A stretch of DNA of 64,000 nt from Acidimicrobiia bacterium (GCA_022827725.1 JAJEIJ010000028.1:8795-72794); one strand, 5' to 3'; positions 1 through 64,000 are shown, numbered from the stretch's first letter. Translations and numbers: made by a program. Notes: generated from the letters alone by a model not told the origin.

Positions 1-320
1 CCCGGTTCGCCCCGGTGGAGTTCGACCCCGACATGATCGACCGGGTGGAGAAGGCCGCCGCCGAGCTGGGCTTCAGCCACCGCCGGCTGTGCTCGGGGGC
101 GGGCCACGATGCCCAGATGTTCGCCCCGGTGTGCCCCACCTCGATGGTGTTCGTGCCCTCTTGGGAGGGCATCAGCCACAACCCGTTCGAGCACACCGAG
201 CCCGAGCACCTGGAAGCGGGGGCCAACGTGCTTTTGCGGGTGATGCTGGAGCTGGCCGAGATCGCCGAGGCCTCCGAAGTGCAGGCCACCGCTGAAAAAA
301 CCGCCGGGGCGACGGCATGA
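1..320 (+). CDS. M20-family amidase of the hydantoinase/carbamoylase type (N-carbamoyl-L-amino-acid hydrolase / allantoate amidohydrolase-like). C-terminal fragment; the 5' end is outside the window.
   Basis: The frame is open from the window edge. The tail SGAGHDAQMFAPVCPTSMVFVPSWEGISHNPFEHTEPEHLEAGANVLL matches the conserved C-terminal region of this amidase family. The stop at 318-320 overlaps the next start (ATGA). Confidence 0.75.
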   Translation, partial: RFAPVEFDPDMIDRVEKAAAELGFSHRRLCSGAGHDAQMFAPVCPTSMVFVPSWEGISHNPFEHTEPEHLEAGANVLLRVMLELAEIAEASEVQATAEKTAGATA

Positions 321-1378
321 GCGCCCGCGACGACAAGACGCTCACCACCCACCTGGAGGCCGACCCCGCCGACGAGCGGGTGTCGCGCCTGAGTAGCAAC
401 CTGCGCGAGATCACCGTGGGCGCGGCCCAGCTCGGCCCCATCGCCCGCGACGAGACCCGGGCCGAGGTGGTGGAGCGGCTGCTGGCGCTTCTGCACGAGG
501 GCCACAAACAGGGCTGCGAGCTGGTGGTGTACCCCGAGCTGGCGCTGACCACGTTCTTCCCCCGGTGGTGGATCGACGACGTCGACGAGCTGAACAGCTT
601 CTACGAGACCGAGATGCCCTCGCCGGAGGTCAAGCCGCTGTTCGACGAGGCGGCCAGCCTGGGCATCGGCTTCTGTCTGGGCTATGCCGAGCTCACCCCC
701 GACGGCCACCGCTACAACACCTATCTGCTGGTGGACGGCGAGGGCCAAGAGGTGGCCAAGTTCCGCAAGGTACACATCCCCGGCCACGAGAAATACGAGC
801 CCCAGCGCCCGTTCCAGCACCTGGAGCGGGCCTACTTCGAGCCCGCCGAGGAGACCTTCCGCACCTGGACGGCGTTTAGGGGCGAGATCGGCCTGGCCCT
901 GTGCAACGACCGGCGCTGGCCCGAGACCTACCGGGTGATGGGGCTGGCCGACGTGGAGATGATCCTGATCGGCTATAACACTCCTATCCACTACTACCCC
1001 GATCCGTCGCAGGACTTCCTGGCCGGATTCCACAGCCGCCTGGTGATGCAGGCCGGCGCCTACCAGAACGGCACGTTCGTGGTGGGCGTGGCTAAGGGAG
1101 GCGAGGAGGAGGGGGTGGAGAGCCTGGCCGAGAGCTGCATCATCGGCCCCTCCGGCGAGGTGCTGGCCCAGGCGGCCACCGACGGCGACGAGCTGGTGTC
1201 CGCCACCTGCAACCTCAACTGGTGCGCGGCCTACAAGAACACGCTGTACGACTTCAGCCGCTACCGCCGCCCGGAGATGTACAAGTCGATATCCGAGGAG
1301 ATGCCGGTCATTTTTGAGAAGCCATACGTAGAGGGGGCGCCGATCATCGGCGAGGCGTCCCCGACCCTGGGGGGTTAG
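317..1378 (+). CDS. N-carbamoyl-D-amino-acid hydrolase-like enzyme (D-carbamoylase; C-N hydrolase/nitrilase superfamily)
   Basis: 353-aa ORF. It resembles Agrobacterium-type D-carbamoylase, as I recall that sequence, over almost its full length (GPIARDETRAEVVERLL, ELVVYPELALTTFFPRWW, FRKVHIPGH, PFQHLERAYFEP, ALCNDRRWPETYRVMGL). The Glu/Lys/Cys triad motifs are present. The start is ATGA-coupled to the upstream gene. Confidence 0.85.
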   Translation: MSARDDKTLTTHLEADPADERVSRLSSNLREITVGAAQLGPIARDETRAEVVERLLALLHEGHKQGCELVVYPELALTTFFPRWWIDDVDELNSFYETEMPSPEVKPLFDEAASLGIGFCLGYAELTPDGHRYNTYLLVDGEGQEVAKFRKVHIPGHEKYEPQRPFQHLERAYFEPAEETFRTWTAFRGEIGLALCNDRRWPETYRVMGLADVEMILIGYNTPIHYYPDPSQDFLAGFHSRLVMQAGAYQNGTFVVGVAKGGEEEGVESLAESCIIGPSGEVLAQAATDGDELVSATCNLNWCAAYKNTLYDFSRYRRPEMYKSISEEMPVIFEKPYVEGAPIIGEASPTLGG

Positions 1379-1380
1379 CC

Positions 1381-3936
1381 ATGACAACGCTCACCATCAA
1401 CGGTCAATCGGTGACCATCACCGGCGATCACGAGCACCTGCTGGCCGCACTGCGCGACGAGCTGGGCATCATGTCGCCCAAAGACGGATGCTCGCCCAGC
1501 GGCCAGTGCGGCTGCTGCGCCGTGCTGGTGGACGGGCGCGCCCGCGTGGCCTGCCAGACGTCGCTGGAGCGCTCGGCCGGCTGCGAGGTGCTGACCCTGG
1601 AAGGGGTGTCGGACGAGGAGCGCAACCGCATGGCCGACGTGTTCGCCGCCTGCGGGGCGCTTCAGTGCGGGTTCTGCACGCCGGGCATTCTCATTCGGAC
1701 GAAATCGCTGGTGGACCGCAAGGGCTCGGAGCTGACCCGCGAGGAGGCCTCCCGGCACTTGGGCGGCCACCTGTGCCGGTGCACCGGCTACACCAAGATC
1801 CTGGATGCGGTGGAGGCGCTGGCCCAAGGCGAGATGCCCGAAGCCGAGGTGCCCGGCGGCGTGGGCAGCCGGGGCATCAAGTACGAGGCCCGGGAACTGG
1901 CCCTGGGCGACCGCGACTACATCGACGACCTGCGCCCCGAGGGGCTGCTGCACGCCGCGCTGCACCTGTCGGAGCACGCCCGGGCCGACATCGTGCGTAT
2001 CGACACCGCTGCGGCCGAGGCCATCGACGGCGTGGCAGCGGTGTTCACCGGCGCCGATGTGCCCGGCGAGATGCGGGTGGGGATCATCCACACCGACTGG
2101 CCGGTGTTCATCCCCGAGGGGGGCCGCACCTCCTATGTGGGCGACGTGCTGGCCATCGTGGTGGCCGACACCCGGGCCACCGCCCGCCGAGCGGCCGAGG
2201 CCATACAGGTGACCTATGAGGTACACACCCCGATCATCGACCCGGTGGCCGCGGTGACCAACGGCTGCGACGACGCGGTGTGGGAGCTCGACGGCAATGT
2301 GCTGTCACGCTCGGTGTACGCCCGGGGTGACGTGGACGCCGCGTTGGCGGCCAGCGCCCACACCATCCACGAGGTGTTCCAAACCCAGCGCATCGAGCAC
2401 GCCTTCTTGGAGCCCGAGTCCACCCTGGCGGTGCCCACCGACGACGGCGGCCTGCACGTGTACTCCGGCGGCCAGGGGGTGTGGGACGACCGCGACCAGA
2501 TGGCCTCGGTGCTGGGGATCGACCCCCAGAAGATCACCGTGGAGCTGGTGAGCAACGGCGGGGCGTTCGGCGGCAAAGAAGACATGGCCAACCAGGCCCA
2601 GACCGCGCTGGCCGCCTGGCTTCTGGGTCGCCCGGTGCTGTGTACGGTTTCTCGGGAGGAGTCGCTGCGGATGCATCCCAAGCGCCATCCCATCCGCATC
2701 GAGGTGTGGGCCGGCTGCGACGCCGAGGGCAAGCTTACCGCGCTGCGGGCCCGGATGGTGGGCGACTCCGGCCCGTATGCCTCGGTGGGCATGAAGGTGC
2801 TGGAGCGGGCCGCGGGCCACGCCAGCGGCCCCTACACGTTGCCCAACATCGACGTGGAGGCGGTGGCCGCCCGCACCAACAACCCGGTGTGCGGGGCCTT
2901 TAGGGGCTTCGGGGCCAACCAGGCCCAGTTCGCCATGGAGGGCGTGATGGATCGCCTGGCCGAGGCGGTGGGAATCGACGGCTGGGAGATGCGGTCGCGC
3001 AATGCGGTTTCCCCCGGCGCCATCTGGGGGCCGGGCCAGATCATGGACGACGGCTCTTTGGGGGCCCGCGCCTGCCTGGAAGCCGTGAAACCGGCCTGGG
3101 ACGAGGCTCGGGCCGCGGGCAAGTCGGTTGGGCTGGGGCTCGGCCTCAAGAACTCTGGACTGGGCAACGGCTTCAAGGAGATCGCCAAGGCGGTGGTGCG
3201 CTTCGACGACGATTACCACGAGGGCGGCCAGGTGGAGGTGCGCCACTGCTGGACGGAGATGGGCCAGGGCATCCACACCGTGGCCCAGCAGGTGGCGGTG
3301 ACCGAGCTGGGGGTGAGCGCCGATCGGGTGCGGGTGGTGGTGGACACCACTTATGAGCTGGGCGCGGGCCAGACCACCGGCAGCCGGGGCACGCTGATGG
3401 GCGCCGGGTCGGTGGCCGACGCCTGTCAGGCCGCGCTGGCCGACGGGTGCCAGCCCGGCGTGGACTACTTCGGCGAGTACCGGGTGGACTGGACCAACAA
3501 GCTGTCCGACGGCGTGGAGAACCCCATCATCCACTCCACCTTCGGCTACGCCGCCCAGATGGTGGTGCTCGACGACGAGGGCGCGGTGGAGCGGGTGGTG
3601 GCCGCCCACGACGTGGGCAAGGCCGTGAACCCGCTGCTGTGCGAGGGCCAGATCGAGGGGGCCGTGCACATGGGGCTGGGCTATGCCCTCACCGAGGACT
3701 TCCCCGCCGATGAGAACGGCTGGCCCACCAACATGACCCTCAAGTCGCTGGGCATCCTGCGGCCCAAGGACATGCCCCCGGTGGACGTGATCCTGGTGGA
3801 GTCACCCCAGCCCGGCGCCCCCTACGGCATCAAAGGCGTGGGGGAGATCGGCCTGGTGCCCACCGCCGGGGCGGTGGCCGCTGCGCTGCGGGCCCACAGC
3901 GGAACGTGGCACAGCAGCCTTCCCATGGGGGAGTGA
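1381..3936 (+). CDS. Molybdenum hydroxylase of the xanthine dehydrogenase/aldehyde oxidase family, with a fused N-terminal double [2Fe-2S] domain and no FAD domain (Mop/XdhD-like architecture)
   Basis: 851-aa ORF. N-terminal Cys motifs (CSPSGQCGCCAV..C and CGFCTPG..CRCTGY) are followed by hammerhead and molybdopterin-binding regions (QRIEHAFLEPES, GGAFGGKE, FRGFGANQ, GIKGVGEIG). It starts 3 nt after the upstream stop. Confidence 0.85.
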   Translation: MTTLTINGQSVTITGDHEHLLAALRDELGIMSPKDGCSPSGQCGCCAVLVDGRARVACQTSLERSAGCEVLTLEGVSDEERNRMADVFAACGALQCGFCTPGILIRTKSLVDRKGSELTREEASRHLGGHLCRCTGYTKILDAVEALAQGEMPEAEVPGGVGSRGIKYEARELALGDRDYIDDLRPEGLLHAALHLSEHARADIVRIDTAAAEAIDGVAAVFTGADVPGEMRVGIIHTDWPVFIPEGGRTSYVGDVLAIVVADTRATARRAAEAIQVTYEVHTPIIDPVAAVTNGCDDAVWELDGNVLSRSVYARGDVDAALAASAHTIHEVFQTQRIEHAFLEPESTLAVPTDDGGLHVYSGGQGVWDDRDQMASVLGIDPQKITVELVSNGGAFGGKEDMANQAQTALAAWLLGRPVLCTVSREESLRMHPKRHPIRIEVWAGCDAEGKLTALRARMVGDSGPYASVGMKVLERAAGHASGPYTLPNIDVEAVAARTNNPVCGAFRGFGANQAQFAMEGVMDRLAEAVGIDGWEMRSRNAVSPGAIWGPGQIMDDGSLGARACLEAVKPAWDEARAAGKSVGLGLGLKNSGLGNGFKEIAKAVVRFDDDYHEGGQVEVRHCWTEMGQGIHTVAQQVAVTELGVSADRVRVVVDTTYELGAGQTTGSRGTLMGAGSVADACQAALADGCQPGVDYFGEYRVDWTNKLSDGVENPIIHSTFGYAAQMVVLDDEGAVERVVAAHDVGKAVNPLLCEGQIEGAVHMGLGYALTEDFPADENGWPTNMTLKSLGILRPKDMPPVDVILVESPQPGAPYGIKGVGEIGLVPTAGAVAAALRAHSGTWHSSLPMGE

Positions 3937-4982
3937 GGCACTCCTTGCCCGGCACGACGCCCGGGCTGGTCTGTGCCCACCATCACCTTTATTCCGCGCT
4001 GGCCCGGGGGATGCCGGCCCCGCCCCGCACGCCCGCCGGATTCACCGACATCTTGGAGCTGATCTGGTGGCGGCTCGACCGGGCGCTCGACCTGAACATC
4101 ATCGAGTGGTCGGCCAAGTTGGGGGCGCTGGAGGCGCTGGAGGCGGGCTGCACCGCCATGGTCGACCACCACGAGTCGCCCAACGCCATCGAGGGATCGC
4201 TTCAGGTGATCGCCGATGCCTGCGCCGAGGTGGGGGTGCGGATCAGCTGCGCCTACGGGGTGACCGACCGCCACGGCGCCGACGGCGCTCGGCGGGGCCT
4301 GGCCGAGAACGAGCAGTTCCTGCGGGCCGGGGGCCGGGGCATGGTCGGGGTCCACGCCGCCTTCACCTGCACCGACGACACGCTGGAAGCCGCCGCCGGC
4401 CTGGCTGCCGATTTGGGCACCGGGGTTCACATCCACGTGGCTGAGGGCCCGGTGGACGCCCCGGCCGCCGAGCGGCTGGAGCGGTGGAGCACCGACGAGT
4501 GGCTGTTGATCCACGGGGTGCATCTGCCCGACGGCCACGAGCTCAAAGGCACCCTGGTACACAATCCCCGGTCCAACATGAACAACGCGGTGGGCTACGC
4601 CCGGCCGATCCGGTTCGACAACCCGGTGGCGCTGGGCACCGACGGCATCGGGGCCGACATGCTCGAGGAGTTCCGGGTGGCCTACGCCCGCCACCGGGAA
4701 AACGACGTGACCGCCACCCCCGACACCGCGTGGGAGTGGCTGGCCCACGGCTGGGAGCTGTTCCCCGAGGCCCGCTCCGACACCGTCCGCTGGAGCTATG
4801 ACCCCATCGACCCGTGGCGGCTGGCCTTCACCCCCGGCGTGCGGGCTGTCGACGTGGTGGTGGACGGGGAGACGCTGCTGGCCGACGGGGTGGCCACCCG
4901 GGTGGACCCCGACGAGATCCGGGCCAAGGCCGCTGAGGCCGCTGATCGACTGTTCGCCAAATTGGAGGAGATCGACCCATGA
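3906..4982 (+). CDS. ssnA: SsnA-type aminohydrolase (amidohydrolase superfamily), N-terminally short relative to E. coli SsnA
   Basis: Motif-level match to E. coli SsnA as I recall it: [52 protein letters not shown]. The start is uncertain: GTG 3906, or GTG 3933 (GTGA overlap with the upstream stop at 3934-3936). Confidence 0.8.
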
Positions 4983-5980
4983 GCTCATATCCCGTGGCCC
5001 TCTACCTGCAAGACGCCCACTCGGTGTCCGAGGCCATCGAATACGTGCAATACGCCGAGCAGAGGGGGTTCGAGGCCGTGTGGCAGGCCGACTCCCGGCT
5101 GGTGCGGGAGGCCACCGTGCCCATGGCCGCCTTCGCCGCCTCCACCGACCGGATCAAAGTCGGCAGCGGGGTGCTCGACATGTGGACCCGCAACCCGGCC
5201 CGCCTGGCCGCCACGTTCTCCACCCTGGACGACCTGGCGCCGGGGCGCATCCTGTGCGGATTGGGGGCGTGGTGGGATCCGCTGGCCAGCAAGGTGGGGG
5301 TGGACCGCCGCCGCCCGCTGGGGGCCATGCGGGAGGTGGTCACCGTGGTGCGGGCGCTTTTGGCCGACGAGAACGTGACCTTCGACGGCGACTACGTGCA
5401 CCTCGACGGGGTGGAGCTCGACTACGTGCATCAGCCTCGCCGCCCCAAAGACGTGCCCATCTACATCGGGGCCACCGGCATGAAGATGATGGCGCTCACC
5501 GGCGAGATCGCCGACGGCGTGGTGCTCAACTACCTGGTGTCGCCCGACTACAACCGCCGGGCCATGGACGCCCTGGCCGAGGGCGCGGCCCGGGCCGGGC
5601 GAACGGTGGACGACCTCGACCGCCCGCAGTTGGTGGTGTGCTCGCTGGCCGAAGACCGGGGTGAGGCGCTGGACGCCGCCCGGTTGCTGGTGACCCAGTA
5701 TTTGGGCCAGCAGCCCCACATCATGGCCGCCTCCGGGGTGCCCGACTCGCTGCTGGATCAGGTGAACGCCGTGCTCACCTGGCCCGCCACCATGGAGCAG
5801 GTGGAGGCGGCCTCCAAGCTGGTGCCCGACGACATCGTGCAGATGCTGTGTGCGGCGGGCACCGCCGAGGAGTGCCGGGCCAAGGTGGACGAGTACGTGG
5901 CTAACGGGGCAACCTGTCCCATCCTCTACCCCCTGGGTCCCGATGTGCGGGCCATGATTGACGCTTTCTCTCCGGCCTGA
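4979..5980 (+). CDS. Luciferase-like monooxygenase (LLM) class flavin/F420-dependent oxidoreductase
   Basis: 333-aa ORF. The N-terminus is typical of the LLM family ([47 protein letters not shown]), with [23 protein letters not shown] further on. The start overlaps the ssnA-like stop (ATGA). Confidence 0.8.
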
Positions 5981-6024
5981 CGGCGCTCCGCCGAGGCCCG
6001 GTCGCTCGGGGTGGACGTAGGATC

Positions 6025-7503
6025 GTGGCCGTGAGCCAAGGGAGCGGGAACCGCGAGGAGTGGAAGCCGTGGCTGGAGGAGCTCGACCGTCGGCGCACTG
6101 AGGGCGCGGCCATGGGCGGCCCCGAGCGGGTGGAGAAGTACATGCACTCCCGGGGCAAACTGGATGTGCGCCAGCGCATCGACCGGCTGTTCGACCCCGG
6201 CACCTTCCGGGAGATCGGCCCCCTGGTGGGCACCCTGGAAGACATCCCCTCCGACGGCTTCGTGTGCGGCTACGGCCGGATCGACGGCCGCACCGTGCTG
6301 GCCGGGGCCGAGGACTTCACCGTGCTGGGCGGCTCCATCGGGGCGGGCAACACCGCCAAGCGCTACCGGGTGGCCGAGCTGGCCGCCCAGGAGGGCCTCC
6401 CGCTGGTCACCATGCTGGAAGGGGCCGGCCACCGGCTCACCGACACCGGGGGCAGCCGCTCGCCCGGCGACCTCCAGGCCTACGCCGACCTGAACGGGCA
6501 GGTCCCCATGGTGTGTTTGGTGATGGGCGCCTCCGCGGGCCACGGCGCGCTGGCCGCCCCCCTCAGCGACTTCGTGATCATGACGTCGTACGCCTCCATG
6601 TTCACCGGGGGCCCGCCGCTGGTGAAGGCGGCCACCGGCGAGGACGTGACCAAAGAGGAGCTGGGCGGCGCCGACGTCTGCACCCGCATCGCCGGCTCGG
6701 CCCACAACGAGGCGCTCGACGACGAGGAAGCCATCGACATGGCCCGGCTCTACTTGTCTTATTTCCCCCAGAGGGCCGGCCAGCCCTCGCCCCGCAGCAG
6801 CGGACCCGACACCGAGCCGCGGGTGGTGGAGGAGCTGCTCGACATCATCCCCCCCAACGACCGGCGCCCCTACGATATGCATCAGGTGATCGACCACATC
6901 GTGGACGACGACAGCTTCTTCGAGATCCAGCCCGCCTACGGCCCGGCCATCATCATCGGATTGGCCCGCTTCGGGGGCCGTTCCACCATGATCGTGGCCA
7001 ACAACCCCGCCTATCTGGCCGGCTCGGTGGACGCCGCCGCGGCCATCAAGGCCACTGACTTTCTAGAGGTGATCGGCAACTACGACCACCCGGTGGTGTT
7101 TTTGGCCGACAACCCTGGGGTGATGGCCGGCACCAAGGCCGAGCGGGAGGGCATCTTGAAGTGGGGCGGCAAGATGTACAAAGCCGAGCGCCGCCTCACC
7201 AACCCCAAGATCGAGATCACCATGCGCAAGGCGTTCGGCTTCGGCTCGGTGGTGATGGCCCAGAACCCCTTCGACAACCAGACCCAGTCGTTCTCCCTGC
7301 CCAGCGTGAACATGGCCGCCATGCCCGCCGATGCCGGCGGCCGCTCAGCCAAGCTCGACGCCGAGACCCAAGCCCAAGTAGAGCGCGAACAGCGCTCCGG
7401 CCCCTACCGCCTCGCCGGTCGCCTCGGCAGCGACGACGTAATCGATCCCCGAGACATGCGCAACGCCATCCTCGGGGCCTTGATGCTGGCGGAAAACCGC
7501 TAG
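6025..7503 (+). CDS. Acyl-CoA carboxylase carboxyltransferase (beta) subunit family protein
   Basis: 492-aa ORF with a GTG start. Carboxyl-transferase N and C halves are recognisable (RGKLDVRQRIDRLFDPGTF, GRIDGRTVLAGAEDFTVLGGSIG, VVFLADNPGVMAGTKAEREGILKWGGKM, YGSDDVIDPRDMR). Confidence 0.8.
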   Translation: MAVSQGSGNREEWKPWLEELDRRRTEGAAMGGPERVEKYMHSRGKLDVRQRIDRLFDPGTFREIGPLVGTLEDIPSDGFVCGYGRIDGRTVLAGAEDFTVLGGSIGAGNTAKRYRVAELAAQEGLPLVTMLEGAGHRLTDTGGSRSPGDLQAYADLNGQVPMVCLVMGASAGHGALAAPLSDFVIMTSYASMFTGGPPLVKAATGEDVTKEELGGADVCTRIAGSAHNEALDDEEAIDMARLYLSYFPQRAGQPSPRSSGPDTEPRVVEELLDIIPPNDRRPYDMHQVIDHIVDDDSFFEIQPAYGPAIIIGLARFGGRSTMIVANNPAYLAGSVDAAAAIKATDFLEVIGNYDHPVVFLADNPGVMAGTKAEREGILKWGGKMYKAERRLTNPKIEITMRKAFGFGSVVMAQNPFDNQTQSFSLPSVNMAAMPADAGGRSAKLDAETQAQVEREQRSGPYRLAGRLGSDDVIDPRDMRNAILGALMLAENR

Positions 7504-7566
7504 GTGGCTCCCCAGCACTCCTGGGACTGCCATCGGAGCGGCATATCCCTCGCTGAAAACCGCTAG
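7492..7566. repeat. 12-nt direct repeat of a gene 3' end (GAAAACCGCTAG) with a 63-nt period
   Basis: Copy 1 (7492-7503) includes the carboxyltransferase stop TAG. Copy 2 is at 7555-7566. The flanks are partly similar (ctggcg / ctcgct). Confidence 0.8.
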
Positions 7567-8865
7567 CTAGTCCCAGAGGCGGCGGGCTCGCTGGGCGAGG
7601 TCGGCGTGGGCGGCGGTTAGGTCGCAGCCCAAGAGATGGCCGTCTTGGACGACGGGGTTACCGGCGACGTAGAGGTGGCGAACCCGGCGGTCGGGGCCGA
7701 GCACCAGCCCAGCCAGGGGATCGACCACATCGGCGATGTCGTCGCCAGGCCACACCGCGAGATCGGCAGTCATGCCGGGTTCAACCTGGCCGAGGCGGTC
7801 GGATACCCCCAAGCAGGCCGCTCCGCCAGAGGTGCCCAGGCGGATGGCGTCGGCGGGCATGAAGGCGCTGGGGTCCATGGCCCGCAGGCGGGCGGCGTAC
7901 AGCGACTGGTGCAGCTCAGGAAACAGACCGCCCACCTCGTTGGAGGCCACGCCGTCTACCCCGAGTCCCACCGGCACACCGGCGGCTTCCAGGTCGGTCA
8001 CTCGGCAGGTGCCGGCGGCCAAACGGGCGTTGGACGACGGGCAGTGGGCCACGCCCACCCCGGCGGCGCCCAGTCGGGCGATCTCCTCGTCGTTGAACCA
8101 GATGCCGTGGGCCAGCCACACGTCGTCGCCCACCCAGCCCCATTCGTCAAGCTGCTCTACCGGCCGGCGACCGAACCGCTCCAGGCAGTGCTCCTGCTCG
8201 TCGATGGTCTCGCAGAGGTGGGTGTGGAGCCGCAGGCCATGCTGTCGGGCCAAGGCAGCCGACCCCTCCATCAGCTCAGAGCTGACCGAGAACGGGCTGC
8301 ACGGCGCCACCACCACATGCACCATGTCGCCGTCGTGATGTTGGGCAAGCACCCGCTCGGTGGAAGCCATGATCGAGTCCAGGTCTTCCACCACGTGGTC
8401 GGGGGGCAACCCGCCCTGGGACTCGCCCAGGTCCATGGAGCCCCGGCTGAGGTGCAAGCGGATGCCCACTGCCGAGGCCGCTTCGACGATGGCGTCGAAC
8501 ACCGCATCGTCGCCGTGGGGCACCAAGTAGTGGTGGTCGGAGGCGGAAGTACATCCGGTGGCGGCCAGCTCGCCCAGCCCGACCAATGCCGCGGCAGCCA
8601 CGTCGTCTACCGACAGCCGCCCCCACACTGGGTACAGCTCCACCAGCCAATCGAACAGATCGCAGCCCACCGCCCGGCCCCGGGTCATCCACTGATAGAG
8701 GTGGTGGTGGGTGTTGGCCAGACCAGCGGTGATGATGTCGCCATCCACATTGACCACGGCATCGCCCGGCTGGGGCTCGACGATTCCCGTATCGACGATG
8801 ACGCCATCAGCGATGGCGATGTCGCCAGGCCAGCGGGCCCCACGAAGCACCGTTCGAGCGCTCAC
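7567..8865 (-). CDS. Amidohydrolase-superfamily deaminase, 8-oxoguanine deaminase / chlorohydrolase-like subgroup
   Basis: 432-aa ORF. It has the metal-ligand motif TAGLANTHHHLYQWMTRG, plus HTHLCET, AHGIWF and GVDGVASN, which are typical of this subgroup. Confidence 0.75.
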   Translation of the reverse strand: MSARTVLRGARWPGDIAIADGVIVDTGIVEPQPGDAVVNVDGDIITAGLANTHHHLYQWMTRGRAVGCDLFDWLVELYPVWGRLSVDDVAAAALVGLGELAATGCTSASDHHYLVPHGDDAVFDAIVEAASAVGIRLHLSRGSMDLGESQGGLPPDHVVEDLDSIMASTERVLAQHHDGDMVHVVVAPCSPFSVSSELMEGSAALARQHGLRLHTHLCETIDEQEHCLERFGRRPVEQLDEWGWVGDDVWLAHGIWFNDEEIARLGAAGVGVAHCPSSNARLAAGTCRVTDLEAAGVPVGLGVDGVASNEVGGLFPELHQSLYAARLRAMDPSAFMPADAIRLGTSGGAACLGVSDRLGQVEPGMTADLAVWPGDDIADVVDPLAGLVLGPDRRVRHLYVAGNPVVQDGHLLGCDLTAAHADLAQRARRLWD

Positions 8866-10102
8866 CGCTGCGCCCCGGTGAACAGCACGGCCGGTTTGGC
8901 GTCGGCCGGAAGATCGTCACAGAGCAGACCGGCCAGTCCGGCCGAACCTGTCGGGCTGACATTGATACCAGTGGCCGATTGACCCGCCTCGCAGGCCTCG
9001 GTGACCACCGGTTCGGGAACCACGACGGGGTGGCCACCGGTGGTAGCCATGGCCTCGGTTACCGCGGCCCAGTCATAAGTTTCATCGTCGAGGATGCCGC
9101 CGGCCGCCGAAGAAGGGGTCGGCGTCCATGGCCACATAACCGCTGAGCGCTGCCGCCGGGCTTCTTCCAGCCCACCCAACTCGGCAGTTCGCTCCCACGC
9201 CCGAGCCAACGGCGCGCACCCCTCGGTCTGCACCGCCACCAGCGCGGCTTGAGAGCCGCCGACGGCCAGTCCCTGGGCCACCGACGTTGCCAGCGCCCCC
9301 CCGCCCACCTGGATATACACCCGGTCGATGTCCGGGGCTTGCTCGGCCAGCTCATAACCCAATGTCCGCCCCCCGTCGATGGTGTAGCCGTTGTCCGGAC
9401 CCTGGCAGCCAAAGGGAACCGCCCCCGCGCTGACCGCCTCCCGAAAGCGGAGGTAGGAGGGGTCGCCCTCCTCGCCATCAATCCGGGGACAGGATTCAAT
9501 TCTCGCCCCCAGCTCTCGCAGTCGAGCCACCACAGCGGGCTCGGCGTCAACAGGCACATAGACAGTGATCGGCCACCGCTCCGCAGCAGCCACCACCGCG
9601 GCGGCCACCGCAGCATTGCCACAAGACGCGATAGCCAACGGGGGCCGTTCCCCAGCACCACCGTCCCGACGCTCCCGCACCAACAAGTGCAACATCAGCC
9701 CAAACGTGTGGCGGGCCTTGTGCGATCCCGACACGTTGTCGGTCTCGTCCTTCACTACAACACGCCGCCTCACGGCGGACCGACTTGGCATCTCAGCGCG
9801 ATTTGGCAGTGCATCAATCGTGTATTGCGCGCAGGGAGTGACCTGGAACCCGTGCTCGTCCACTTCTGCAACCGCTGCGTCGAGTTGCCCCACCCGGTCC
9901 ACGAACCAGCCGTCGTCCTCGGCCTCAACCCAAGACCGCAGCATCCGCCGATAACGCACAAACGGCTGCTCGCTGTCGCCATCCACCGACCAATCCGGCA
10001 TCGGCAGCGCCAGCACATGATCCCGGTCGTCACTACCCCTCTTCGCACAAGCCCACGCATCACTTGCCGCCACCGCCCCACACGAGCAAGTCAGGCCTTG
10101 GA

Positions 10103-10106
<4 letters not shown>
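8862..10106 (-). CDS. Fold-type II PLP-dependent enzyme (threonine synthase / Trp-synthase beta-like family)
   Basis: PLP-lysine context VVKDETDNVSGSHKARHTF, a glycine-rich loop (YIQVGGGALATS) and SGSAGLAG. I set the start at ATG 10106 (MIQGLTCSCG...) because it forms an ATGA overlap with the upstream stop. The ORF-track extension to 10325 is G/P/R-rich and overlaps the upstream gene. Confidence 0.7.
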
Positions 10107-11653
<1,547 letters not shown>

Positions 11654-11717
11654 CCGCGTCAGCGTTACAGGCTACTCTCTTGGGGCTGGCTCGCTGAGCC
11701 GATTCAAGGAGGGAAAT

Positions 11718-12920
11718 ATGGCTAAGAAGTTCTTGCTGAAGCTGCTGGTGGTTGTGGCGACGATCACGTTGGTTGCTGTTGGGTGCGGCAACGACGACGA
11801 TGATGCTGCACCTGAGCCGGCGCCGGCCCCGGCGACTGAGGCCCCGGAACCGGAACCGGCGGCAACTGAGGCGCCCGAGCCCGAGCCGATGGCCACAGAG
11901 GCGCCGATGGACGACGAGGTCGTCGCCGCGTTCGTCTTTGTGGGCCCGGTGGGCGACGCAGGGTGGACATGGGCCCACGACCAGGGGCGCCGTTTTGCTG
12001 AGGAGCAGACGGGCGCAACCACGTTGTTCGTGGAGAACGTCCCCGAGGTTGCCGAGGACTTCCGCGCCGTTGTGGTGGACTTCATCGAGAACGAGGGGGC
12101 CGACGTGATTTTCGGCACCTCCTTCGGCTACATGGACCCGATGGAGGAGCTGGCCGGCGAGTACCCGGATGTGGTGTTCGAGCACGCCAGCGGGTTCAAG
12201 ATGAACGACACCAACTTCGGCAACTTCTTCGGCCGGATGTACCAGCCCCGCTACCTGTCGGGGATGGCCGCGGGCGCCATGACCGAGACCAACCAGATCG
12301 GCTATGTGGCCGCCTTCCCGATTCCCGAAGTGCTGAGGGGCATCAACGCCTTCACCCTGGGAGCACAGCGGACCAATCCCGATGTGGAAGTCCACGTCAA
12401 CTGGACCTTCACCTGGTTCGACCCGGCCCTTGAGGGCGATACCGCCTCGGCGCTGCTGGAAGCCGGCGCCGATGTGATCGCCATGCACCAAGACTCCACC
12501 GCACCCGGCATCGCCGCTCAGGAGGCCGGGGCCCGCTGGGTGTCGTACAACTCCGACATGAGCGCCTTCGCCCCCGATGCCTACATCACCGCGCCGGTGT
12601 GGAACTGGGGTCCGTACTACGCCCGGATCATCGAAGCGGTGGGCGCAGGCACCTACTCGCCGGGGGCCTATTGGGGCGGAATGGACGACGAGATCGTGAC
12701 CCTGGCTCCTCCGGCAGACGATGTGCCAGCCGAGGTTGTAGACGAAGTCATCGAAGTGTGGGACCAAATCGTCGCAGGCACCTGGGATGTGTTCACCGGA
12801 CCCATCATCGATCAGGACGGCAACGTGGTCGTGGCCGAAGGCGAGACGATGGACGACGGCGCCATGCTGGGCATGGGGTTTTTCGTCGAGGGTGTCGTCG
12901 GCAGCGCCGATCCGTCCTGA
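11718..12920 (+). CDS. BMP-family (PnrA-like) ABC transporter substrate-binding lipoprotein, probably binding nucleosides or purines
   Basis: Signal peptide plus lipobox (LVAVGCGNDDDD), an acidic Pro/Glu-rich tether, then a BMP-family core (FVFVGPVGDAGWTWAHDQGRR, GYVAAFPIPEV, APGIAAQEAG). An AAGGAGGG Shine-Dalgarno sequence lies upstream of the ATG. Confidence 0.85.
   Translation: MAKKFLLKLLVVVATITLVAVGCGNDDDDAAPEPAPAPATEAPEPEPAATEAPEPEPMATEAPMDDEVVAAFVFVGPVGDAGWTWAHDQGRRFAEEQTGATTLFVENVPEVAEDFRAVVVDFIENEGADVIFGTSFGYMDPMEELAGEYPDVVFEHASGFKMNDTNFGNFFGRMYQPRYLSGMAAGAMTETNQIGYVAAFPIPEVLRGINAFTLGAQRTNPDVEVHVNWTFTWFDPALEGDTASALLEAGADVIAMHQDSTAPGIAAQEAGARWVSYNSDMSAFAPDAYITAPVWNWGPYYARIIEAVGAGTYSPGAYWGGMDDEIVTLAPPADDVPAEVVDEVIEVWDQIVAGTWDVFTGPIIDQDGNVVVAEGETMDDGAMLGMGFFVEGVVGSADPS
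11835..11906. repeat. 30-nt tandem repeat (about 2.4 units) inside the lipoprotein tether
   Basis: Units at 11835-11864 and 11865-11894, plus a partial third. They encode TEAPEPEPAA / TEAPEPEPMA / TEAP. Confidence 0.8.
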
Positions 12921-12949
12921 CCCCAGCCGGGAGTATCCCGTAACCAGAA

Positions 12950-14467
12950 ATGGCATCTACTGATGCCGACTATGCGGTCTGGCTCCGGGGAATTGAGAAG
13001 CAGTTCCCCGGAGTGATCGCTTGTGCCGGGGCTGACCTGCGGGTACGCCCCGGCACCATTCACGCGCTGCTGGGGGAGAACGGCGCGGGCAAGACCACCA
13101 TGGTCAGCGTTCTGTCGGGCGTCTACCGGCCCGACGGCGGCGAGGTGTGGGTGAACGGCAAGCGGCGCTTCTTCCAGTCGCCGGCCGATGCCATAGCCGC
13201 GGGGGTGGGCATGGTGTATCAGGAGTTCCGGCTGGTGCCCACCCTGACGGTGGCTGAGAACATCGTGCTGGGGGCCGCGCCGGAGCTGCTGCGGAGTGCG
13301 GAGATCGAGGAGCGGGTGGCTGAGCTGTCGGCGGCCTATGGCATGGCTGCCGACCCCACCCGCCCCGTGTGGCAGCTCTCGATGGGCGAGCGGCAGCGGG
13401 TTGAGATCCTCAAGGCCCTGTGGCGGAACGCCTCGGTGCTGGTCATGGACGAGCCCACCGCGGTGCTGACGCCGGGGGAGGCGGCAGAGCTGGGGCTCAC
13501 CCTGAAGGCCATGGCCGAGGACGGCCGCTCGATCATCTACATCAGCCACAAGCTCGACCAGGTGGTGGCCTTCTGCGACGAGGCCACCGTGCTGCGCCAG
13601 GGCAAAACCGTGGCCACCGTGGACAACTTGGACGATGTGGACCTCTCCTCCTTGGCCGAGATGATGGTGGGTTCGTCCGGGGGCGGTTATGTTCAGCGCC
13701 CGCCGGCGCTGGAAGCCGGTCCCGAAGTCCTTGCTCTGCAAGGCATCAGCGCCCTCAATGACCGAGGGTTGCCGGCGCTGGCCGACATCAACATGACTGT
13801 TCACTCCGGTGAGATAGTGGGCATCGTCGGGGTGTCGGGCAATGGCCAGAAGGAACTGGCCGAGGTAGTAACCGGATTGCGCCAGCCTTCTCAGGGCCGG
13901 GTTACGTTCAAGGAGCAGGACGTCACCGAAGCGTCACCTGCGGATCGCTACCGCCTTGGGCTGGCCTATGTGCCCGAAGACCGCATCGGCGTGGGGTTGG
14001 CGCCCAAGATGTCGGTGGTGGACAACGCAGTGGTGCGGTCGTACCGATCTCAGCGTCGGGGACTCATGTTGGTGATGGCCAAGTGCGTCCAATTCTGCCA
14101 AGACTTGGTGGAGCGCTTCGGAGTGCGGGCGGGCCGGCTGCACGACCCGGTTGCCGGGCTTTCGGGCGGCAACCTCCAGCGGCTGCTGCTGGGCCGGGAG
14201 CTGGCCGAACAGCCTGCGGTGCTGGTTGCGGCCCAGCCCACTCGCGGCTTGGACGTGCAGGGCGTTGCCGCCATACAGAGCCATTTGGCGGACCAGCGAG
14301 CCGATGGTGTGGGAATTCTGTTGATCTCAGAGGACTTGGACGAATTGCTGGCGCTTTCCGATCGCCTCCTGGTGATGTTCGAGGGCCGGGTGGTGGCCGA
14401 GTATGGCCCGGATGTGACCCCGCGAACCGTGATCGGCGAGGCCATGGCCGGGCAGGTACGGGCATGA
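12950..14467 (+). CDS. ABC transporter ATP-binding protein with two fused ABC domains
   Basis: 505-aa ORF. Walker A motifs GENGAGKTT and GVSGNGQKE, signature motifs LSMGERQRVEI and LSGGNLQRLLL, and Walker B motifs VLVMDEPT and VLVAAQPTRGLD. Confidence 0.9.
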   Translation: MASTDADYAVWLRGIEKQFPGVIACAGADLRVRPGTIHALLGENGAGKTTMVSVLSGVYRPDGGEVWVNGKRRFFQSPADAIAAGVGMVYQEFRLVPTLTVAENIVLGAAPELLRSAEIEERVAELSAAYGMAADPTRPVWQLSMGERQRVEILKALWRNASVLVMDEPTAVLTPGEAAELGLTLKAMAEDGRSIIYISHKLDQVVAFCDEATVLRQGKTVATVDNLDDVDLSSLAEMMVGSSGGGYVQRPPALEAGPEVLALQGISALNDRGLPALADINMTVHSGEIVGIVGVSGNGQKELAEVVTGLRQPSQGRVTFKEQDVTEASPADRYRLGLAYVPEDRIGVGLAPKMSVVDNAVVRSYRSQRRGLMLVMAKCVQFCQDLVERFGVRAGRLHDPVAGLSGGNLQRLLLGRELAEQPAVLVAAQPTRGLDVQGVAAIQSHLADQRADGVGILLISEDLDELLALSDRLLVMFEGRVVAEYGPDVTPRTVIGEAMAGQVRA

Positions 14468-14530
14468 TCCGGCCGGTGCTGGACCGAGGGGACCGGGCAT
14501 GATCCGACCGGTATTGGCCCGGAGGGAGCG
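14461..14530. repeat. 35-nt tandem duplication spanning the ATPase-stop / permease-start junction
   Basis: Copy 1 (14461-14495, ggcatgatccggccggtgctggaccgaggggaccg) and copy 2 (14496-14530, ggcatgatccgaccggtattggcccggagggagcg) match at 28 of 35 positions by hand alignment. Confidence 0.8.
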
Positions 14531-15611
14531 GGTGGTGCCCGCCACTCAAGCAGCGGGCTTTGTGCTCGGCGTTGTGGTGGCGTTGATACTGGGCGCCATC
14601 TTGCTGTGGGTGTCGGACCACAGCCCGGCCGAGGTTTACGAGCGGATGTTCGACTCCGCTTTCAAGGGGACTGATTCGCTGTCGCGCACCCTGGAGCGGG
14701 CCACGCCGCTGGCGCTCACCGGCCTGTCGGTGGCGGTGGCCGGGTCGATGGGCCTGTGGAACATCGGGGCCGAAGGGCAGATGATGGCCGGCGCCATCGT
14801 CGCCACCGGCGTGGCCATGATGGCCGACGGGCTCTCCGGCCCGCTGCTCATCGCCCTGATGATGGTGTCGGGGGTTGTCGGCGGCATGGCGCTGATGATC
14901 GGTCCTGCGCTGGCTCGTTCCCATCTCCGGGTGAGCGAGATCATCACCACCCTGATGCTGGTGTATGTGGCCATCCGGGTGGTTGAGTGGTTGGAGACAG
15001 GCCCGTGGAAGGATCCCGAGTCCTTCGGCTTCGCGGTGATCGAGCCGGTGCCCGAGCAGGCCGCGTTGCCCGGGCTTTTCGGCCGGGCCAACATCGGAAT
15101 GCTGATCGCCTTGGGCTTGCTCCTTGTGTTCTGGCTGGCGGTGTCCCGAACGGCATGGGGCTATGAGCTGCGCTTGGCGGGCTCATCGCCCGATACCGCC
15201 CGCTATGCCGGCGTCTCGTTGCGGCGCAAGGTGCTGACCGCGCTGCTGCTGTCGGGCGGCATCGCCGGTTTGGCCGGGGCAGTGCAGCTCACCGGGTCGG
15301 CCGCCCGCCTGGAATCGGGATTGTCCAACGGATACGGCTTTGCCGGGATAATCGTGGCCGCCCTGGCCCTCATGCGCCCCTCGGGGGTGGCGGTGGTGGC
15401 CTTCGTCTTCGGTGCGGTGCAGGTGGGGGGCCAGAGCATCCAGACGCTGGGAGTCAGCTCGGCCATCGCCGACATCTTGCAGGCCATGATCCTGTTCGGC
15501 GCCCTGGTGGCCGTGGTGTTCTTCAACTACCGGATTCAATGGTCCGGGCCGGGGGGAGGGTCGTCGATTGCCGAGTCCGGTGAACCCGATCTTGCCGGGG
15601 AAGTGGCCTGA
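14499..15611 (+). CDS. ABC transporter permease (BMP/ribose-type, branched-chain permease fold)
   Basis: 370-aa multi-TM ORF with the typical NIGAEGQMMAG motif, following the ATPase gene. Confidence 0.85.
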   Translation: MIRPVLARRERVVPATQAAGFVLGVVVALILGAILLWVSDHSPAEVYERMFDSAFKGTDSLSRTLERATPLALTGLSVAVAGSMGLWNIGAEGQMMAGAIVATGVAMMADGLSGPLLIALMMVSGVVGGMALMIGPALARSHLRVSEIITTLMLVYVAIRVVEWLETGPWKDPESFGFAVIEPVPEQAALPGLFGRANIGMLIALGLLLVFWLAVSRTAWGYELRLAGSSPDTARYAGVSLRRKVLTALLLSGGIAGLAGAVQLTGSAARLESGLSNGYGFAGIIVAALALMRPSGVAVVAFVFGAVQVGGQSIQTLGVSSAIADILQAMILFGALVAVVFFNYRIQWSGPGGGSSIAESGEPDLAGEVA

Positions 15612-16567
15612 TGTCGGAAGCGGCCCTCATCGGATTGTTCGTGGCCACCGTGCAGTTCGGCACCCTGGTGTTTCTGGCCGCCCTCGGAGAGCTCATCGCA
15701 GAGCGGGCCGGCGTGCTCAACCTCGGAGTCGAGGGGATGATGACCATGGGCGCGGTCAGCGGCTTCATGGTGGGGCTGGAAACGGGGAGTCCGTGGGCCG
15801 CGTTTTTCGCCGCCGCCGCGGTGGGTTCGCTGGTGGGCGGATTCCACGCCCTGGTCAGCGTGGTTTTGGGCGCTGATCAGGTGGTGTCCGGCTTGGCCCT
15901 CACCATCGGCGGTTTGGGACTGGCCGCCTATGTGGGGCGCAACGTGGTGGGGGAGCGGCCCGAGACCCAGTTCACCGATCTGGGGATTGCCGGGTTGGCC
16001 GACATTCCCTGGATCGGGGAGATCTTCTTCGACCAGCCGCCGGTGGTTTACCTAACTGTGCTGCTCGGACTGGCGGTGTGGTTCGTGCTGGCCCGCACCC
16101 GGCTGGGGCTGGCCATCAGGGCGGTGGGGGAGTCGGCCGCCACCACAGATACCGCCGGCCATTCGGTAATGGCGCTGCGCTCGGTGGCGGTCATGGTTGG
16201 CGGAGCGTTCGCCGGGGCGGCCGGCTCGTTTCTGTCGCTGTACATGGCTCCGGGCTGGACCGAGGGCATGGTGGCCGGCCGGGGGTGGATCGCGGTGGCT
16301 CTGGTGATCTTCGGCGCGTGGCGGCCCGGTCGGCTGGCGCTGGGCGCACTGCTGTTCGGCTTCACGCTGGCCCTGCAACCCCGGTTGCAGACCTTCGACA
16401 TCGAGGTCTTGGGACTGGACGTAAGCAGCATTTCGCCGGCGCTGCTCGGCATCCTCCCGTTCGTGCTCACCGTGGTGGTGCTGGTGATCATCAGCTGGCG
16501 CCATCGCCACCGCCCGTCGGTGGCGCCCGCCGCGCTGGGCCTGCCCTATCGCCGGGAAGAGCGCTGA
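15611..16567 (+). CDS. ABC transporter permease (second membrane component)
   Basis: 318-aa multi-TM ORF with LNLGVEGMMTMGA. There is a 1-nt TGATG overlap with the previous permease. Confidence 0.85.
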   Translation: MSEAALIGLFVATVQFGTLVFLAALGELIAERAGVLNLGVEGMMTMGAVSGFMVGLETGSPWAAFFAAAAVGSLVGGFHALVSVVLGADQVVSGLALTIGGLGLAAYVGRNVVGERPETQFTDLGIAGLADIPWIGEIFFDQPPVVYLTVLLGLAVWFVLARTRLGLAIRAVGESAATTDTAGHSVMALRSVAVMVGGAFAGAAGSFLSLYMAPGWTEGMVAGRGWIAVALVIFGAWRPGRLALGALLFGFTLALQPRLQTFDIEVLGLDVSSISPALLGILPFVLTVVVLVIISWRHRHRPSVAPAALGLPYRREER

Positions 16568-16601
16568 GTCAATCGCCCTGAGCGGGGAGTAGGGTTCCCC
16601 G

Positions 16602-17801
16602 ATGGCTGTGAACACCACGCCGGGCACGGCGCGCTCGTTCTGGCCTTACTTTGTTGTCACCGGCTCATTGTCGATGGGCTACGGCTCGCTGTTCACCCTA
16701 CTGGCCGAGTTCCGGGAGAAGCTGGGCTTCAGCGAGACCGAGTTGGGGTTCATCATCGCGGTGGGCTTTTTGGCCGGCTTCATCGCCCAAGTCGGATTGG
16801 CCCGGTTCGCCGATCGGGGATACGTCCGGGTACTCGTCCACGGCGGAGTGCTCATAGCCATCTTGTCCATGCTCAGCATGGCGATGACCGACGAAGTGTG
16901 GCAGTTCACCGCCGCCCGGTTCTTCTTGGGCGCGGGAACCGGCGCCACTGGTCCCGCCATTCGCCGAATTCTCATCACCAGAGAGCCTGCCAACATGGGC
17001 AAGAACCTGGGCACGATGGGGGCCTTCGACATAAGTGGCTTCGTGCTTGGGCCGGTGGTGGCCGGGCTTCTGGCCGAGTTCGTCAACTTGCGGGCTCCCT
17101 TCATATTCATGGCTGGTCTCTACGCGTTGATCTACTTCTGGATTTTCCGGCTGGATCTGTCGGCGGGACAGGTGGCTGCAACCAAAGTGCCGGTACGGCA
17201 TCTCTTCCGCATCCGACCCCTCAATTCCGGGATGCTGGCCGGGGCCGCGTTCTTCACCACCATCGGAGTGTTCGAGACCTCGTGGGCGGTGCTGCTCGAC
17301 GACCTCGGGGCCGGCACGCTGGTCATCGCTGCTTCCATTGCCCTGTTCGCCATACCGATGATTCCGCTGGCCCCTCTTGGGGGCAAGATCGCCCAACAGC
17401 GGGGACCCATGCGGTTGATGCCCTTTTCGATCATGGGGGCGGTGGCCTGCATGATGGTTTACGGCTACGTGGACTTTCTGTGGGTGCTCATCGGGGTGTC
17501 GGCCGCCCACGCGATCTTCGATGCCTTCACCCTGCCGGCCGGACAACTGGCTGTGGCGGTGTCGGCTCCTCCTGAGCAGGCGGCTGCCGCTCAAGGGCTC
17601 TACGGGGCATTGGGCCTGGTCATTGCGGGGATAGCCGCGCTGGTCACCGGGTGGGTCTACGAGAACTGGGGTGCCGAAGCCTTGTTCACCGGCTCGTCGA
17701 TCATCATGGTGGTGGCCCTGGCTGGCGCCATCACACTGGGCGAGGAGCTCATGGGCCCTGACGGCCGCTCGGCCAAGGAGCCCGCCCCCGCCAGTTCCTA
17801 G
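16602..17801 (+). CDS. MFS transporter
   Basis: 399-aa ORF of about 12 predicted hydrophobic segments, with an MFS loop motif (GLARFADRGYVR). Confidence 0.85.
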   Translation: MAVNTTPGTARSFWPYFVVTGSLSMGYGSLFTLLAEFREKLGFSETELGFIIAVGFLAGFIAQVGLARFADRGYVRVLVHGGVLIAILSMLSMAMTDEVWQFTAARFFLGAGTGATGPAIRRILITREPANMGKNLGTMGAFDISGFVLGPVVAGLLAEFVNLRAPFIFMAGLYALIYFWIFRLDLSAGQVAATKVPVRHLFRIRPLNSGMLAGAAFFTTIGVFETSWAVLLDDLGAGTLVIAASIALFAIPMIPLAPLGGKIAQQRGPMRLMPFSIMGAVACMMVYGYVDFLWVLIGVSAAHAIFDAFTLPAGQLAVAVSAPPEQAAAAQGLYGALGLVIAGIAALVTGWVYENWGAEALFTGSSIIMVVALAGAITLGEELMGPDGRSAKEPAPASS

Positions 17802-17805
17802 CAAC

Positions 17806-18216
17806 TCAGTCGTGGCGAGGGTCGATCAAATCTATGCCGCAGGCTTCGAAGTCGCTGAGGTTGAGGGTGGCGAGCGGCATATCGTGCGCTAGGGCAGTAG
17901 CGGCAATAAAGCTGTCCTTTATGGGCATAGGTCGTCCTGAAGCGCGGAGCTGGGCGAGCAGGTCGGCCCAGCGGAGCCCCGTTTCGCCATCCCAGTCCAT
18001 GCAGTGGATGAGCTGGACGACTTCATTGAACCACCGCTCAAGCTTGAGGCGCCGCTTACCTTGTGGAAGCAGCAGGATCCCGTATCGGACTTCCCCCAAG
18101 ATCACGGGGTCTACGGCCAGTTCCCGCTCATTGCGGGCCAGCCATTCGATTACAGCGGTATCCGGGTCTGGTCTGGTGGGCTCGCACAGCACATTGGCGT
18201 CGACAAGTACCGTCAT
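17806..18216 (-). CDS. vapC: Type II toxin, PIN-domain VapC family
   Basis: 136-aa ORF. The N-terminal MTVLVDANVL carries the PIN acidic residue, and later acidic positions are present (DSFIAATA, NLSDF). An ATGA overlap links it to the upstream antitoxin gene. Confidence 0.85.
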   Translation of the reverse strand: MTVLVDANVLCEPTRPDPDTAVIEWLARNERELAVDPVILGEVRYGILLLPQGKRRLKLERWFNEVVQLIHCMDWDGETGLRWADLLAQLRASGRPMPIKDSFIAATALAHDMPLATLNLSDFEACGIDLIDPRHD

Positions 18217-18452
18217 GCAGGGTCAAGCGAGTCGGTTGTCTCAGATTCAATAGGGGAAAACCAGCCTTGGGCTGGGCAGGCCAGCAACTTGTCCACCAAA
18301 CCCTGGTTTTTGGGTGGATCGTCTGCTGACAGTCGATACTCGCCCCGTTCAATTCTCTCTACTTTGAAGGATTGACCCGGCCGTATGTCATCTTGCCGGC
18401 GCAATTCGGCGGGTAGGACGATTTGGCCCTTCGACGATATAACCGTCTTCAT
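18213..18452 (-). CDS. AbrB/MazE/SpoVT-family antitoxin (VapB-type)
   Basis: 79-aa ORF. The SpoVT-AbrB swapped-hairpin signature MKTVISSKGQIVLPAELRRQ is present, and the gene overlaps the PIN toxin gene. Confidence 0.8.
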   Translation of the reverse strand: MKTVISSKGQIVLPAELRRQDDIRPGQSFKVERIERGEYRLSADDPPKNQGLVDKLLACPAQGWFSPIESETTDSLDPA

Positions 18453-18456
18453 GGAA

Positions 18457-18475
18457 AGTAAGATACAGTCTTACT
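18457..18475 (-). promoter_or_regulatory. Inverted repeat immediately upstream of the AbrB-type antitoxin start; candidate autoregulatory operator
   Basis: AGTAAGA-tacag-TCTTACT has perfect 7-bp arms and lies 5-23 nt upstream of the antitoxin ATG (18452). Function is inferred only from position. Confidence 0.3.
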
Positions 18476-18519
18476 AGTGGCCTTGCAAGACCTTGGGCAC
18501 CACGGAGCTCATGCTGTTC

Positions 18520-20517
18520 TCAAGCTGATTCTGCTGGGCTGAGCTGCACCGGCAGGCCCGATTGCCAGACCATGCCGGTGAGGGGATCGACGTCTACTTC
18601 GGCGGTGGTGAGGGTGCAGACGTTGGGGTCGGCCCAGCCGTGGGGGATGGACACCGCCCCGGGGGCGATCTCGTCGCTGGTGCGGGCCGTGCCCACCAGC
18701 TCGCCGTGGGCGCTGCGCACCTGCACCGGCTGGCCGTCGGCGATGCCGTGGTCGGGATGGATCAGCACCTCGGGGCCCACATCGCCCAAGTCGCGGAGCT
18801 GCCCGTTCATGGTTCGCATCTGGCGGCGGGGCAACAGCACCACCGGCGCAGGGCGGTCGAGGTCGGCAAGCTGCGCCACCAGCGGCTCGGGGGCCAGTCG
18901 CCAGCGGCCTTCGGGCAGCACTCGGTTGAGAACCCAGCCGTGAACGGGGCTGGCTTCGCCCACCAACCCGCGTCGGGCGGCCAGCACGGTGGCGGCATCG
19001 CTGCGGCCCCGCTCGGCGATCAGTTCTAGGAGGTCTTCGTCGGTGGCAGTGTCGGGGTCGACTCCCCGGGGCAGCACTCCCACGCCCAGTCGGCGGCCCA
19101 GGTCGGCGAATACCTGCCACATGAGTTGGCGGTCGGCGCCGGGCGGTACTACGGCGGGGGTGTAGTGGGTGGCGATGGCCGGCTGGTAGGCGTCCAGCAT
19201 CCAGGGCAGGTCGGCTCGCTCCAGTTGACCGGCCACCGGCAGCAGATGGGTGGCCAGCGCGGTGGTGTCGGTTTCCACCACGTCGGCCACCGCCAGCACG
19301 TCGAGAGATTCGAATGCTGCCTGGGTCCGGTTTCGATCGGGGAAGGCGATCAGCGGGTTGCCGCCCACTACCACCAGCGCCCGCACGTTGCCGGCCTCGA
19401 TCTCGTCTACCAAGGCCGCACACGGGTACTCCCCGAAGCGGCGGGGGAGCTCGGGACGGCTGGCCGGTCCGGGTTCGGGCTGGCCGTCGGAGGGCTGCCA
19501 ATCACGGGTGTCGAGCTGCATCAGATAGCCGGGGTTGAACCACATCCCGCCCGGCTGGTCGTAAGAGCCGGTGACCACGGCCAGCGCCCACAGCAGCCAC
19601 TCGGTGACGTTGGCGTGGCGGCCCATGGACACTCCGGTACCCGACAGCACCGATAATCGGCCCGCGGTTCGCACCGCGTCGAGGAGATCGAGCAGTTCGT
19701 CGGGGTCTAGCCCGGTTCCGGCTGCCGCACGGTCCAAGGTGAATGGCGCCACCGCGGCGGTGAGGTCTTCTACCCCTAACGAGTGCTCGTTCAAGTAGTC
19801 CCAGTCGGCCCCATCGTCGAGCAGCTCACGCACCAGCCAGCCCAGGATCAGGTAGTCGGTGCTGGGCCGGGGGGCCAGATGGCGGTCGGCGAGGCGGGCG
19901 GTCTCGGTGCGGCGGGGGTCGATCACCCACACCGGGCCCCGTTCTTGCTGGGCCCGAAGTCGGCGGATGGGATCAGCCAGTCCGTTTCCGTGGCCGTGGG
20001 ACACCACCGGATTGGTGCCCACCAAAAGGAGCATCCGGGCTGACTCCTGATCCCACATGGGGGTGATCCCCGACCAGCCGCCCATGAGTTCGGCTACCAG
20101 CGGGCGCATGGGAGTGTCGATGGTGGTGGCGGTGTACTTCTGGAGGGAGCCAATGGCACCCAGGAACCGCTCGGCGGCCCGGCGGCCGTTGGCGTCATAG
20201 GCCGAGCCGCTGGCCAGGTACATGGCCACCGCGTCAGGGCCGCTTTCTTCGATGATGGCGGCTAGGCGGCTGCCCAGGTCGTCGAGGCATCGGTCCCACC
20301 CCACGGCCTGTTCGCCGATTTGGGGTCGGTCGAGCCGGTGCGGGTGGTGGTGCCACTCGGGCAGCGCCCGGCCCTTGGGACAGGTGTAGCCCTGGGAGAT
20401 GGGGTGGGCGTCGTCGCCCCTTACCTTTAATACTCGGTCGCCCTCGACGGTGACCGTGATGCCGCACATGGCGGTGCAAATGCGGCAGAAGGAGTGGACC
20501 TCCTGAGCCCTAGACAA
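18520..20517 (-). CDS. Molybdopterin (MopB superfamily) oxidoreductase with an N-terminal [4Fe-4S] motif
   Basis: 665-aa ORF. It has the Cys cluster HSFCRICTAMCGITV...YTCPKGRAL, MGD-binding regions, and a C-terminal molybdopterin dinucleotide-binding beta-barrel. Confidence 0.8.
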   Translation of the reverse strand: MSRAQEVHSFCRICTAMCGITVTVEGDRVLKVRGDDAHPISQGYTCPKGRALPEWHHHPHRLDRPQIGEQAVGWDRCLDDLGSRLAAIIEESGPDAVAMYLASGSAYDANGRRAAERFLGAIGSLQKYTATTIDTPMRPLVAELMGGWSGITPMWDQESARMLLLVGTNPVVSHGHGNGLADPIRRLRAQQERGPVWVIDPRRTETARLADRHLAPRPSTDYLILGWLVRELLDDGADWDYLNEHSLGVEDLTAAVAPFTLDRAAAGTGLDPDELLDLLDAVRTAGRLSVLSGTGVSMGRHANVTEWLLWALAVVTGSYDQPGGMWFNPGYLMQLDTRDWQPSDGQPEPGPASRPELPRRFGEYPCAALVDEIEAGNVRALVVVGGNPLIAFPDRNRTQAAFESLDVLAVADVVETDTTALATHLLPVAGQLERADLPWMLDAYQPAIATHYTPAVVPPGADRQLMWQVFADLGRRLGVGVLPRGVDPDTATDEDLLELIAERGRSDAATVLAARRGLVGEASPVHGWVLNRVLPEGRWRLAPEPLVAQLADLDRPAPVVLLPRRQMRTMNGQLRDLGDVGPEVLIHPDHGIADGQPVQVRSAHGELVGTARTSDEIAPGAVSIPHGWADPNVCTLTTAEVDVDPLTGMVWQSGLPVQLSPAESA

Positions 20518-21349
20518 TGCCCCGGGCGCGGTCGATGCTCCATTGGCTGGCGGAAGGAGCGTTGGAGCTGGTCTTGTGAGCGATCTCGGCCATGATGCCT
20601 TCCCGCTGGGCCATGCCCACCATGCTCTCCAGCCTTCCGGTGTAGGAGATGGGCTGTTGGAGCATCCACACGATGCCCTCGGCGGAAACCGAGGTGTCGG
20701 CCCAGGTGGAGTGATCGGCGTCGGGAGCGTTCATCACAAAGCCCTCGCTGGCCACCGCGGTGTCGATGCGGAAGCAGTTCACGGCGATCCCGTCGTCGGC
20801 CAGAATGGCCGCGCTGCTCACGGTCAGGTGCTCCAGTGCGGTTTTGGACATGCCGTAGGCCATCAGCGATGGGAAATAGGCGAGACCGGCCGCCGATGAG
20901 ACATTGACGATTCGCCCGCCCCGTTCGGCCAAAAATGGTCGGCACAGCCGGGTGGCCAGCAGCGGGGCGGTGGTGTTGATGGCCATGGTCAGCTCATAGC
21001 GCTTTAGCTCAATGTCGAGGTCGCCCACGAAGGTGACTGCGGCGTTGTTCACCAGGGCATCGATGCGGCCGAAGTGGTTCACCACGGTTTCCACCATGGC
21101 CTCGATCTGGTCGGGACGGGACAGGTCGCAGGGCACGGCCAAGCCGTCGCCGCCGGCTTCTTCAACTGCTGCCGCGGTTTCGTCCACCGTGCCGGGCAGC
21201 TTGAATCGGGCGGAGTCGGTGGCTCGAGCCACGCAGGCCACCCCCGCGCCCAGCTCGCCGAGGCGGGTGGCCAAACCTGCGCCTACGCCGCGGCTGGCCC
21301 CGGTAACGATCACCACCTGGTCTTTGAAGGATTGCTCTTGGCTCACCAT
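20510..21349 (-). CDS. Short-chain dehydrogenase/reductase (SDR)
   Basis: 279-aa ORF with VVIVTGASRGVGAG (TGxxxGxG), NNAA and SxxxxxxxxxYGMSK. There is an 8-nt overlap with the downstream gene. Confidence 0.85.
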   Translation of the reverse strand: MVSQEQSFKDQVVIVTGASRGVGAGLATRLGELGAGVACVARATDSARFKLPGTVDETAAAVEEAGGDGLAVPCDLSRPDQIEAMVETVVNHFGRIDALVNNAAVTFVGDLDIELKRYELTMAINTTAPLLATRLCRPFLAERGGRIVNVSSAAGLAYFPSLMAYGMSKTALEHLTVSSAAILADDGIAVNCFRIDTAVASEGFVMNAPDADHSTWADTSVSAEGIVWMLQQPISYTGRLESMVGMAQREGIMAEIAHKTSSNAPSASQWSIDRARGIV

Positions 21350-22488
21350 GGCCTCACGTCATCGTTCAAGCCCAAGAAGGGCACTCGCCCTGAGCAGATC
21401 ACAATCTGGTGGCCGGCCAGAGGCTGGCCGTTAACGGTGCCCACCGCCGGCGCCTCGCGGTGGCCGGGGACGCGGACCTCGCCAGAGGGGAGCACCACGT
21501 TTTCGGGGTGGGATAGGTCGTAAGTGTCGGTCTCGGAGTAGGACTGCCCCCGATATACCCCAAGGCCGCCGCCATCTTCCCAGCCCCAGTCGTAGCCGGT
21601 ACCGATCATGGCCCAATCGCGGTGGATCTGTTTGGTCTTTATTTCATAGGACTCTCCGGCGGAATCGGTGAATCTCGACCGGACTTCGCGCCAGCGCCTG
21701 GTTTCTTCCCAGAAATACACTTCGAACTCAGCCGTCATCACTTCGGTCTCGGTGCCGTCGGGCCGTGCGATAACTCCGTCCAAATAGTGCTGGCGTCCGT
21801 CGCCGGTGCAGTGGATCTGTACGTGGCCGCCATAGTCATCGCACGAGAATGGCAGCCAGTAGAACACCGACCCGTGTTGGGCCCGCGGGTCGATGCCGTC
21901 CTCCCCGGTAACTGGCTCGGGGCCGGCGGTCTGGGGCCGCACCCCCCATGAGTGGTCCCTGCCCCCCCACCAGTCCTTCACGGTGTAATCAGTGCCGTCG
22001 AGGGTGACCGTGCCGTTCATGCGGCCCACCTGGGTGTAGCGGCGGTAGTCCTGCGCGACCCGGCCCCGAACCCGGCTGAAGTGATGGTCTTCCTCTTTGG
22101 GGGGAAGAAAGTTGGTCCAGGTCAAGTCCATGTCGAGGGGGTGATCACCTCCGGTAGCGGTCAGGCGGACCTTCTTGAACGGCTCGATGATCTCGATGTC
22201 GAGCGGTCCCACCCCCACCCGGTCGATATCGGGGCGCAGCGCCCGGCTGAAGCGGAAGTTCCGCTGGTTGCTGCCGCTGTCGTCCCGGGGCACCTGGCAG
22301 GCCACGAAGCCGTCGAACACGTTCATGTTCATGTACAGCCCCACCCCGATGATCATGGTCAGCGACCCGCCCGGGTCGTAGCACGAGAACCAGTAGCGGT
22401 CGAAGAACCGGGGGTCGCTGGTCCCCACGTGATCGAACGTGGTGGGTATCTGATGGCGCAGCGTCTCGTCGAGTCTGGTCAAAGGCAC
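21343..22488 (-). CDS. Conserved hypothetical protein, beta-rich, function unknown (possibly an AttH/CrtC-like lipocalin fold)
   Basis: 381-aa ORF with coding-like composition. It is embedded between the CoA-transferase and SDR genes, with a 7-nt overlap downstream. A GGRDHSWG motif is reminiscent of AttH-like proteins. I do not recognise the family securely. Confidence 0.6.
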   Translation of the reverse strand: MPLTRLDETLRHQIPTTFDHVGTSDPRFFDRYWFSCYDPGGSLTMIIGVGLYMNMNVFDGFVACQVPRDDSGSNQRNFRFSRALRPDIDRVGVGPLDIEIIEPFKKVRLTATGGDHPLDMDLTWTNFLPPKEEDHHFSRVRGRVAQDYRRYTQVGRMNGTVTLDGTDYTVKDWWGGRDHSWGVRPQTAGPEPVTGEDGIDPRAQHGSVFYWLPFSCDDYGGHVQIHCTGDGRQHYLDGVIARPDGTETEVMTAEFEVYFWEETRRWREVRSRFTDSAGESYEIKTKQIHRDWAMIGTGYDWGWEDGGGLGVYRGQSYSETDTYDLSHPENVVLPSGEVRVPGHREAPAVGTVNGQPLAGHQIVICSGRVPFLGLNDDVRPW

Positions 22489-22521
22489 GGCGACATCCTA
22501 TGGCTGGGAGTTCGGAAAGGC

Positions 22522-23724
22522 TCAGGCCACGGTGCCGCTCGATCGCAGTTCGGCGATCTGATCGGGAGTGCGCCCCAGTTCGGCCAGCACCTCGTCGGTG
22601 TGCTCCCCCAACTCAGGGGCCAGGCTGCGAGGCGCCCATGGAGAGCCGTGGAAGTCGACCGGGGTGGCCAGCATGGTGGTGCCGGTGGCCCCGTCGGGCA
22701 CTTCCACCAGCGCGCCCGACGGGCCGGTCTGGGGATCGGCCAACAAGTCGTCGAGGGTGTTCACCGGAGCCCAGAACATGTCGGGCTCGGTGGCGAAGAT
22801 CTCGGCCCACTCCTCCAGCGGTCGAGCGGCGAAGGCCTCGTCGAGGGCGGCGATCAGCTCCACGGCGTTGACCGCCCGGTCGCGGGGGGTGGCGAATCGC
22901 TCGTCGTCGATCCACTCGGGATGGCCCACGGCTCGGGCCAGCGGGGGCCAGTGGCGGTCGCCTTCCAGGCCCACCACCCAGAACCGCCGCCCGTCGCCCG
23001 CGGTGTAGTTGTTGATGGCCGGGTTCCCCATGGCCTCCCGGGTGCCCACTGCCATGTTGAGGCCCCACATCAACAGCACGTTGATGTCGAAGCCGATGGT
23101 GTACATGCCCTCCCGGAACAGCGACGACGACACCATCTGGCCCTCGCCGGTGCGCTCTCGGTGGTACAGCGCCGCGCTGATGGCCGCGGCTCCGGCCAGT
23201 CCCACGTTGTGATCGCCCATGCCGCCCCGCTGGAACGGCAAGGCGCCGCCCGGTGGGGTGAGCTGGGCGGCGATGCCTGAGCGGGCCCAGAAGGCGGCAA
23301 TGTCGTAGGCGGGGCGGTCGGCATCGGGCCCTTCGAGCCCGTAGCCGGTGATGGCGCAGTAGATCAGCCCCGGGTTGCGGGCGGCCAGCGACTGGTAGTC
23401 GAGCCCCAGCCGCTGGAGCGCGCTCAGCCGCAAGTTGGTGAGGAACACATCGGCGTCGTCGATGATCTCGGCGGCGATGGCCTTACCCTCAGGATGGGCC
23501 AGATCAACCACCACCGAGCGCTTGGAGCGGTTGTCCAGCTCGAACACTGGATTGGTGGGCATGTCTCCGCCCAGCATCTGCTGGAAGGTCCTTGCCGGGT
23601 CGCCGGCGGGGGGTTCGATCTTCACCACGTCGGCCCCCCAGTCGCTCAAAATGCCGCCCGCCGCGGGGCCAGCTACCCACACCCCGAGCTCGACGACCTT
23701 CACTCCATCCATCGGACCTGTCAT
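22522..23724 (-). CDS. Family III CoA-transferase (CaiB/BaiF)
   Basis: 400-aa ORF. N-terminus GVKVVELGVWVAGPAAGGILSDWGADVVKIEPPAGDPAR, followed by the typical interlocked-dimer family core. Confidence 0.85.
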   Translation of the reverse strand: MTGPMDGVKVVELGVWVAGPAAGGILSDWGADVVKIEPPAGDPARTFQQMLGGDMPTNPVFELDNRSKRSVVVDLAHPEGKAIAAEIIDDADVFLTNLRLSALQRLGLDYQSLAARNPGLIYCAITGYGLEGPDADRPAYDIAAFWARSGIAAQLTPPGGALPFQRGGMGDHNVGLAGAAAISAALYHRERTGEGQMVSSSLFREGMYTIGFDINVLLMWGLNMAVGTREAMGNPAINNYTAGDGRRFWVVGLEGDRHWPPLARAVGHPEWIDDERFATPRDRAVNAVELIAALDEAFAARPLEEWAEIFATEPDMFWAPVNTLDDLLADPQTGPSGALVEVPDGATGTTMLATPVDFHGSPWAPRSLAPELGEHTDEVLAELGRTPDQIAELRSSGTVA

Positions 23725-23747
23725 GCGTTGAGCATAGAAAGCCGGCG

Positions 23748-24308
23748 ATGCGGCTCTTACACTCCAACGCCATCAAGGTTCTGTTTGTTTGCACGGGCAA
23801 CATCTGCCGCTCGCCAATGGCCGAGGTGCTGTTTGCCCATCTGGCCCCCGACGCAGAGGTGGGCTCGGCCGGGACGATGGACTGGAGCGGGCAGCCCGCC
23901 CACGAGTACGCCATAGCCGCCATGGCCGAGCGGGGACTGGACTTGTCGGCCCACCGCAGCCGCCGCCTTTCGGAATACCTGGTGGACGACTCCGATCTGA
24001 TCGTGGTCATGACGAGGAACCACGGCTGGGCGGTGGCGGCCCGCAGCGAGGCCAAGGCGGCGGCCACCTTCTTGCCCGCAGAGCTGAGCCGTCTTGCCGA
24101 TCAGGTGGGCAACCGCAACGGGGCCGACTCCCAAGCGTGGGTCGCCCAACTGCACACCCAGCGCGAAGCCCAAACCAGCACCCGGTTCATCGGCCGGGCC
24201 GCCGACGAGATTCCCGACCCCATCGGGGAGCCTTTGCCCTACTTTCGAGTGATTGCCGACCGTTTGGAACGGGAGTTGGTCCCTGCCGCCGCTCGATTGC
24301 AGTCATAG
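23748..24308 (+). CDS. Low-molecular-weight protein-tyrosine phosphatase / ArsC-like phosphatase
   Basis: P-loop VLFVCTGNICRSPMAE (CX5R-S) near the N-terminus, and a DP motif (IPDPIGE). I set the start at ATG 23748. The ORF-track extension from 23592 overlaps the divergent CoA-transferase gene. Confidence 0.85.
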   Translation: MRLLHSNAIKVLFVCTGNICRSPMAEVLFAHLAPDAEVGSAGTMDWSGQPAHEYAIAAMAERGLDLSAHRSRRLSEYLVDDSDLIVVMTRNHGWAVAARSEAKAAATFLPAELSRLADQVGNRNGADSQAWVAQLHTQREAQTSTRFIGRAADEIPDPIGEPLPYFRVIADRLERELVPAAARLQS

Positions 24309-24407
24309 CTGCGGCGACACTTTGCGCGCACTCTCAATAAATCCCTAAGGTCTGACAACTTGCAGTCGGCTGAGGCCCGGCTGTCCATAGCCAAACCCGA
24401 GGGGGTC

Positions 24408-26261
24408 ATGCTCATGAAATCGCGTTGGTTGAGGCTTCTTGCCGTCCTGTTGGCGCTGACGGTGTTTGCCGTCTCCTGCGGCAACGACGATGACGACGGT
24501 CCAGGGGTAACCGCAGGCACACCTGCACCCGCAGCCGAGGAGCCGGAAGACGAGGCTCCCTCGGAGGAGGCTCCTTCGGAGGAAGCTCCCGATGATGAGG
24601 CTCCTGCCGAGCAGGCCCCGGCCGAAGAGCCTGAAGACGAGCCTGTGGTGACCATCGAGGAGTCCGAAGAGGTGGAAGAGGAAGAAACGGGTGGAGTGCC
24701 CACCGGCAACACCGGGTACATCCCTGGTGAAATCCTCACCACCGAATGCTCAGACGGGCGGCCGACCGGCGGCAACCTCACTATCGGCATGTTCGGTGAG
24801 ATCGTCGGATGGGACCCCACCTTGATCCAGGGCGGGGCCTCGCTGGGCGGCACGCAGATGATCTCCATCTACGGTGCGCTGTTCTACGAGGATTTCGCCA
24901 CTGGCCAGCTCATTCCCGGCCTAGCCGAGAGCATCTCCACTGAAGACAATGAGGTGTTCACGCTGAAGCTGCGCGAGGGCGTCAACTTCACCGACGGCAC
25001 CCCGTTGGATGTCGACGCACTGATCTGGAACATCGAGCACCACCAGAATCCTGATATCGGGTCGCAGTCGCGGGCTCAGGCCGATCTGATCGCTTCGTGG
25101 GAGAAGATCGACGACTACACCATCGAGCTCACTGCCACCAGCAAGAACGCGGTGTTCGCACAGATCTTCGCCTCCCGTATGGCGTGGATGATGTCGCCCA
25201 CCACGTATCAGGCTGGTCAGGATCCGGAAACCGGCCTCAATTCCGACGTCAACATCAACCCGCAGGGCGTGGGCGCAGGCCCGTTCATGCTCGAGTCGTG
25301 GGTCCAAGACGACCAGGCCGTTGTGGTGCGCAACCCGGATTACTTCCGTGAGGGTTGCCCCTATCTGGACAGCGTGACCTTCAAGCCCATCATCGAGCCG
25401 CCGCAGCGCTACAACGCCTTCAATGCCGGCGATCTCGACATCGGCTACGACCGCCATCCCCAGAACTTGCAAGACGCAATCGCCAAGGGCGTCAACACCA
25501 CCTCCCGAGTTGACAACCACGGCGGATACTGGATGCTCAACAACGTGAAAGAGCCGTTCAACATCCGGGAGTGCCGGGTGGCTGCGGCCCACGCCATCGA
25601 CTACGAGACCATCAACGAGATCGTGTACGAGGGCCTGAACAACATGATCCGCAGTTTGATGAGGCCTGGCTCTCCGTGGACCGATCCCGAAGCAGTGCTG
25701 CCGGGCTTTGACCAGGACGCGTCGGCTGCCGCGCTCGAAGAGTGCGAAGCGCAACTGGGCGGTCCGCTGGAGTTCCAGACCTACTGCACCACCTCACCGG
25801 AGAACGTGCTCCTCACGGAGACCTTGATTGCCATGTGGAGCGAGGTTGGCATCTCCGCCACCGCCAACTGCGTGGAGGTCGGCGAGATGGTCGGTGCCGT
25901 GTTCGGCGGCGAATCAGTGGCCAACCCGTGGGCCATCCCCGTGGGCGACCCCGACTACATGTACGACGTGTACTTCGGCGATTCCACCGAGGACGGCGTG
26001 TGCGGTCCCAACGTCTCATCCCGCAACTGGGCCAAGGCGTGCTATCCGGAATTTGACGCCTCGCTCAAGCAGGGCCGCGAAGGCGTCACCTTCGAGGAGC
26101 GCTACGAGGGCTACAGCCGCTTCCAGCGCGAGTTCGCCTATCAGGTCCCGGTCATCGTGACCAGCAAGGGCGAGGTCGGCTACTACTGGACCGACGAGGT
26201 TTCGGGCATATTCCAGACCGACGCCGGCATCATTCTCTTGGAATTCACCGCTAAGGGTTAG
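24408..26261 (+). CDS. ABC transporter substrate-binding lipoprotein, family 5 (peptide/nickel/opine type)
   Basis: Signal peptide and lipobox (FAVSCGNDDDDG), an acidic EAPSE-repeat tether, then a family-5 SBP core (LTIGMF, PGLAESISTEDNEVFTLKLREGVNFTDGTPLD). A GAGGGGG Shine-Dalgarno sequence precedes ATG 24408. Confidence 0.85.
   Translation: MLMKSRWLRLLAVLLALTVFAVSCGNDDDDGPGVTAGTPAPAAEEPEDEAPSEEAPSEEAPDDEAPAEQAPAEEPEDEPVVTIEESEEVEEEETGGVPTGNTGYIPGEILTTECSDGRPTGGNLTIGMFGEIVGWDPTLIQGGASLGGTQMISIYGALFYEDFATGQLIPGLAESISTEDNEVFTLKLREGVNFTDGTPLDVDALIWNIEHHQNPDIGSQSRAQADLIASWEKIDDYTIELTATSKNAVFAQIFASRMAWMMSPTTYQAGQDPETGLNSDVNINPQGVGAGPFMLESWVQDDQAVVVRNPDYFREGCPYLDSVTFKPIIEPPQRYNAFNAGDLDIGYDRHPQNLQDAIAKGVNTTSRVDNHGGYWMLNNVKEPFNIRECRVAAAHAIDYETINEIVYEGLNNMIRSLMRPGSPWTDPEAVLPGFDQDASAAALEECEAQLGGPLEFQTYCTTSPENVLLTETLIAMWSEVGISATANCVEVGEMVGAVFGGESVANPWAIPVGDPDYMYDVYFGDSTEDGVCGPNVSSRNWAKACYPEFDASLKQGREGVTFEERYEGYSRFQREFAYQVPVIVTSKGEVGYYWTDEVSGIFQTDAGIILLEFTAKG
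24552..24611. repeat. 15-nt tandem repeat x4 in the lipoprotein tether
   Basis: gaggctccctcggag / gaggctccttcggag / gaagctcccgatgat / gaggctcctgccgag, encoding EAPSE-EAPSE-EAPDD-EAPAE. Confidence 0.8.
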
Positions 26262-26284
26262 CCAAGAAACTCATCTGAGAACGA

Positions 26285-26313
26285 GGGGGTGGGCACGGTC
26301 CGTGCCCACCCCC
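26285..26313 (+). terminator. Perfect 13-bp GC-rich hairpin between the binding-protein and permease genes (intrinsic terminator or attenuator candidate)
   Basis: gggggtgggcacg-gtc-cgtgcccaccccc, followed by tgttctat. It starts 24 nt after the SBP stop. This is the usual position for SBP/permease differential-expression hairpins. Confidence 0.5.
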
Positions 26314-26372
26314 TGTTCTATGGGGCATCATCTATGGGGCCCGCGCCGAGGCGCAGGGGGAGGTGACAGCAG

Positions 26373-27326
26373 TTGAAGACCATCGGTCGCACCATCATCC
26401 GGATCATTCCGGTGCTGATTCTGGTGAGCTTCTTTTCCTCCTTCTATGTGGAGCTGCTGCCCGGTGATCCCACCATTCGCCTCCTAGGCCAAGAGCGGGC
26501 CCAGGAGCCCGCCGCCCGGGAGTTGGTCAACCGGGAGCTTCGACTCGACGAAAACGTCGTGGTTCGCTACGGCAAGTGGCTGGGGGATGCGCTTACCGGT
26601 GATCTGGGCGAGTCGGTAAGAACCCATGGCCTGAAAGTTTCGGACACCATTCGACAGCGGCTACCCATCACCCTGGAACTGACGGTGGTAGCCCAGGCTC
26701 TGGCGCTGATTCTGGCCATTCCGCTGGGGGTGTATGCCGCCTATCGGGCGGGACGAAGAGTGGATCGAGCGTTGAACGCGGCATCGTTTGCCGCTATCTC
26801 CTTACCCCAGTTCCTGGTCGGCATCCTGCTGATCTTCATCTTGTTCAACCAACTCGACATATTGCCGCCCCAAGGGTGGACCCGGCTCACTGAATGGGAC
26901 TGGTGGGACCATTCCCGCCGCTTGATCATGCCGGTGGTCGCGTTGTCTCTGACTGAGATTGCCGTGTTCCAGCGGTTGTTGCGGGCCGACATGATGGCCA
27001 CCCTGCAAAACGACTTTGTGCTGACGGCCCGAGCCAAGGGCATGTCGCCCGCCCATGTGTTGTTCCGCCACGCCCTGCGACCGTCGTCGTTCTCGCTCAT
27101 CACTTTGGCGGGGGTGAGCACCGGCCGGCTCATCGGCGGCACCGTCATCATCGAAGTGCTGTTCCAGCTCCCGGGAATGGGGCTCAAGATGGTGGACTCC
27201 ATCACCGGCAATGACTTGGTGGTGCTGCAAGGTCTGGTGCTGGTAGTGGCGGTGGCCTACATCATGTTGAACATGCTGGTGGAGATCACCTACGCCCTGC
27301 TTGATCCGAGGATTAGACGTGGCTGA
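26373..27326 (+). CDS. ABC transporter permease (DppB/OppB-like)
   Basis: 317-aa ORF with a TTG start. N-terminus IIRIIPVLILVSFFSF, and the EAA-type loop region (FVLTARAKGMSPAHVLFRHALRPS). Confidence 0.85.
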   Translation: MKTIGRTIIRIIPVLILVSFFSSFYVELLPGDPTIRLLGQERAQEPAARELVNRELRLDENVVVRYGKWLGDALTGDLGESVRTHGLKVSDTIRQRLPITLELTVVAQALALILAIPLGVYAAYRAGRRVDRALNAASFAAISLPQFLVGILLIFILFNQLDILPPQGWTRLTEWDWWDHSRRLIMPVVALSLTEIAVFQRLLRADMMATLQNDFVLTARAKGMSPAHVLFRHALRPSSFSLITLAGVSTGRLIGGTVIIEVLFQLPGMGLKMVDSITGNDLVVLQGLVLVVAVAYIMLNMLVEITYALLDPRIRRG

Positions 27327-28386
27327 CTTCACTGGCGTCGTTGCCGAACCTGAGGCTCAGCTTGTCGACGATCCCGAGCGGGGTCGCCGCGCCCGCCTAG
27401 GTCGGGAAGGAAGTGCCCGATTTGTCATCGGGGTGGCCTTGCTGCTGATACAGCTCTTGGTTACATACGACAGCGTTGCCTGGCTTCAGGTGATCCTCGC
27501 CCTCGGAGGGATATACGGCATTCTCACCGGGGTAGGGCAGCTGATTCGGGCGATATTTGGGTCTCGGGTCGACGCGACCGTATGGATATCGATGGTTTGG
27601 CTGTTCATTCTGGTGCTCTTTGTTTTCTTGCAGCTGGGCGGGATGTTCGACAGCTTGGAAGCCAATTTCCAGGATCGGGAGCGGCCCCCGTCGTTCACCA
27701 CCGACGAGCCCCTGGGCACCGATCGGCTGGGCAAGAGCGTGATGAACCAGAGCATTCGGGGGGCGCGAATCTCGCTGATCGTGGGCTTGGGCGCAGTGGG
27801 AATCGGCTTGGCGGTGGGGTCGGTTATCGGTATGGCTGCTGGCTTCTTTCGGGGGGCAACCGAAGGATTCTTCAACATCATCACCGACGCCGTTTTGGCT
27901 TTTCCCGCCCTGATCTTGCTGTTTTCCATCGTGGCCATCTTTGGGGGCAGCGTGCTCGTGATCACGCTCGCGCTATCGGTGTTGAGCATCCCCACCATGG
28001 GACGGCTGTCGCGCGCCAACACACTGACCTTCGCCGCTCGGGAATTCGTTACCGCGGCCAAGGCCATGGGGGCGTCCAACAGCCGCATTCTGTTCCGGGA
28101 GATCATGCCCAACGTGGCTCTGCCGTTGGCCTCCTACGCCTTTATCGTCGTGGCGGTGGTGATCGTGGCTGAGACCTCATTGGCCTTCTTGGGCGTGGGC
28201 ATCGATCCCATCAGCACGCCCACTTGGGGCAACATGATCCAGGAGGGCCGCGATCCGAATCTGCTGGAAAAGGCGCCCCACATCGTGTTCGTGCCCGGAG
28301 TGATGATGTTCCTCACCGTGCTGTCGCTGAACCGCATCGGAGAATCCCTCCGAGCTCTCTGGGACCCCCGCGAGGCCAAGCTCTAG
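27319..28386 (+). CDS. ABC transporter permease (DppC/OppC-like)
   Basis: Multi-TM ORF with REFVTAAKAMGASNSRILFREIMPN. I prefer GTG 27319 (GAGGA 6 nt upstream, 8-nt overlap with the previous stop, mirroring the paralogue at 47358). TTG 27301 is possible. Confidence 0.8.
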   Translation: MADFTGVVAEPEAQLVDDPERGRRARLGREGSARFVIGVALLLIQLLVTYDSVAWLQVILALGGIYGILTGVGQLIRAIFGSRVDATVWISMVWLFILVLFVFLQLGGMFDSLEANFQDRERPPSFTTDEPLGTDRLGKSVMNQSIRGARISLIVGLGAVGIGLAVGSVIGMAAGFFRGATEGFFNIITDAVLAFPALILLFSIVAIFGGSVLVITLALSVLSIPTMGRLSRANTLTFAAREFVTAAKAMGASNSRILFREIMPNVALPLASYAFIVVAVVIVAETSLAFLGVGIDPISTPTWGNMIQEGRDPNLLEKAPHIVFVPGVMMFLTVLSLNRIGESLRALWDPREAKL

Positions 28387-28387
28387 G

Positions 28388-28792
28388 CTAGGTCGCATTG
28401 ATGCAGTCGAGGGGACCGTTCCAGGCCAGAATCTCCCGGTCGGCGGTGACAAGTACCGCGTTGCGAGTGAGCGCGGTGGCCATGATGAATCGGTCGGCAG
28501 CGTCGTTGGGCGCGGCTTGGTCTCGCAGCTCTACCGCCCGGAGGGCGATCTCCGTGTCGATGGGCAGCTCATAGATGCCACTGTCCCGAAGCCGCGAGCG
28601 CCAGGTTCTCAAGCCCCCGGCCAGTTCGACCCTGCCCTTGCGCAGAAGCTCTCCAAGCTCCCAGTAGGTGGCTGTAGACACAGCCAGTTCGGACGAGGCA
28701 AGGGCGTCTTGGATTGCCCCACTGACCACGGGTGGAATATTTTCCATGTCGCTCAATTCCCAGAGCAGAACATGGGTGTCCGCGATCAGCAT
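28388..28792 (-). CDS. vapC: Type II toxin, PIN-domain VapC family
   Basis: 134-aa ORF. N-terminal MLIADTHVLLW, with later conserved acidic positions (DAADRFIMATA, VTADREI). Its stop lies 1 nt from the convergent permease stop. Confidence 0.85.
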   Translation of the reverse strand: MLIADTHVLLWELSDMENIPPVVSGAIQDALASSELAVSTATYWELGELLRKGRVELAGGLRTWRSRLRDSGIYELPIDTEIALRAVELRDQAAPNDAADRFIMATALTRNAVLVTADREILAWNGPLDCINAT

Positions 28793-29094
28793 CAGGCTGA
28801 ATTGTCGGAACGCGAGCGGTGCAATGCATCCCAGTTATCCATCATCTCATCCGCCGGCTCATCGCCGAAGGTTGGTTCGGTCAGGTCGCCGTGGATGATG
28901 ATTTGATCGCGTCCCATGCCCCGCAGAGTGGGCACTTCCCGCTTCGGTTCGCACGGCACAAGCCGAGCCACAGGATGGCCGTATTTGGTGATCACAAACT
29001 CCACGCCTTCGTCTCGCACCCTGTCCATCAGGGCCAAGCATTTGGCCTTGAAGTCCCCCGCAGCGATGAACTGCTCGGCTAATGGGCTAGACAT
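28792..29094 (-). CDS. Phd/YefM-family antitoxin
   Basis: 100-aa ORF. It has the FKAKCLALMDRVRDEGVEFVITKYGHPVARLVP signature, a GGAGGA Shine-Dalgarno sequence 4 nt upstream, and a 1-nt overlap with the toxin start. Confidence 0.8.
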   Translation of the reverse strand: MSSPLAEQFIAAGDFKAKCLALMDRVRDEGVEFVITKYGHPVARLVPCEPKREVPTLRGMGRDQIIIHGDLTEPTFGDEPADEMMDNWDALHRSRSDNSA

Positions 29095-29109
29095 AGTTCC
29101 TCCAGGAGT

Positions 29110-29141
29110 TATGGTTAAAGATTGACCATAGTCTAACCATA
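29110..29141. promoter_or_regulatory. Inverted repeat in the divergent antitoxin / permease promoter region; candidate operator
   Basis: TATGGTTA-N16-TAACCATA has perfect 8-bp arms. There is an internal direct repeat ACCATAG (29125-29131 and 29136-29142). It lies 16-47 nt upstream of the antitoxin ATG and 23-54 nt upstream of ATG 29164. Confidence 0.35.
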
Positions 29142-29163
29142 GTTACTTCTGAAAGCACCACCT

Positions 29164-30930
29164 ATGAGCGACGCCATTCGATACGAGGCCAACGACCACT
29201 GCCCTTCGGGGGTTGCTGCCGTCGCTGGTCTTCAGGGCGTGGTGCTGGCGCTGGCGCCGATCGTGTCGATTGTGGTGGTCACCGCCCGGGCGGGGGGCCA
29301 AGACGCCGGTTATTTCTCGTGGTCGCTGTTCGCGGCGATGATCATCGCCGGGGTGCTGACTGCGGTGCAGGCCAGCCGATTCCGGCGCTTCGGCGCCGGG
29401 CACATCCTGATCATGGGCCCCACCCCGAACTTCATCGCCATCTCGGTGTTGGCCTTGGCCGAGGGCGGCCCGAAACTGTTGGCCAGCCTTACCGTGGTGG
29501 CCTCGCTGTTCTACCTGGTGCTGGCCTTCTGGCTACCGTTCATGCGCCGGGTTATCACCCCGGTGGTCACCGGCACGGTCCTCCTGCTGATCGCCGGCAC
29601 CGTCTTGCCGGTGGCACTCGACCGGGTGGAAGAGGTGCCTGCCGACGCGCCCGAGGCCGCGGGACCGACCATTGCCTTCTTGACGCTGGCGGTATGCACC
29701 CTGCTGTACATGCGGGCATCGGGAGCAGGGCGATTGTGGTCACCGCTCATTGGGATCGTCTTCGGGAGCGTGGTTGCCGTGCTGTTCGGTGCCTACGAGG
29801 TCAGCCCGGTTGGCGATGCGGCCTGGGTGGGCATCCCCGACTCTGGCGGCTTCCCCGGATTCGATCTGACCCCGGGGGCAGGTTTCTGGTCGCTTCTGCC
29901 CGCGTTCGTGGTGGTAACACTGGCAGGCGGGGTCAAGAACGTGAGCGACAGCGTAGCCATACAGCAGGCCTCCTCGCTTCGCCCCCAAGTTCCCGATTTC
30001 CGGCTGGTTCAAGGCTCCCTGAATACCAACGGCCTGGGCATCTTGTCGGCTGGCATCTTCGGCATTCCACCCACCTCCGTCTACTCGGGTACCAGCGTGT
30101 CGCTCATCAGCTTCACCGGGGTGGGGGCTCGCCGCATCGGCTATGTCATCGGCGGCACTCTGCTTGCTCTGGCCTTTCTGCCCAAGCTGACCGCGTTCTT
30201 GCTGACCCTTCCCAGCCCAGTGGTGGCCGCCTATCTATTGGTGACCATTGCCCTGCTGTTTGTGAGCGGTATCCGCACGGTGGTGCAGGACGGGCTCGAC
30301 GGGCAGAAGGCTCTGGTGGTGGGGGTTGCGTTCGCGCTGGGAATGGGACTCGACAACCAGACCATCTTCACCGACCTCCTGGGCCACAAATGGGGCCTGC
30401 TGCTCGACAACGGCATGCTGATGGGGGCATTGGCCGCGTTGGCGATGGTCGTGTTCTTGGACCTGACCAGCCCGCAGCGGCACAGCCGCTTGGAAGTCGA
30501 CCTGAGCGTCTCGTCGCTTCCTGAGATCGATCGGTTCCTGCAAGAACTGGCGGCCAGGAACGGCTGGGACGAGGCTTCTGCCCAGCGGCTGCGCTCCGCC
30601 GGAGAGGAGGCCCTGCTGAGCCTGGTGCAACCCGATGAGGCCGGCGAAGAGCTGCTGACCAGCCTGATGCAGCCCGAGGCGGATGCCGAGGAGGCCGCCC
30701 GGTTGATCATCCAGGCCCGCCCCGAGGCCGCAATTGTGGAGATGGAGTTTCTCGCCGTGTTCAACGAGGAGAACCTCGAGGACCGGTTGGCATACCTGTC
30801 CGAAGAGGCCGAGGGCTTGCAGGAGGGGGATGTGTCGCTTCGCCTGCTTCGCCACTACTCCTCGTCGGTCCATCACCAGAAGTACCACGGGCTGGACATC
30901 GTGACCGTGCAGGTCCGAGGCTCGCGGTAG
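29164..30930 (+). CDS. NCS2 / xanthine-uracil permease-family (SLC23-like) transporter with a C-terminal cytoplasmic domain of about 155 aa and unknown function
   Basis: 588-aa ORF. The multi-TM core has family-like N-terminal blocks (GLQGVVLALAPIV, GAGHILIMGPTPNFIAI). The soluble tail spans 30463-30927. Confidence 0.8.
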   Translation: MSDAIRYEANDHCPSGVAAVAGLQGVVLALAPIVSIVVVTARAGGQDAGYFSWSLFAAMIIAGVLTAVQASRFRRFGAGHILIMGPTPNFIAISVLALAEGGPKLLASLTVVASLFYLVLAFWLPFMRRVITPVVTGTVLLLIAGTVLPVALDRVEEVPADAPEAAGPTIAFLTLAVCTLLYMRASGAGRLWSPLIGIVFGSVVAVLFGAYEVSPVGDAAWVGIPDSGGFPGFDLTPGAGFWSLLPAFVVVTLAGGVKNVSDSVAIQQASSLRPQVPDFRLVQGSLNTNGLGILSAGIFGIPPTSVYSGTSVSLISFTGVGARRIGYVIGGTLLALAFLPKLTAFLLTLPSPVVAAYLLVTIALLFVSGIRTVVQDGLDGQKALVVGVAFALGMGLDNQTIFTDLLGHKWGLLLDNGMLMGALAALAMVVFLDLTSPQRHSRLEVDLSVSSLPEIDRFLQELAARNGWDEASAQRLRSAGEEALLSLVQPDEAGEELLTSLMQPEADAEEAARLIIQARPEAAIVEMEFLAVFNEENLEDRLAYLSEEAEGLQEGDVSLRLLRHYSSSVHHQKYHGLDIVTVQVRGSR

Positions 30931-30943
30931 CGCAATCAGAATC

Positions 30944-32671
30944 ATGAACGAGGCCATCCGCTACGAGCCCGACGATCCCTGCCCCCCTTTGGTGGCTATT
31001 GCCGTGGGCGCCCAGGGCGTGATGGCCAACATGCTGGGGATTGTGCTGATCGTGGCCATCACCGCACGGGCGGGAGGCCAGGGAGACTCCTATCTGTCGT
31101 GGGCGGTGTTCGCCGCGTTGATCATCTCCGGGACCCTCACCGCCTTGCAGGCCACTCGGATCGGAAGATTCGGCGCCGGCCATGTGCTGCTCATGGGCGT
31201 CACCACCAACTTCGTGGCCATCTCAGTGCTGGCGTTGAACGAGGGAGGGCCGAGCCTGCTGGCCAGCCTCGTGGTGGTGTCCTCGCTGTTCTATCTCCTG
31301 TTGTCGTTCTGGCTGCCCCTGCTGCGCCGGATCATCACCCCGGTGGTCTCCGGCACCGTGCTAATGCTCATCGCCGCCACCGTCTTGCCCATCGCCCTCG
31401 ACCGCGTGCCGGAGGTGCCCGAGGGCACCTCAGATGCCGCCGGCCCGATCATCGCGCTGGTCACGCTGATCGCAACGGTGGTTCTGGCGTTGAAGGTCAC
31501 CGGGGCCTGGCGGCTCTGGTCGCCCATCATCGGCATGGGAGCGGGCTGTGTGGCCGCCGCATTCTTCGGGGCGTTCGACTTCGAGCGCGTCATCGAAGAC
31601 CCCTGGTTCGGCGTCCCCAACAGCGGTGCCCCGGGATTCGACCTGACTCCCGGCGCCGGATTCTGGGCGCTGCTGCCGGTGTTCGTGGTGGTGACGCTGG
31701 TGGGCGGCATCAAGAACATCAGCGACAGCGTCGCCATCCAGCAGGCTTCGTGGCGCCGGCCGCGGGTGACCGACTTCCGGCTGGTGCAGGGCTCGCTCAA
31801 CACCAACGGACTGGGCATCTTCTTCTCCGGCCTGGCCGGGACCCCGCCCACCACCGTCTATTCGTCCAAGAGCGTGCAGCTGACCACCCTGACCGGGGTG
31901 GCCGCCCGCAGCGTGGGGTTCGCCGCCGGGGCGCTGTTCGCCCTGCTGGCATTCTTTCCCAAGCTGACCGCCGTATTGACGGTGATCCCGAGCCCGGTGA
32001 TGGGGGCCTACGTTCTTTCGGCGATCGGGCTCCTGTTCGTGGGGGGCATCCAAACGGTGATGCGCGACGGACTCGACGCCCAGAAGGCGATGGTGGTGGG
32101 GGTGGCGTTCTCGCTGGGGGTCGGGCTGGAGAACCAGACCATATTCGCCGACTTGCTGGGCACCACATGGGGGGCGCTCTTGGACAACGGCGTGATGGTG
32201 GGGGCGGTTGTCTCCGTTGTGCTGACCGTGTTCTTGGATTTGACCAGCCCGCACCGGCCCAGCCGGTTGGCCGTCGAGCTCGACCTCTCCTCGTTGGGGG
32301 AGATCGACGAATTCCTCCAGGGAGTGGCCGATCAGATTGGCTGGAGCAAGGCTTCCAGCCTGCGGCTGCGCTCGGCTGGCGAGGAAACGCTGATGAGCCT
32401 TCTGCGGATGGAGGAGCACCAAACCAGCGACGAAAGCCCTCGTTTGATTATCCAGGCCCGTCCTGATGCCGGTTCAGTGGAGATGGAGTTTCTGGCCGTG
32501 TTCGACGAAGAGAACCTCGAAGACCGGCTGGCGTATTTGAGCGAGGAATCCGAGGGGGTTGAGGAAGGCGAGATCTCGCTTCGCCTGTTGCGGCACTACG
32601 CCTCAACGGTCCACCATCAGAAATACCACGGCCTGGATGTGGTGACGGTTCAGGTCAAAGGCACGGGTTAG
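30944..32671 (+). CDS. Paralogous NCS2 / xanthine-uracil permease-family transporter with the same C-terminal domain
   Basis: 575-aa ORF, collinear with and clearly paralogous to the previous gene (many identical blocks, e.g. RLIIQARP, VEMEFLAVF, ENLEDRLAYLSEE, SLRLLRHY, VHHQKYHGLD). It starts 13 nt after its paralogue. Confidence 0.8.
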   Translation: MNEAIRYEPDDPCPPLVAIAVGAQGVMANMLGIVLIVAITARAGGQGDSYLSWAVFAALIISGTLTALQATRIGRFGAGHVLLMGVTTNFVAISVLALNEGGPSLLASLVVVSSLFYLLLSFWLPLLRRIITPVVSGTVLMLIAATVLPIALDRVPEVPEGTSDAAGPIIALVTLIATVVLALKVTGAWRLWSPIIGMGAGCVAAAFFGAFDFERVIEDPWFGVPNSGAPGFDLTPGAGFWALLPVFVVVTLVGGIKNISDSVAIQQASWRRPRVTDFRLVQGSLNTNGLGIFFSGLAGTPPTTVYSSKSVQLTTLTGVAARSVGFAAGALFALLAFFPKLTAVLTVIPSPVMGAYVLSAIGLLFVGGIQTVMRDGLDAQKAMVVGVAFSLGVGLENQTIFADLLGTTWGALLDNGVMVGAVVSVVLTVFLDLTSPHRPSRLAVELDLSSLGEIDEFLQGVADQIGWSKASSLRLRSAGEETLMSLLRMEEHQTSDESPRLIIQARPDAGSVEMEFLAVFDEENLEDRLAYLSEESEGVEEGEISLRLLRHYASTVHHQKYHGLDVVTVQVKGTG

Positions 32672-32690
32672 CCTCGGCGTAGGAGAGAGC

Positions 32691-35600
32691 ATGGCTTCGC
32701 GAACAGGGGAATCCATCGCGGTTGTCGGGATGGCCTGCCGGTTTCCCGGTGCTGGCAACTTGTCGGAGTTCTGGCGTTTGCTGGAAACGGGTCAGAACGC
32801 AGTAAGCGAGGGGGTTCCCGGCTCTGGTGTGGGGCGAATCGGAGAGCTATTCCGAGATGCCGACGTTCAGAATGATGCCTGTCGATTCGCCGGATTCATC
32901 AGCGGCATCGACCAATTCGATGCCTCGTTCTTCCGGATCTCGCCGGTTGAGGCCCAGCTGCTGGATCCCCAGCAGCGTCTGATGCTGGAAACGAGCTGGC
33001 AGGCCCTTGAGGACGCGGGAATCAACCCCGATCAACTTCGCGGCAGCCGCACCGGGGTGTATGCCGGGATCAGCAACTACGACTACCGCGCCCTGATCTT
33101 GGCCAACAGCGCCTCCGCCGAGGCGGCGGTCAGCCTGTATTCGGTGAGCGGCACATCCTTCAACACCGCCATCGGACGAGTGGCCTTTGCCTTGGGGCTG
33201 CAAGGTCCGGCGCTGGCGGTGGACACCGCCTGCTCCTCTTCGCTGACCGCGGTCCATCAGGCGGTATCGGGGCTCCAGCGGGGAGAGGCCGACCTGGCCC
33301 TGGCCGGAGGGGTACACGTGATCCTGTCGGGTCGGCTGTTCGAATTGCGGGGCAATGCCGGGATGCTGGCCCCCGATGGGAAGTGCAAGACGTTTGACGC
33401 TGCGGCCGACGGATATGTGCGAGGCGAGGGCTGCGGCATCCTGGTGCTGAAGCGGCTGAGCGATGCCGAGGCCGACGGAGACCGGATCTGGGGCGTGATC
33501 TTGGGGTCAGCGCTGAACCAGGACGGCGCCAGCACCGGGTTGACCGTGCCCAATGGGGTGGCCCAAAAACTGGTGATCACCGAGGCGTTGGCCCGGTCGG
33601 GGGTTCAGCCTTCTGAGGTGGACTACCTGGAGGCGCACGGCACCGGAACCCCAGTGGGTGACCCCATTGAGTTGGAGGCTGCCGTTGGTGCCTATTGCCA
33701 AGAGCGCGACGCCGATCAACCGCTGCTCATCGGGTCGGTGAAGACCAACGTCGGCCACTTGGAGCCAGCCGCCGGTGTGGCCGGCCTGGTCAAGGTGATG
33801 TTGTCGATGAAGCAGGGGGTGATCCCCCCGCACCTGCACTATGAGAATCCGACCCCGGCGATCGACTGGGACCAGGTGCCGCTAAAGGTGACGGCTGAGC
33901 CCACCCCCTGGCCGAACCGCTCCGACCGCATGGCTATCGCCGGGGTGAGCGGGTTCGGCTGGTCGGGCACCAACGCCCACGTCATCGTGGAGGCCTACGG
34001 GGTGGGCGACTGCGAACCAGCCCAGCCCGGCGAGGAACGGTGGCCGACAGGTCCTCCTCGGTCTATTGCCGTCGCCACCGCGGATGACGCAGCGGCCATG
34101 CCGGTGGACGCCCCTGCCATGGTGCGCCCTGCGAGGCTGCTGCCCTTCTCGGCGAAGTCGGACAAAGCTCTGAAGGAGCTTGCCCAGGGCTATCTCGAGT
34201 GGTTAGACGACGATATCGGTCCCCCGTCGAGGGAGGTGCTGGCTGACACTGCCTGGACGGCCGGGATCGGCCGCAGCCATTTCTCCCATCGGGCCGGCGT
34301 GGTGTTCACCGACGCCGAGTCGCTGCGGGACAAGCTCGATGCGCTGGTGGAATCTGGTGATGAGGTGGCCGGGTCTTCGGTCGCACCAAAGGTGGCCTTT
34401 GCCTACACCGGGCAGGGCAGCCAGTGGGTGGGCATGGGGGAGTCGCTCTACCAGAGCGAGCCGGTGGTGCGGGCGATCTTGGATCGTTGCGAGGAGGTGT
34501 TTCGCCACGAGCGGGGCACGTCGCTGCTGGCGGTGATGTTCGGGTGGCCCGACGCCGACGGAGACCTGGACGATCCGGCGTGGACGCAGCCCGCCATATA
34601 CGCGTTGGAGTGTGCGCTCACCGCACTGTGGTCGAGCCTGGGGGTTCGGCCCCATGCGGTGGTGGGGCACAGCCTGGGGGAGATCGCGGCGGCTCACACC
34701 GCGGGCGTGCTCAGCCTGGAGGACGGCCTTCGCTTTGCCGCTGGGCGGGGCAAGCTCATGTCGGAGCTGCCAGAGCCCGGCGCGATGGCCGCAGTGTTCG
34801 CCCCGGCATCGGTGCTGGTCGCCGCAGTGGAGGAGCAATGCGCCGCCTCGGGTGACTCGCGGCTGTCCATTGCCGCCGACAACGGGGCCCACCTGATGGT
34901 GAGCGGACCGACCGCCGATGTTGAGGCGCTGCTAGGGCGCTTCGAGGCCGACGAGGTCAGGGTCCGGCGACTGGAGAAGAGCGCCGGATACCACAGCGCC
35001 ATGGTGGAACCGATTCTGGACGGCATTGAGGGGCTGCTCACCGAGCTTGCGGTGGGCGCGCCTTCGCTCACCGTGGTGAGCAGCATGACGGGCCAAGTGC
35101 TGAAAGATGGCCAAGCGATGGACGGGGCGTATTGGCGTCGCCAGGCCCGCCAGCCGGTGGAGTTTCGGAACAGTGTGCAGGCGCTGGCCAAATTGGAGGT
35201 GGACGCGGTTATCGAAGTCGGCCCCGGGGCGGTGCTCGGCCCCATGACGGTTCTGTCCTGGCCCGCCCAGGCCGCGGTGGCCGAGCCGATTGCAGTGTCG
35301 AGCATGAAGCGGCCCTCGGATCGAACACCGACCCCCGAGGATGGCTGCGGATTCCTCGACGCGGTGGTGGGGGCGTACCAGTCCGGGCTCGATATCAGCT
35401 TTGAGGGCCTGTACGGAGGCGAGTCCCGACGCCGCCTATCGCTTCCGGGCTACCCGTTCCAGCGCCAGCGCCACTGGGTGGAAGCCGCAAAACGCCGTCG
35501 ATCCGGCGAGGGGCACCCATTGCTCGGCATTTGCCACGAATCCCCCCGAGGCGAGCTTCAGTTTGAGACGGAAATGGATCCCTCCGATCCGCAGTGGCTG

Positions 35601-38600
35601 AGTGACCACCGGGTGTATGGGCAGGTGATCACACCGGGCGCGCTGTACGGAACCATGGCGGTCTCGGCGCTGGCTGCCAATGGAAACGGTCGGCCATCAA
35701 CCCCAACCGGCCGCAGCTTTGTGGTGGAAGATCTCCAGCTGCTCAGCCCGATGGTCTTTCCTGAGCCGGACTCCGATGAAGGGGCGGCGCCCGAGGGTCG
35801 CCAAGTGCAGTTCGTTTTGGACGAGGCCGATCCGAGGGCGCCCGCTCGATTCGAGATCTACAGCCGGGGCCCGGGTGAGGACGGATGGACGCGGCACGCC
35901 GAGGGCCTGGCCCATTCGGAGGCCGGGCGGATTGAGGGGGCCGAAAGCGTCGACTTGGATGGACTGAAGGCCGGGTTGGAACCCAGAGACGTCTCAGAGT
36001 TCTACCGCTCTCGTACGGGCGCAGGGGTCGAGCTCGGTACGCCGTTTCGCACCCTGCGGGTGCTGTGGGCCTCCCAAGGCGAAGCGGTGGGCGAATTGTC
36101 GCTGCCCGAGACCATTGACCGAGGCGGCATCGAAGTGCATCCGCTGCTCTTGGACGGCTGCTTCCAGGTCATGGCCGAGGCTCGCAGTGGGGCCGGAGGC
36201 GATGACGGGGTGGCCTATCTGCCCTTCGGATGGGAGCGCTTGTGGCTCACCGGACCCATGCCCGACCAGTTGGTATGCCATGCGCGGCTGAAGGAAGCCG
36301 CCGAACCGTCAGAGGGAACACCTGAGGTTCTTACCGGAGACCTGGTGTTCTACGACCAGCGCGGCACCGTGCTCGGGGGTTTGAGCGGCTATACGGTGAA
36401 GAGGGCCACGCGGGCCGCGCTGTTGTCGGCCGCCGGGAGCCTCGACGATCTCCTCTATGAAATCGTCTGGCGAGACAGCCCTCTCGCCCCAGGGATATTG
36501 CCGGCCGATTTCCTGCCCCCACCGAGTGCCATTGCCGCGGGCTCAGAGCCGTTCACCCAGTACCTGGCGGCAGAGGGGGTTGAGGCCGAGAGCCGGGCCG
36601 GGTTTCTGGCCGACCTCGAGCGGCTGGCGTGGTCGTACGCCCGTTTGGCCCTGGATCGGCTGGGGTGGGTGCGCACCGCGGGCGACACGGTGGTGCCCGA
36701 TGAACTGAGGGAGCAGTTGGGGGTTGCCCCCGAGCATGGACGCCTGTTCCGCCGGATGCTCGAGATGATGGCCAAAGCCGGCGCGCTGGAGGAAGTAGGC
36801 GACGAGTTCACCGTGAATGTCGGCTCCGATGATCCCCTGCCCGAGGTGCTGGCCGGCGATCCGGCGGCCCGGGCCGACTGGATGGAGGGCCAGTACCCGC
36901 ACGGAACCATGGAGATCGGGCTGTTCCGGCGATGCGCCGGGGCATTGGCCGAGGTGGTTGTGGGCAACGCCGATCCGCTGACCCTGCTGTTTGGCAGCGG
37001 TGAGCCCAGCGCCGCCGATCTGTACATCAAGGCGCCGATGGCCCAGGCCTCAAACCGGATGCTGGGCGACGCGGTGGCAGCGCTGCTGGCCGAGTTGCCG
37101 GAGGGCCGACGGCTGCGCGTGCTGGAGGTGGGAGCGGGCACCGGGTCGGCGACGGCGTCGGTGCTGCCCGAGCTTCCCGCCGGGCGCTTCGACTACACCT
37201 ACACCGACATCTCGGCCGGTTTTTTCGCCGAGGCGGAGAGGCGATTCGGCGGTGCGGAGGCGTCGATCGACTACCGGGTGCTGGACATCGAGGTCGACCC
37301 CGTGGAGCAGGGCTTCGACCGCCACGGCTACGACCTGGTCATTGCTTCCAATGTGCTGCACGCCACCCGGTTCCTGGATGAGACGCTGGGGAATTGTCGA
37401 CGGCTGCTCGCGCCATCGGGCCATCTGGTGGCGTTGGAGACCCTCCGCGGCCTGGGCTGGCTGGACCTTTCTTTCGGACCGCTCGACGGTTGGTGGCGGT
37501 TTGCCGACCACTATCGCCCCCACCACGCCCTGACCAGCCCCGACGTATGGCTTCGGGCGCTGGGAGACTCCGGTTTCCCGGCGGCAGAGGTCTTGGGCGT
37601 GGACCCGCCTGACACCGGCCGACAGCCTGATCGCGGGGTGATTGTGGCCCAGGGACCCGCGGAGGTGAGCGAGCAGCCCGGCGTATGGATCTTGGCATCG
37701 GATTCTGGTGATTCAGCCGAGAACCTCGCGCAGGAGTTGGCGGCCCGGAACCAGACGGTGGCGCTGGTTGGCGATGGCGCTCCGATCAATGATCAGCCCC
37801 TGCTGGACGAGCCCGGAGTTGTCCGGGTTTCCCTGGCGATGAGCCAACGGGAGTCGTGGCAGTCATTCTTCGAAGGACTTTCCCCTGATGCCGCAGTCCG
37901 CGGCGTTGTCCACCTGGTGTCGCTGGACGGCCGGGGGTCGCAGGCCGGCACCGAGCAGCTTGCGGAAGACGCAGCGCAGGCTGGCAAGAGCGCGCTGGCT
38001 TTGTTGCAGGGGATGGGTGATGCCGACGCCGCTCCCGCAAACGGGGTTTGGCTGGTGACCCAGGGGGCCCAAGTGCTGGAGCACGAGCCCGCCGAGGGCA
38101 TCGCCGGGGCCATGCTCTGGGGCCTTGGGAAGGTGGTGGGCCGCGAAGCGCCTCACCTCAACCCCAGGATGATCGATTTGGATCCTGGCGGTGTGGTGCC
38201 GCTCTCCGACCTGGCCAATGAGCTGCTCTATCCCGACGCGGAAACCCACATCGCCTACCGCCAAGGACTGCGCCAGGCGGCCCGGCTGGACCGGGCTGGT
38301 GTGGGGTCGGGTCGCCCGAATCTGCCTGATCCGGCAGGAGAAGTGAGCTGGTTGCTGGCCGCCGACTCTGGCGGTGCCCTGGAAGGGGTCAAGCCGGAGC
38401 CCCGCCCGCCGGCGGCGCTGGATGGCCGGGGGGTCCGAGTGGCGGTGGAAGCCGCCGGGCTCAACTTCTTGGACATGTTCCGCTCGTTGGGCGTCATCGG
38501 GGCGGGCTTGTTGGGCGAGGAGTTCTGCGGCCGGGTGGTTGAGGTGGGCGACGACGTGTCCACAGTCTCAGTGGGCGACCGAGTGGCCGGATTGGGGTTC

Positions 38601-41600
38601 GGCACGCTGGGCTCCGAGGTGGTCACCACCGAGGAGTTGGTGGCGCTGGCCCCCTCGGGCATTTCGCCCGCGGCGCTGGCCACGTTGCCCACCGTCTTTG
38701 TTACGTCTGCGCTGTCTTTCGATCTCGCCGACCTGAAGGCGGGCGAGCGGGTGCTGATCCACGCTGGGACGGGAGGGGTGGGGCTGGCCGCGGTGCAGTT
38801 GGCCCAGGCGGCGGGGGCCGAGGTGTTCGCCACCACGAGCGCTCCGAAACAGGCGTATCTGCGGTCGCTGGGCGTGGAACACGTATTCGACAGCCGTCGG
38901 ACTGATTTCGCGGAGGGAATTCTCGAAGCCACCGGGGGCGCGGGCGTCCACGTGGTGCTCAACAGCCTTACCGGCCCTGGCTTCATCGACGCCAGCCTGT
39001 CCTGCCTGGCTCAAGGCGGCCGCTTCGTGGAGTTGGCCCGGGTGGACATCCTCAGCGAAGAGGAGATGGCCGCGGCCCGGCCCGACGTGGGCTACTGGAT
39101 CTTGGAGCTCGACGTTCTCAAAGAAGAGAATCCCGCAGTACCCGGAGACGCCCTCCGGCGCGTGGTGGCCCGGGTGGCAGCCGGCGAGCTGGAACCGCTG
39201 GTACACACTCGGTGGTCGCTGGCCGAAGCGGGTTCGGCGATGAAGTACATGCAGGCCGCCCGGCACATTGGCAAGCTGGTTCTGGCCGGTTCCCCTCTTG
39301 AGACGGGACGGTTGAGGGACGACCGGACCTATCTGGTGACCGGCGGCCTGGGAGGCATTGGCTGCCCGGTTGCTGGCTGGCTGGCCGGCCGAGGCGCGGG
39401 GGCCATCGTGTTGAACGGGCGGCGGCCCCCCGATCCCGAGGCGGAGGAGGCGATCAGCGAGCTCCGTCGACAGGGAGTGGCGGTGGAGATTGAACTGGCC
39501 GATGTGACCGACCCGTCGGCCATAAACCAGATGCTGGCCAGGATCGACGCCGATCTGCCGCCGCTCGGGGGTGTTATCCACAGCGTGGGCGTGCTGTCCG
39601 ACGGTGCGCTCACCAACCAGACCTGGGAGAAGTTCGAGGAGGTGCTGTGGCCGAAGATTTTGGGGGCCTGGCATCTGCATCGGGCCACTGAAGGCCGCGA
39701 TCTCGATCTGTTCGTGTTGTTCTCCAGTGTGGCCGGGGTCTTGGGCAATTCAGGTCAGTCGAACCACGCCGCCGCCAATGCGTTCTTGGACCAGCTCGCC
39801 GCCCACCGCCGTTCACTGGGCCTGCCCGGGCAGTCGATTGCCTGGGGAGCGTGGTCGGGGCTGGGTGAGGCCGAGGAGCACCGGGAGCGGATTGCGGGGC
39901 AACTCGAAGCAGCGGGCACGGGGTGGCTCACCCCCGAGCAGGGATTGAAGGCGTTCGACCATCTGGTGCGCCAAGACGTGACCATGGGCATGGTGGCGGC
40001 GGTGGACTGGCAGGTGGTCTCCGAAGGCCCCGACGCCCGATCGCTCTTCTTGGAGGATCTGCTGTCGGCTGATGCGTCTGGCGAATCCCAGGAATCGTCG
40101 GTCGATCTGTTGGACGACCTCAGGAATGCCGCCGCCGCGGAGCGCGAGGAGAAGTTGGTCGCACACCTGCAACGAGAGCTGCAAGCCGTGATGCGGTTGC
40201 CCGACCTGCCGAATGAATCGGCTGTGTTCGCCGACCTGGGCATGGACTCGCTGATGGTGGTGGAACTGCGGAACCGGCTGAACCGGGCGTTCGCCGGCGA
40301 GTACACCGTGTCGAACACCGCGATCTTCGACTACCCGGACGTCACCGGACTGGCCCGACACTTGTCTCTGGAGTTCGGACAGGCCGGCGAAGTGGCCGAA
40401 CCCCGGGAAGCAGCCGAGGCATCCCGGCCCCGGGTTGCCCAGTCGGACGACGAGGGGATCGCCATCGTTGGCATGGCCTGTCGGTTCCCCGGTGCCGAGG
40501 ACCTATCGGCCTTTTGGCGCCTGCTGGAGGCCGGCGAGAACACGGTTACCGACGGACGCCAAGACGGCGGTTCATGGGACGGAGTCCTCGGCGATCCGGC
40601 CGCCGGCGATGCCGTCTACCGCAGGGGTTCGTTCATCGAGGGACTCGACGCCTTTGATCCTCAGTTCTTCCGGGTTGCGCCGAGAGAGGCGTGGTCGATT
40701 GATCCGCTCCAGAGGCTATTGCTGGAGACCAGCTGGCAGGCGGTTGAGGATGCCGCTATCGATCCCGAACGTCTGAAGGGAAGCCGCAGCGGGCTGTACA
40801 TCGGTCTCGGTGTCAGCGAATACCGGGGCGTGATCCAGAGGAGCGGTCGAGCTGGGGGCCATCTCAACACCGCGGGAAGCGTGACCGTGGGAAAGGTGGC
40901 GTTCTCGCTGGGCATCGAGGGACCGGCAGTGCCGCTGGACTTGGCCTGCGCGTCGTCGCTGTTTGCCGTACACCAAGCGGTGGAGGGCCTTCGGAGAGGG
41001 GAGACCGACATCGCCCTGGTGGGGGGCGTGAACGCCATCTTGTCTACTGCGGTCACCAATGCGCTGGTCGAGGTCGACATGCTGTCGTCGCAGGGGCAGT
41101 GCAAGTCGTTTGACGCCTCGGCCGACGGCTATGTCCGCGGCGAGGGTTGTGGCGTGGTGGTGCTGAAGCGGTTGAGCGATGCCGAGGCCGACGGCGATCG
41201 GATCTGGGGGGTTGTCCGAGGGTCGGCGGTGAGCCAGACCGGGGCGGGTCTTGCCGTCACTGTCCCCAGCGGCCGGGCCCAGGAGCGGGTCATGGTGGAG
41301 GCGCTGGCCCGGGCTGGCATCTCAGCGGATGAGGTGGACTATGTGGAAGCACATGGAGCAGGCACCGCAGTGGGCGATGCAGTGGAGGCCAGCGCCATTG
41401 CCGCCGTCTATGGCCAGGGGCGCGAGGAAGACCGCCCGGTATGGATCGGATCGGTGAAGACCAACATCGGGCACCTTGAGGGCGCGGCCGGGATGGCCAG
41501 CTTGATCAAGGTGGTGCTGGGGATGAGGCATGGGACGCTGCCCAGGCACCTGCACTTCAGCGAGCCGAGTCCCGAGATCGATTGGGCGAGGATGCCGCTG

Positions 41601-42290
41601 AGGGTGGCCACCGAGCCGATTGAATGGCCAGGAGACCGGGGCCGCCAATCGTTGGCCGCGGTCAACTCATTCGGAATCTCCGGCGCCAATTCGCACATCG
41701 TGGTTGAGGGGTACCAATCCACTGCTGATGATTCCGATGGATTAAGAAGGCCGTGGCAGCCGGTGGGGTCACCGCAAGCCGTGGCAGCCGGGGAATCGCA
41801 GCTCGATGGGGGATCGGAGCCTCCGACAAGACGGCTGCTGCCGTTGTCGGCCAAGACCCCGGCGGCGTTGCGAGAGCTGGCCCGGCGGTATCTCTCCTGG
41901 CTCGACGAGCACGCTGAGGAGCTTTCAGCAGCCGGTGCGGCAACCGATCCGCTGCTCTCCGACCTGGCGTGGACGGCAAGCATGGGGCGAAGCCACTTCT
42001 CCCATCGGGCTGGGTTGGTGTTCAGCGACGCCAAGTCGCTCCGCCAGCAACTCAGCGCTCTCCATGAGGTCGGCGAGCAGCGAGTTCAGAGCGGTGTGAC
42101 GGCGCCTGAGAGCGGCCATGACCCGCTTGCAGTCATTGCGGCGGAATATGCCGATGGGCAGGCGATTCAATTCGAGAGCTTGTTCCAGGGCGAGGCGCGT
42201 CGTCGGATCTCGCTGCCCGACTACCCGTTCCAGCGGCAGCGCTTCTGGGTAGAAGCGCCCCCCCAGTCGAGGGGCTCCGAGGACGATTGA
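32691..42290 (+). CDS. Type I polyketide synthase, KS-AT-DH-cMT-ER-KR-ACP-KS (the second KS is followed only by AT-flanking linker remnants)
   Basis: One uninterrupted 9,600-nt ORF (3,199 aa). Hand-located motifs: KS1 DTACSSSL (Cys181), EAHGTGTPVGD, KTNVGHLE. AT GHSLGE (Ser661). DH HRVYGQVITP and LLLDGCFQ. cMT LEVGAGTGSAT. ER LIHAGTGGVGLAAVQLA. KR TYLVTGGLGGIG. ACP LGMDSL (Ser2520). KS2 DLACASSL (Cys2753), EAHGAGTAVGD, KTNIGHLE. An AGGAGAG Shine-Dalgarno sequence lies upstream. Confidence 0.95.
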   Translation: MASRTGESIAVVGMACRFPGAGNLSEFWRLLETGQNAVSEGVPGSGVGRIGELFRDADVQNDACRFAGFISGIDQFDASFFRISPVEAQLLDPQQRLMLETSWQALEDAGINPDQLRGSRTGVYAGISNYDYRALILANSASAEAAVSLYSVSGTSFNTAIGRVAFALGLQGPALAVDTACSSSLTAVHQAVSGLQRGEADLALAGGVHVILSGRLFELRGNAGMLAPDGKCKTFDAAADGYVRGEGCGILVLKRLSDAEADGDRIWGVILGSALNQDGASTGLTVPNGVAQKLVITEALARSGVQPSEVDYLEAHGTGTPVGDPIELEAAVGAYCQERDADQPLLIGSVKTNVGHLEPAAGVAGLVKVMLSMKQGVIPPHLHYENPTPAIDWDQVPLKVTAEPTPWPNRSDRMAIAGVSGFGWSGTNAHVIVEAYGVGDCEPAQPGEERWPTGPPRSIAVATADDAAAMPVDAPAMVRPARLLPFSAKSDKALKELAQGYLEWLDDDIGPPSREVLADTAWTAGIGRSHFSHRAGVVFTDAESLRDKLDALVESGDEVAGSSVAPKVAFAYTGQGSQWVGMGESLYQSEPVVRAILDRCEEVFRHERGTSLLAVMFGWPDADGDLDDPAWTQPAIYALECALTALWSSLGVRPHAVVGHSLGEIAAAHTAGVLSLEDGLRFAAGRGKLMSELPEPGAMAAVFAPASVLVAAVEEQCAASGDSRLSIAADNGAHLMVSGPTADVEALLGRFEADEVRVRRLEKSAGYHSAMVEPILDGIEGLLTELAVGAPSLTVVSSMTGQVLKDGQAMDGAYWRRQARQPVEFRNSVQALAKLEVDAVIEVGPGAVLGPMTVLSWPAQAAVAEPIAVSSMKRPSDRTPTPEDGCGFLDAVVGAYQSGLDISFEGLYGGESRRRLSLPGYPFQRQRHWVEAAKRRRSGEGHPLLGICHESPRGELQFETEMDPSDPQWLSDHRVYGQVITPGALYGTMAVSALAANGNGRPSTPTGRSFVVEDLQLLSPMVFPEPDSDEGAAPEGRQVQFVLDEADPRAPARFEIYSRGPGEDGWTRHAEGLAHSEAGRIEGAESVDLDGLKAGLEPRDVSEFYRSRTGAGVELGTPFRTLRVLWASQGEAVGELSLPETIDRGGIEVHPLLLDGCFQVMAEARSGAGGDDGVAYLPFGWERLWLTGPMPDQLVCHARLKEAAEPSEGTPEVLTGDLVFYDQRGTVLGGLSGYTVKRATRAALLSAAGSLDDLLYEIVWRDSPLAPGILPADFLPPPSAIAAGSEPFTQYLAAEGVEAESRAGFLADLERLAWSYARLALDRLGWVRTAGDTVVPDELREQLGVAPEHGRLFRRMLEMMAKAGALEEVGDEFTVNVGSDDPLPEVLAGDPAARADWMEGQYPHGTMEIGLFRRCAGALAEVVVGNADPLTLLFGSGEPSAADLYIKAPMAQASNRMLGDAVAALLAELPEGRRLRVLEVGAGTGSATASVLPELPAGRFDYTYTDISAGFFAEAERRFGGAEASIDYRVLDIEVDPVEQGFDRHGYDLVIASNVLHATRFLDETLGNCRRLLAPSGHLVALETLRGLGWLDLSFGPLDGWWRFADHYRPHHALTSPDVWLRALGDSGFPAAEVLGVDPPDTGRQPDRGVIVAQGPAEVSEQPGVWILASDSGDSAENLAQELAARNQTVALVGDGAPINDQPLLDEPGVVRVSLAMSQRESWQSFFEGLSPDAAVRGVVHLVSLDGRGSQAGTEQLAEDAAQAGKSALALLQGMGDADAAPANGVWLVTQGAQVLEHEPAEGIAGAMLWGLGKVVGREAPHLNPRMIDLDPGGVVPLSDLANELLYPDAETHIAYRQGLRQAARLDRAGVGSGRPNLPDPAGEVSWLLAADSGGALEGVKPEPRPPAALDGRGVRVAVEAAGLNFLDMFRSLGVIGAGLLGEEFCGRVVEVGDDVSTVSVGDRVAGLGFGTLGSEVVTTEELVALAPSGISPAALATLPTVFVTSALSFDLADLKAGERVLIHAGTGGVGLAAVQLAQAAGAEVFATTSAPKQAYLRSLGVEHVFDSRRTDFAEGILEATGGAGVHVVLNSLTGPGFIDASLSCLAQGGRFVELARVDILSEEEMAAARPDVGYWILELDVLKEENPAVPGDALRRVVARVAAGELEPLVHTRWSLAEAGSAMKYMQAARHIGKLVLAGSPLETGRLRDDRTYLVTGGLGGIGCPVAGWLAGRGAGAIVLNGRRPPDPEAEEAISELRRQGVAVEIELADVTDPSAINQMLARIDADLPPLGGVIHSVGVLSDGALTNQTWEKFEEVLWPKILGAWHLHRATEGRDLDLFVLFSSVAGVLGNSGQSNHAAANAFLDQLAAHRRSLGLPGQSIAWGAWSGLGEAEEHRERIAGQLEAAGTGWLTPEQGLKAFDHLVRQDVTMGMVAAVDWQVVSEGPDARSLFLEDLLSADASGESQESSVDLLDDLRNAAAAEREEKLVAHLQRELQAVMRLPDLPNESAVFADLGMDSLMVVELRNRLNRAFAGEYTVSNTAIFDYPDVTGLARHLSLEFGQAGEVAEPREAAEASRPRVAQSDDEGIAIVGMACRFPGAEDLSAFWRLLEAGENTVTDGRQDGGSWDGVLGDPAAGDAVYRRGSFIEGLDAFDPQFFRVAPREAWSIDPLQRLLLETSWQAVEDAAIDPERLKGSRSGLYIGLGVSEYRGVIQRSGRAGGHLNTAGSVTVGKVAFSLGIEGPAVPLDLACASSLFAVHQAVEGLRRGETDIALVGGVNAILSTAVTNALVEVDMLSSQGQCKSFDASADGYVRGEGCGVVVLKRLSDAEADGDRIWGVVRGSAVSQTGAGLAVTVPSGRAQERVMVEALARAGISADEVDYVEAHGAGTAVGDAVEASAIAAVYGQGREEDRPVWIGSVKTNIGHLEGAAGMASLIKVVLGMRHGTLPRHLHFSEPSPEIDWARMPLRVATEPIEWPGDRGRQSLAAVNSFGISGANSHIVVEGYQSTADDSDGLRRPWQPVGSPQAVAAGESQLDGGSEPPTRRLLPLSAKTPAALRELARRYLSWLDEHAEELSAAGAATDPLLSDLAWTASMGRSHFSHRAGLVFSDAKSLRQQLSALHEVGEQRVQSGVTAPESGHDPLAVIAAEYADGQAIQFESLFQGEARRRISLPDYPFQRQRFWVEAPPQSRGSEDD
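32709..33989 (+). other. PKS domain: ketosynthase 1
   Basis: IAVVGMACRFPGA to GTNAHVIVE. The active-site Cys codon TGC is at 33231-33233, and both catalytic His motifs are present. Confidence 0.9.
34386..35300 (+). other. PKS domain: acyltransferase
   Basis: AFAYTGQGSQW; GHSLGE (codons 34665-34682); an Arg 25 residues after the Ser; and a non-canonical specificity motif, SAGYHSAM, in place of HAFH or YASH. Confidence 0.85.
35508..36395 (+). other. PKS domain: dehydratase
   Basis: HPLLG start, HxxxGxxxxP (HRVYGQVITP, 35607-36) and DxxxQ (DGCFQ) motifs. Boundaries are approximate. Confidence 0.8.
36888..37535 (+). other. PKS domain: C-methyltransferase (SAM-dependent)
   Basis: Motif I LRVLEVGAGTGSAT (from about 37113), then DLVIASNVLHAT. 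Boundaries are approximate. Confidence 0.8.
38403..39305 (+). other. PKS domain: enoylreductase (MDR family)
   Basis: GLNFLDMF, NADPH motif VLIHAGTGGVGLAAVQLA, and HIGKLVL near the end. Boundaries are approximate. Confidence 0.8.
39324..39890 (+). other. PKS domain: ketoreductase, with the catalytic Tyr position occupied by His
   Basis: TYLVTGGLGGIG Rossmann motif, WPKILGAWHLH (Lys present) and FSSVAG (Ser present). GQSNHAAANAFLD occurs where the family consensus reads ...YAAAN...; the codon CAC is at 39765-39767. Confidence 0.8.
40143..40385 (+). other. PKS domain: acyl carrier protein
   Basis: FADLGMDSLMVVELRNRL. The Ser codon TCG is at 40248-40250. Confidence 0.85.
40452..41720 (+). other. 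PKS domain: ketosynthase 2 (Cys-His-His intact)
   Basis: IAIVGMACRFPGA to GANSHIVVE. The Cys codon TGC is at 40947-40949, and both His motifs are present. Confidence 0.9.
41826..42254 (+). other. KS-AT linker and post-AT linker remnants with no AT core between them
   Basis: LLPLSAKTPAALRELARRYLSWLD...GRSHFSHRAGLVFSDAKSLRQQL parallels module-1 residues 481-560. ...FESLFQGEARRRISLPDYPFQRQRFWVE parallels module-1 residues 903-931. The roughly 325-aa AT core is absent. Confidence 0.8.
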
Positions 42291-42350
42291 CACTTTCGCT
42301 CCCCTTGATACACTTTCCCCGCTTTCAATCGGCTGCAAAGGAGCAGGTGA

Positions 42351-42593
42351 ATGTCTTCCACTGAAGAGCGAATCAGGGCCATCGTCGACCAGACTTTGGA
42401 GATTGATGGGCGAGAAGCGGGTCAGCCCTTGGACCTGTCTCGCAACGTTGCCGATGCAGGCGTCGCTTCTTCAGACATCGTGGCTTTTTGGCAAATGGTC
42501 AACCAGGAGTTCGGCACCGACATCTCCGCTGAAGAGTTTGCCGAGCTCTTGACACCTCAAGACCTCATCAACCACCTCGAATCCTCTGGTTGA
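42351..42593 (+). CDS. Small discrete carrier protein (ACP/PCP-like), divergent attachment motif
   Basis: 80-aa acidic ORF with a four-helix-like layout. The candidate phosphopantetheine site is AGVASSDIVAF (Ser40/41, 42468-42473) rather than the canonical GxDS. An AAGGAG Shine-Dalgarno sequence lies upstream. It sits between the PKS and the PPTase. Confidence 0.6.
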   Translation: MSSTEERIRAIVDQTLEIDGREAGQPLDLSRNVADAGVASSDIVAFWQMVNQEFGTDISAEEFAELLTPQDLINHLESSG

Positions 42594-43294
42594 TCACCGA
42601 CGCAGATAGCTGGTTGCGCCGGTTCAAGAGCATCGGTGCTATTGCCGTCTTCCACGTCGACCTGATCCCCGATCAGGGGCGCGAAGCCGAGGCCCTTACG
42701 TGGCTTGACGGGGAAGAGCGCTCGCGTTGGGAGCGCTTTCAATCCCCAACCGCTCAACGGCGGTATGTGCTGTGCCGTGCCGCGCTCCGTGCCATTCTTG
42801 GCCGCCAACTCAGTTGTCCAAACGAATCGCTGGGGTTCGAGGTCGCCAAACACGGCAAGCCGTTTGCCCTGGTCAACGGCCTGCCTGCTTCCATCAGCTT
42901 CAACGTGAGCCACAGCGGCAACCACGGGCTGATTGCCGTGGCTCCTAGGGGCCGCCTAGGTGTGGATGTTGAGGAGCGGGCCCCTCGCCGAAATCTCGAG
43001 AACCTCATCGAAGGCGTGTTCAGCCCGCATGAGAAGGCCGAGTTGGAATCGCTTGACGGGTGCCAGCAGCTTCATAAGTTCTTTCGCTTCTGGACGATCA
43101 AAGAAGCGCTGGTGAAGGCCCACGGCAAGGGCCTGTCCATGAAGGTCGCAGAATTGGAGATCCCCGAAGACATGCGCCGGGGAGCGGCCAAGAGCATCTG
43201 CCAGTTTGCTCAAATCCCCGAGACGACTTGGTGCTTGGAGGATATGGGAACGAGGGAGTTCGCCGCCGCCATCGCCTATGAAGTAAGCCCGTGA
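42590..43294 (+). CDS. Sfp-type 4'-phosphopantetheinyl transferase
   Basis: 234-aa ORF with FNVSHSGNHGLIAV, LGVDVEE and FWTIKEALVKAHGKGL motifs. The TTG start overlaps the carrier-protein stop (TTGA), so the start is uncertain. Confidence 0.85.
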   Translation: MITDADSWLRRFKSIGAIAVFHVDLIPDQGREAEALTWLDGEERSRWERFQSPTAQRRYVLCRAALRAILGRQLSCPNESLGFEVAKHGKPFALVNGLPASISFNVSHSGNHGLIAVAPRGRLGVDVEERAPRRNLENLIEGVFSPHEKAELESLDGCQQLHKFFRFWTIKEALVKAHGKGLSMKVAELEIPEDMRRGAAKSICQFAQIPETTWCLEDMGTREFAAAIAYEVSP

Positions 43295-44202
43295 CCGTGA
43301 CGGAGCAAGAATCGGTTTGGAGCGTTCCCGAGCCGCGGTCTGTCCACGAAGTGAGAATGGACGAAGAGTCGTCGGTCTTGCTTCGCCGCCACGGAGACCC
43401 CGATGGAACTCGGCTGATCCTCAGCCATGGGAATGGCCTGGCCATTGATCTCTACTATCCGTTCTGGTCGCTCCTGACCCAAGACTTCGATCTCATCGTC
43501 TACGACATGAGAAACCATGGCTGGAACGCGGTCGGCGGCTTGGAAAACCACAGTGTTCCGACGCTGGTTGGCGATCATGACCGCATACTTGAGGAGATTG
43601 GCCGGCAATTCGGCCAGAAACCGCAGGTTGGCGTATTCCACTCTGTGTCGTGCCTCACACCCCTCATTTCTGAATCCAAAGGCAGCGACTACGCGGCGCT
43701 CGTCTTGTTCGATCCGCCCCTGTGCAAGCCGGGCAGGAACTTTCGGGACTTCGAAGAAGCCGCGATCCGAATGGCGAAGTCAGCCCGGCGCCGCACCCAT
43801 CGGTTCAAGACCAAGAGCGCGTTCACCGAGCTGTTCGGGATATTCCCCACCTACAAGGCGGCGGTGCCCGGGACGGTTGACCTGCTGGCCGATTCCACCC
43901 TGCGGGAATCCCCCGACGGGGAGGGCTTTGAGCTGCGATGCCCTCGGGAGTACGAAGCGCAGATCATCGACTACGCCAGCGTCTTCGGAGCGTTCATCGA
44001 CTTCTCCAAGATCCGCTGTCCGGTCAAAGTGCTCGGCGCCGACCCCACGCTGCCTTATTCGTACCTGCCGTCTCTGAACCTCAGCGATATCTCCAGCGTG
44101 GACTACGACTTCCTTCCCGACGCAACCCACATGCTCCAGTTGGAGCAACCCGAAGAATGCGCCGCCATCCTGCGGCAGTTCATCGAGTCGGTTCTGACTT
44201 AA
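43291..44202 (+). CDS. Alpha/beta-fold hydrolase (candidate product-release or tailoring enzyme)
   Basis: 303-aa ORF. It has an HG oxyanion motif (LILSHGNGL), a nucleophile-elbow region VGVFHSVSC (non-canonical), and a C-terminal LPDATHMLQLEQPEE His motif. The GTG start overlaps the PPTase stop (GTGA). Confidence 0.75.
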   Translation: MTVTEQESVWSVPEPRSVHEVRMDEESSVLLRRHGDPDGTRLILSHGNGLAIDLYYPFWSLLTQDFDLIVYDMRNHGWNAVGGLENHSVPTLVGDHDRILEEIGRQFGQKPQVGVFHSVSCLTPLISESKGSDYAALVLFDPPLCKPGRNFRDFEEAAIRMAKSARRRTHRFKTKSAFTELFGIFPTYKAAVPGTVDLLADSTLRESPDGEGFELRCPREYEAQIIDYASVFGAFIDFSKIRCPVKVLGADPTLPYSYLPSLNLSDISSVDYDFLPDATHMLQLEQPEECAAILRQFIESVLT

Positions 44203-44309
44203 CTGAGCGGTTCGGGCCGCCTAGCCACGCCGAAGCGAGGTCGGGCGTCTTTGTTGCCTCGATAGCCCAGGTTTCCTAGAGTGTCGGAACCAAGTTCCAC
44301 GAGGGGGAA

Positions 44310-46187
44310 ATGCACATGCGTTCATGGCTATTGAAGCTACTGGCATTGTTGATGGTGTTCGGCCTGGTGGCCGCGGCCTGCGGCAACGACGATGATGACG
44401 GAGTCGAAACCGCTCCAGACGATCCCGCGCCTGCCGAGCCGTCCGACGACGGCGACGACGATCCCGCGCCCGCAGACGACGGCGACGACGAGCCCGAGCC
44501 CGCCGAGCCGTCCGACGACGGGGACGATGACAGTGCCATTTCGGCTCCCGTAGAAGAAGATGAAGATGTCGAGGCCGCAGTACCGACCGAGGAAGAGTTG
44601 GCCGGTGGCTGCGAGGCCACGGTTCCAGGCACCAAGATCAACTACGCGAACTTCTCGCCCAACTCCAGCATGGACCCGACAGCTAGTAGCGGATCGCTGG
44701 TGGGCGGCACCGAGTTGGTGAACGTGTGGGACATCATGATGACCTTCGACCCCGACGCCGGGCAGTACAACCCCCATGTGGCGGAGTCGCTCACTCCCAA
44801 TGACGACTTCACCGAATGGACGTTGGTGATTCCCTCGGGCATCACTTACGGCAACGGTGACGAGCTCATCGCCCAAGACGTGGTCGACTCCATGCTGCGG
44901 TTCCTCGAAGGTCGGGGCAACGGTGTAACCAACACCATCGAGGGTTCTTTGCGTCTCATCGATTTTGAGGCAAGCGAAGTGGTGGATGACAACACCATCA
45001 TCTTCCGTCTCATACAGCCGTGGACCACGTTCCCGCTGGTGCTGGGAGACGAGGCCGGCATGATCGTGAACCCGCGGGTAATTGCCCAGTTGCTGGAGGA
45101 AGAGGCGGCTAACGCCTCCGAAGAAACCAGCGCTGAAAGGTTGGTCCGCAACCGGATGTCGGTTTCTCCCGACCTGCTCAACGCGGCCAGCTTCGGGCCA
45201 TACGAGGTTGTCGAAGTGGAGCCCAGCGTGCGGACCCTGCTTAGGGCCCGCGATGACTACTGGGGTGGGCCAGTGTGCATCGAGGAGATCGAGTTCACCT
45301 TCCCGGGCAGCTCTAGGGCCAACTGGGAGGCCTTCCAGGCCGGCGATTTCAATGCTGCCTTCCTGCGTGACCCGACAGTGTTTGCGGATGCCCGCGAAGC
45401 TGGCACAGTCTTGAATACCGAACTCCAGAATGTGGGTGGACTGTTCCTCCTCAACAACGGCGTGCGAGGCGCCGAGAGGATCGCCCAGGACTTTCGGATT
45501 CGACAGGCCGTTCACCACGCCATCGACCGCCAGATCATCAACGACCGGGCCTTTGAAGGCACAGGAGTTGTGACCAACGCACTGGCCCACGAAGGCACGT
45601 TGCTCTGGTCTCCAGCTGTTCAAGAGTGCGCCGACCTAGAGCCGGCCTACGATCCCGACGCCGCTGCTGCGCTGGTGCAGGAGGTGAAAGACGAGACCGG
45701 CTGGGACGGCTCCCTGTTCTTCGTCTATACCGACCAAGATCCCGCCCCGGCTATCGGCCAGGCAGTGGAAGGACTGTTGGAGCGAGTCGGTTTCGACGTG
45801 ACCGCGGAGTACGGAGGCATCACCACCGTTCTCATTCCCCGGGTGATCATCCAGGCCGATTATGAGATGGCTGGTTGGGGAAGCAACCAAGATGGGGCCA
45901 CCTGGATCTCGTCGCTGAACCAGAACTTCCACTCAGAGAGCAGATCCAACCGGATCGGTTTCGGCCACCCGGACATGGATGCCGCGTTAGAGAACCTGTA
46001 TCGGGCTGCCACTCTGGCGGATCAGCAGGCAGCACTGGCCGACGTTCAGTGCGTCTGGGCGGAACACCTGCCCAGCGTTATCTGGTCGGTGAACGAGGAA
46101 GGTTTGGCGCTCACTCCCGACATCAAGGGCGTGCAACGCACCATGGCCACCTTGTTCCTGTTCGGCAATGCCTACATGGAGAACTAA
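44310..46187 (+). CDS. ABC transporter substrate-binding lipoprotein, family 5 (paralogue of 24408-26261)
   Basis: Signal peptide and lipobox (LVAAACGNDDDDG), an Asp/Pro-rich tether, and a family-5 SBP core. A GAGGGGG Shine-Dalgarno sequence lies upstream. Confidence 0.85.
   Translation: MHMRSWLLKLLALLMVFGLVAAACGNDDDDGVETAPDDPAPAEPSDDGDDDPAPADDGDDEPEPAEPSDDGDDDSAISAPVEEDEDVEAAVPTEEELAGGCEATVPGTKINYANFSPNSSMDPTASSGSLVGGTELVNVWDIMMTFDPDAGQYNPHVAESLTPNDDFTEWTLVIPSGITYGNGDELIAQDVVDSMLRFLEGRGNGVTNTIEGSLRLIDFEASEVVDDNTIIFRLIQPWTTFPLVLGDEAGMIVNPRVIAQLLEEEAANASEETSAERLVRNRMSVSPDLLNAASFGPYEVVEVEPSVRTLLRARDDYWGGPVCIEEIEFTFPGSSRANWEAFQAGDFNAAFLRDPTVFADAREAGTVLNTELQNVGGLFLLNNGVRGAERIAQDFRIRQAVHHAIDRQIINDRAFEGTGVVTNALAHEGTLLWSPAVQECADLEPAYDPDAAAALVQEVKDETGWDGSLFFVYTDQDPAPAIGQAVEGLLERVGFDVTAEYGGITTVLIPRVIIQADYEMAGWGSNQDGATWISSLNQNFHSESRSNRIGFGHPDMDAALENLYRAATLADQQAALADVQCVWAEHLPSVIWSVNEEGLALTPDIKGVQRTMATLFLFGNAYMEN
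44421..44530. repeat. Interleaved imperfect direct repeats in the lipoprotein tether
   Basis: gccgagccgtccgacgacgg at 44433 and 44502; gatcccgcgcc at 44421 and 44460; gacgacggcgacgacga at 44445 and 44475. They encode an AEPSDDGDDD / PAPADDGDDE low-complexity tract. Confidence 0.7.
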
Positions 46188-46237
46188 GTAAATCTGTTCA
46201 AACTGAGTTCTTAGAGCTCTAGGGGAGGAAGAGCACC

Positions 46238-47365
46238 GTGCTGCGAGTGGTCGGCTTAAAGCTGGTCCGGCTCGTGCCGGTGCTCTTCCTCGTTTCCCTG
46301 GCCACGTTCTTCCTAATAGATCTAATTCCTGGCGACCCGGCGGCGGCCGCCTTGGGAACGGACGCAACCATCGAAGACCTGGAGGCCATCCGAAAGTCGC
46401 TGGGTTTGGACAAGCCAATCACTGATCGGTATGTGGACTGGCTGGGTGGCGCGTTGTCCGGTGATTTGGGCCAGTCCTTGCGCCCCCCCAACGAGCCGGT
46501 CTCCGACTTGTTGCAACGCAACGCGGGACCCACCCTGCGTCTGTCGGTGATGGCGCTGGGCATGTCGTTCTCCATCTCCATCTTCTTGGGAGTGTGGTCG
46601 GCCCACGCCGCGGGCAATCGGGCCGACCGATTGGTGAGCGGCACCATGTTCACCTTCATCTCGGTACCGACTTTCCTGGCCGGCCTGCTGTTCATCTTCT
46701 TCTTCGTGTTCCGACAGTCTGTCCCTCGATATTTGTGGTTGATCATCGTCGGTTTGATTGCACTGAGGTTGGTCTATCTGGCCATCAATCGATGGTGGGA
46801 GGAGCGAAGGGACTTCTCGGGATGGGCTGGGTACTTGGTCGCCGCTCTGGTGGTGGCCGGGCTACTGTTCTGGGTTTTCATCCAGTGGCCCGATTTTCCC
46901 AGAACCGCGTCTCACCGCTACGACGACAGCTGGAGAGAGCAGCTCCGCTCACTGTTCTTGCCCGCGCTCGCCCTGGCGCTGAGCGAGATCGCGGTATTTA
47001 CCCGGCTGCTGCGGGCCGACATGCTTTCCACGCTTCAGGAGCAGTTCGTGCTGTCGTCTCGGGCCAAGGGTATGCCCACGTGGCGGATCTTGTTCCGTGA
47101 CGCGCTGCGGCCATCGTCGTTCTCCCTCATCACCATTGCCGGCATCACCCTCGGCCGGCTCATCGGGGGCACGGTGATTATTGAGACCATTTTCGGGCTT
47201 GAAGGGTTGGGCAAGCTGATCGTTGCCTTCGGCGTGATCCCCAAGAACTACACCGTGGTTCAGGGTGGCGTACTGGTGCTGGCGGTGGGCTATGTACTGC
47301 TGAACGCCATCATCGACATCTCCTATCAGTACCTAGACCCCAGAATCAGGCGGGGCCGTGTCTGA
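46238..47365 (+). CDS. ABC transporter permease (DppB/OppB-like) with an extra internal hydrophobic insertion
   Basis: 375-aa ORF with a GTG start after an AGGGGAGGAAG Shine-Dalgarno sequence. It has the EAA-type loop FVLSSRAKGMPTWRILFRDALRPS. It is about 60 aa longer than the paralogue at 26373. Confidence 0.85.
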   Translation: MLRVVGLKLVRLVPVLFLVSLATFFLIDLIPGDPAAAALGTDATIEDLEAIRKSLGLDKPITDRYVDWLGGALSGDLGQSLRPPNEPVSDLLQRNAGPTLRLSVMALGMSFSISIFLGVWSAHAAGNRADRLVSGTMFTFISVPTFLAGLLFIFFFVFRQSVPRYLWLIIVGLIALRLVYLAINRWWEERRDFSGWAGYLVAALVVAGLLFWVFIQWPDFPRTASHRYDDSWREQLRSLFLPALALALSEIAVFTRLLRADMLSTLQEQFVLSSRAKGMPTWRILFRDALRPSSFSLITIAGITLGRLIGGTVIIETIFGLEGLGKLIVAFGVIPKNYTVVQGGVLVLAVGYVLLNAIIDISYQYLDPRIRRGRV

Positions 47366-48419
47366 AGCAGCGTTTAGCACCATTGCCCAAGGCGAGCCAG
47401 AGATCCGGGGTCGGATCTCGGAGCCACGTTCGATCTGGCAGGCCCCGCTACTGCCCATCGGCATTGCTTTGATATTCGTCGGTACCATGGTGCTCAACGA
47501 CGTCACCGCCGAGATCAGGGTCCTTTTGGTGCTGGTCGGCATTGCAGGCGGCTATTTGGGCTTGGATGCGGTCTGCCAGCGGCGCTGGGGTGCGGGATTC
47601 GACACCTCCGCCTGGCTCTCCGGAGTCTGGTTGATCATGATCGGGCTTTCGGCCATTTTGGTGCAGTGGCTTCCCCTGCCCGAATCAAAGTTGGTTAAGA
47701 ACTCGTTTGATGAAGGGCTGCGGCTTCGCCCTGATCTGTTCTCCCGGCACCCCTTGGGTACCAACAGCCAAGAGCTCGACCTGTTGGGCGGGGTCATGTG
47801 GGGGGCTCGTACCTCGCTCATCATCAGCTTGGGGGCGGTGGCAATCGGCTTGATCATCGGCGGGGTCATCGGAATCGCCGCTGGCTACTTTCGAGGCACG
47901 TTCGATAGCGGGGTGGGAATCCTGGCTGATTCCATGCTGGCCTTTCCCCCGCTGATTCTGCTGGTGGCCATGGCCACGGTGTTCGAGCAGAACCAGTGGA
48001 CCATGGCGCTGGAGCTGTCCTTGTTGGGCATCCCCACCTATATCCGATTATCCCGGGCCAACACGCTGACCTTCGCCCAGCGAGAATTCGTACTCGCGGC
48101 CAAAGCCATGGGCTCGGACAACCGGCGCGTCATTTTTCGGGAGCTGATGCCCAATGTTGCTCTGCCGCTGTTGTCATACGCTTTCTTGGTGACTGCGGTG
48201 CTGATCGTGGCCGAGGCCTCGCTCAGCTTCCTGGGTGTAGGCATTCAGCCCCCTGAACCGACGTGGGGGAACATGATCGAAGCGGGCCAAGAGAACTACC
48301 AAAATCATCCCCACCTGGTATTCGTGCCCGGCATCGTGATGTTCATGACCGTGTTCGCCCTCAACCGGGTGGGCGACAAAGCCCGCGAGCGCTGGGATCC
48401 TCGCGAGGCCCAGATCTGA
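47358..48419 (+). CDS. ABC transporter permease (DppC/OppC-like)
   Basis: 353-aa ORF. The GTG start overlaps the previous stop by 8 nt. It carries REFVLAAKAMGSDNRRVIFRELMPN. Confidence 0.85.
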   Translation: MSEAAFSTIAQGEPEIRGRISEPRSIWQAPLLPIGIALIFVGTMVLNDVTAEIRVLLVLVGIAGGYLGLDAVCQRRWGAGFDTSAWLSGVWLIMIGLSAILVQWLPLPESKLVKNSFDEGLRLRPDLFSRHPLGTNSQELDLLGGVMWGARTSLIISLGAVAIGLIIGGVIGIAAGYFRGTFDSGVGILADSMLAFPPLILLVAMATVFEQNQWTMALELSLLGIPTYIRLSRANTLTFAQREFVLAAKAMGSDNRRVIFRELMPNVALPLLSYAFLVTAVLIVAEASLSFLGVGIQPPEPTWGNMIEAGQENYQNHPHLVFVPGIVMFMTVFALNRVGDKARERWDPREAQI

Positions 48420-48435
48420 GAACGCGGACGTGCGC

Positions 48436-48879
48436 CTACCAGAGCAGGGGTAGGCCTTCGATGGCGGCGGCCGTTGAGAGCTGGCGGTCGAAGCATCCGA
48501 AAGTGCAGCCGCCCATGAGGCGAGACGCTGCCAGCGCAGACGCCAGTTGAACTGCATCGTATGCCCGCAACGGATGGCGGGCGACGAGGTTGATTGCCTC
48601 GCGGAGGATGTCTTCGTTCACCCTCATGAGAACGGTGTTCCGTTCCAGACTTGAAGCGGAGACATCGGCTAGGAATCGCTGGCACATGATCTGGGCGTCG
48701 GACGCGGAGATTTCTCCGACGCGGTGCTTGCGCCAAAGCGCGGCTGGGACTTCGACGGCAGCCAAATCGCTGGCAAACACCGGTTCGGACATGCCCTGCG
48801 CCAAGTGGCTTTCCGGCTCGTCGGCGTAACGCTTGACTATGGCCGATGAATCGAGAAATGCCGTCACCGATTGTCGCAA
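48436..48879 (-). CDS. vapC: Type II toxin, PIN-domain VapC family
   Basis: PIN acidic positions are present (AFLDSSAIV, LRAYDAVQLASAL, CFDRQL). The start is ATG 48879 or GTG 48867 (GTGA overlap with the antitoxin stop). Its stop is 16 nt from the convergent permease stop. Confidence 0.8.
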   Translation of the reverse strand: MRQSVTAFLDSSAIVKRYADEPESHLAQGMSEPVFASDLAAVEVPAALWRKHRVGEISASDAQIMCQRFLADVSASSLERNTVLMRVNEDILREAINLVARHPLRAYDAVQLASALAASRLMGGCTFGCFDRQLSTAAAIEGLPLLW

Positions 48880-49184
48880 ACAATTTCAGACAGCGGGGTT
48901 CCCTGCCCTGCACGCTTACGGGCCGCGGTGAATGCCTCTTCATCAGGTGGATCCACTTCGGGGGCCTGAAAATCAGAGAGCAGGCCCGCGAGCTTGAGCC
49001 GAGCCCTGATCTCTTCGACTTCGCTTGATGTGTTTGAGGGGTCGGTTGCTGCCTGCGCGATCTGGGTGAGAAAGGCGTTCATCGATACCTCCTGTTCCTG
49101 AGCCCTCGTCTTGACTCGGGCGACGAGTTCTTCGTCTGCTCTCCAGGTGACTTGCTGCATGAGTGCATGGTAGCAGTCATGCAT
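48864..49184 (-). CDS. Ribbon-helix-helix (CopG/VapB-like) antitoxin
   Basis: The RHH-like N-terminus VTWRADEELVARVKTRAQEQEVSMNAFLTQI is present, and the gene overlaps the PIN gene. The start is ATG 49184 or ATG 49160. Confidence 0.7.
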   Translation of the reverse strand: MHDCYHALMQQVTWRADEELVARVKTRAQEQEVSMNAFLTQIAQAATDPSNTSSEVEEIRARLKLAGLLSDFQAPEVDPPDEEAFTAARKRAGQGTPLSEIVCDNR

Positions 49185-49211
49185 GCAGAATTGATTGGGA
49201 ATTGTCCTGGA

Positions 49212-52200
49212 TCAGGGTGCTTTGGCGAGGGCGGCGAGGCGGGAGCGGAATTTGGCGATGTTGGCGAGCTTGATGTCTTCGTAGCCGCGGACGAGGTTGG
49301 CGGCCTCGGCGATGGCTTGGGCGGATTGGAAGTCTTCTGGGGTGGCGGCGTCTTCGACTGCTTCGCGGAGGGCGGTGAGGTACTCAGCGGGCAGGCGGCG
49401 TTCCTCTCGGCGGACTTTGGCCCGGCCGACGGGGTCGAACGGGGTTCCCCGCAGGTGTTTGCCCTTGGCCAATAGCCTGATCAGCGGTCGCCAGCGGTTC
49501 ACGGAAAGGGCGATCTTCTTCTTGCGGCCCAAGGCCCGCAGGGTTGGGGGGTGCAGCTTCCAGGCCAGGCGGTCACCGGGCTGGGCAACCGCGGCGGCGG
49601 GATAGTGGCCGTTGGGATCGAGCAGCAGGCGGGCCACTTCGTACTCGTCCTTGTAGGCGGTGAGCTTGTACAGCCCGGCAGCCACTGCCGCGGTCAGCGC
49701 CGCAGAGCCGGGATTCACCCGACGCTCCACGGCCGCGAATTCGGCCACCTCGTCCAGATAGCGGTGGGCCAGGGCCCGGTTTTGGAATCGCACCAACTCG
49801 GCTGCGAACAACTCCAGGGCGGCGGCCAGTACGGAGTCGCCGTCGGCCAGCGCCGCAATGCGGTCGCTCAGCTTCTGCCCCAACACCGCACTGTTGTCGC
49901 CATCGGCCATCCAATCGGTCGAGTGGGTGTCCGGCGCCGGGGCAAGGGCGATGGCCTCCTCAACTTGTCCGGGGTCGGCCACCCACCAGCGGCCCCATCG
50001 GAACGCGGCGGTGTTCAGCTCTACGGCCACTCCGTTGAGCTCGATGGCGGTTTCCAGCGCCTCGGGCGTCACCGGCAGCAGCCCGGTCTGCACGGCCATG
50101 CCCACCACGAACACGTTGGCCCCCACCGCATCGCCCACCAGCACTTGGGCCAAGTCGGATGCGCTGGCCCAGAACTGGGCGTCGGCTCGGGTCTCGGCCC
50201 GCACCCGCTCCAACAGCTCATCGGCGGTGGGCATGTCGATTTCGGGGTGGGCGGTCTTGGCGCCGGGGGGCACAACGTCGAGCGAGCCCACCACCGCGGT
50301 GCGGGCAGAGTCGGACGCGTCCAGCCCGGTGGCCGACGACGCCACCAGCAGGTCGAAGGCCAGCAGCAGGTCGGCTTGGCGGTCGCCCAGCCGGTTGCTG
50401 CCCGAGCGGCCGTGGCGGGTGATGCGCAGATCGCTGACCACCGGGCCGGCCTTTTGCGACAGGCCGATCTGGTCGAGCCCCTGCACGTTGGACCCATCCA
50501 GCATGGCTGCGGTGCCGATGAGCTGGGCGGTGGTCACCACCCCGGTTCCGCCGATGCCGGTGATGTGGATGTTCACGTCGGCGTCGGCCGACTCCGGCGG
50601 GGCAGGGATAGGCGTGGCCGGCACCGGCAGATCGGCCGGGGCGGAGGCCCGCTTTCTGCGGAAGCGCTTGGGGCGGGTGATGGTGACAAACGCCGGGCAA
50701 TCCCCCTCCAAGCACGAGAGGTCGATGTTGCAGCTGTCCTGATCGATGGTGGTCTTGCGGCCGAACGGGGTGTCGAAGGGCTGCACCGACAGGCAGTTGG
50801 AGACCTCAGCGCAGTGGCCGCACCCCTCGCACACCCGGTGATTGATGGCAACCCGGGTCCGGGGCGGGCTGATCTTGCCCCGCTTGCGGTCTCGTCGCAG
50901 CTCGGCGGCGCACCGCTGGTCGTGGATGAGCACGGTTACCCCCGCCACCGCGGCCAGCTCCTGCTGGACTTCGGCCAATTCGGTGCGGTCTCTCACATCC
51001 ACCTCGGAGGGAAGCTCAAGGCGGCGGGTGCGGGCCGGATCGTCGGACGTGATGATGATGCGGGCCACGCCCTGGGCCAGAAGCGACCGGCACACCCGGT
51101 CGAGGGGGATGCCGCCGGTGGGGTTCTGCCCACCGGTCATGGCCACCGCGCCGTTCCACAACAGCTTGTAGGTGATGTTGACTCCTGCGGCGATGGCCGC
51201 GGTCATGGCCAGCTGCCCGGAGTGGAAGAACGTGCCGTCGCCCATGTTCTGGATCAGGTGCGGGGTTTCCACGAACGGGGCCATGCCAATCCACTGGGTG
51301 CCCTCGCTGCCCATGCAGGTGAGCCCGGCGATGTCGCCGTAGCGCTCTTCGCCCCCCAGCAGGATCATGGTGTGGCAGCCGATGCCCGCGCCCACCACGG
51401 TGCCGGGGTCGGTCACCGTGCTGCGATTGTGGGGGCAGCCCGAGCAGAAGTAAGGGGTGCGGTTCACCGCCAAGGGGATGCGCTCTCGCGCCGGGGGCTC
51501 CGGGGTCAGCCGGTCGCCCAGACGGGCCAATCGGCTGCGCAGCGGGCCCACCAGGTCGTCGGCGTGCAGGGCGCCATGGCTCTTGATGAGGCGTTGGTCG
51601 TATTCGTCGAACTCGCCCACGATGCGGGGCCGGTGGGAGGTGTTGTACAGGGCGTCTTTCACCCGTGATTCCACGTTGGGGGTCTTCTCCTCGATGACGA
51701 AGATCTCCTCCAAGCCAACGGCGAAATCTCTGATCGTGGAGGCGTTGAACGGAATGGGCAGGCCCATGCGCAACATGCGGATCCCGGCACTGGAGATCGC
51801 TTCGTCGCTTTCCAAGCCGATTACCGCCAGCGCCTCCCGCACCTCCCAATAGGTGATGCCCGAGGCGATGATCCCGATCCAGGCGTCGGGAGATTCCACC
51901 ACCACCCGATTGAGGTGGTTCAACTCGGCATATTGAAGGGCCAGATTGGTGCGGACTTCCACGATCTCGCGTTCAAAGTCCAGCGTGTAGGGAGTGAGCA
52001 GGCGGGTGTCGGGGCGGTGCTGGTAGGGCTTGCCCTCGTGCAGGGGTATGACCGGATTGACCCGGTTGGGGTCGAGGCTGACATCGGCCGACCCGTCGGC
52101 CACGTTGGCCACGATCTTCATCCCCACCCACAGTCCGGTGGCCCGGCTCATGGCGATGGCGTGGCGGCCCAACTCCAACACATCGGCAGGATCGCCGGGG

Positions 52201-52727
52201 TAGAGCACCGGGATGTGCAGGTCGGCCAGCACCCCGGCTGAAGTGGACGGCAAGGTGGACGACTTGGCGTTGGGGTCGTCGCCGGCCAGCATCACCACCC
52301 CGCCATTCGGGTCGGCGCCGGCGAACATGGCATGGCGGATGGCGTCGGAGGCCCGGTCGACGCCGGGGGCTTTGCCGTACCAGATCCCGATGACGCCGTC
52401 GTAGCGGGCATCGGGTCGGGAGGCGGCCAGTTGGCTGCCCATCACCGCGGTGGCCGCGTACTCCTCGTTCACCGACGGCCGCAGCACAACCGCGCTTTCC
52501 CCCGATTCCCTCACGGCCCGCTCCAATGCCGAGTCGAGTCCGCCCACCGGCGAACCGGGATAGCCCGCCGCGAACGCCGCGGTGTTCAGCCCCGCCGCCC
52601 GGTCGGCCCGCAATTGCTCCAGCGGGAGCCGGGCCATGGCTTGAATGCCGGTGAGGAAGACCGTTCCGGAATCGTTGGTGAAGCGATCGGAGAGCCGGTA
52701 ACTGCGGTTCGACTCGGTGGCCGTCAT
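49212..52727 (-). CDS. Indolepyruvate/2-oxoacid:ferredoxin oxidoreductase family protein (fused alpha-beta form)
   Basis: 1,171-aa ORF. N-terminus FLTGIQAMARLPLEQLRADRAAGLNTAAFAAGYPGSPVGGLD, a TPP-binding region (GDGTFFHSG), two ferredoxin-type Cys clusters (CEGCGHC...C, C..C..GDC) and a C-terminal beta-like domain. Confidence 0.9.
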   Translation of the reverse strand: MTATESNRSYRLSDRFTNDSGTVFLTGIQAMARLPLEQLRADRAAGLNTAAFAAGYPGSPVGGLDSALERAVRESGESAVVLRPSVNEEYAATAVMGSQLAASRPDARYDGVIGIWYGKAPGVDRASDAIRHAMFAGADPNGGVVMLAGDDPNAKSSTLPSTSAGVLADLHIPVLYPGDPADVLELGRHAIAMSRATGLWVGMKIVANVADGSADVSLDPNRVNPVIPLHEGKPYQHRPDTRLLTPYTLDFEREIVEVRTNLALQYAELNHLNRVVVESPDAWIGIIASGITYWEVREALAVIGLESDEAISSAGIRMLRMGLPIPFNASTIRDFAVGLEEIFVIEEKTPNVESRVKDALYNTSHRPRIVGEFDEYDQRLIKSHGALHADDLVGPLRSRLARLGDRLTPEPPARERIPLAVNRTPYFCSGCPHNRSTVTDPGTVVGAGIGCHTMILLGGEERYGDIAGLTCMGSEGTQWIGMAPFVETPHLIQNMGDGTFFHSGQLAMTAAIAAGVNITYKLLWNGAVAMTGGQNPTGGIPLDRVCRSLLAQGVARIIITSDDPARTRRLELPSEVDVRDRTELAEVQQELAAVAGVTVLIHDQRCAAELRRDRKRGKISPPRTRVAINHRVCEGCGHCAEVSNCLSVQPFDTPFGRKTTIDQDSCNIDLSCLEGDCPAFVTITRPKRFRRKRASAPADLPVPATPIPAPPESADADVNIHITGIGGTGVVTTAQLIGTAAMLDGSNVQGLDQIGLSQKAGPVVSDLRITRHGRSGSNRLGDRQADLLLAFDLLVASSATGLDASDSARTAVVGSLDVVPPGAKTAHPEIDMPTADELLERVRAETRADAQFWASASDLAQVLVGDAVGANVFVVGMAVQTGLLPVTPEALETAIELNGVAVELNTAAFRWGRWWVADPGQVEEAIALAPAPDTHSTDWMADGDNSAVLGQKLSDRIAALADGDSVLAAALELFAAELVRFQNRALAHRYLDEVAEFAAVERRVNPGSAALTAAVAAGLYKLTAYKDEYEVARLLLDPNGHYPAAAVAQPGDRLAWKLHPPTLRALGRKKKIALSVNRWRPLIRLLAKGKHLRGTPFDPVGRAKVRREERRLPAEYLTALREAVEDAATPEDFQSAQAIAEAANLVRGYEDIKLANIAKFRSRLAALAKAP

Positions 52728-52810
52728 GTCGAAGTCAGTCTAGGAGCAAGTTCTGGCAATGGGGCTGTGCAATCTGACCAATTGGGAGGGGTCGGCGAAC
52801 GAGAGCGCCA

Positions 52811-55246
52811 CTAGACGGCCGGGCTGGCTGGCGCAAACGCCGGGCGGGTGCCGATGATCTGCGCGGCCTCTAGCCGGGCCAGCTCGTCATCGTCTATCCC
52901 GAGCAGGCCGCCCAGCACCTCGGCATTGTGCTCGCCGAGCATCGGAGCGGGACGAGGGAACCATCGGCCGGGCTGGCGGCCGAAGCGCACCGGCATAGCC
53001 GGGAAGCGGTGGGCGCCGGCCAGCGGGTGCTCCACTGCTTCGTAGAACCCGCGGGCGTTGACCTGGGGATTGCGGTCCCCACCTCGGCTTATCTCCAATT
53101 CGGCGGCGGGCACGCCGTATGTGAGGAGACGATCGACTATGTCGGCGGCCGCAAGGCTGGCGCACCATGGTTCGATCAGCTCGTCGAAGCGGTGGCGGGC
53201 GGCATACCGGTCGGCCAATTCATCCGAGGCCGACACCTGGTCCAACTTCAGTTCGGGTACGGCAGCCAGCAGCCCCTGCCAGTGCTGCTCGGTCTCCACC
53301 GACAAGGCAATGAGCTGGCCGTCGGCGCACGGGTACACGCCTTGGGGGCAGGCGTGGGGGTGGTGATTGGCCTCCCGCTGCATCAGATGGCCGGTGGCGG
53401 TGTACTCAACCACCTGCTCGGCGGCGGCGTTGAGCGCGGTCTCCACCATGGTGGCCTCCACAAAACTGCCCGAACCGGTGCGCTCCCGGGCGTGCAGCCC
53501 GCAGATCACCGCGTAGGCGGCGTGCAGGCCGGCCAGCGGATCGGACGGGCCGCGGGCCAGTTGAGGTGCGGTGTCGGGATAGCCGCTCAGCCAGCACATG
53601 CCGCTGACCTGTTCCATGGTCTGGGCGAATCCCACCCTGTCGCGCCATGGCCCGTCCAAGCCGAAGGCTGGCATCCGCACCATCACCAGACGGGAGTTCA
53701 GGGCGTGGACCGTGTCCCAATCGAGCCCGAACTGGTCGATGACCCGGGGGGAGAAGTTCTCCACCAGCGCGTCGGAAACGCTTATGAGCCGGTGCAGCAG
53801 CGCCATGCCCTCGGGTCGGGTCAGGTCTAGGGTGATTGATCGCTTGCCCACGTTGGCGTGCTGGAAGGTGGGGCCGAACTCCCACCACTGGTCATCGGCC
53901 GGGGTGCGGGCCGAGCCGAACCTCATCCCGTCGGGGCGCTGCATCGACTCGATGTGGATCACGTCGGCCCCCAGGGTGGCCAGCACCAATGTGGCGTAGG
54001 GGCCAGCCCAAAAGGCGGTCATGTCCACCACCCGGACCCCGTCGAGGGGAAGGGCATAGGGCGATGCCTCGGGATCTGTGCCCACCGGTCGGCCAGCGCC
54101 AGCAGGACGGTCGCCCGATGTCAGCTCTTCCAGCACCTCGTCGGTGTGCTGGCCCAGGCGTGGTGCGGGCCTAAAGGCAACCGATGGATGGGTGCTGTTG
54201 CGGTACGGCACCCGGGGTTGGAAGAATCCGCCGCCGGGGTGAGGCACGTACACCCCCCGCAGGGCGAATTGGTCGAACTCGGGAAGATTGGCGCCGTTGC
54301 CAATGGGAGCGACGGGGATGCGCAACAAGATGGCCTCGTGAACCACCTCCTCGGTGGTGCGCGCCGAGGTCCACTCCCGGATGGCCCCGGCGATGGACTC
54401 GCCGGCGGCGATGCGCCCGCCCATGGTGGCCAGTTGGGAATCGTCGGCCCATTCCGGGTGGCCCACCAGCACGGTGAAGTCTTGCCACTGCTGGCCGGTG
54501 AACACACAGAACCCCACGTAGCCGTCCCGGGTGGGTTCCACTGAAGGCACCTCCAGCAAGGCCTTGGTGTCGTAATCGCCGGTGAACGATCCCCACAGCG
54601 TCTGCACGTTGGTGCAGGTGGGGGTGATGGTCTCCAACAGAGAGAGGTCCACATGGTCGCCCTCTCCGGTGCGGCGAGCCCGGCGCAGCGCGGCGGCGGC
54701 GGCCACGGCCGCGGTCACTCCGCCCATCCATTCGCCGATGCGTCCCCCGGCATTGAACGGGATCCGTCCCGGCTGGCCCCGAGTGGCGGTGGAACCGGCG
54801 ATGGCCATCAGGGTGAACTCGTTGGCCGGGCGCTGGCTCCACGGGCCGCCCCGGCCGAAGTTGGACACCGACACCATGGTGGCGTCGGGCCGCAGGTTGG
54901 CCAGCGCCTCCCAGCCCACCCCCAGATCCTCCAGCTCACCGGGCTCGGACCGCTCCATCACCAGATCGGCGGTGGCATACAGATCGAGCAGCCGGTCGCG
55001 GCCCGCCGCAGTTCGGTAGTCCAGCATCACTCCCTGCTTGGTGGTGTTGAGAAATCGGAACAGCGGCCCGTAACCGTCGACGGCGGCAAAGGAGGCCGAA
55101 TAGCCCCGAAGCGGGTCGCCGTCGGGCAACTCCACCTTCACCACCTCGGCCCCGGCGTCGGCCAACAGCTTGGTGGCGTAGCCCCCGGCGATGCCCCAGC
55201 CCAGATCGACTACTCGAACCCCGTTCAGAGCGGGCCTCTCAACCAT
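52811..55246 (-). CDS. Tandem-fused double family III CoA-transferase (two CaiB/BaiF units in one polypeptide)
   Basis: 811-aa ORF. The first unit starts GVRVVDLGWGIAGGYATKLLADAGAEVVKVE. The second starts near residue 400, at GVRVVDMTAFWAGPYATLVLATLGADVIHIE. Confidence 0.85.
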   Translation of the reverse strand: MVERPALNGVRVVDLGWGIAGGYATKLLADAGAEVVKVELPDGDPLRGYSASFAAVDGYGPLFRFLNTTKQGVMLDYRTAAGRDRLLDLYATADLVMERSEPGELEDLGVGWEALANLRPDATMVSVSNFGRGGPWSQRPANEFTLMAIAGSTATRGQPGRIPFNAGGRIGEWMGGVTAAVAAAAALRRARRTGEGDHVDLSLLETITPTCTNVQTLWGSFTGDYDTKALLEVPSVEPTRDGYVGFCVFTGQQWQDFTVLVGHPEWADDSQLATMGGRIAAGESIAGAIREWTSARTTEEVVHEAILLRIPVAPIGNGANLPEFDQFALRGVYVPHPGGGFFQPRVPYRNSTHPSVAFRPAPRLGQHTDEVLEELTSGDRPAGAGRPVGTDPEASPYALPLDGVRVVDMTAFWAGPYATLVLATLGADVIHIESMQRPDGMRFGSARTPADDQWWEFGPTFQHANVGKRSITLDLTRPEGMALLHRLISVSDALVENFSPRVIDQFGLDWDTVHALNSRLVMVRMPAFGLDGPWRDRVGFAQTMEQVSGMCWLSGYPDTAPQLARGPSDPLAGLHAAYAVICGLHARERTGSGSFVEATMVETALNAAAEQVVEYTATGHLMQREANHHPHACPQGVYPCADGQLIALSVETEQHWQGLLAAVPELKLDQVSASDELADRYAARHRFDELIEPWCASLAAADIVDRLLTYGVPAAELEISRGGDRNPQVNARGFYEAVEHPLAGAHRFPAMPVRFGRQPGRWFPRPAPMLGEHNAEVLGGLLGIDDDELARLEAAQIIGTRPAFAPASPAV

Positions 55247-55281
55247 GAGTTTTTGACACTACCCGACTACCGTCTTGGCCG

Positions 55282-55866
55282 ATGGGCGACAGGGAAACGG
55301 CCACGGTGGACCAGCCTCGGATCGAGGCCGCAGTGCGAGAGATCTTGGCCGCCATCGGCGAGGATCCCAACCGAGACGGACTGCTGGACACCCCGGGACG
55401 GGTGGCCCGGATGTACGCCGAGATCTGCGGAGGCATTCACGAAGACCCGGCCTCCCACCTGACCCGCCAGTTCGAGGCCGACCACGATGAGATGATCCTG
55501 GTGCGCGACATCCCCCTGTACTCGCTGTGCGAGCACCATCTGATCCCGTTTCTGGGCAAGGCCCATGTGGGCTACATCCCCAACGAAGACGGGTGCATAA
55601 CCGGGCTGTCGAAGCTGGCCCGGGTGGTGGATGGGTACGCCCGGATGCCCCAGGTGCAGGAGCGGCTCACCACCCAAATTGCCGATGCCATAGAAGGCGC
55701 CCTCAACCCCCGCGGCGTGCTGGTGGTGGTGGAGGCCGAGCATCTGTGCATGTCGATGCGGGGCATCCGCAAGCCGGGGGCCAATACGGTTACGTCGGCG
55801 GTGAGAGGCCTCTTTCGGACCGATATCGCCACCCGGGCCGAGGCGATGCGGTTTATCGACCGCTAG
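55282..55866 (+). CDS. folE: GTP cyclohydrolase I
   Basis: 194-aa ORF with [29 protein letters not shown] and HLCMSMRG motifs. Confidence 0.95.
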
Positions 55867-55928
55867 GGGCTGCCCAGAAATCCCATTCGGCCTCCAGTGG
55901 GGTGGCCTTGAGGGTTTATCGACCGCTA
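55851..55928. repeat. 15-nt direct repeat of the folE 3' end (GTTTATCGACCGCTA) with a 63-nt period
   Basis: Copy 1 (55851-55865) runs into the folE stop TAG. Copy 2 (55914-55928) is followed by A, giving TAA. Confidence 0.8.
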
Positions 55929-55989
55929 ATCGCCGCTCCAGAGCCACTTGGCATAGTGGCGCCCTGAAATTCGGCGGTACTCTGAGGCC

Positions 55990-56787
55990 GTGGAGACGCT
56001 GGAAACGGGGCCGATGGTCATGGGCATCGTCAACGTGACGCCCGACTCGTTCTCCGACGGCGCCCGATTCTCCTCGCCAGAGGCAGCCGTCGCCCGAGGC
56101 CGCAAGCTGTTCGACGAGGGCGCCGCGGTGGTGGATGTGGGCGGCGAGTCCACCCGTCCAGGCGCCGAGCCAGTGCCGGTACACGAAGAGCTGGCTCGGG
56201 TGGTGGATGTGGTGGCCGGATTGGCCCCGCACGGCCGGGTCTCCATCGACACCACCAAGCCCGAGGTGGCCCGGGCCGCAGTGGCCGCAGGGGCCGAAAT
56301 CCTCAACGATGTCTCCGCCTCACTGCACGAGGTGGCCGCGGAGTTGAACGCGACCTGGATTGCGGTCCATCGCCAGGGCACCCCTGCCACCATGCAGATC
56401 GCCCCCCACTACGGCGATGTGGTGGCCGAGGTGCGCGATTTTTTGGTCGAGGCCGTTGAGCGGGGACGAGCTGTGGGAGTTCCCGACGTGTGGATCGATC
56501 CGGGAATCGGCTTTGGAAAGACCACCGGCCACAACCTGGAACTGCTGGCCAACTTGCGACAGCTCACCGCGCTGGGATCACCCGTGGTGGTGGGCGCCAG
56601 CCGCAAGCGTTTCATCGGGGAGCTGCACGCCATAAGCGATGGCGGCGACCGGGGGGAAGTGCCGACCGACGACCGGCTCGAGGGGTCGCTGGCTGCTGCG
56701 GCCTGGGCGTTTGCCCAGGGGGCTGCGGCGGTCCGGGTCCACGACGTGGCCGCCACCGTGGGGACCATGAAGGTGGTGGCGGCGTGA
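55990..56787 (+). CDS. folP: Dihydropteroate synthase
   Basis: 265-aa ORF with a GTG start. It has VMGIVNVTPDSFSDG, DVGGESTRPGA, DPGIGFGKT and VGASRKRF motifs. Confidence 0.95.
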   Translation: METLETGPMVMGIVNVTPDSFSDGARFSSPEAAVARGRKLFDEGAAVVDVGGESTRPGAEPVPVHEELARVVDVVAGLAPHGRVSIDTTKPEVARAAVAAGAEILNDVSASLHEVAAELNATWIAVHRQGTPATMQIAPHYGDVVAEVRDFLVEAVERGRAVGVPDVWIDPGIGFGKTTGHNLELLANLRQLTALGSPVVVGASRKRFIGELHAISDGGDRGEVPTDDRLEGSLAAAAWAFAQGAAAVRVHDVAATVGTMKVVAA

Positions 56788-56824
56788 GGCGTGAGGGCAG
56801 CGGCAGCGCGAGGGCGGTGGCGCA

Positions 56825-57400
56825 GTGAAGGGCAAGTGGGCCGCGGGTATCCAACCGCGCAACTTCTACTGGATCATGAAGGACCGATTGGCAATCTGCG
56901 AGCGTCCGGGAGGCAGGGGGGAAAGCCATCGGCGGGTTCGGCGCACCGAGGAGATCAATTGGATCCGCCAGCAGGGCTTTACTCGGGTGGTATCGCTGAT
57001 TCCCTCCACCCACAACCTCCACAACTACAGCGAGCAGAACATCGCCTGGAGCCACTGGCCCATCGCTGACAACGAGGATTACTCCACCCGTCTCGGCCCG
57101 CTGTTCATTGAGTTGCAGTCACTGCTAGCCAGAGGGGAGAAGTTACTGATGCACCGCCGTGGCCTGAGCGACGAGGTGTGCGGTCTCTTGGCGGGCTATC
57201 TGGTGTGGACAGGAATGGTCTCCAGCGAGTCGCAAGCGGTGGTTGCGATGGAGAAGATGACCGAGCGTCCGATCGGCTCGGTGGGCCGCCGCATTGTGAA
57301 CGCGGCCGCCGCGCTCCCCAAACCCGAAGTAGAGCTCTCCCCCGTTGAAGATCTCGAGGAGCAAGAGGGACAACGAGAAGAGATCCCCGAAGATGACTGA
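56825..57400 (+). CDS. Dual-specificity-phosphatase-fold protein with a degenerate active-site loop, embedded in the folate operon
   Basis: 191-aa ORF. The layout is DSP-like (LAICERPGG..., WPIADNE general-acid-like loop). The expected HCxxGxxR P-loop reads LLMHRRGLSDEV (57152-57175). The C-terminal tail is acidic. The stop overlaps the folB start. Confidence 0.55.
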   Translation: MKGKWAAGIQPRNFYWIMKDRLAICERPGGRGESHRRVRRTEEINWIRQQGFTRVVSLIPSTHNLHNYSEQNIAWSHWPIADNEDYSTRLGPLFIELQSLLARGEKLLMHRRGLSDEVCGLLAGYLVWTGMVSSESQAVVAMEKMTERPIGSVGRRIVNAAAALPKPEVELSPVEDLEEQEGQREEIPEDD

Positions 57401-57761
57401 AGACCGCATACTGCTTCAGGGCCTTCGGGTGATGGCTCTGTGCGGGGCACTTCCCGAGGAGAGGGACCGGGTTCAGCCGTTTGAGTTGGACATCGAGATC
57501 GGCGCCGATCTGGCGCCGTCGGGCAGTTCCGACGACTTGGGCGACACTGTGGACTACGGGGCGGTGTGCGCCGCCGCGGCCGCGGCGTCCGAGGGCGAGC
57601 AGTTCACCCTGATGGAAGCCATGGCCCAGAGGGTGGCCTCGGCGTGCCTGGGCGCAGACCGACGGGTGAAGCGGGTAACCGTGGAGGTACGCAAGCTGCG
57701 TCCTCCGGTGCCCCAGCACCTGTCGACCAGCGGTGTTCGCATTACTCGCCACCGGCAATGA
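57393..57761 (+). CDS. folB: Dihydroneopterin aldolase
   Basis: The 122-aa product from ATG 57393 reads MTEDRILLQGLRVMALCGALPEERDRVQPFELDIEI, with DTVDYG. The ORF-track start at 57345 is an upstream extension inside the previous gene. Confidence 0.9.
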   Translation: MTEDRILLQGLRVMALCGALPEERDRVQPFELDIEIGADLAPSGSSDDLGDTVDYGAVCAAAAAASEGEQFTLMEAMAQRVASACLGADRRVKRVTVEVRKLRPPVPQHLSTSGVRITRHRQ

Positions 57762-58240
57762 CCAGAGCATTTCTGGGATTGGGGTCCAACATGGGCGACC
57801 GCATGGGCTACCTCGAAGACGCGGTGGCGGCCATGGACGACTGCGTCGCGGTTTCCGGGGTGTATGAGACCGATCCGGTGGGCGGCCCTGAGCAGGGCCA
57901 ATACCTGAACGTGGTGGTCGAGCTGGACACCAGTCGGTCGGCCCGAGGCCTATTGGAGCTTTGCCAGGCGTTGGAGGCGTCGGCGGGCCGAGTGCGGGAA
58001 GTGCGCTGGGGCCCCCGTACGCTGGATGTCGATGTCTTGTGGGTGGACGGCGAGACGGTGGACAAGCCCGACCTGGTGGTACCCCATCCCCGGATGTTCG
58101 AGCGGGCATTCGTGATGGTGCCAATCGGAGAGTTGGCCCCCGATCTGTTCGAGGGGTGGAGCGATCCCGACACCGGCGGCTGCCACCGATTGGGGGATTG
58201 GGACGAGTTCGTCCCTCGAACAGGCAAGGGCATTTCGTGA
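57758..58240 (+). CDS. folK: 2-amino-4-hydroxy-6-hydroxymethyldihydropteridine diphosphokinase
   Basis: The 160-aa product from ATG 57758 (ATGA overlap with the folB stop) reads AFLGLGSNMGDR, with YETDPVG, WGPRTLDVDVL and VPHPRMFERAFV. Confidence 0.9.
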   Translation: MTRAFLGLGSNMGDRMGYLEDAVAAMDDCVAVSGVYETDPVGGPEQGQYLNVVVELDTSRSARGLLELCQALEASAGRVREVRWGPRTLDVDVLWVDGETVDKPDLVVPHPRMFERAFVMVPIGELAPDLFEGWSDPDTGGCHRLGDWDEFVPRTGKGIS

Positions 58241-59109
58241 GCGTCGGCACCGAGATTCCACTGGTTGAGCGGGTATCAGAGCTGCGACACGCAGTTGGGG
58301 CCGCTCGCGCCCAAGGCGGTTCGGTCGGCCTGGTGCCCACCATGGGGTATCTCCACGAGGGCCACCAGTCTTTGGTGACCCGCTCGGCGGCCGAGAACGA
58401 CCTGACCGTGGTGAGCATCTTCGTGAACCCGCTTCAATTCGCCGAGGGGGAGGACTACGGGACCTATCCCCGGGACCTTGAACGGGATCGGGAAATGTGT
58501 GCCGCGGCGGGAGCCGGGCTGGTGTTTGCTCCTTCTGCCGACGAGATGTATCCGCAGGCCCCGATCACCTCGGTGACGGTCAAAGGGCTCAACGCCGTGT
58601 TGGAGGGGCGGGTTCGTCCCACCCACTTCGATGGAGTGGCAACCGTGGTGGCCAAGCTGTTTGCGATGCTGGGGCCGGGTCGGGCTTATTTCGGAGAGAA
58701 GGACTACCAGCAGCTGGCCATTATCCGCCGGTTGACCACCGACTTGTCCCTGCCGGTGGAGGTAGTGGGCTGTCCCACATTCCGAGAGTCCGACGGCCTG
58801 GCCATGTCGAGCCGGAACGTGTACCTGACCGCCGAGGAGCGGCCCGCGGCCACGGTTCTGTGGCGGTCGCTGCAAGCCGGGCGGGATGCGGTGGTGCAGG
58901 GCAGCCGGAGCCCCGACGAGGTGGAGGCGGTGATGGCCGCGGTGATGGCCGCTGAGTCCAAGGCGTCTCCCGACTACGCCGCCGTGGTTGACGCCGCCAC
59001 GCTGGATCGGCCCGATGTGCTGGCTGGCGAGCTGCGCCTGCTGGTGGCGGCCCGCGTCGGCCGAGCCCGCCTCATCGACAATCTGGGTGTTGACTGTGCC
59101 CGGCTTTGA
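58237..59109 (+). CDS. panC: Pantoate--beta-alanine ligase
   Basis: GTG 58237 forms a GTGA overlap with the folK stop. Motifs are LVPTMGYLHEGHQSL, IFVNPLQF and GEKDYQQ. Confidence 0.9.
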   Translation: MSVGTEIPLVERVSELRHAVGAARAQGGSVGLVPTMGYLHEGHQSLVTRSAAENDLTVVSIFVNPLQFAEGEDYGTYPRDLERDREMCAAAGAGLVFAPSADEMYPQAPITSVTVKGLNAVLEGRVRPTHFDGVATVVAKLFAMLGPGRAYFGEKDYQQLAIIRRLTTDLSLPVEVVGCPTFRESDGLAMSSRNVYLTAEERPAATVLWRSLQAGRDAVVQGSRSPDEVEAVMAAVMAAESKASPDYAAVVDAATLDRPDVLAGELRLLVAARVGRARLIDNLGVDCARL

Positions 59110-59971
59110 TCCTCCGGTCGAATTGGTTCACGCCGCGGTGAAACTGGCCCTGGCCGAGGACGTGGGCCCAGAGGGCGATCTCACCTCATCGCTTGTCCCC
59201 CCTGGAAGTATCACCGCGGAGATCACCGCTCGAGACGCTGGTCGTTTGGCGGGGCGGGCCTGTGCCGCCGAAGTGTTCCGGCAGGTGGACCCCTCGGTGA
59301 CGGTGGAGTGGCAGGCCGCCGACGGAGACCCGGTGGTCCCTGGTCAGAGCTTGGCCGCAGTTGTCGGGCCTCGGGCCTCAGTGCTCACTGCCGAGCGCAC
59401 CGCATTGAACTTCTTGAGCCACCTGTCGGGTATCGCCACCGAGGTGTCCCGGTACGTGGCGGCCGCGGCGTCGGCCGGTGAGGGCCGAGCCCGCATCCGG
59501 GACACCCGCAAGACCACGCCCGGTCTGCGGGTGTTGGAGAAGGCCGCTGTTCGGGCTGGCGGGGGCGACAACCACCGGATGGGGCTGTCGGAATGGGTCA
59601 TGTTCAAAGACAACCACCTGGCGGGGATGTCCATTGCCGACGGGGTGGCGGCCGCCCGCAGAAATTGGCCGGATCGCATTGTCTATGTGGAGTGCGACCG
59701 CATCGAACAGGTTGAAGAGGCATTGGCGGCGGGGGCCGATGCCCTGCTGCTGGACAACATGGCTCCCGATGCGGTGCAGGCCTGCGTGGCCCAGGCCGCC
59801 GGACACAGCTGCCTCTTGGAGGTGAGCGGCGGCATCACGCTGGAGACCGTGGCCGAGTACGCAGCCACCGGCGTGGATTTCATTTCGGTGGGCCGCATCA
59901 CCAACTCGGCGCCGGTGCTTGACATCGCCCTCGATGTTGGCAATGTTCCGGTCAGCGCAGAAGAGGAGTAA
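59096..59971 (+). CDS. nadC: Nicotinate-nucleotide diphosphorylase (carboxylating) / quinolinate phosphoribosyltransferase
   Basis: Motifs are ERTALNFLSHLSGIAT, DTRKTTPGLR, KDNH, LLLDNM and VSGGIT. The start is uncertain (GTG 59087, TTG 59090 or GTG 59096) and overlaps the panC end. Confidence 0.9.
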   Translation: MPGFDPPVELVHAAVKLALAEDVGPEGDLTSSLVPPGSITAEITARDAGRLAGRACAAEVFRQVDPSVTVEWQAADGDPVVPGQSLAAVVGPRASVLTAERTALNFLSHLSGIATEVSRYVAAAASAGEGRARIRDTRKTTPGLRVLEKAAVRAGGGDNHRMGLSEWVMFKDNHLAGMSIADGVAAARRNWPDRIVYVECDRIEQVEEALAAGADALLLDNMAPDAVQACVAQAAGHSCLLEVSGGITLETVAEYAATGVDFISVGRITNSAPVLDIALDVGNVPVSAEEE

Positions 59972-59983
59972 ACAGGGGTTCCT

Positions 59984-60778
59984 ATGCTGTTGGCCCTCGA
60001 CATCGGCAACACCCAGACCGTGGTCGGCCTGTATGAGGCCGAACGGGCCGAGGACTGCCGGGCCGACGACGGCCTGATCGAGCATTGGCGCCTGTCCACG
60101 GTGCACGAGCGCACCCCCGACGAGGTGGCCGTGTTGCTGCGCAGCCTGTTGGACAGCGTCGACGTGGTGATGGAAGACGACCTCACCGGGGTGGCGGTGT
60201 GCTCCGGGGTGCCCCAAATCCGCGAGAGCGTGCGGATGATGGTGCAGCGCTACTTCGAGTTCGATCCGGTGGTGATCGAGCCCGGCACCCGCAGCGGCAT
60301 CCCCATCTTGTACGACAACCCCCGCGAGGTGGGCGCCGATCGCATCGCCAACGCGGTGGCCGCCCACCACCTCTACGGCGGTCCCGCAGTGGTGGTCGAC
60401 TTCGGAACCACCAACAACTTCGACGTGATCTCCGCGGCCGGTGAGTTCATGGGCGGGGCCATCGGGCCGGGAATCGAGGTCAGCCTGGAGGCCATGGTGG
60501 GCCGGGCCGCCGCCCTGGGGCCGGTGGCGCTCACCGAGCCCCGCAACGTGATCGGCAAGACCACCATTGAGTCGATCCAATCGGGCGTTATCTACGGGTT
60601 CGTCGCCCAGATCGACGGCATGGTGACCCGCTTCATGAAAGAGCTGGACGGCGAGGCGGTCGTGATCGCCACCGGCGGGCTGGCCCACCTAATCGCCCCC
60701 CTGTCCGACACCATCCAGTACGTCGAGCCTTACCTCACCCTCCACGGCCTGTGGCTGGTCCACGGCCGCAACCAGTAG
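59984..60778 (+). CDS. coaX: Type III pantothenate kinase
   Basis: 264-aa ORF with MLLALDIGNTQTVVGLY, VGADRIANAVAA, VVDFGTTNNFD and ATGGLA motifs. Confidence 0.9.
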   Translation: MLLALDIGNTQTVVGLYEAERAEDCRADDGLIEHWRLSTVHERTPDEVAVLLRSLLDSVDVVMEDDLTGVAVCSGVPQIRESVRMMVQRYFEFDPVVIEPGTRSGIPILYDNPREVGADRIANAVAAHHLYGGPAVVVDFGTTNNFDVISAAGEFMGGAIGPGIEVSLEAMVGRAAALGPVALTEPRNVIGKTTIESIQSGVIYGFVAQIDGMVTRFMKELDGEAVVIATGGLAHLIAPLSDTIQYVEPYLTLHGLWLVHGRNQ

Positions 60779-60786
60779 GCCGGCCG

Positions 60787-62214
60787 GTGAGCGTCCCCTA
60801 CCGGTTCGAGACCACCGCAACCGCCGCCGAGTGCCAACAGCGCCACGGCGAAATCGAGGCTGGCACCGAGACCGGCCAGACGGTGTCGGTGGCCGGGCGG
60901 ATCATGTTGCGGCGGGTTCAGGGCAAGCTGGCGTTCGCCACTCTGCAAGACGCCACCGGGCGCATCCAATTGTTCGCCCCCGCCAAGGTCACCCCCGACT
61001 ACGACGGGTTCTGCGCCCTTTCCCTGGGCGACTGGGTGGGCGTGCGCGGCGAGGTGATGAAGACCCGTAAAGGGGAGCTGTCGGTCAAGGTAGAGAACTG
61101 GGAGCTGCTGGCCGAGGCTCAGCGGAGCTTCCCCGACAAGTGGCACGGGCTATCGGATCCCGACATCCGGTTCCGCCAGCGCTATGTGGACCTGTGGGTG
61201 ACCGATGAGGCCCGTGAGGCCTTCCGGCTGCGCTCGGAGATGATGTCGCTCACCCGGCGCTGGCTGGAGGATCGGGATTTCGTGGAGGTGGAGACGCCGG
61301 TGTTCCACCCGGTGCCCGGCGGCGCGCTGGCCCGGCCGTTCAGCACCCATCACAACGCTCTGGACATGGAGCTGTTCTTGCGGATCGCCCCCGAGCTGTA
61401 CCTGAAACGGCTGGTAGTGGGCGGGTTGGAGCGGGTGTATGAGATTGCCCGGGTGTTTCGCAACGAGGGGATCTCCACCCGTCACAATCCCGAGTTCACC
61501 ATGCTGGAGCTGTACTGGGCCTACGCCGACTACGGCGACATCATGGAGTTGGTCGAGCAGCTTGTGGCGCATCTGGCCCTGGAGCTGAAGGGCACCACCG
61601 TTATCAGCTACGGCGGGCGGGAGCTGGACCTGACCCCGCCGTGGCCCAGATCCCGGTTCATCGACCTGCTGGCCACCCACAGCGGCCTGGAGGTGGACCT
61701 CGACACCCCGGTGGCCGAGCTGCGGTCGCACTGTTCTGAGCGGGAGATCCCGGTGGAAGACCGCTGGGGGCCGGGCAAACTCCTCCTGGAGCTGTACGAG
61801 AAGACCACCGAAGCCGAGCTCTGGGGTCCGGTGTTCGTGTGCGATTACCCCAAAGAGGTGTCGCCGCTGGCCCGGGAGCACCGCGACCACCCCGGCTGGG
61901 TGGAGCGATTCGAGGCCATCGTGGCCGGCCGGGAGCTGGCCAACGCCTTCAGCGAGCTCACCGACCCCGACGAGCAGCGGGCCCGCTTCGAAGACCAGGC
62001 CGCCGACCGGGACGCGGGTGATGCCGAGGCCATGGCCGTGGACTGGGACTACCTGCGGGCCCTCGAGTTCGGCCTGCCCCCCACCGGTGGTCTCGGGGTC
62101 GGCATGGACCGCTTAGCCATGCTGCTGGCCGACGTCCCCAGCATCCGCGACGTAATCCTGTTCCCCACCCTCCGCCCCGAGCCCCCGGAGCGCCCAACTC
62201 CATCGGAGAGATAG
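60787..62214 (+). CDS. lysS: Lysine--tRNA ligase (class II)
   Basis: An OB-fold anticodon-binding region (VSVAGRIMLRRVQGKLAFATLQD) and class II motifs (FRNEGISTRHNPEFTMLE, GGLGVGMDRL). I prefer GTG 60787, just after the coaX stop. ATG 60751 is the alternative. Confidence 0.9.
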   Translation: MSVPYRFETTATAAECQQRHGEIEAGTETGQTVSVAGRIMLRRVQGKLAFATLQDATGRIQLFAPAKVTPDYDGFCALSLGDWVGVRGEVMKTRKGELSVKVENWELLAEAQRSFPDKWHGLSDPDIRFRQRYVDLWVTDEAREAFRLRSEMMSLTRRWLEDRDFVEVETPVFHPVPGGALARPFSTHHNALDMELFLRIAPELYLKRLVVGGLERVYEIARVFRNEGISTRHNPEFTMLELYWAYADYGDIMELVEQLVAHLALELKGTTVISYGGRELDLTPPWPRSRFIDLLATHSGLEVDLDTPVAELRSHCSEREIPVEDRWGPGKLLLELYEKTTEAELWGPVFVCDYPKEVSPLAREHRDHPGWVERFEAIVAGRELANAFSELTDPDEQRARFEDQAADRDAGDAEAMAVDWDYLRALEFGLPPTGGLGVGMDRLAMLLADVPSIRDVILFPTLRPEPPERPTPSER

Positions 62215-62216
62215 AG

Positions 62217-63263
62217 CTAGCGGTCGCCGAGGGGGATGCGGGCTCGGTCGATTAGGTGGTCGGTGGCGACCTGGAGGGCGGCGGTGGCCGTGGTGGGGGG
62301 TAGTGAGTGCAGGCTGGTGGAGGCCTGCTGGACATATTGCCGGGCCACATCCAGGGCCTCTTCCACGCCGCCGCTGGCCCGCACGAGCTGAAGGGCAGAG
62401 CGGACGGTGGCGTCTGACAGCGTTCCGCCGAGCAGTTCCAGCAACTGGGGGCCGCAGTCGGAGTGCAGCGCCCGGATCACCGGCAGGGTGTAGATCCCCT
62501 CGTGGAGGTCGTTGCCCGAGGGCTTCCCCAAGTGCTCGTCGGTGGCCACGATGTCCAAGATGTCGTCCACCACCTGGAATGCCAACCCGTAGTGGCGGCC
62601 GAACTCGGTGAGGGTGTCCACCGTCGGCCGATCCAGTCCGGCTACCAGGCCGCCGATGCGACACGAGGTGGCCAGCAACGAGGCGGTTTTGCCCTCGATG
62701 GAGTCGGTGTAGGAACTCTCGGTGCGGTCGGGGTTGCCGGTGTCCTGCAACTCCCGCACCTGGCCTTCGCACAGCCGTCCGATGGTGGCGGCCAGCAGCC
62801 CGGCCACCTCGGTGCCGAGGGAGGCGGCCAGTTCCGATGCCCGGGCCAGCAGGAAATCGCCGGCCAGGATGGCCCGAAGGTTGCCCCACTTGGCGTTCAC
62901 GCTGGCCACGTTGCGTCGTACCTGGGCCTCGTCCATAACGTCGTCGTGGTACAGCGATCCCAGATGGACCAACTCCACCGCCACACCGCCGGTGAGCACG
63001 TCATCGGCGGCCGGCACCGGCTGATTCTGGGAGATGGCCGCCGAAGCGATCACGAACCCCGGTCGAACCCGCTTGCCCCCCGCCCGAATGAGATGGCTGG
63101 CCACTTCGGTGAGGAACGGGTCTTGGGTTTGCACCGAGCCTTCTAGGCGCAGCTCCAGCCGTTCGAGGTCGCGCGCCATGGTGGGAATCAGGTCGAGGGG
63201 GCTGCGAACCACGGAGCAAGCGTAGTGGCGCCATCGGATGTTTCCCCCATCCAGAACCGGCAT
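62217..63263 (-). CDS. Polyprenyl diphosphate synthase (trans-isoprenyl diphosphate synthase family)
   Basis: First and second Asp-rich motifs are present (LYHDDVMDE and FQVVDDILD). The start is uncertain: ATG 63263, GTG 63212 or ATG 63179. Confidence 0.85.
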   Translation of the reverse strand: MPVLDGGNIRWRHYACSVVRSPLDLIPTMARDLERLELRLEGSVQTQDPFLTEVASHLIRAGGKRVRPGFVIASAAISQNQPVPAADDVLTGGVAVELVHLGSLYHDDVMDEAQVRRNVASVNAKWGNLRAILAGDFLLARASELAASLGTEVAGLLAATIGRLCEGQVRELQDTGNPDRTESSYTDSIEGKTASLLATSCRIGGLVAGLDRPTVDTLTEFGRHYGLAFQVVDDILDIVATDEHLGKPSGNDLHEGIYTLPVIRALHSDCGPQLLELLGGTLSDATVRSALQLVRASGGVEEALDVARQYVQQASTSLHSLPPTTATAALQVATDHLIDRARIPLGDR

Positions 63264-63360
63264 CGAATTGGCCGGTCAGAGAAGCGGTTGGGGCTTCAGG
63301 AACAAAATGCGAGGGTGGGATGGTTACACTCAGAGTTGAGCCCTCTATCGGGAGTTTGCC

Positions 63361-64000
63361 GTGTTCGAGAGATTCACAGATCGTGCCCGCCGGGTTGTTG
63401 TGCTGGCCCAGGAAGAAGCGCGCCTGCTCCACCACAACTACATCGGCACCGAGCACATCCTGCTGGGCCTGATCCACGAGGGCGAGGGCGTGGCGGCTAA
63501 ATCGCTGGAGTCGCTGGGCATCTCCCTGGAGGCGGTGCGCAACCAGGTTGAGGAGATCATCGGCCAGGGCGGGTCGTCGCCGTCGGGCCACATCCCGTTC
63601 ACCCCCCGGGCCAAGAAGGTGCTGGAACTGTCGCTGCGGGAGGCATTGCAGCTCGGCCACAACTACATCGGCACCGAGCACATCCTGCTGGGCCTGATCA
63701 GAGAGGGCGAGGGGGTTGCCGCCCAGGTGCTGGTGAAGCTGGGTGCCGACCTTTCGCGCGTCCGCCAGCAGGTGATCCAGCTCCTGTCGGGCTACGGCGG
63801 CCCTCAGGGCTCGGGATCGCCGGACAAGGCCACCACCTCTCCCGGCGACCGCGGCGAGACCGGTTCAGGCTCGCTGGTGCTCGACCAGTTCGGTCGCAAC
63901 CTCACCAAGCTGGCCAAAGACAGCGGGCTCGACCCGGTGATCGGCCGGCAGCGGGAAACTGAGCGGGTGATGCAGGTGCTGTCTCGGCGCACCAAGAACA
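63361..64000 (+). CDS. clpC: ATP-dependent Clp protease ATP-binding subunit ClpC, N-terminal part; continues beyond the window
   Basis: This gene is not in the supplied ORF track because there is no stop in the window. From GTG 63361 it reads [53 protein letters not shown], followed by the second Clp_N repeat and [14 protein letters not shown]...DPVIGR. Confidence 0.9.

What the first reader, a model, noticed from the sequence alone, without database searches (positions are those of the whole stretch)
29164..44202. Compact orphan polyketide system: 2 permeases + KS-AT-DH-cMT-ER-KR-ACP-KS megasynthase + divergent carrier protein + Sfp-type PPTase + alpha/beta hydrolase
Six co-directional genes are separated by gaps of 13, 19 and 57 nt, then by TTGA and GTGA overlaps. 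The synthase starts directly with a Cys-active KS; there is no loading module, FAAL or CoA ligase nearby. It has a fully reducing, C-methylating module in the FAS/HR-PKS domain order and ends with a second Cys-His-His KS that has no AT, ACP or thioesterase of its own. The only candidates for the missing functions are the discrete 80-aa carrier protein, the single AT acting in trans, and the alpha/beta hydrolase. A dedicated PPTase makes the locus self-sufficient, which is typical of acquired clusters. It lacks tandem ACPs, FabA-type DH and CLF, so it is not a PUFA synthase. It lacks the enediyne PksE layout, and it lacks the sulfotransferase-TE of olefin synthases. I do not recognise the combination as any described pathway. 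A speculative product is a short-extension, alpha-methyl-branched beta-keto or fatty-acyl-derived compound released from the discrete carrier.
Basis: partly seen in the sequence, partly recalled or inferred. Interest (0 to 1): 0.75.

Follow-up and report, generated by a model that had tools for sequence, protein, structure and literature searches.

The report
Sponge-symbiont "Sup" polyketide synthase locus
The six genes are real, but they are not an unknown pathway: they are a copy of the "Sup" lipid-type polyketide synthase cluster, first described in 2007, that is spread through the bacterial symbionts of marine sponges and whose product has still not been shown experimentally.

Summary
Six co-directional genes lie at 29164-44202: two NCS2 permeases, a 3199-aa KS-AT-DH-cMT-ER-KR-ACP-KS synthase, an 80-aa carrier protein, an Sfp-type PPTase and an alpha/beta hydrolase.

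The claim that this matches no described pathway does not hold. The window's proteins occur exactly in Candidatus Poriferisocius, an Acidimicrobiia sponge symbiont. The same synthase architecture is present in all 80 best related loci, all of them MAGs from at least 12 phyla or classes. Only four other gene families recur beside it: carrier protein, hydrolase, PPTase and NCS2 permease. This matches the published "sup" (sponge symbiont ubiquitous PKS) cluster, whose SupE is a permease and whose proposed, unproven product is methyl-branched fatty acids.

Extra details:
- The terminal KS keeps Cys-His-His in 65 of 66 full-length relatives (one has Gln at the first His).
- In 64 of 80 loci it is followed by a dead AT remnant. 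In 16, including this one, the AT is cleanly excised.
- The KR has His in place of the catalytic Tyr in 66 of 66 relatives, a subtype tied to C-methylating modules.
- The permease carries a degenerate RsbW-like C-terminal domain.

Verdict: a new member of a known kind, of modest interest.

The parts
29164..30930 (+). SupE-like permease 1 (588 aa). It has an NCS2/NAT transporter core (aa 19-396) plus a C-terminal domain of about 150 aa (nt 30472-30927).
   Evidence: Pfam Xan_ur_permease, E 2e-31. NCBIfam xanthine permease scores 175 bits, far below the 414 cut-off. It is 63% identical to permease 2. The exact sequence is in public assemblies.
30944..32671 (+). SupE-like permease 2 (575 aa). It has an NCS2 core plus a conserved C-terminal RsbW/SpoIIAB-like domain (nt 32249-32668) that lacks the ATP-binding motifs.
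   Evidence: Pfam. Cluster mates are named 'solute carrier family 23 protein [Candidatus Poriferisocius sp.]'. The C-terminal 141 aa have no Pfam hit. In the AF2 model the C-terminal domain has pLDDT 71-84 over residues 440-520. Foldseek matches RsbW, UsfX and SpoIIAB with target-normalised TM 0.65-0.84 and E from 1.7e-5 to 8.5e-4 among matches with E <= 0.001. A homologue is present in 44 of 63 full-flank related loci.
32691..42290 (+). SupA-like type I PKS (3199 aa). Domains in nt: KS1 32709-34001, AT1 34389-35270, DH 35514-36422, C-MT 37065-37577, ER 38382-39284, KR 39327-40010, ACP 40167-40364, KS2 40455-41720, and KS-AT linker plus post-AT linker without an AT 41835-42287.
   Evidence: Pfam and coordinates. 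Catalytic residues are conserved in 66 full-length relatives, apart from one gapped KS1 row and one Gln at KS2 His2888. The best solved relative of both KS regions is CurL KS-AT, at 695 and 421 bits. The same domain order is found in all 80 related genome loci.
39765..39767 (+). KR residue His2359, at the position of the catalytic Tyr of the YxxxN motif.
   Evidence: It aligns to the catalytic Tyr of MAS and AmphB KR. It is His in 66 of 66 family members. His-KRs occur almost only in C-MT-containing modules among 368 typed KR motifs.
42351..42593 (+). SupB-like discrete acyl carrier protein (80 aa), with the phosphopantetheine Ser at residue 40 (nt 42468-42470).
   Evidence: Pfam PP-binding, E 3e-8. 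The 'GV.S.D' motif is conserved in 63 homologues. It is present in 55 of 63 full-flank loci. Named 'phosphopantetheine-binding protein [Ca. Poriferisocius sp.]'.
42590..43294 (+). SupC-like Sfp-type 4'-phosphopantetheinyl transferase (234 aa, TTG start overlapping the ACP stop).
   Evidence: Pfam ACPS plus AASDHPPT_N. HetI-like, 111 bits. Present in 40 of 63 full-flank loci.
43291..44202 (+). SupD-like alpha/beta hydrolase (303 aa), with candidate triad Ser118 (nt 43642), Asp251 (nt 44041) and His280 (nt 44128).
   Evidence: Pfam Abhydrolase_6. S118, D251 and H280 are invariant in two alignments. The AF2 model has pLDDT 73 and pTM 0.80. The best PDB fold match is the curacin CurM thioesterase 3qit, E 3.5e-13, among more than 1000 generic matches. 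Present in 58 of 63 full-flank loci.

Best explanation
This is a sup ('sponge symbiont ubiquitous PKS') locus of the sponge-associated actinobacterium Candidatus Poriferisocius. The gene order is supE-supE'-supA-supB-supC-supD.

Shown:
- There are five conserved components.
- All catalytic residues are intact.
- The terminal KS lacks a working AT throughout the family.

Inferred mechanism:
1. The PPTase converts the cis ACP and the free carrier SupB to their holo forms.
2. Module 1 (KS1-AT1-DH-cMT-ER-KR-ACP) uses malonyl units (AT1 motif xA[F/Y]HS), SAM and NADPH. It builds a reduced acyl chain with C-methyl branch(es), probably iteratively like a fatty acid synthase.
3. KS2, a true condensing KS, takes the chain from the cis ACP and condenses it with malonyl-SupB. 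SupB must be loaded in trans by AT1 or the cell's FabD. This gives a beta-ketoacyl-SupB with no reductive domains of its own.
4. The Ser-Asp-His hydrolase SupD releases or transfers the product.
5. The NCS2 permeases, through their degenerate RsbW-like cytoplasmic domain, move a small polar solute or couple transport to regulation.

The end product is a methyl-branched lipid. The literature proposes mid-chain methyl-branched fatty acids. Its exact structure is unknown.
For: Host and family:
- Exact protein matches sit in clusters named Ca. Poriferisocius (Acidimicrobiia).
- The 80 best genome loci are all MAGs, from Acidimicrobiia, Chloroflexota, Gamma-, Alpha- and Deltaproteobacteria, Latescibacterota, Gemmatimonadota, Rhodothermales, Nitrospirales, Acidobacteriota and Binatia. 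All have KS-AT-DH-MT-ER-KR-ACP-KS.
- Only the ACP, hydrolase, PPTase and NCS2 permease families recur next to the PKS, in shuffled order and orientation.

Literature:
- Sup enzymes are small mono-modular PKSs exclusive to high-microbial-abundance sponges and proposed to make mid-chain-branched fatty acids.
- SupE is a permease, and a 557-aa SupE-like permease is flanked by anti-anti-sigma ORFs.
- SUP gene cluster families occur in all sponges studied, independent of taxonomy.
- KS1 carries the DPQQR and HGTGT motifs used for the KS PCR primers in those sponge screens, in 65 of 65 ungapped rows.

Mechanism:
- KS1, AT1, DH, cMT His/Glu, ER, KR Lys/Ser/Asn, ACP Ser and KS2 Cys-His-His are conserved in 66 relatives, apart from one gapped KS1 row and one Gln at KS2 His2888.
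- The second AT has Gly in place of the nucleophile Ser and lacks its small subdomain. It is fully excised in 16 of 80 loci, in several separate clades.
- The hydrolase triad is invariant, and its best fold match is a PKS off-loading thioesterase.
- His-KRs sit in ordinary multimodular PKSs, so the KR is probably active.
Against: - I could not compare directly with the deposited SupA-E sequences or read Fieseler et al. 2007. The published gene order and SupA domain order rest on my memory. No hit in three protein searches carried a 'Sup' name.
- The sponge origin of the related MAGs is inferred from bin names and from the genus name, not from sample metadata. One paper reports a Poriferisocius MAG in corals.
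- Iterative use of module 1, trans loading of SupB by AT1, and hydrolytic release are inferences.
- An NCS2 transporter is not expected to move a lipid, so the permease's role does not fit a simple fatty-acid pathway.
- The KR lacks the canonical catalytic Tyr.
- The hydrolase fold match to CurM TE is barely better than many unrelated hydrolases.
Confidence: 0.8

Rival explanations
1. Branch-insertion model. SupA does not work iteratively. KS1 accepts a medium-chain acyl group made by the cell's type II FAS. Module 1 adds one fully reduced, C-methylated C2 unit. KS2 then condenses the chain with malonyl-SupB, and the resulting beta-ketoacyl carrier re-enters FAS II for further elongation. This would place the methyl branch mid-chain. 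SupD would act only as an editing or terminal thioesterase.
For: There is no loading module or starter-activating enzyme in any of 82 loci. The second module has no reductive domains and uses a free-standing carrier that scores weakly against FAS-type AcpP models. This would explain 'mid-chain' branches, the product class proposed in the literature.
Against: SupB is very divergent from AcpP (29 bits against a cut-off of 70). The hydrolase is as strongly conserved as SupB, which suggests dedicated release. Nothing shows that FAS II enzymes accept SupB. The model does not explain the permease.
Confidence: 0.25
2. The true product is not a fatty acid. It is a beta-keto acid or methyl ketone, or an acyl conjugate. 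SupD either hydrolyses beta-ketoacyl-SupB, followed by decarboxylation, or transfers the acyl group onto a small polar molecule brought in by the NCS2 permease.
For: The last module lacks KR, DH and ER, so the chain on SupB is a beta-keto thioester. The best fold match of SupD is CurM TE, a thioesterase that couples hydrolysis to decarboxylation. NCS2 transporters carry nucleobases or ascorbate, not lipids, yet the permease is linked to the PKS in 44 of 63 loci.
Against: No sulfotransferase or other tailoring gene is conserved. The fold match is not discriminating. No such compound class is cited for sponges in the papers read. The permease is missing within 10 kb in about 30% of loci.
Confidence: 0.15
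3. One reading: a compact orphan polyketide system that corresponds to no described pathway.
For: No curated NCBIfam model reaches its cut-off except the generic type I PKS model. No source names any homologue beyond generic terms. The product is unknown.
Against: The family has been described since 2007 as sup or SUP and is reported as the dominant PKS of sponge microbiomes. Architecture, host and neighbours match.
Confidence: 0.05
4. A decaying, non-functional cluster, with the lost AT and the KR lacking its Tyr as signs of decay.
For: The AT after KS2 is deleted. The KR has His at the Tyr position.
Against: The ORFs are intact. Every other catalytic residue is invariant in 66 relatives from many phyla, and domains are 60-74% identical across phyla. 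The His is universal in the family and typical of C-MT modules. AT loss recurs independently while KS2 stays intact.
Confidence: 0.02

Closest known systems
sup cluster (SupA PKS, SupB-SupE) of uncultivated sponge symbionts (Fieseler et al. 2007; Hochmuth et al. 2010; 'SUP' gene cluster families of Loureiro et al. 2022)
   Same: Shared features: a sponge-symbiont host; a small FAS-like single-module PKS with a C-methyltransferase; a neighbouring permease (SupE); spread across many bacterial phyla; a KS with the DPQQR and HGTGT primer motifs; and an unproven product. From memory, not checked here: supB is an ACP, supC a PPTase and supD a hydrolase.
   Different: This copy has two tandem permeases (63% identical). 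It belongs to the minority (16 of 80) in which the dead AT after the terminal KS is completely excised. Direct identity to the deposited Sup proteins could not be measured.
swf cluster (SwfA KS-AT-DH-ER-KR-ACP, SwfB reductase-sulfotransferase, SwfC radical SAM) of sponge symbionts
   Same: Both are widespread, sponge-specific, mono-modular FAS-like PKSs of unknown product. A SupE-like permease lies near swfA on one fosmid.
   Different: SwfA has no C-MT and no terminal KS, and its KS lacks DPQQR. Its partners are R-ST and radical SAM proteins, not an ACP, PPTase and hydrolase. None of these partners is present here.
Mycocerosic acid synthase and MAS-like PKSs (iterative makers of methyl-branched fatty acids)
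   Same: They share the KS-AT-DH-ER-KR-ACP order and a reduced methyl-branched lipid product. MAS is the best solved match for the KR (164 bits).
   Different: MAS gets its branches from methylmalonyl-CoA. Here there is a SAM-dependent C-MT and a malonyl-type AT motif. MAS has no terminal KS and no free carrier. Its KS-AT is more distant than CurL (480 against 695 bits).
Animal FAS and fungal highly reducing PKS (for example LovB)
   Same: They share the KS-AT-DH-MT-ER-KR-ACP domain order, and LovB also has an extra C-terminal domain after the ACP.
   Different: Sequence affinity is to bacterial cis-AT modular PKSs: CurL 695 bits, LovB 380, and FAS too weak to appear for KS1-AT1 at the 1e-100 cut-off (about 240 bits for KS2). 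There is no TE. The extra domain is a second KS rather than a condensation domain.
CurL and related cyanobacterial cis-AT PKS modules; trans-AT 'AT-less' KS-linker units
   Same: CurL KS-AT is the closest solved structure to both KS regions. After AT excision, KS2 looks like the KS-linker units of trans-AT PKSs.
   Different: The AT-less state here is secondary. Relatives keep a dead cis-AT remnant. There is no dedicated trans-AT gene in the cluster.

Membership tests
sup (sponge symbiont ubiquitous PKS) cluster | Carried by bacterial symbionts of marine (high-microbial-abundance) sponges | tested here: met
   Exact protein matches fall in clusters named Candidatus Poriferisocius sp., Acidimicrobiia. 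The best 80 related loci are all MAGs with sponge-type bin names. Caveat: host metadata were not seen, and one Poriferisocius MAG is reported from corals.
sup (sponge symbiont ubiquitous PKS) cluster | Small mono-modular FAS-like type I PKS whose architecture predicts methyl-branched fatty acids (that is, it has a C-MT) | tested here: met
   KS-AT-DH-MT-ER-KR-ACP is present. The MT SAM motif and His/Glu dyad are invariant. Literature description.
sup (sponge symbiont ubiquitous PKS) cluster | KS and AT carry the motifs targeted by the degenerate primers that recover sup amplicons (DPQQR and HGTGT; GQGSQW and GEIAAA) | tested here: met
   KS1 has DPQQR and HGTGT, in 65 of 65 ungapped family rows. 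AT1 has YTGQGSQW and GEIAAA. Primer motifs are quoted.
sup (sponge symbiont ubiquitous PKS) cluster | A permease gene (supE) next to supA | tested here: met
   Two NCS2 permeases lie directly upstream. SupE is annotated 'Permease', and a 557-aa homologue is reported. A permease is linked in 44 of 63 loci.
sup (sponge symbiont ubiquitous PKS) cluster | Occurs in many unrelated phyla within sponge microbiomes | tested here: met
   At least 12 phyla or classes among 80 loci, interleaved in the NJ tree. The same statement appears in the literature.
sup (sponge symbiont ubiquitous PKS) cluster | Sequence membership in the clade of the deposited SupA-SupE proteins (clones pAPKS18, pSW1H8, pAE27P20) | not testable with these tools
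The primary paper is not held. No hit carried a Sup name.
sup (sponge symbiont ubiquitous PKS) cluster | Product is mid-chain methyl-branched fatty acids | not testable with these tools
   This is only a proposal in the literature. It needs expression and chemistry.
PUFA synthase (PfaA-type) | Tandem ACPs, FabA-type DH, KS-CLF pair | tested here: not met
   There is a single cis ACP, a PS-DH type dehydratase and no CLF. PfaA scores 531 bits against a cut-off of 1010.
Olefin synthase / CurM-type terminal module | Sulfotransferase plus thioesterase after the ACP | tested here: not met
   There is no sulfotransferase in the PKS, in the window ORFs scanned or in related loci. Only the discrete hydrolase resembles CurM TE in fold.
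trans-AT PKS | AT-less modules served by a dedicated free-standing AT; KSs of the trans-AT clade | tested here: not met
   Module 1 has an active cis AT. KS2 is closest to cis-AT CurL, and its AT-less state derives from a dead cis AT. No free AT gene recurs.
NCS2/NAT nucleobase-ascorbate transporters | Xan_ur_permease fold and score above the subfamily cut-offs for xanthine or uracil permeases | tested here: inconclusive
   The Pfam domain is met, and the fold matches UapA and UraA. NCBIfam subfamily scores of 175-190 bits are far below the cut-offs of 292-414. It is a divergent subfamily whose substrate is not inferable.

The most novel reading that the evidence does not exclude
The sup machine may not be a simple branched-fatty-acid synthase. 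It may be a conserved five-part system. In it, an intact second condensing KS works with a free carrier loaded in trans, because its own AT is dead in most lineages and has been lost independently several times. It would release a beta-keto-derived lipid through a CurM-TE-like hydrolase, and it would be coupled to an NCS2 transporter fused to a degenerate anti-sigma-kinase-like domain that senses or gates a small polar partner molecule.

A side rule would also be new if unreported: bacterial KR domains inside C-methylating modules use His in place of the catalytic Tyr.
Probability: 0.2. Interest if true: 0.6.

Novelty: new member of a known kind. Interest (0 to 1): 0.3.

Why it matters
Sup is reported as the dominant polyketide synthase of sponge microbiomes, making up over 99% of KS amplicons in one survey. 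In the papers I could read, its product and its host organisms are treated as open questions. This window adds a complete, uninterrupted copy in an assigned Acidimicrobiia symbiont. The comparison of 82 loci defines the minimal conserved gene set and the state of each active site. That makes a reconstitution experiment easier to design: supA-D plus malonyl-CoA, SAM and NADPH. It does not reveal a new kind of pathway.

Tried and rejected
- Homologue search with the full 3199-aa PKS timed out.
- The word-indexed protein database returned no protein longer than about 1260 aa and not the window's own PKS. Named full-length SupA entries therefore could not be retrieved. Searches with the permease and the hydrolase gave no 'Sup' names either.
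- Fieseler et al. 2007 and Siegl et al. 2011 are not held. Ten literature searches found no text giving the SupA domain order and no functional characterisation of Sup. The supplementary figure of Loureiro 2022 is an image only.
- The high PDB score to 7zma looked like a special affinity of KS2 to a trans-AT bimodule. It is the sum of two KS hits, so I rejected it.
- The '515 relatives' come from generic ACP patterns. I do not use that number as a family size.
- I considered recent island insertion between duplicated ABC operons and rejected it. The flanking operons are old paralogues (25-49% aa identity). There are no tRNAs, no Rfam hits and no bounding repeats.
- The promoter and terminator scan was at background level.
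- I considered the KR His as evidence of a dead KR and rejected it after the survey of 368 KR motifs.

Full report
**Observation**

The six ORFs exist as described, all on the + strand:
- 29164-30930 (588 aa)
- 30944-32671 (575 aa)
- 32691-42290 (3199 aa)
- 42351-42593 (80 aa)
- 42590-43294 (234 aa)
- 43291-44202 (303 aa)

The gaps are 13, 19 and 60 nt. Two 4-nt overlaps, TTGA and GTGA, follow.

Pfam assigns the first two proteins to Xan_ur_permease (NCS2). The large protein is KS-AT-DH-methyltransferase-ER-KR-ACP-KS with a KS-AT linker at the end. The small proteins are PP-binding, an Sfp-type PPTase and Abhydrolase_6. NCBIfam agrees but gives no specific family.

The larger ORFs I scanned across the 64-kb window contain no adenylating enzyme, thioesterase domain or second PKS. 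The surroundings are transporters and catabolic enzymes. A VapC/Phd-type toxin-antitoxin pair lies directly upstream on the other strand.

**Whose DNA it is**

The exact sequences of both permeases, the carrier protein, the hydrolase and a neighbouring oxidoreductase are in public assemblies. Their 90% clusters carry the name Candidatus Poriferisocius sp. (Actinomycetota; Acidimicrobiia).

Homologues of the ACP-KS2 region and of the permease come from MAGs labelled Acidimicrobiia, Chloroflexi/Dehalococcoidia, Gemmatimonadota, Latescibacteria and Rhodospirillales, among others.

**Related loci**

I scanned one genome per GTDB species with a profile of the ACP-KS2 region. It returned 80 loci, all MAGs, from at least a dozen phyla or classes. 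Two more loci came from contig look-ups.

- Mapping the window's domains and proteins onto these 82 loci shows KS-AT-DH-MT-ER-KR-ACP-KS everywhere.
- Among the 63 loci with full 10-kb flanks, the carrier protein is present in 55, the hydrolase in 58, the PPTase in 40 and the NCS2 permease in 44. All four are present in 32. Their order and orientation vary.
- An all-against-all clustering of every ORF in these loci finds no other recurrent family.

The system is therefore self-contained. It is not a fragment of a larger assembly line.

**What it is called**

The papers I could read describe 'sup' (sponge symbiont ubiquitous PKS).
- Sup enzymes are unusual small mono-modular PKSs found widely and exclusively in high-microbial-abundance sponges.
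- They dominate KS amplicon libraries obtained with DPQQ/HGTGT primers.
- They are proposed, without proof, to make mid-chain methyl-branched fatty acids.
- SupE of clone pAPKS18 is a permease.
- SUP gene cluster families were recovered from every sponge species examined, in several phyla, 'independent of bacterial taxonomy'.

The window's PKS has the C-MT, the primer motifs, the permease neighbour, the host and the phyletic spread expected of sup.

I recall the published operon as supE, supA, supB (ACP), supC (PPTase) and supD (hydrolase), which is the order here.

**Anatomy of the synthase**

I aligned 66 full-length relatives. The following residues are conserved, apart from one gapped KS1 row and one Gln at KS2 His2888:
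- KS1 Cys-His-His
- AT1 GHSxG and Arg
- the DH His and Asp
- the C-MT SAM motif and His/Glu dyad
- the ER and KR nucleotide motifs
- the KR Lys, Ser and Asn
- the ACP Ser
- KS2 Cys-His-His

The AT1 specificity motif is xA[F/Y]HS, which is malonyl-like.

KS1-linker and KS2-linker are 50% identical. After KS2 come the KS-AT linker and then directly the post-AT linker. The AT core has been cut out cleanly.

In 64 of 80 loci a remnant AT is still there, but its nucleophile Ser is Gly and its small subdomain is missing. In 16 loci, including the window, it is gone. A rough NJ tree places these full losses in several separate clades and interleaves phyla. That speaks for repeated loss and for horizontal transfer.

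By sequence, both condensing regions are closest to the cis-AT module CurL (695 and 421 bits). They are not closest to FAS, MAS or trans-AT KSs.

**The KR**

The catalytic Tyr is His2359, and it is His in 66 of 66 relatives. I tested whether this marks a dead domain.

- His occurs 17 times. In 11 of those a C-MT lies in the same module.
- Tyr occurs 350 times, once with a C-MT.
- His-KRs sit beside Tyr-KR modules in ordinary multimodular synthases.

The sample is biased towards relatives of a His-KR query, and the counts are not independent events. Still, the reading 'working KR subtype linked to C-methylation' is better supported than 'inactive KR'.

**Accessory proteins**

- SupB-like ACP: the 'GV.S.D' motif, with Ser40 in the window protein, is conserved.
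- Hydrolase: Ser118, Asp251 and His280 are invariant. By sequence it has only remote relatives in the PDB. Its model has pLDDT 73. The model's best match is the curacin CurM thioesterase, but more than a thousand generic alpha/beta hydrolases also match.
- Permeases: the two are tandem paralogues, 63% identical, and form a divergent NCS2 subfamily.
- Permease C-terminus: the conserved last 140 aa or so have no Pfam match. In a model that is poor overall but fair in this part, they resemble the anti-sigma kinases RsbW, UsfX and SpoIIAB. I see no N-box Asn or Gly-rich ATP motifs in the sequence (my reading), so the domain is probably a non-catalytic binding module.
- It fits that a SupE-like permease on a Plakortis fosmid is flanked by anti-anti-sigma factor ORFs.

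**How it most likely works**

Shown: five conserved parts, intact active sites and no working second AT.

Inferred:
1. The PPTase primes both carriers.
2. Module 1 makes a reduced, C-methylated acyl chain from malonyl units.
3. KS2 condenses the chain with malonyl-SupB, which is loaded in trans.
4. The hydrolase off-loads the product.
5. The permease has a transport or regulatory role.

Three questions need experiments. Is module 1 iterative, or does it insert one branched unit into a FAS-derived chain? Is the final product a fatty acid or a beta-keto-derived compound? What does the permease carry?

**Verdict**

This is a correct observation of a real and interesting-looking locus. It is a new member of a known, uncharacterised family rather than an unrecognised pathway.

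Noticed in passing
window 39765-39767 (KR His2359); proteins P0420-P0569: The KR catalytic Tyr is replaced by His in all 66 family members. Among 368 KR motifs in related megasynthases, His is almost confined to modules that also carry a C-methyltransferase: His with MT 11, His without MT 6, Tyr with MT 1, Tyr without MT 349.
   Followed up: yes
window 41835-42287; loci L001, L008, L012-L014 and others: The terminal KS is followed in most relatives by a dead AT remnant, with GHSxG changed to GHGxG or GQGxG and the small subdomain deleted. In 16 of 80 loci, in several separate clades, the remnant is fully excised and only the two linker halves remain.
   Followed up: yes
window 32249-32668 and 30472-30927: Both NCS2 permeases carry a conserved C-terminal domain of about 140 aa with no Pfam match. 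Its modelled fold resembles the anti-sigma kinases RsbW, SpoIIAB and UsfX, but the ATP-binding motifs are not visible in the sequence. A published fosmid has anti-anti-sigma ORFs next to a SupE-like permease.
   Followed up: partly
window 29164-32671: The permease gene is tandemly duplicated (63% aa and 72-76% nt identity, 13-nt gap). Most related loci show one copy within 10 kb. NCS2 transporters work as dimers, so a heterodimer is conceivable.
   Followed up: partly
L004:1-13560; L073:4108-12142: An Acidimicrobiia MAG contig carries two sup-type PKS genes in tandem, each followed by its own small carrier protein, and the second PKS lacks the C-MT domain. A Gammaproteobacteria locus also lacks the C-MT. 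Unbranched-product variants of the family therefore exist.
   Followed up: partly
window 28388-29163: A PIN-domain toxin (28388-28792, - strand) and a Phd/YefM-like antitoxin (28792-29094, - strand) abut the cluster. The 69-nt divergent intergenic region holds three copies of the 8-mer TAACCATA, one of them inverted. This could be an antitoxin operator shared with the permease promoter region.
   Followed up: no
window 42287-42314: The only sizeable intergenic gap in the cluster (60 nt, PKS to ACP) holds a promoter-like TTGACA-16-TACACT with an upstream TG, and a good AAGGAG ribosome-binding site lies before the ACP start. The scan as a whole was at background level.
   Followed up: no
window 24360-28386 and 44310-48419: The cluster plus the toxin-antitoxin pair sits between two paralogous peptide-type ABC importer operons (SBP_bac_5 plus two permeases; 25-49% aa identity, so an old duplication). 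The downstream operon is syntenic in the closest relatives L003 and L007. GC3 of the whole 24-50 kb stretch (0.63-0.87) is lower than that of outlying genes (0.88-0.93).
   Followed up: partly
window 44418-44530: The N-terminus of the downstream solute-binding protein encodes a short acidic tandem repeat (four overlapping copies of a 44-nt unit rich in GAC/GAT codons).
   Followed up: no
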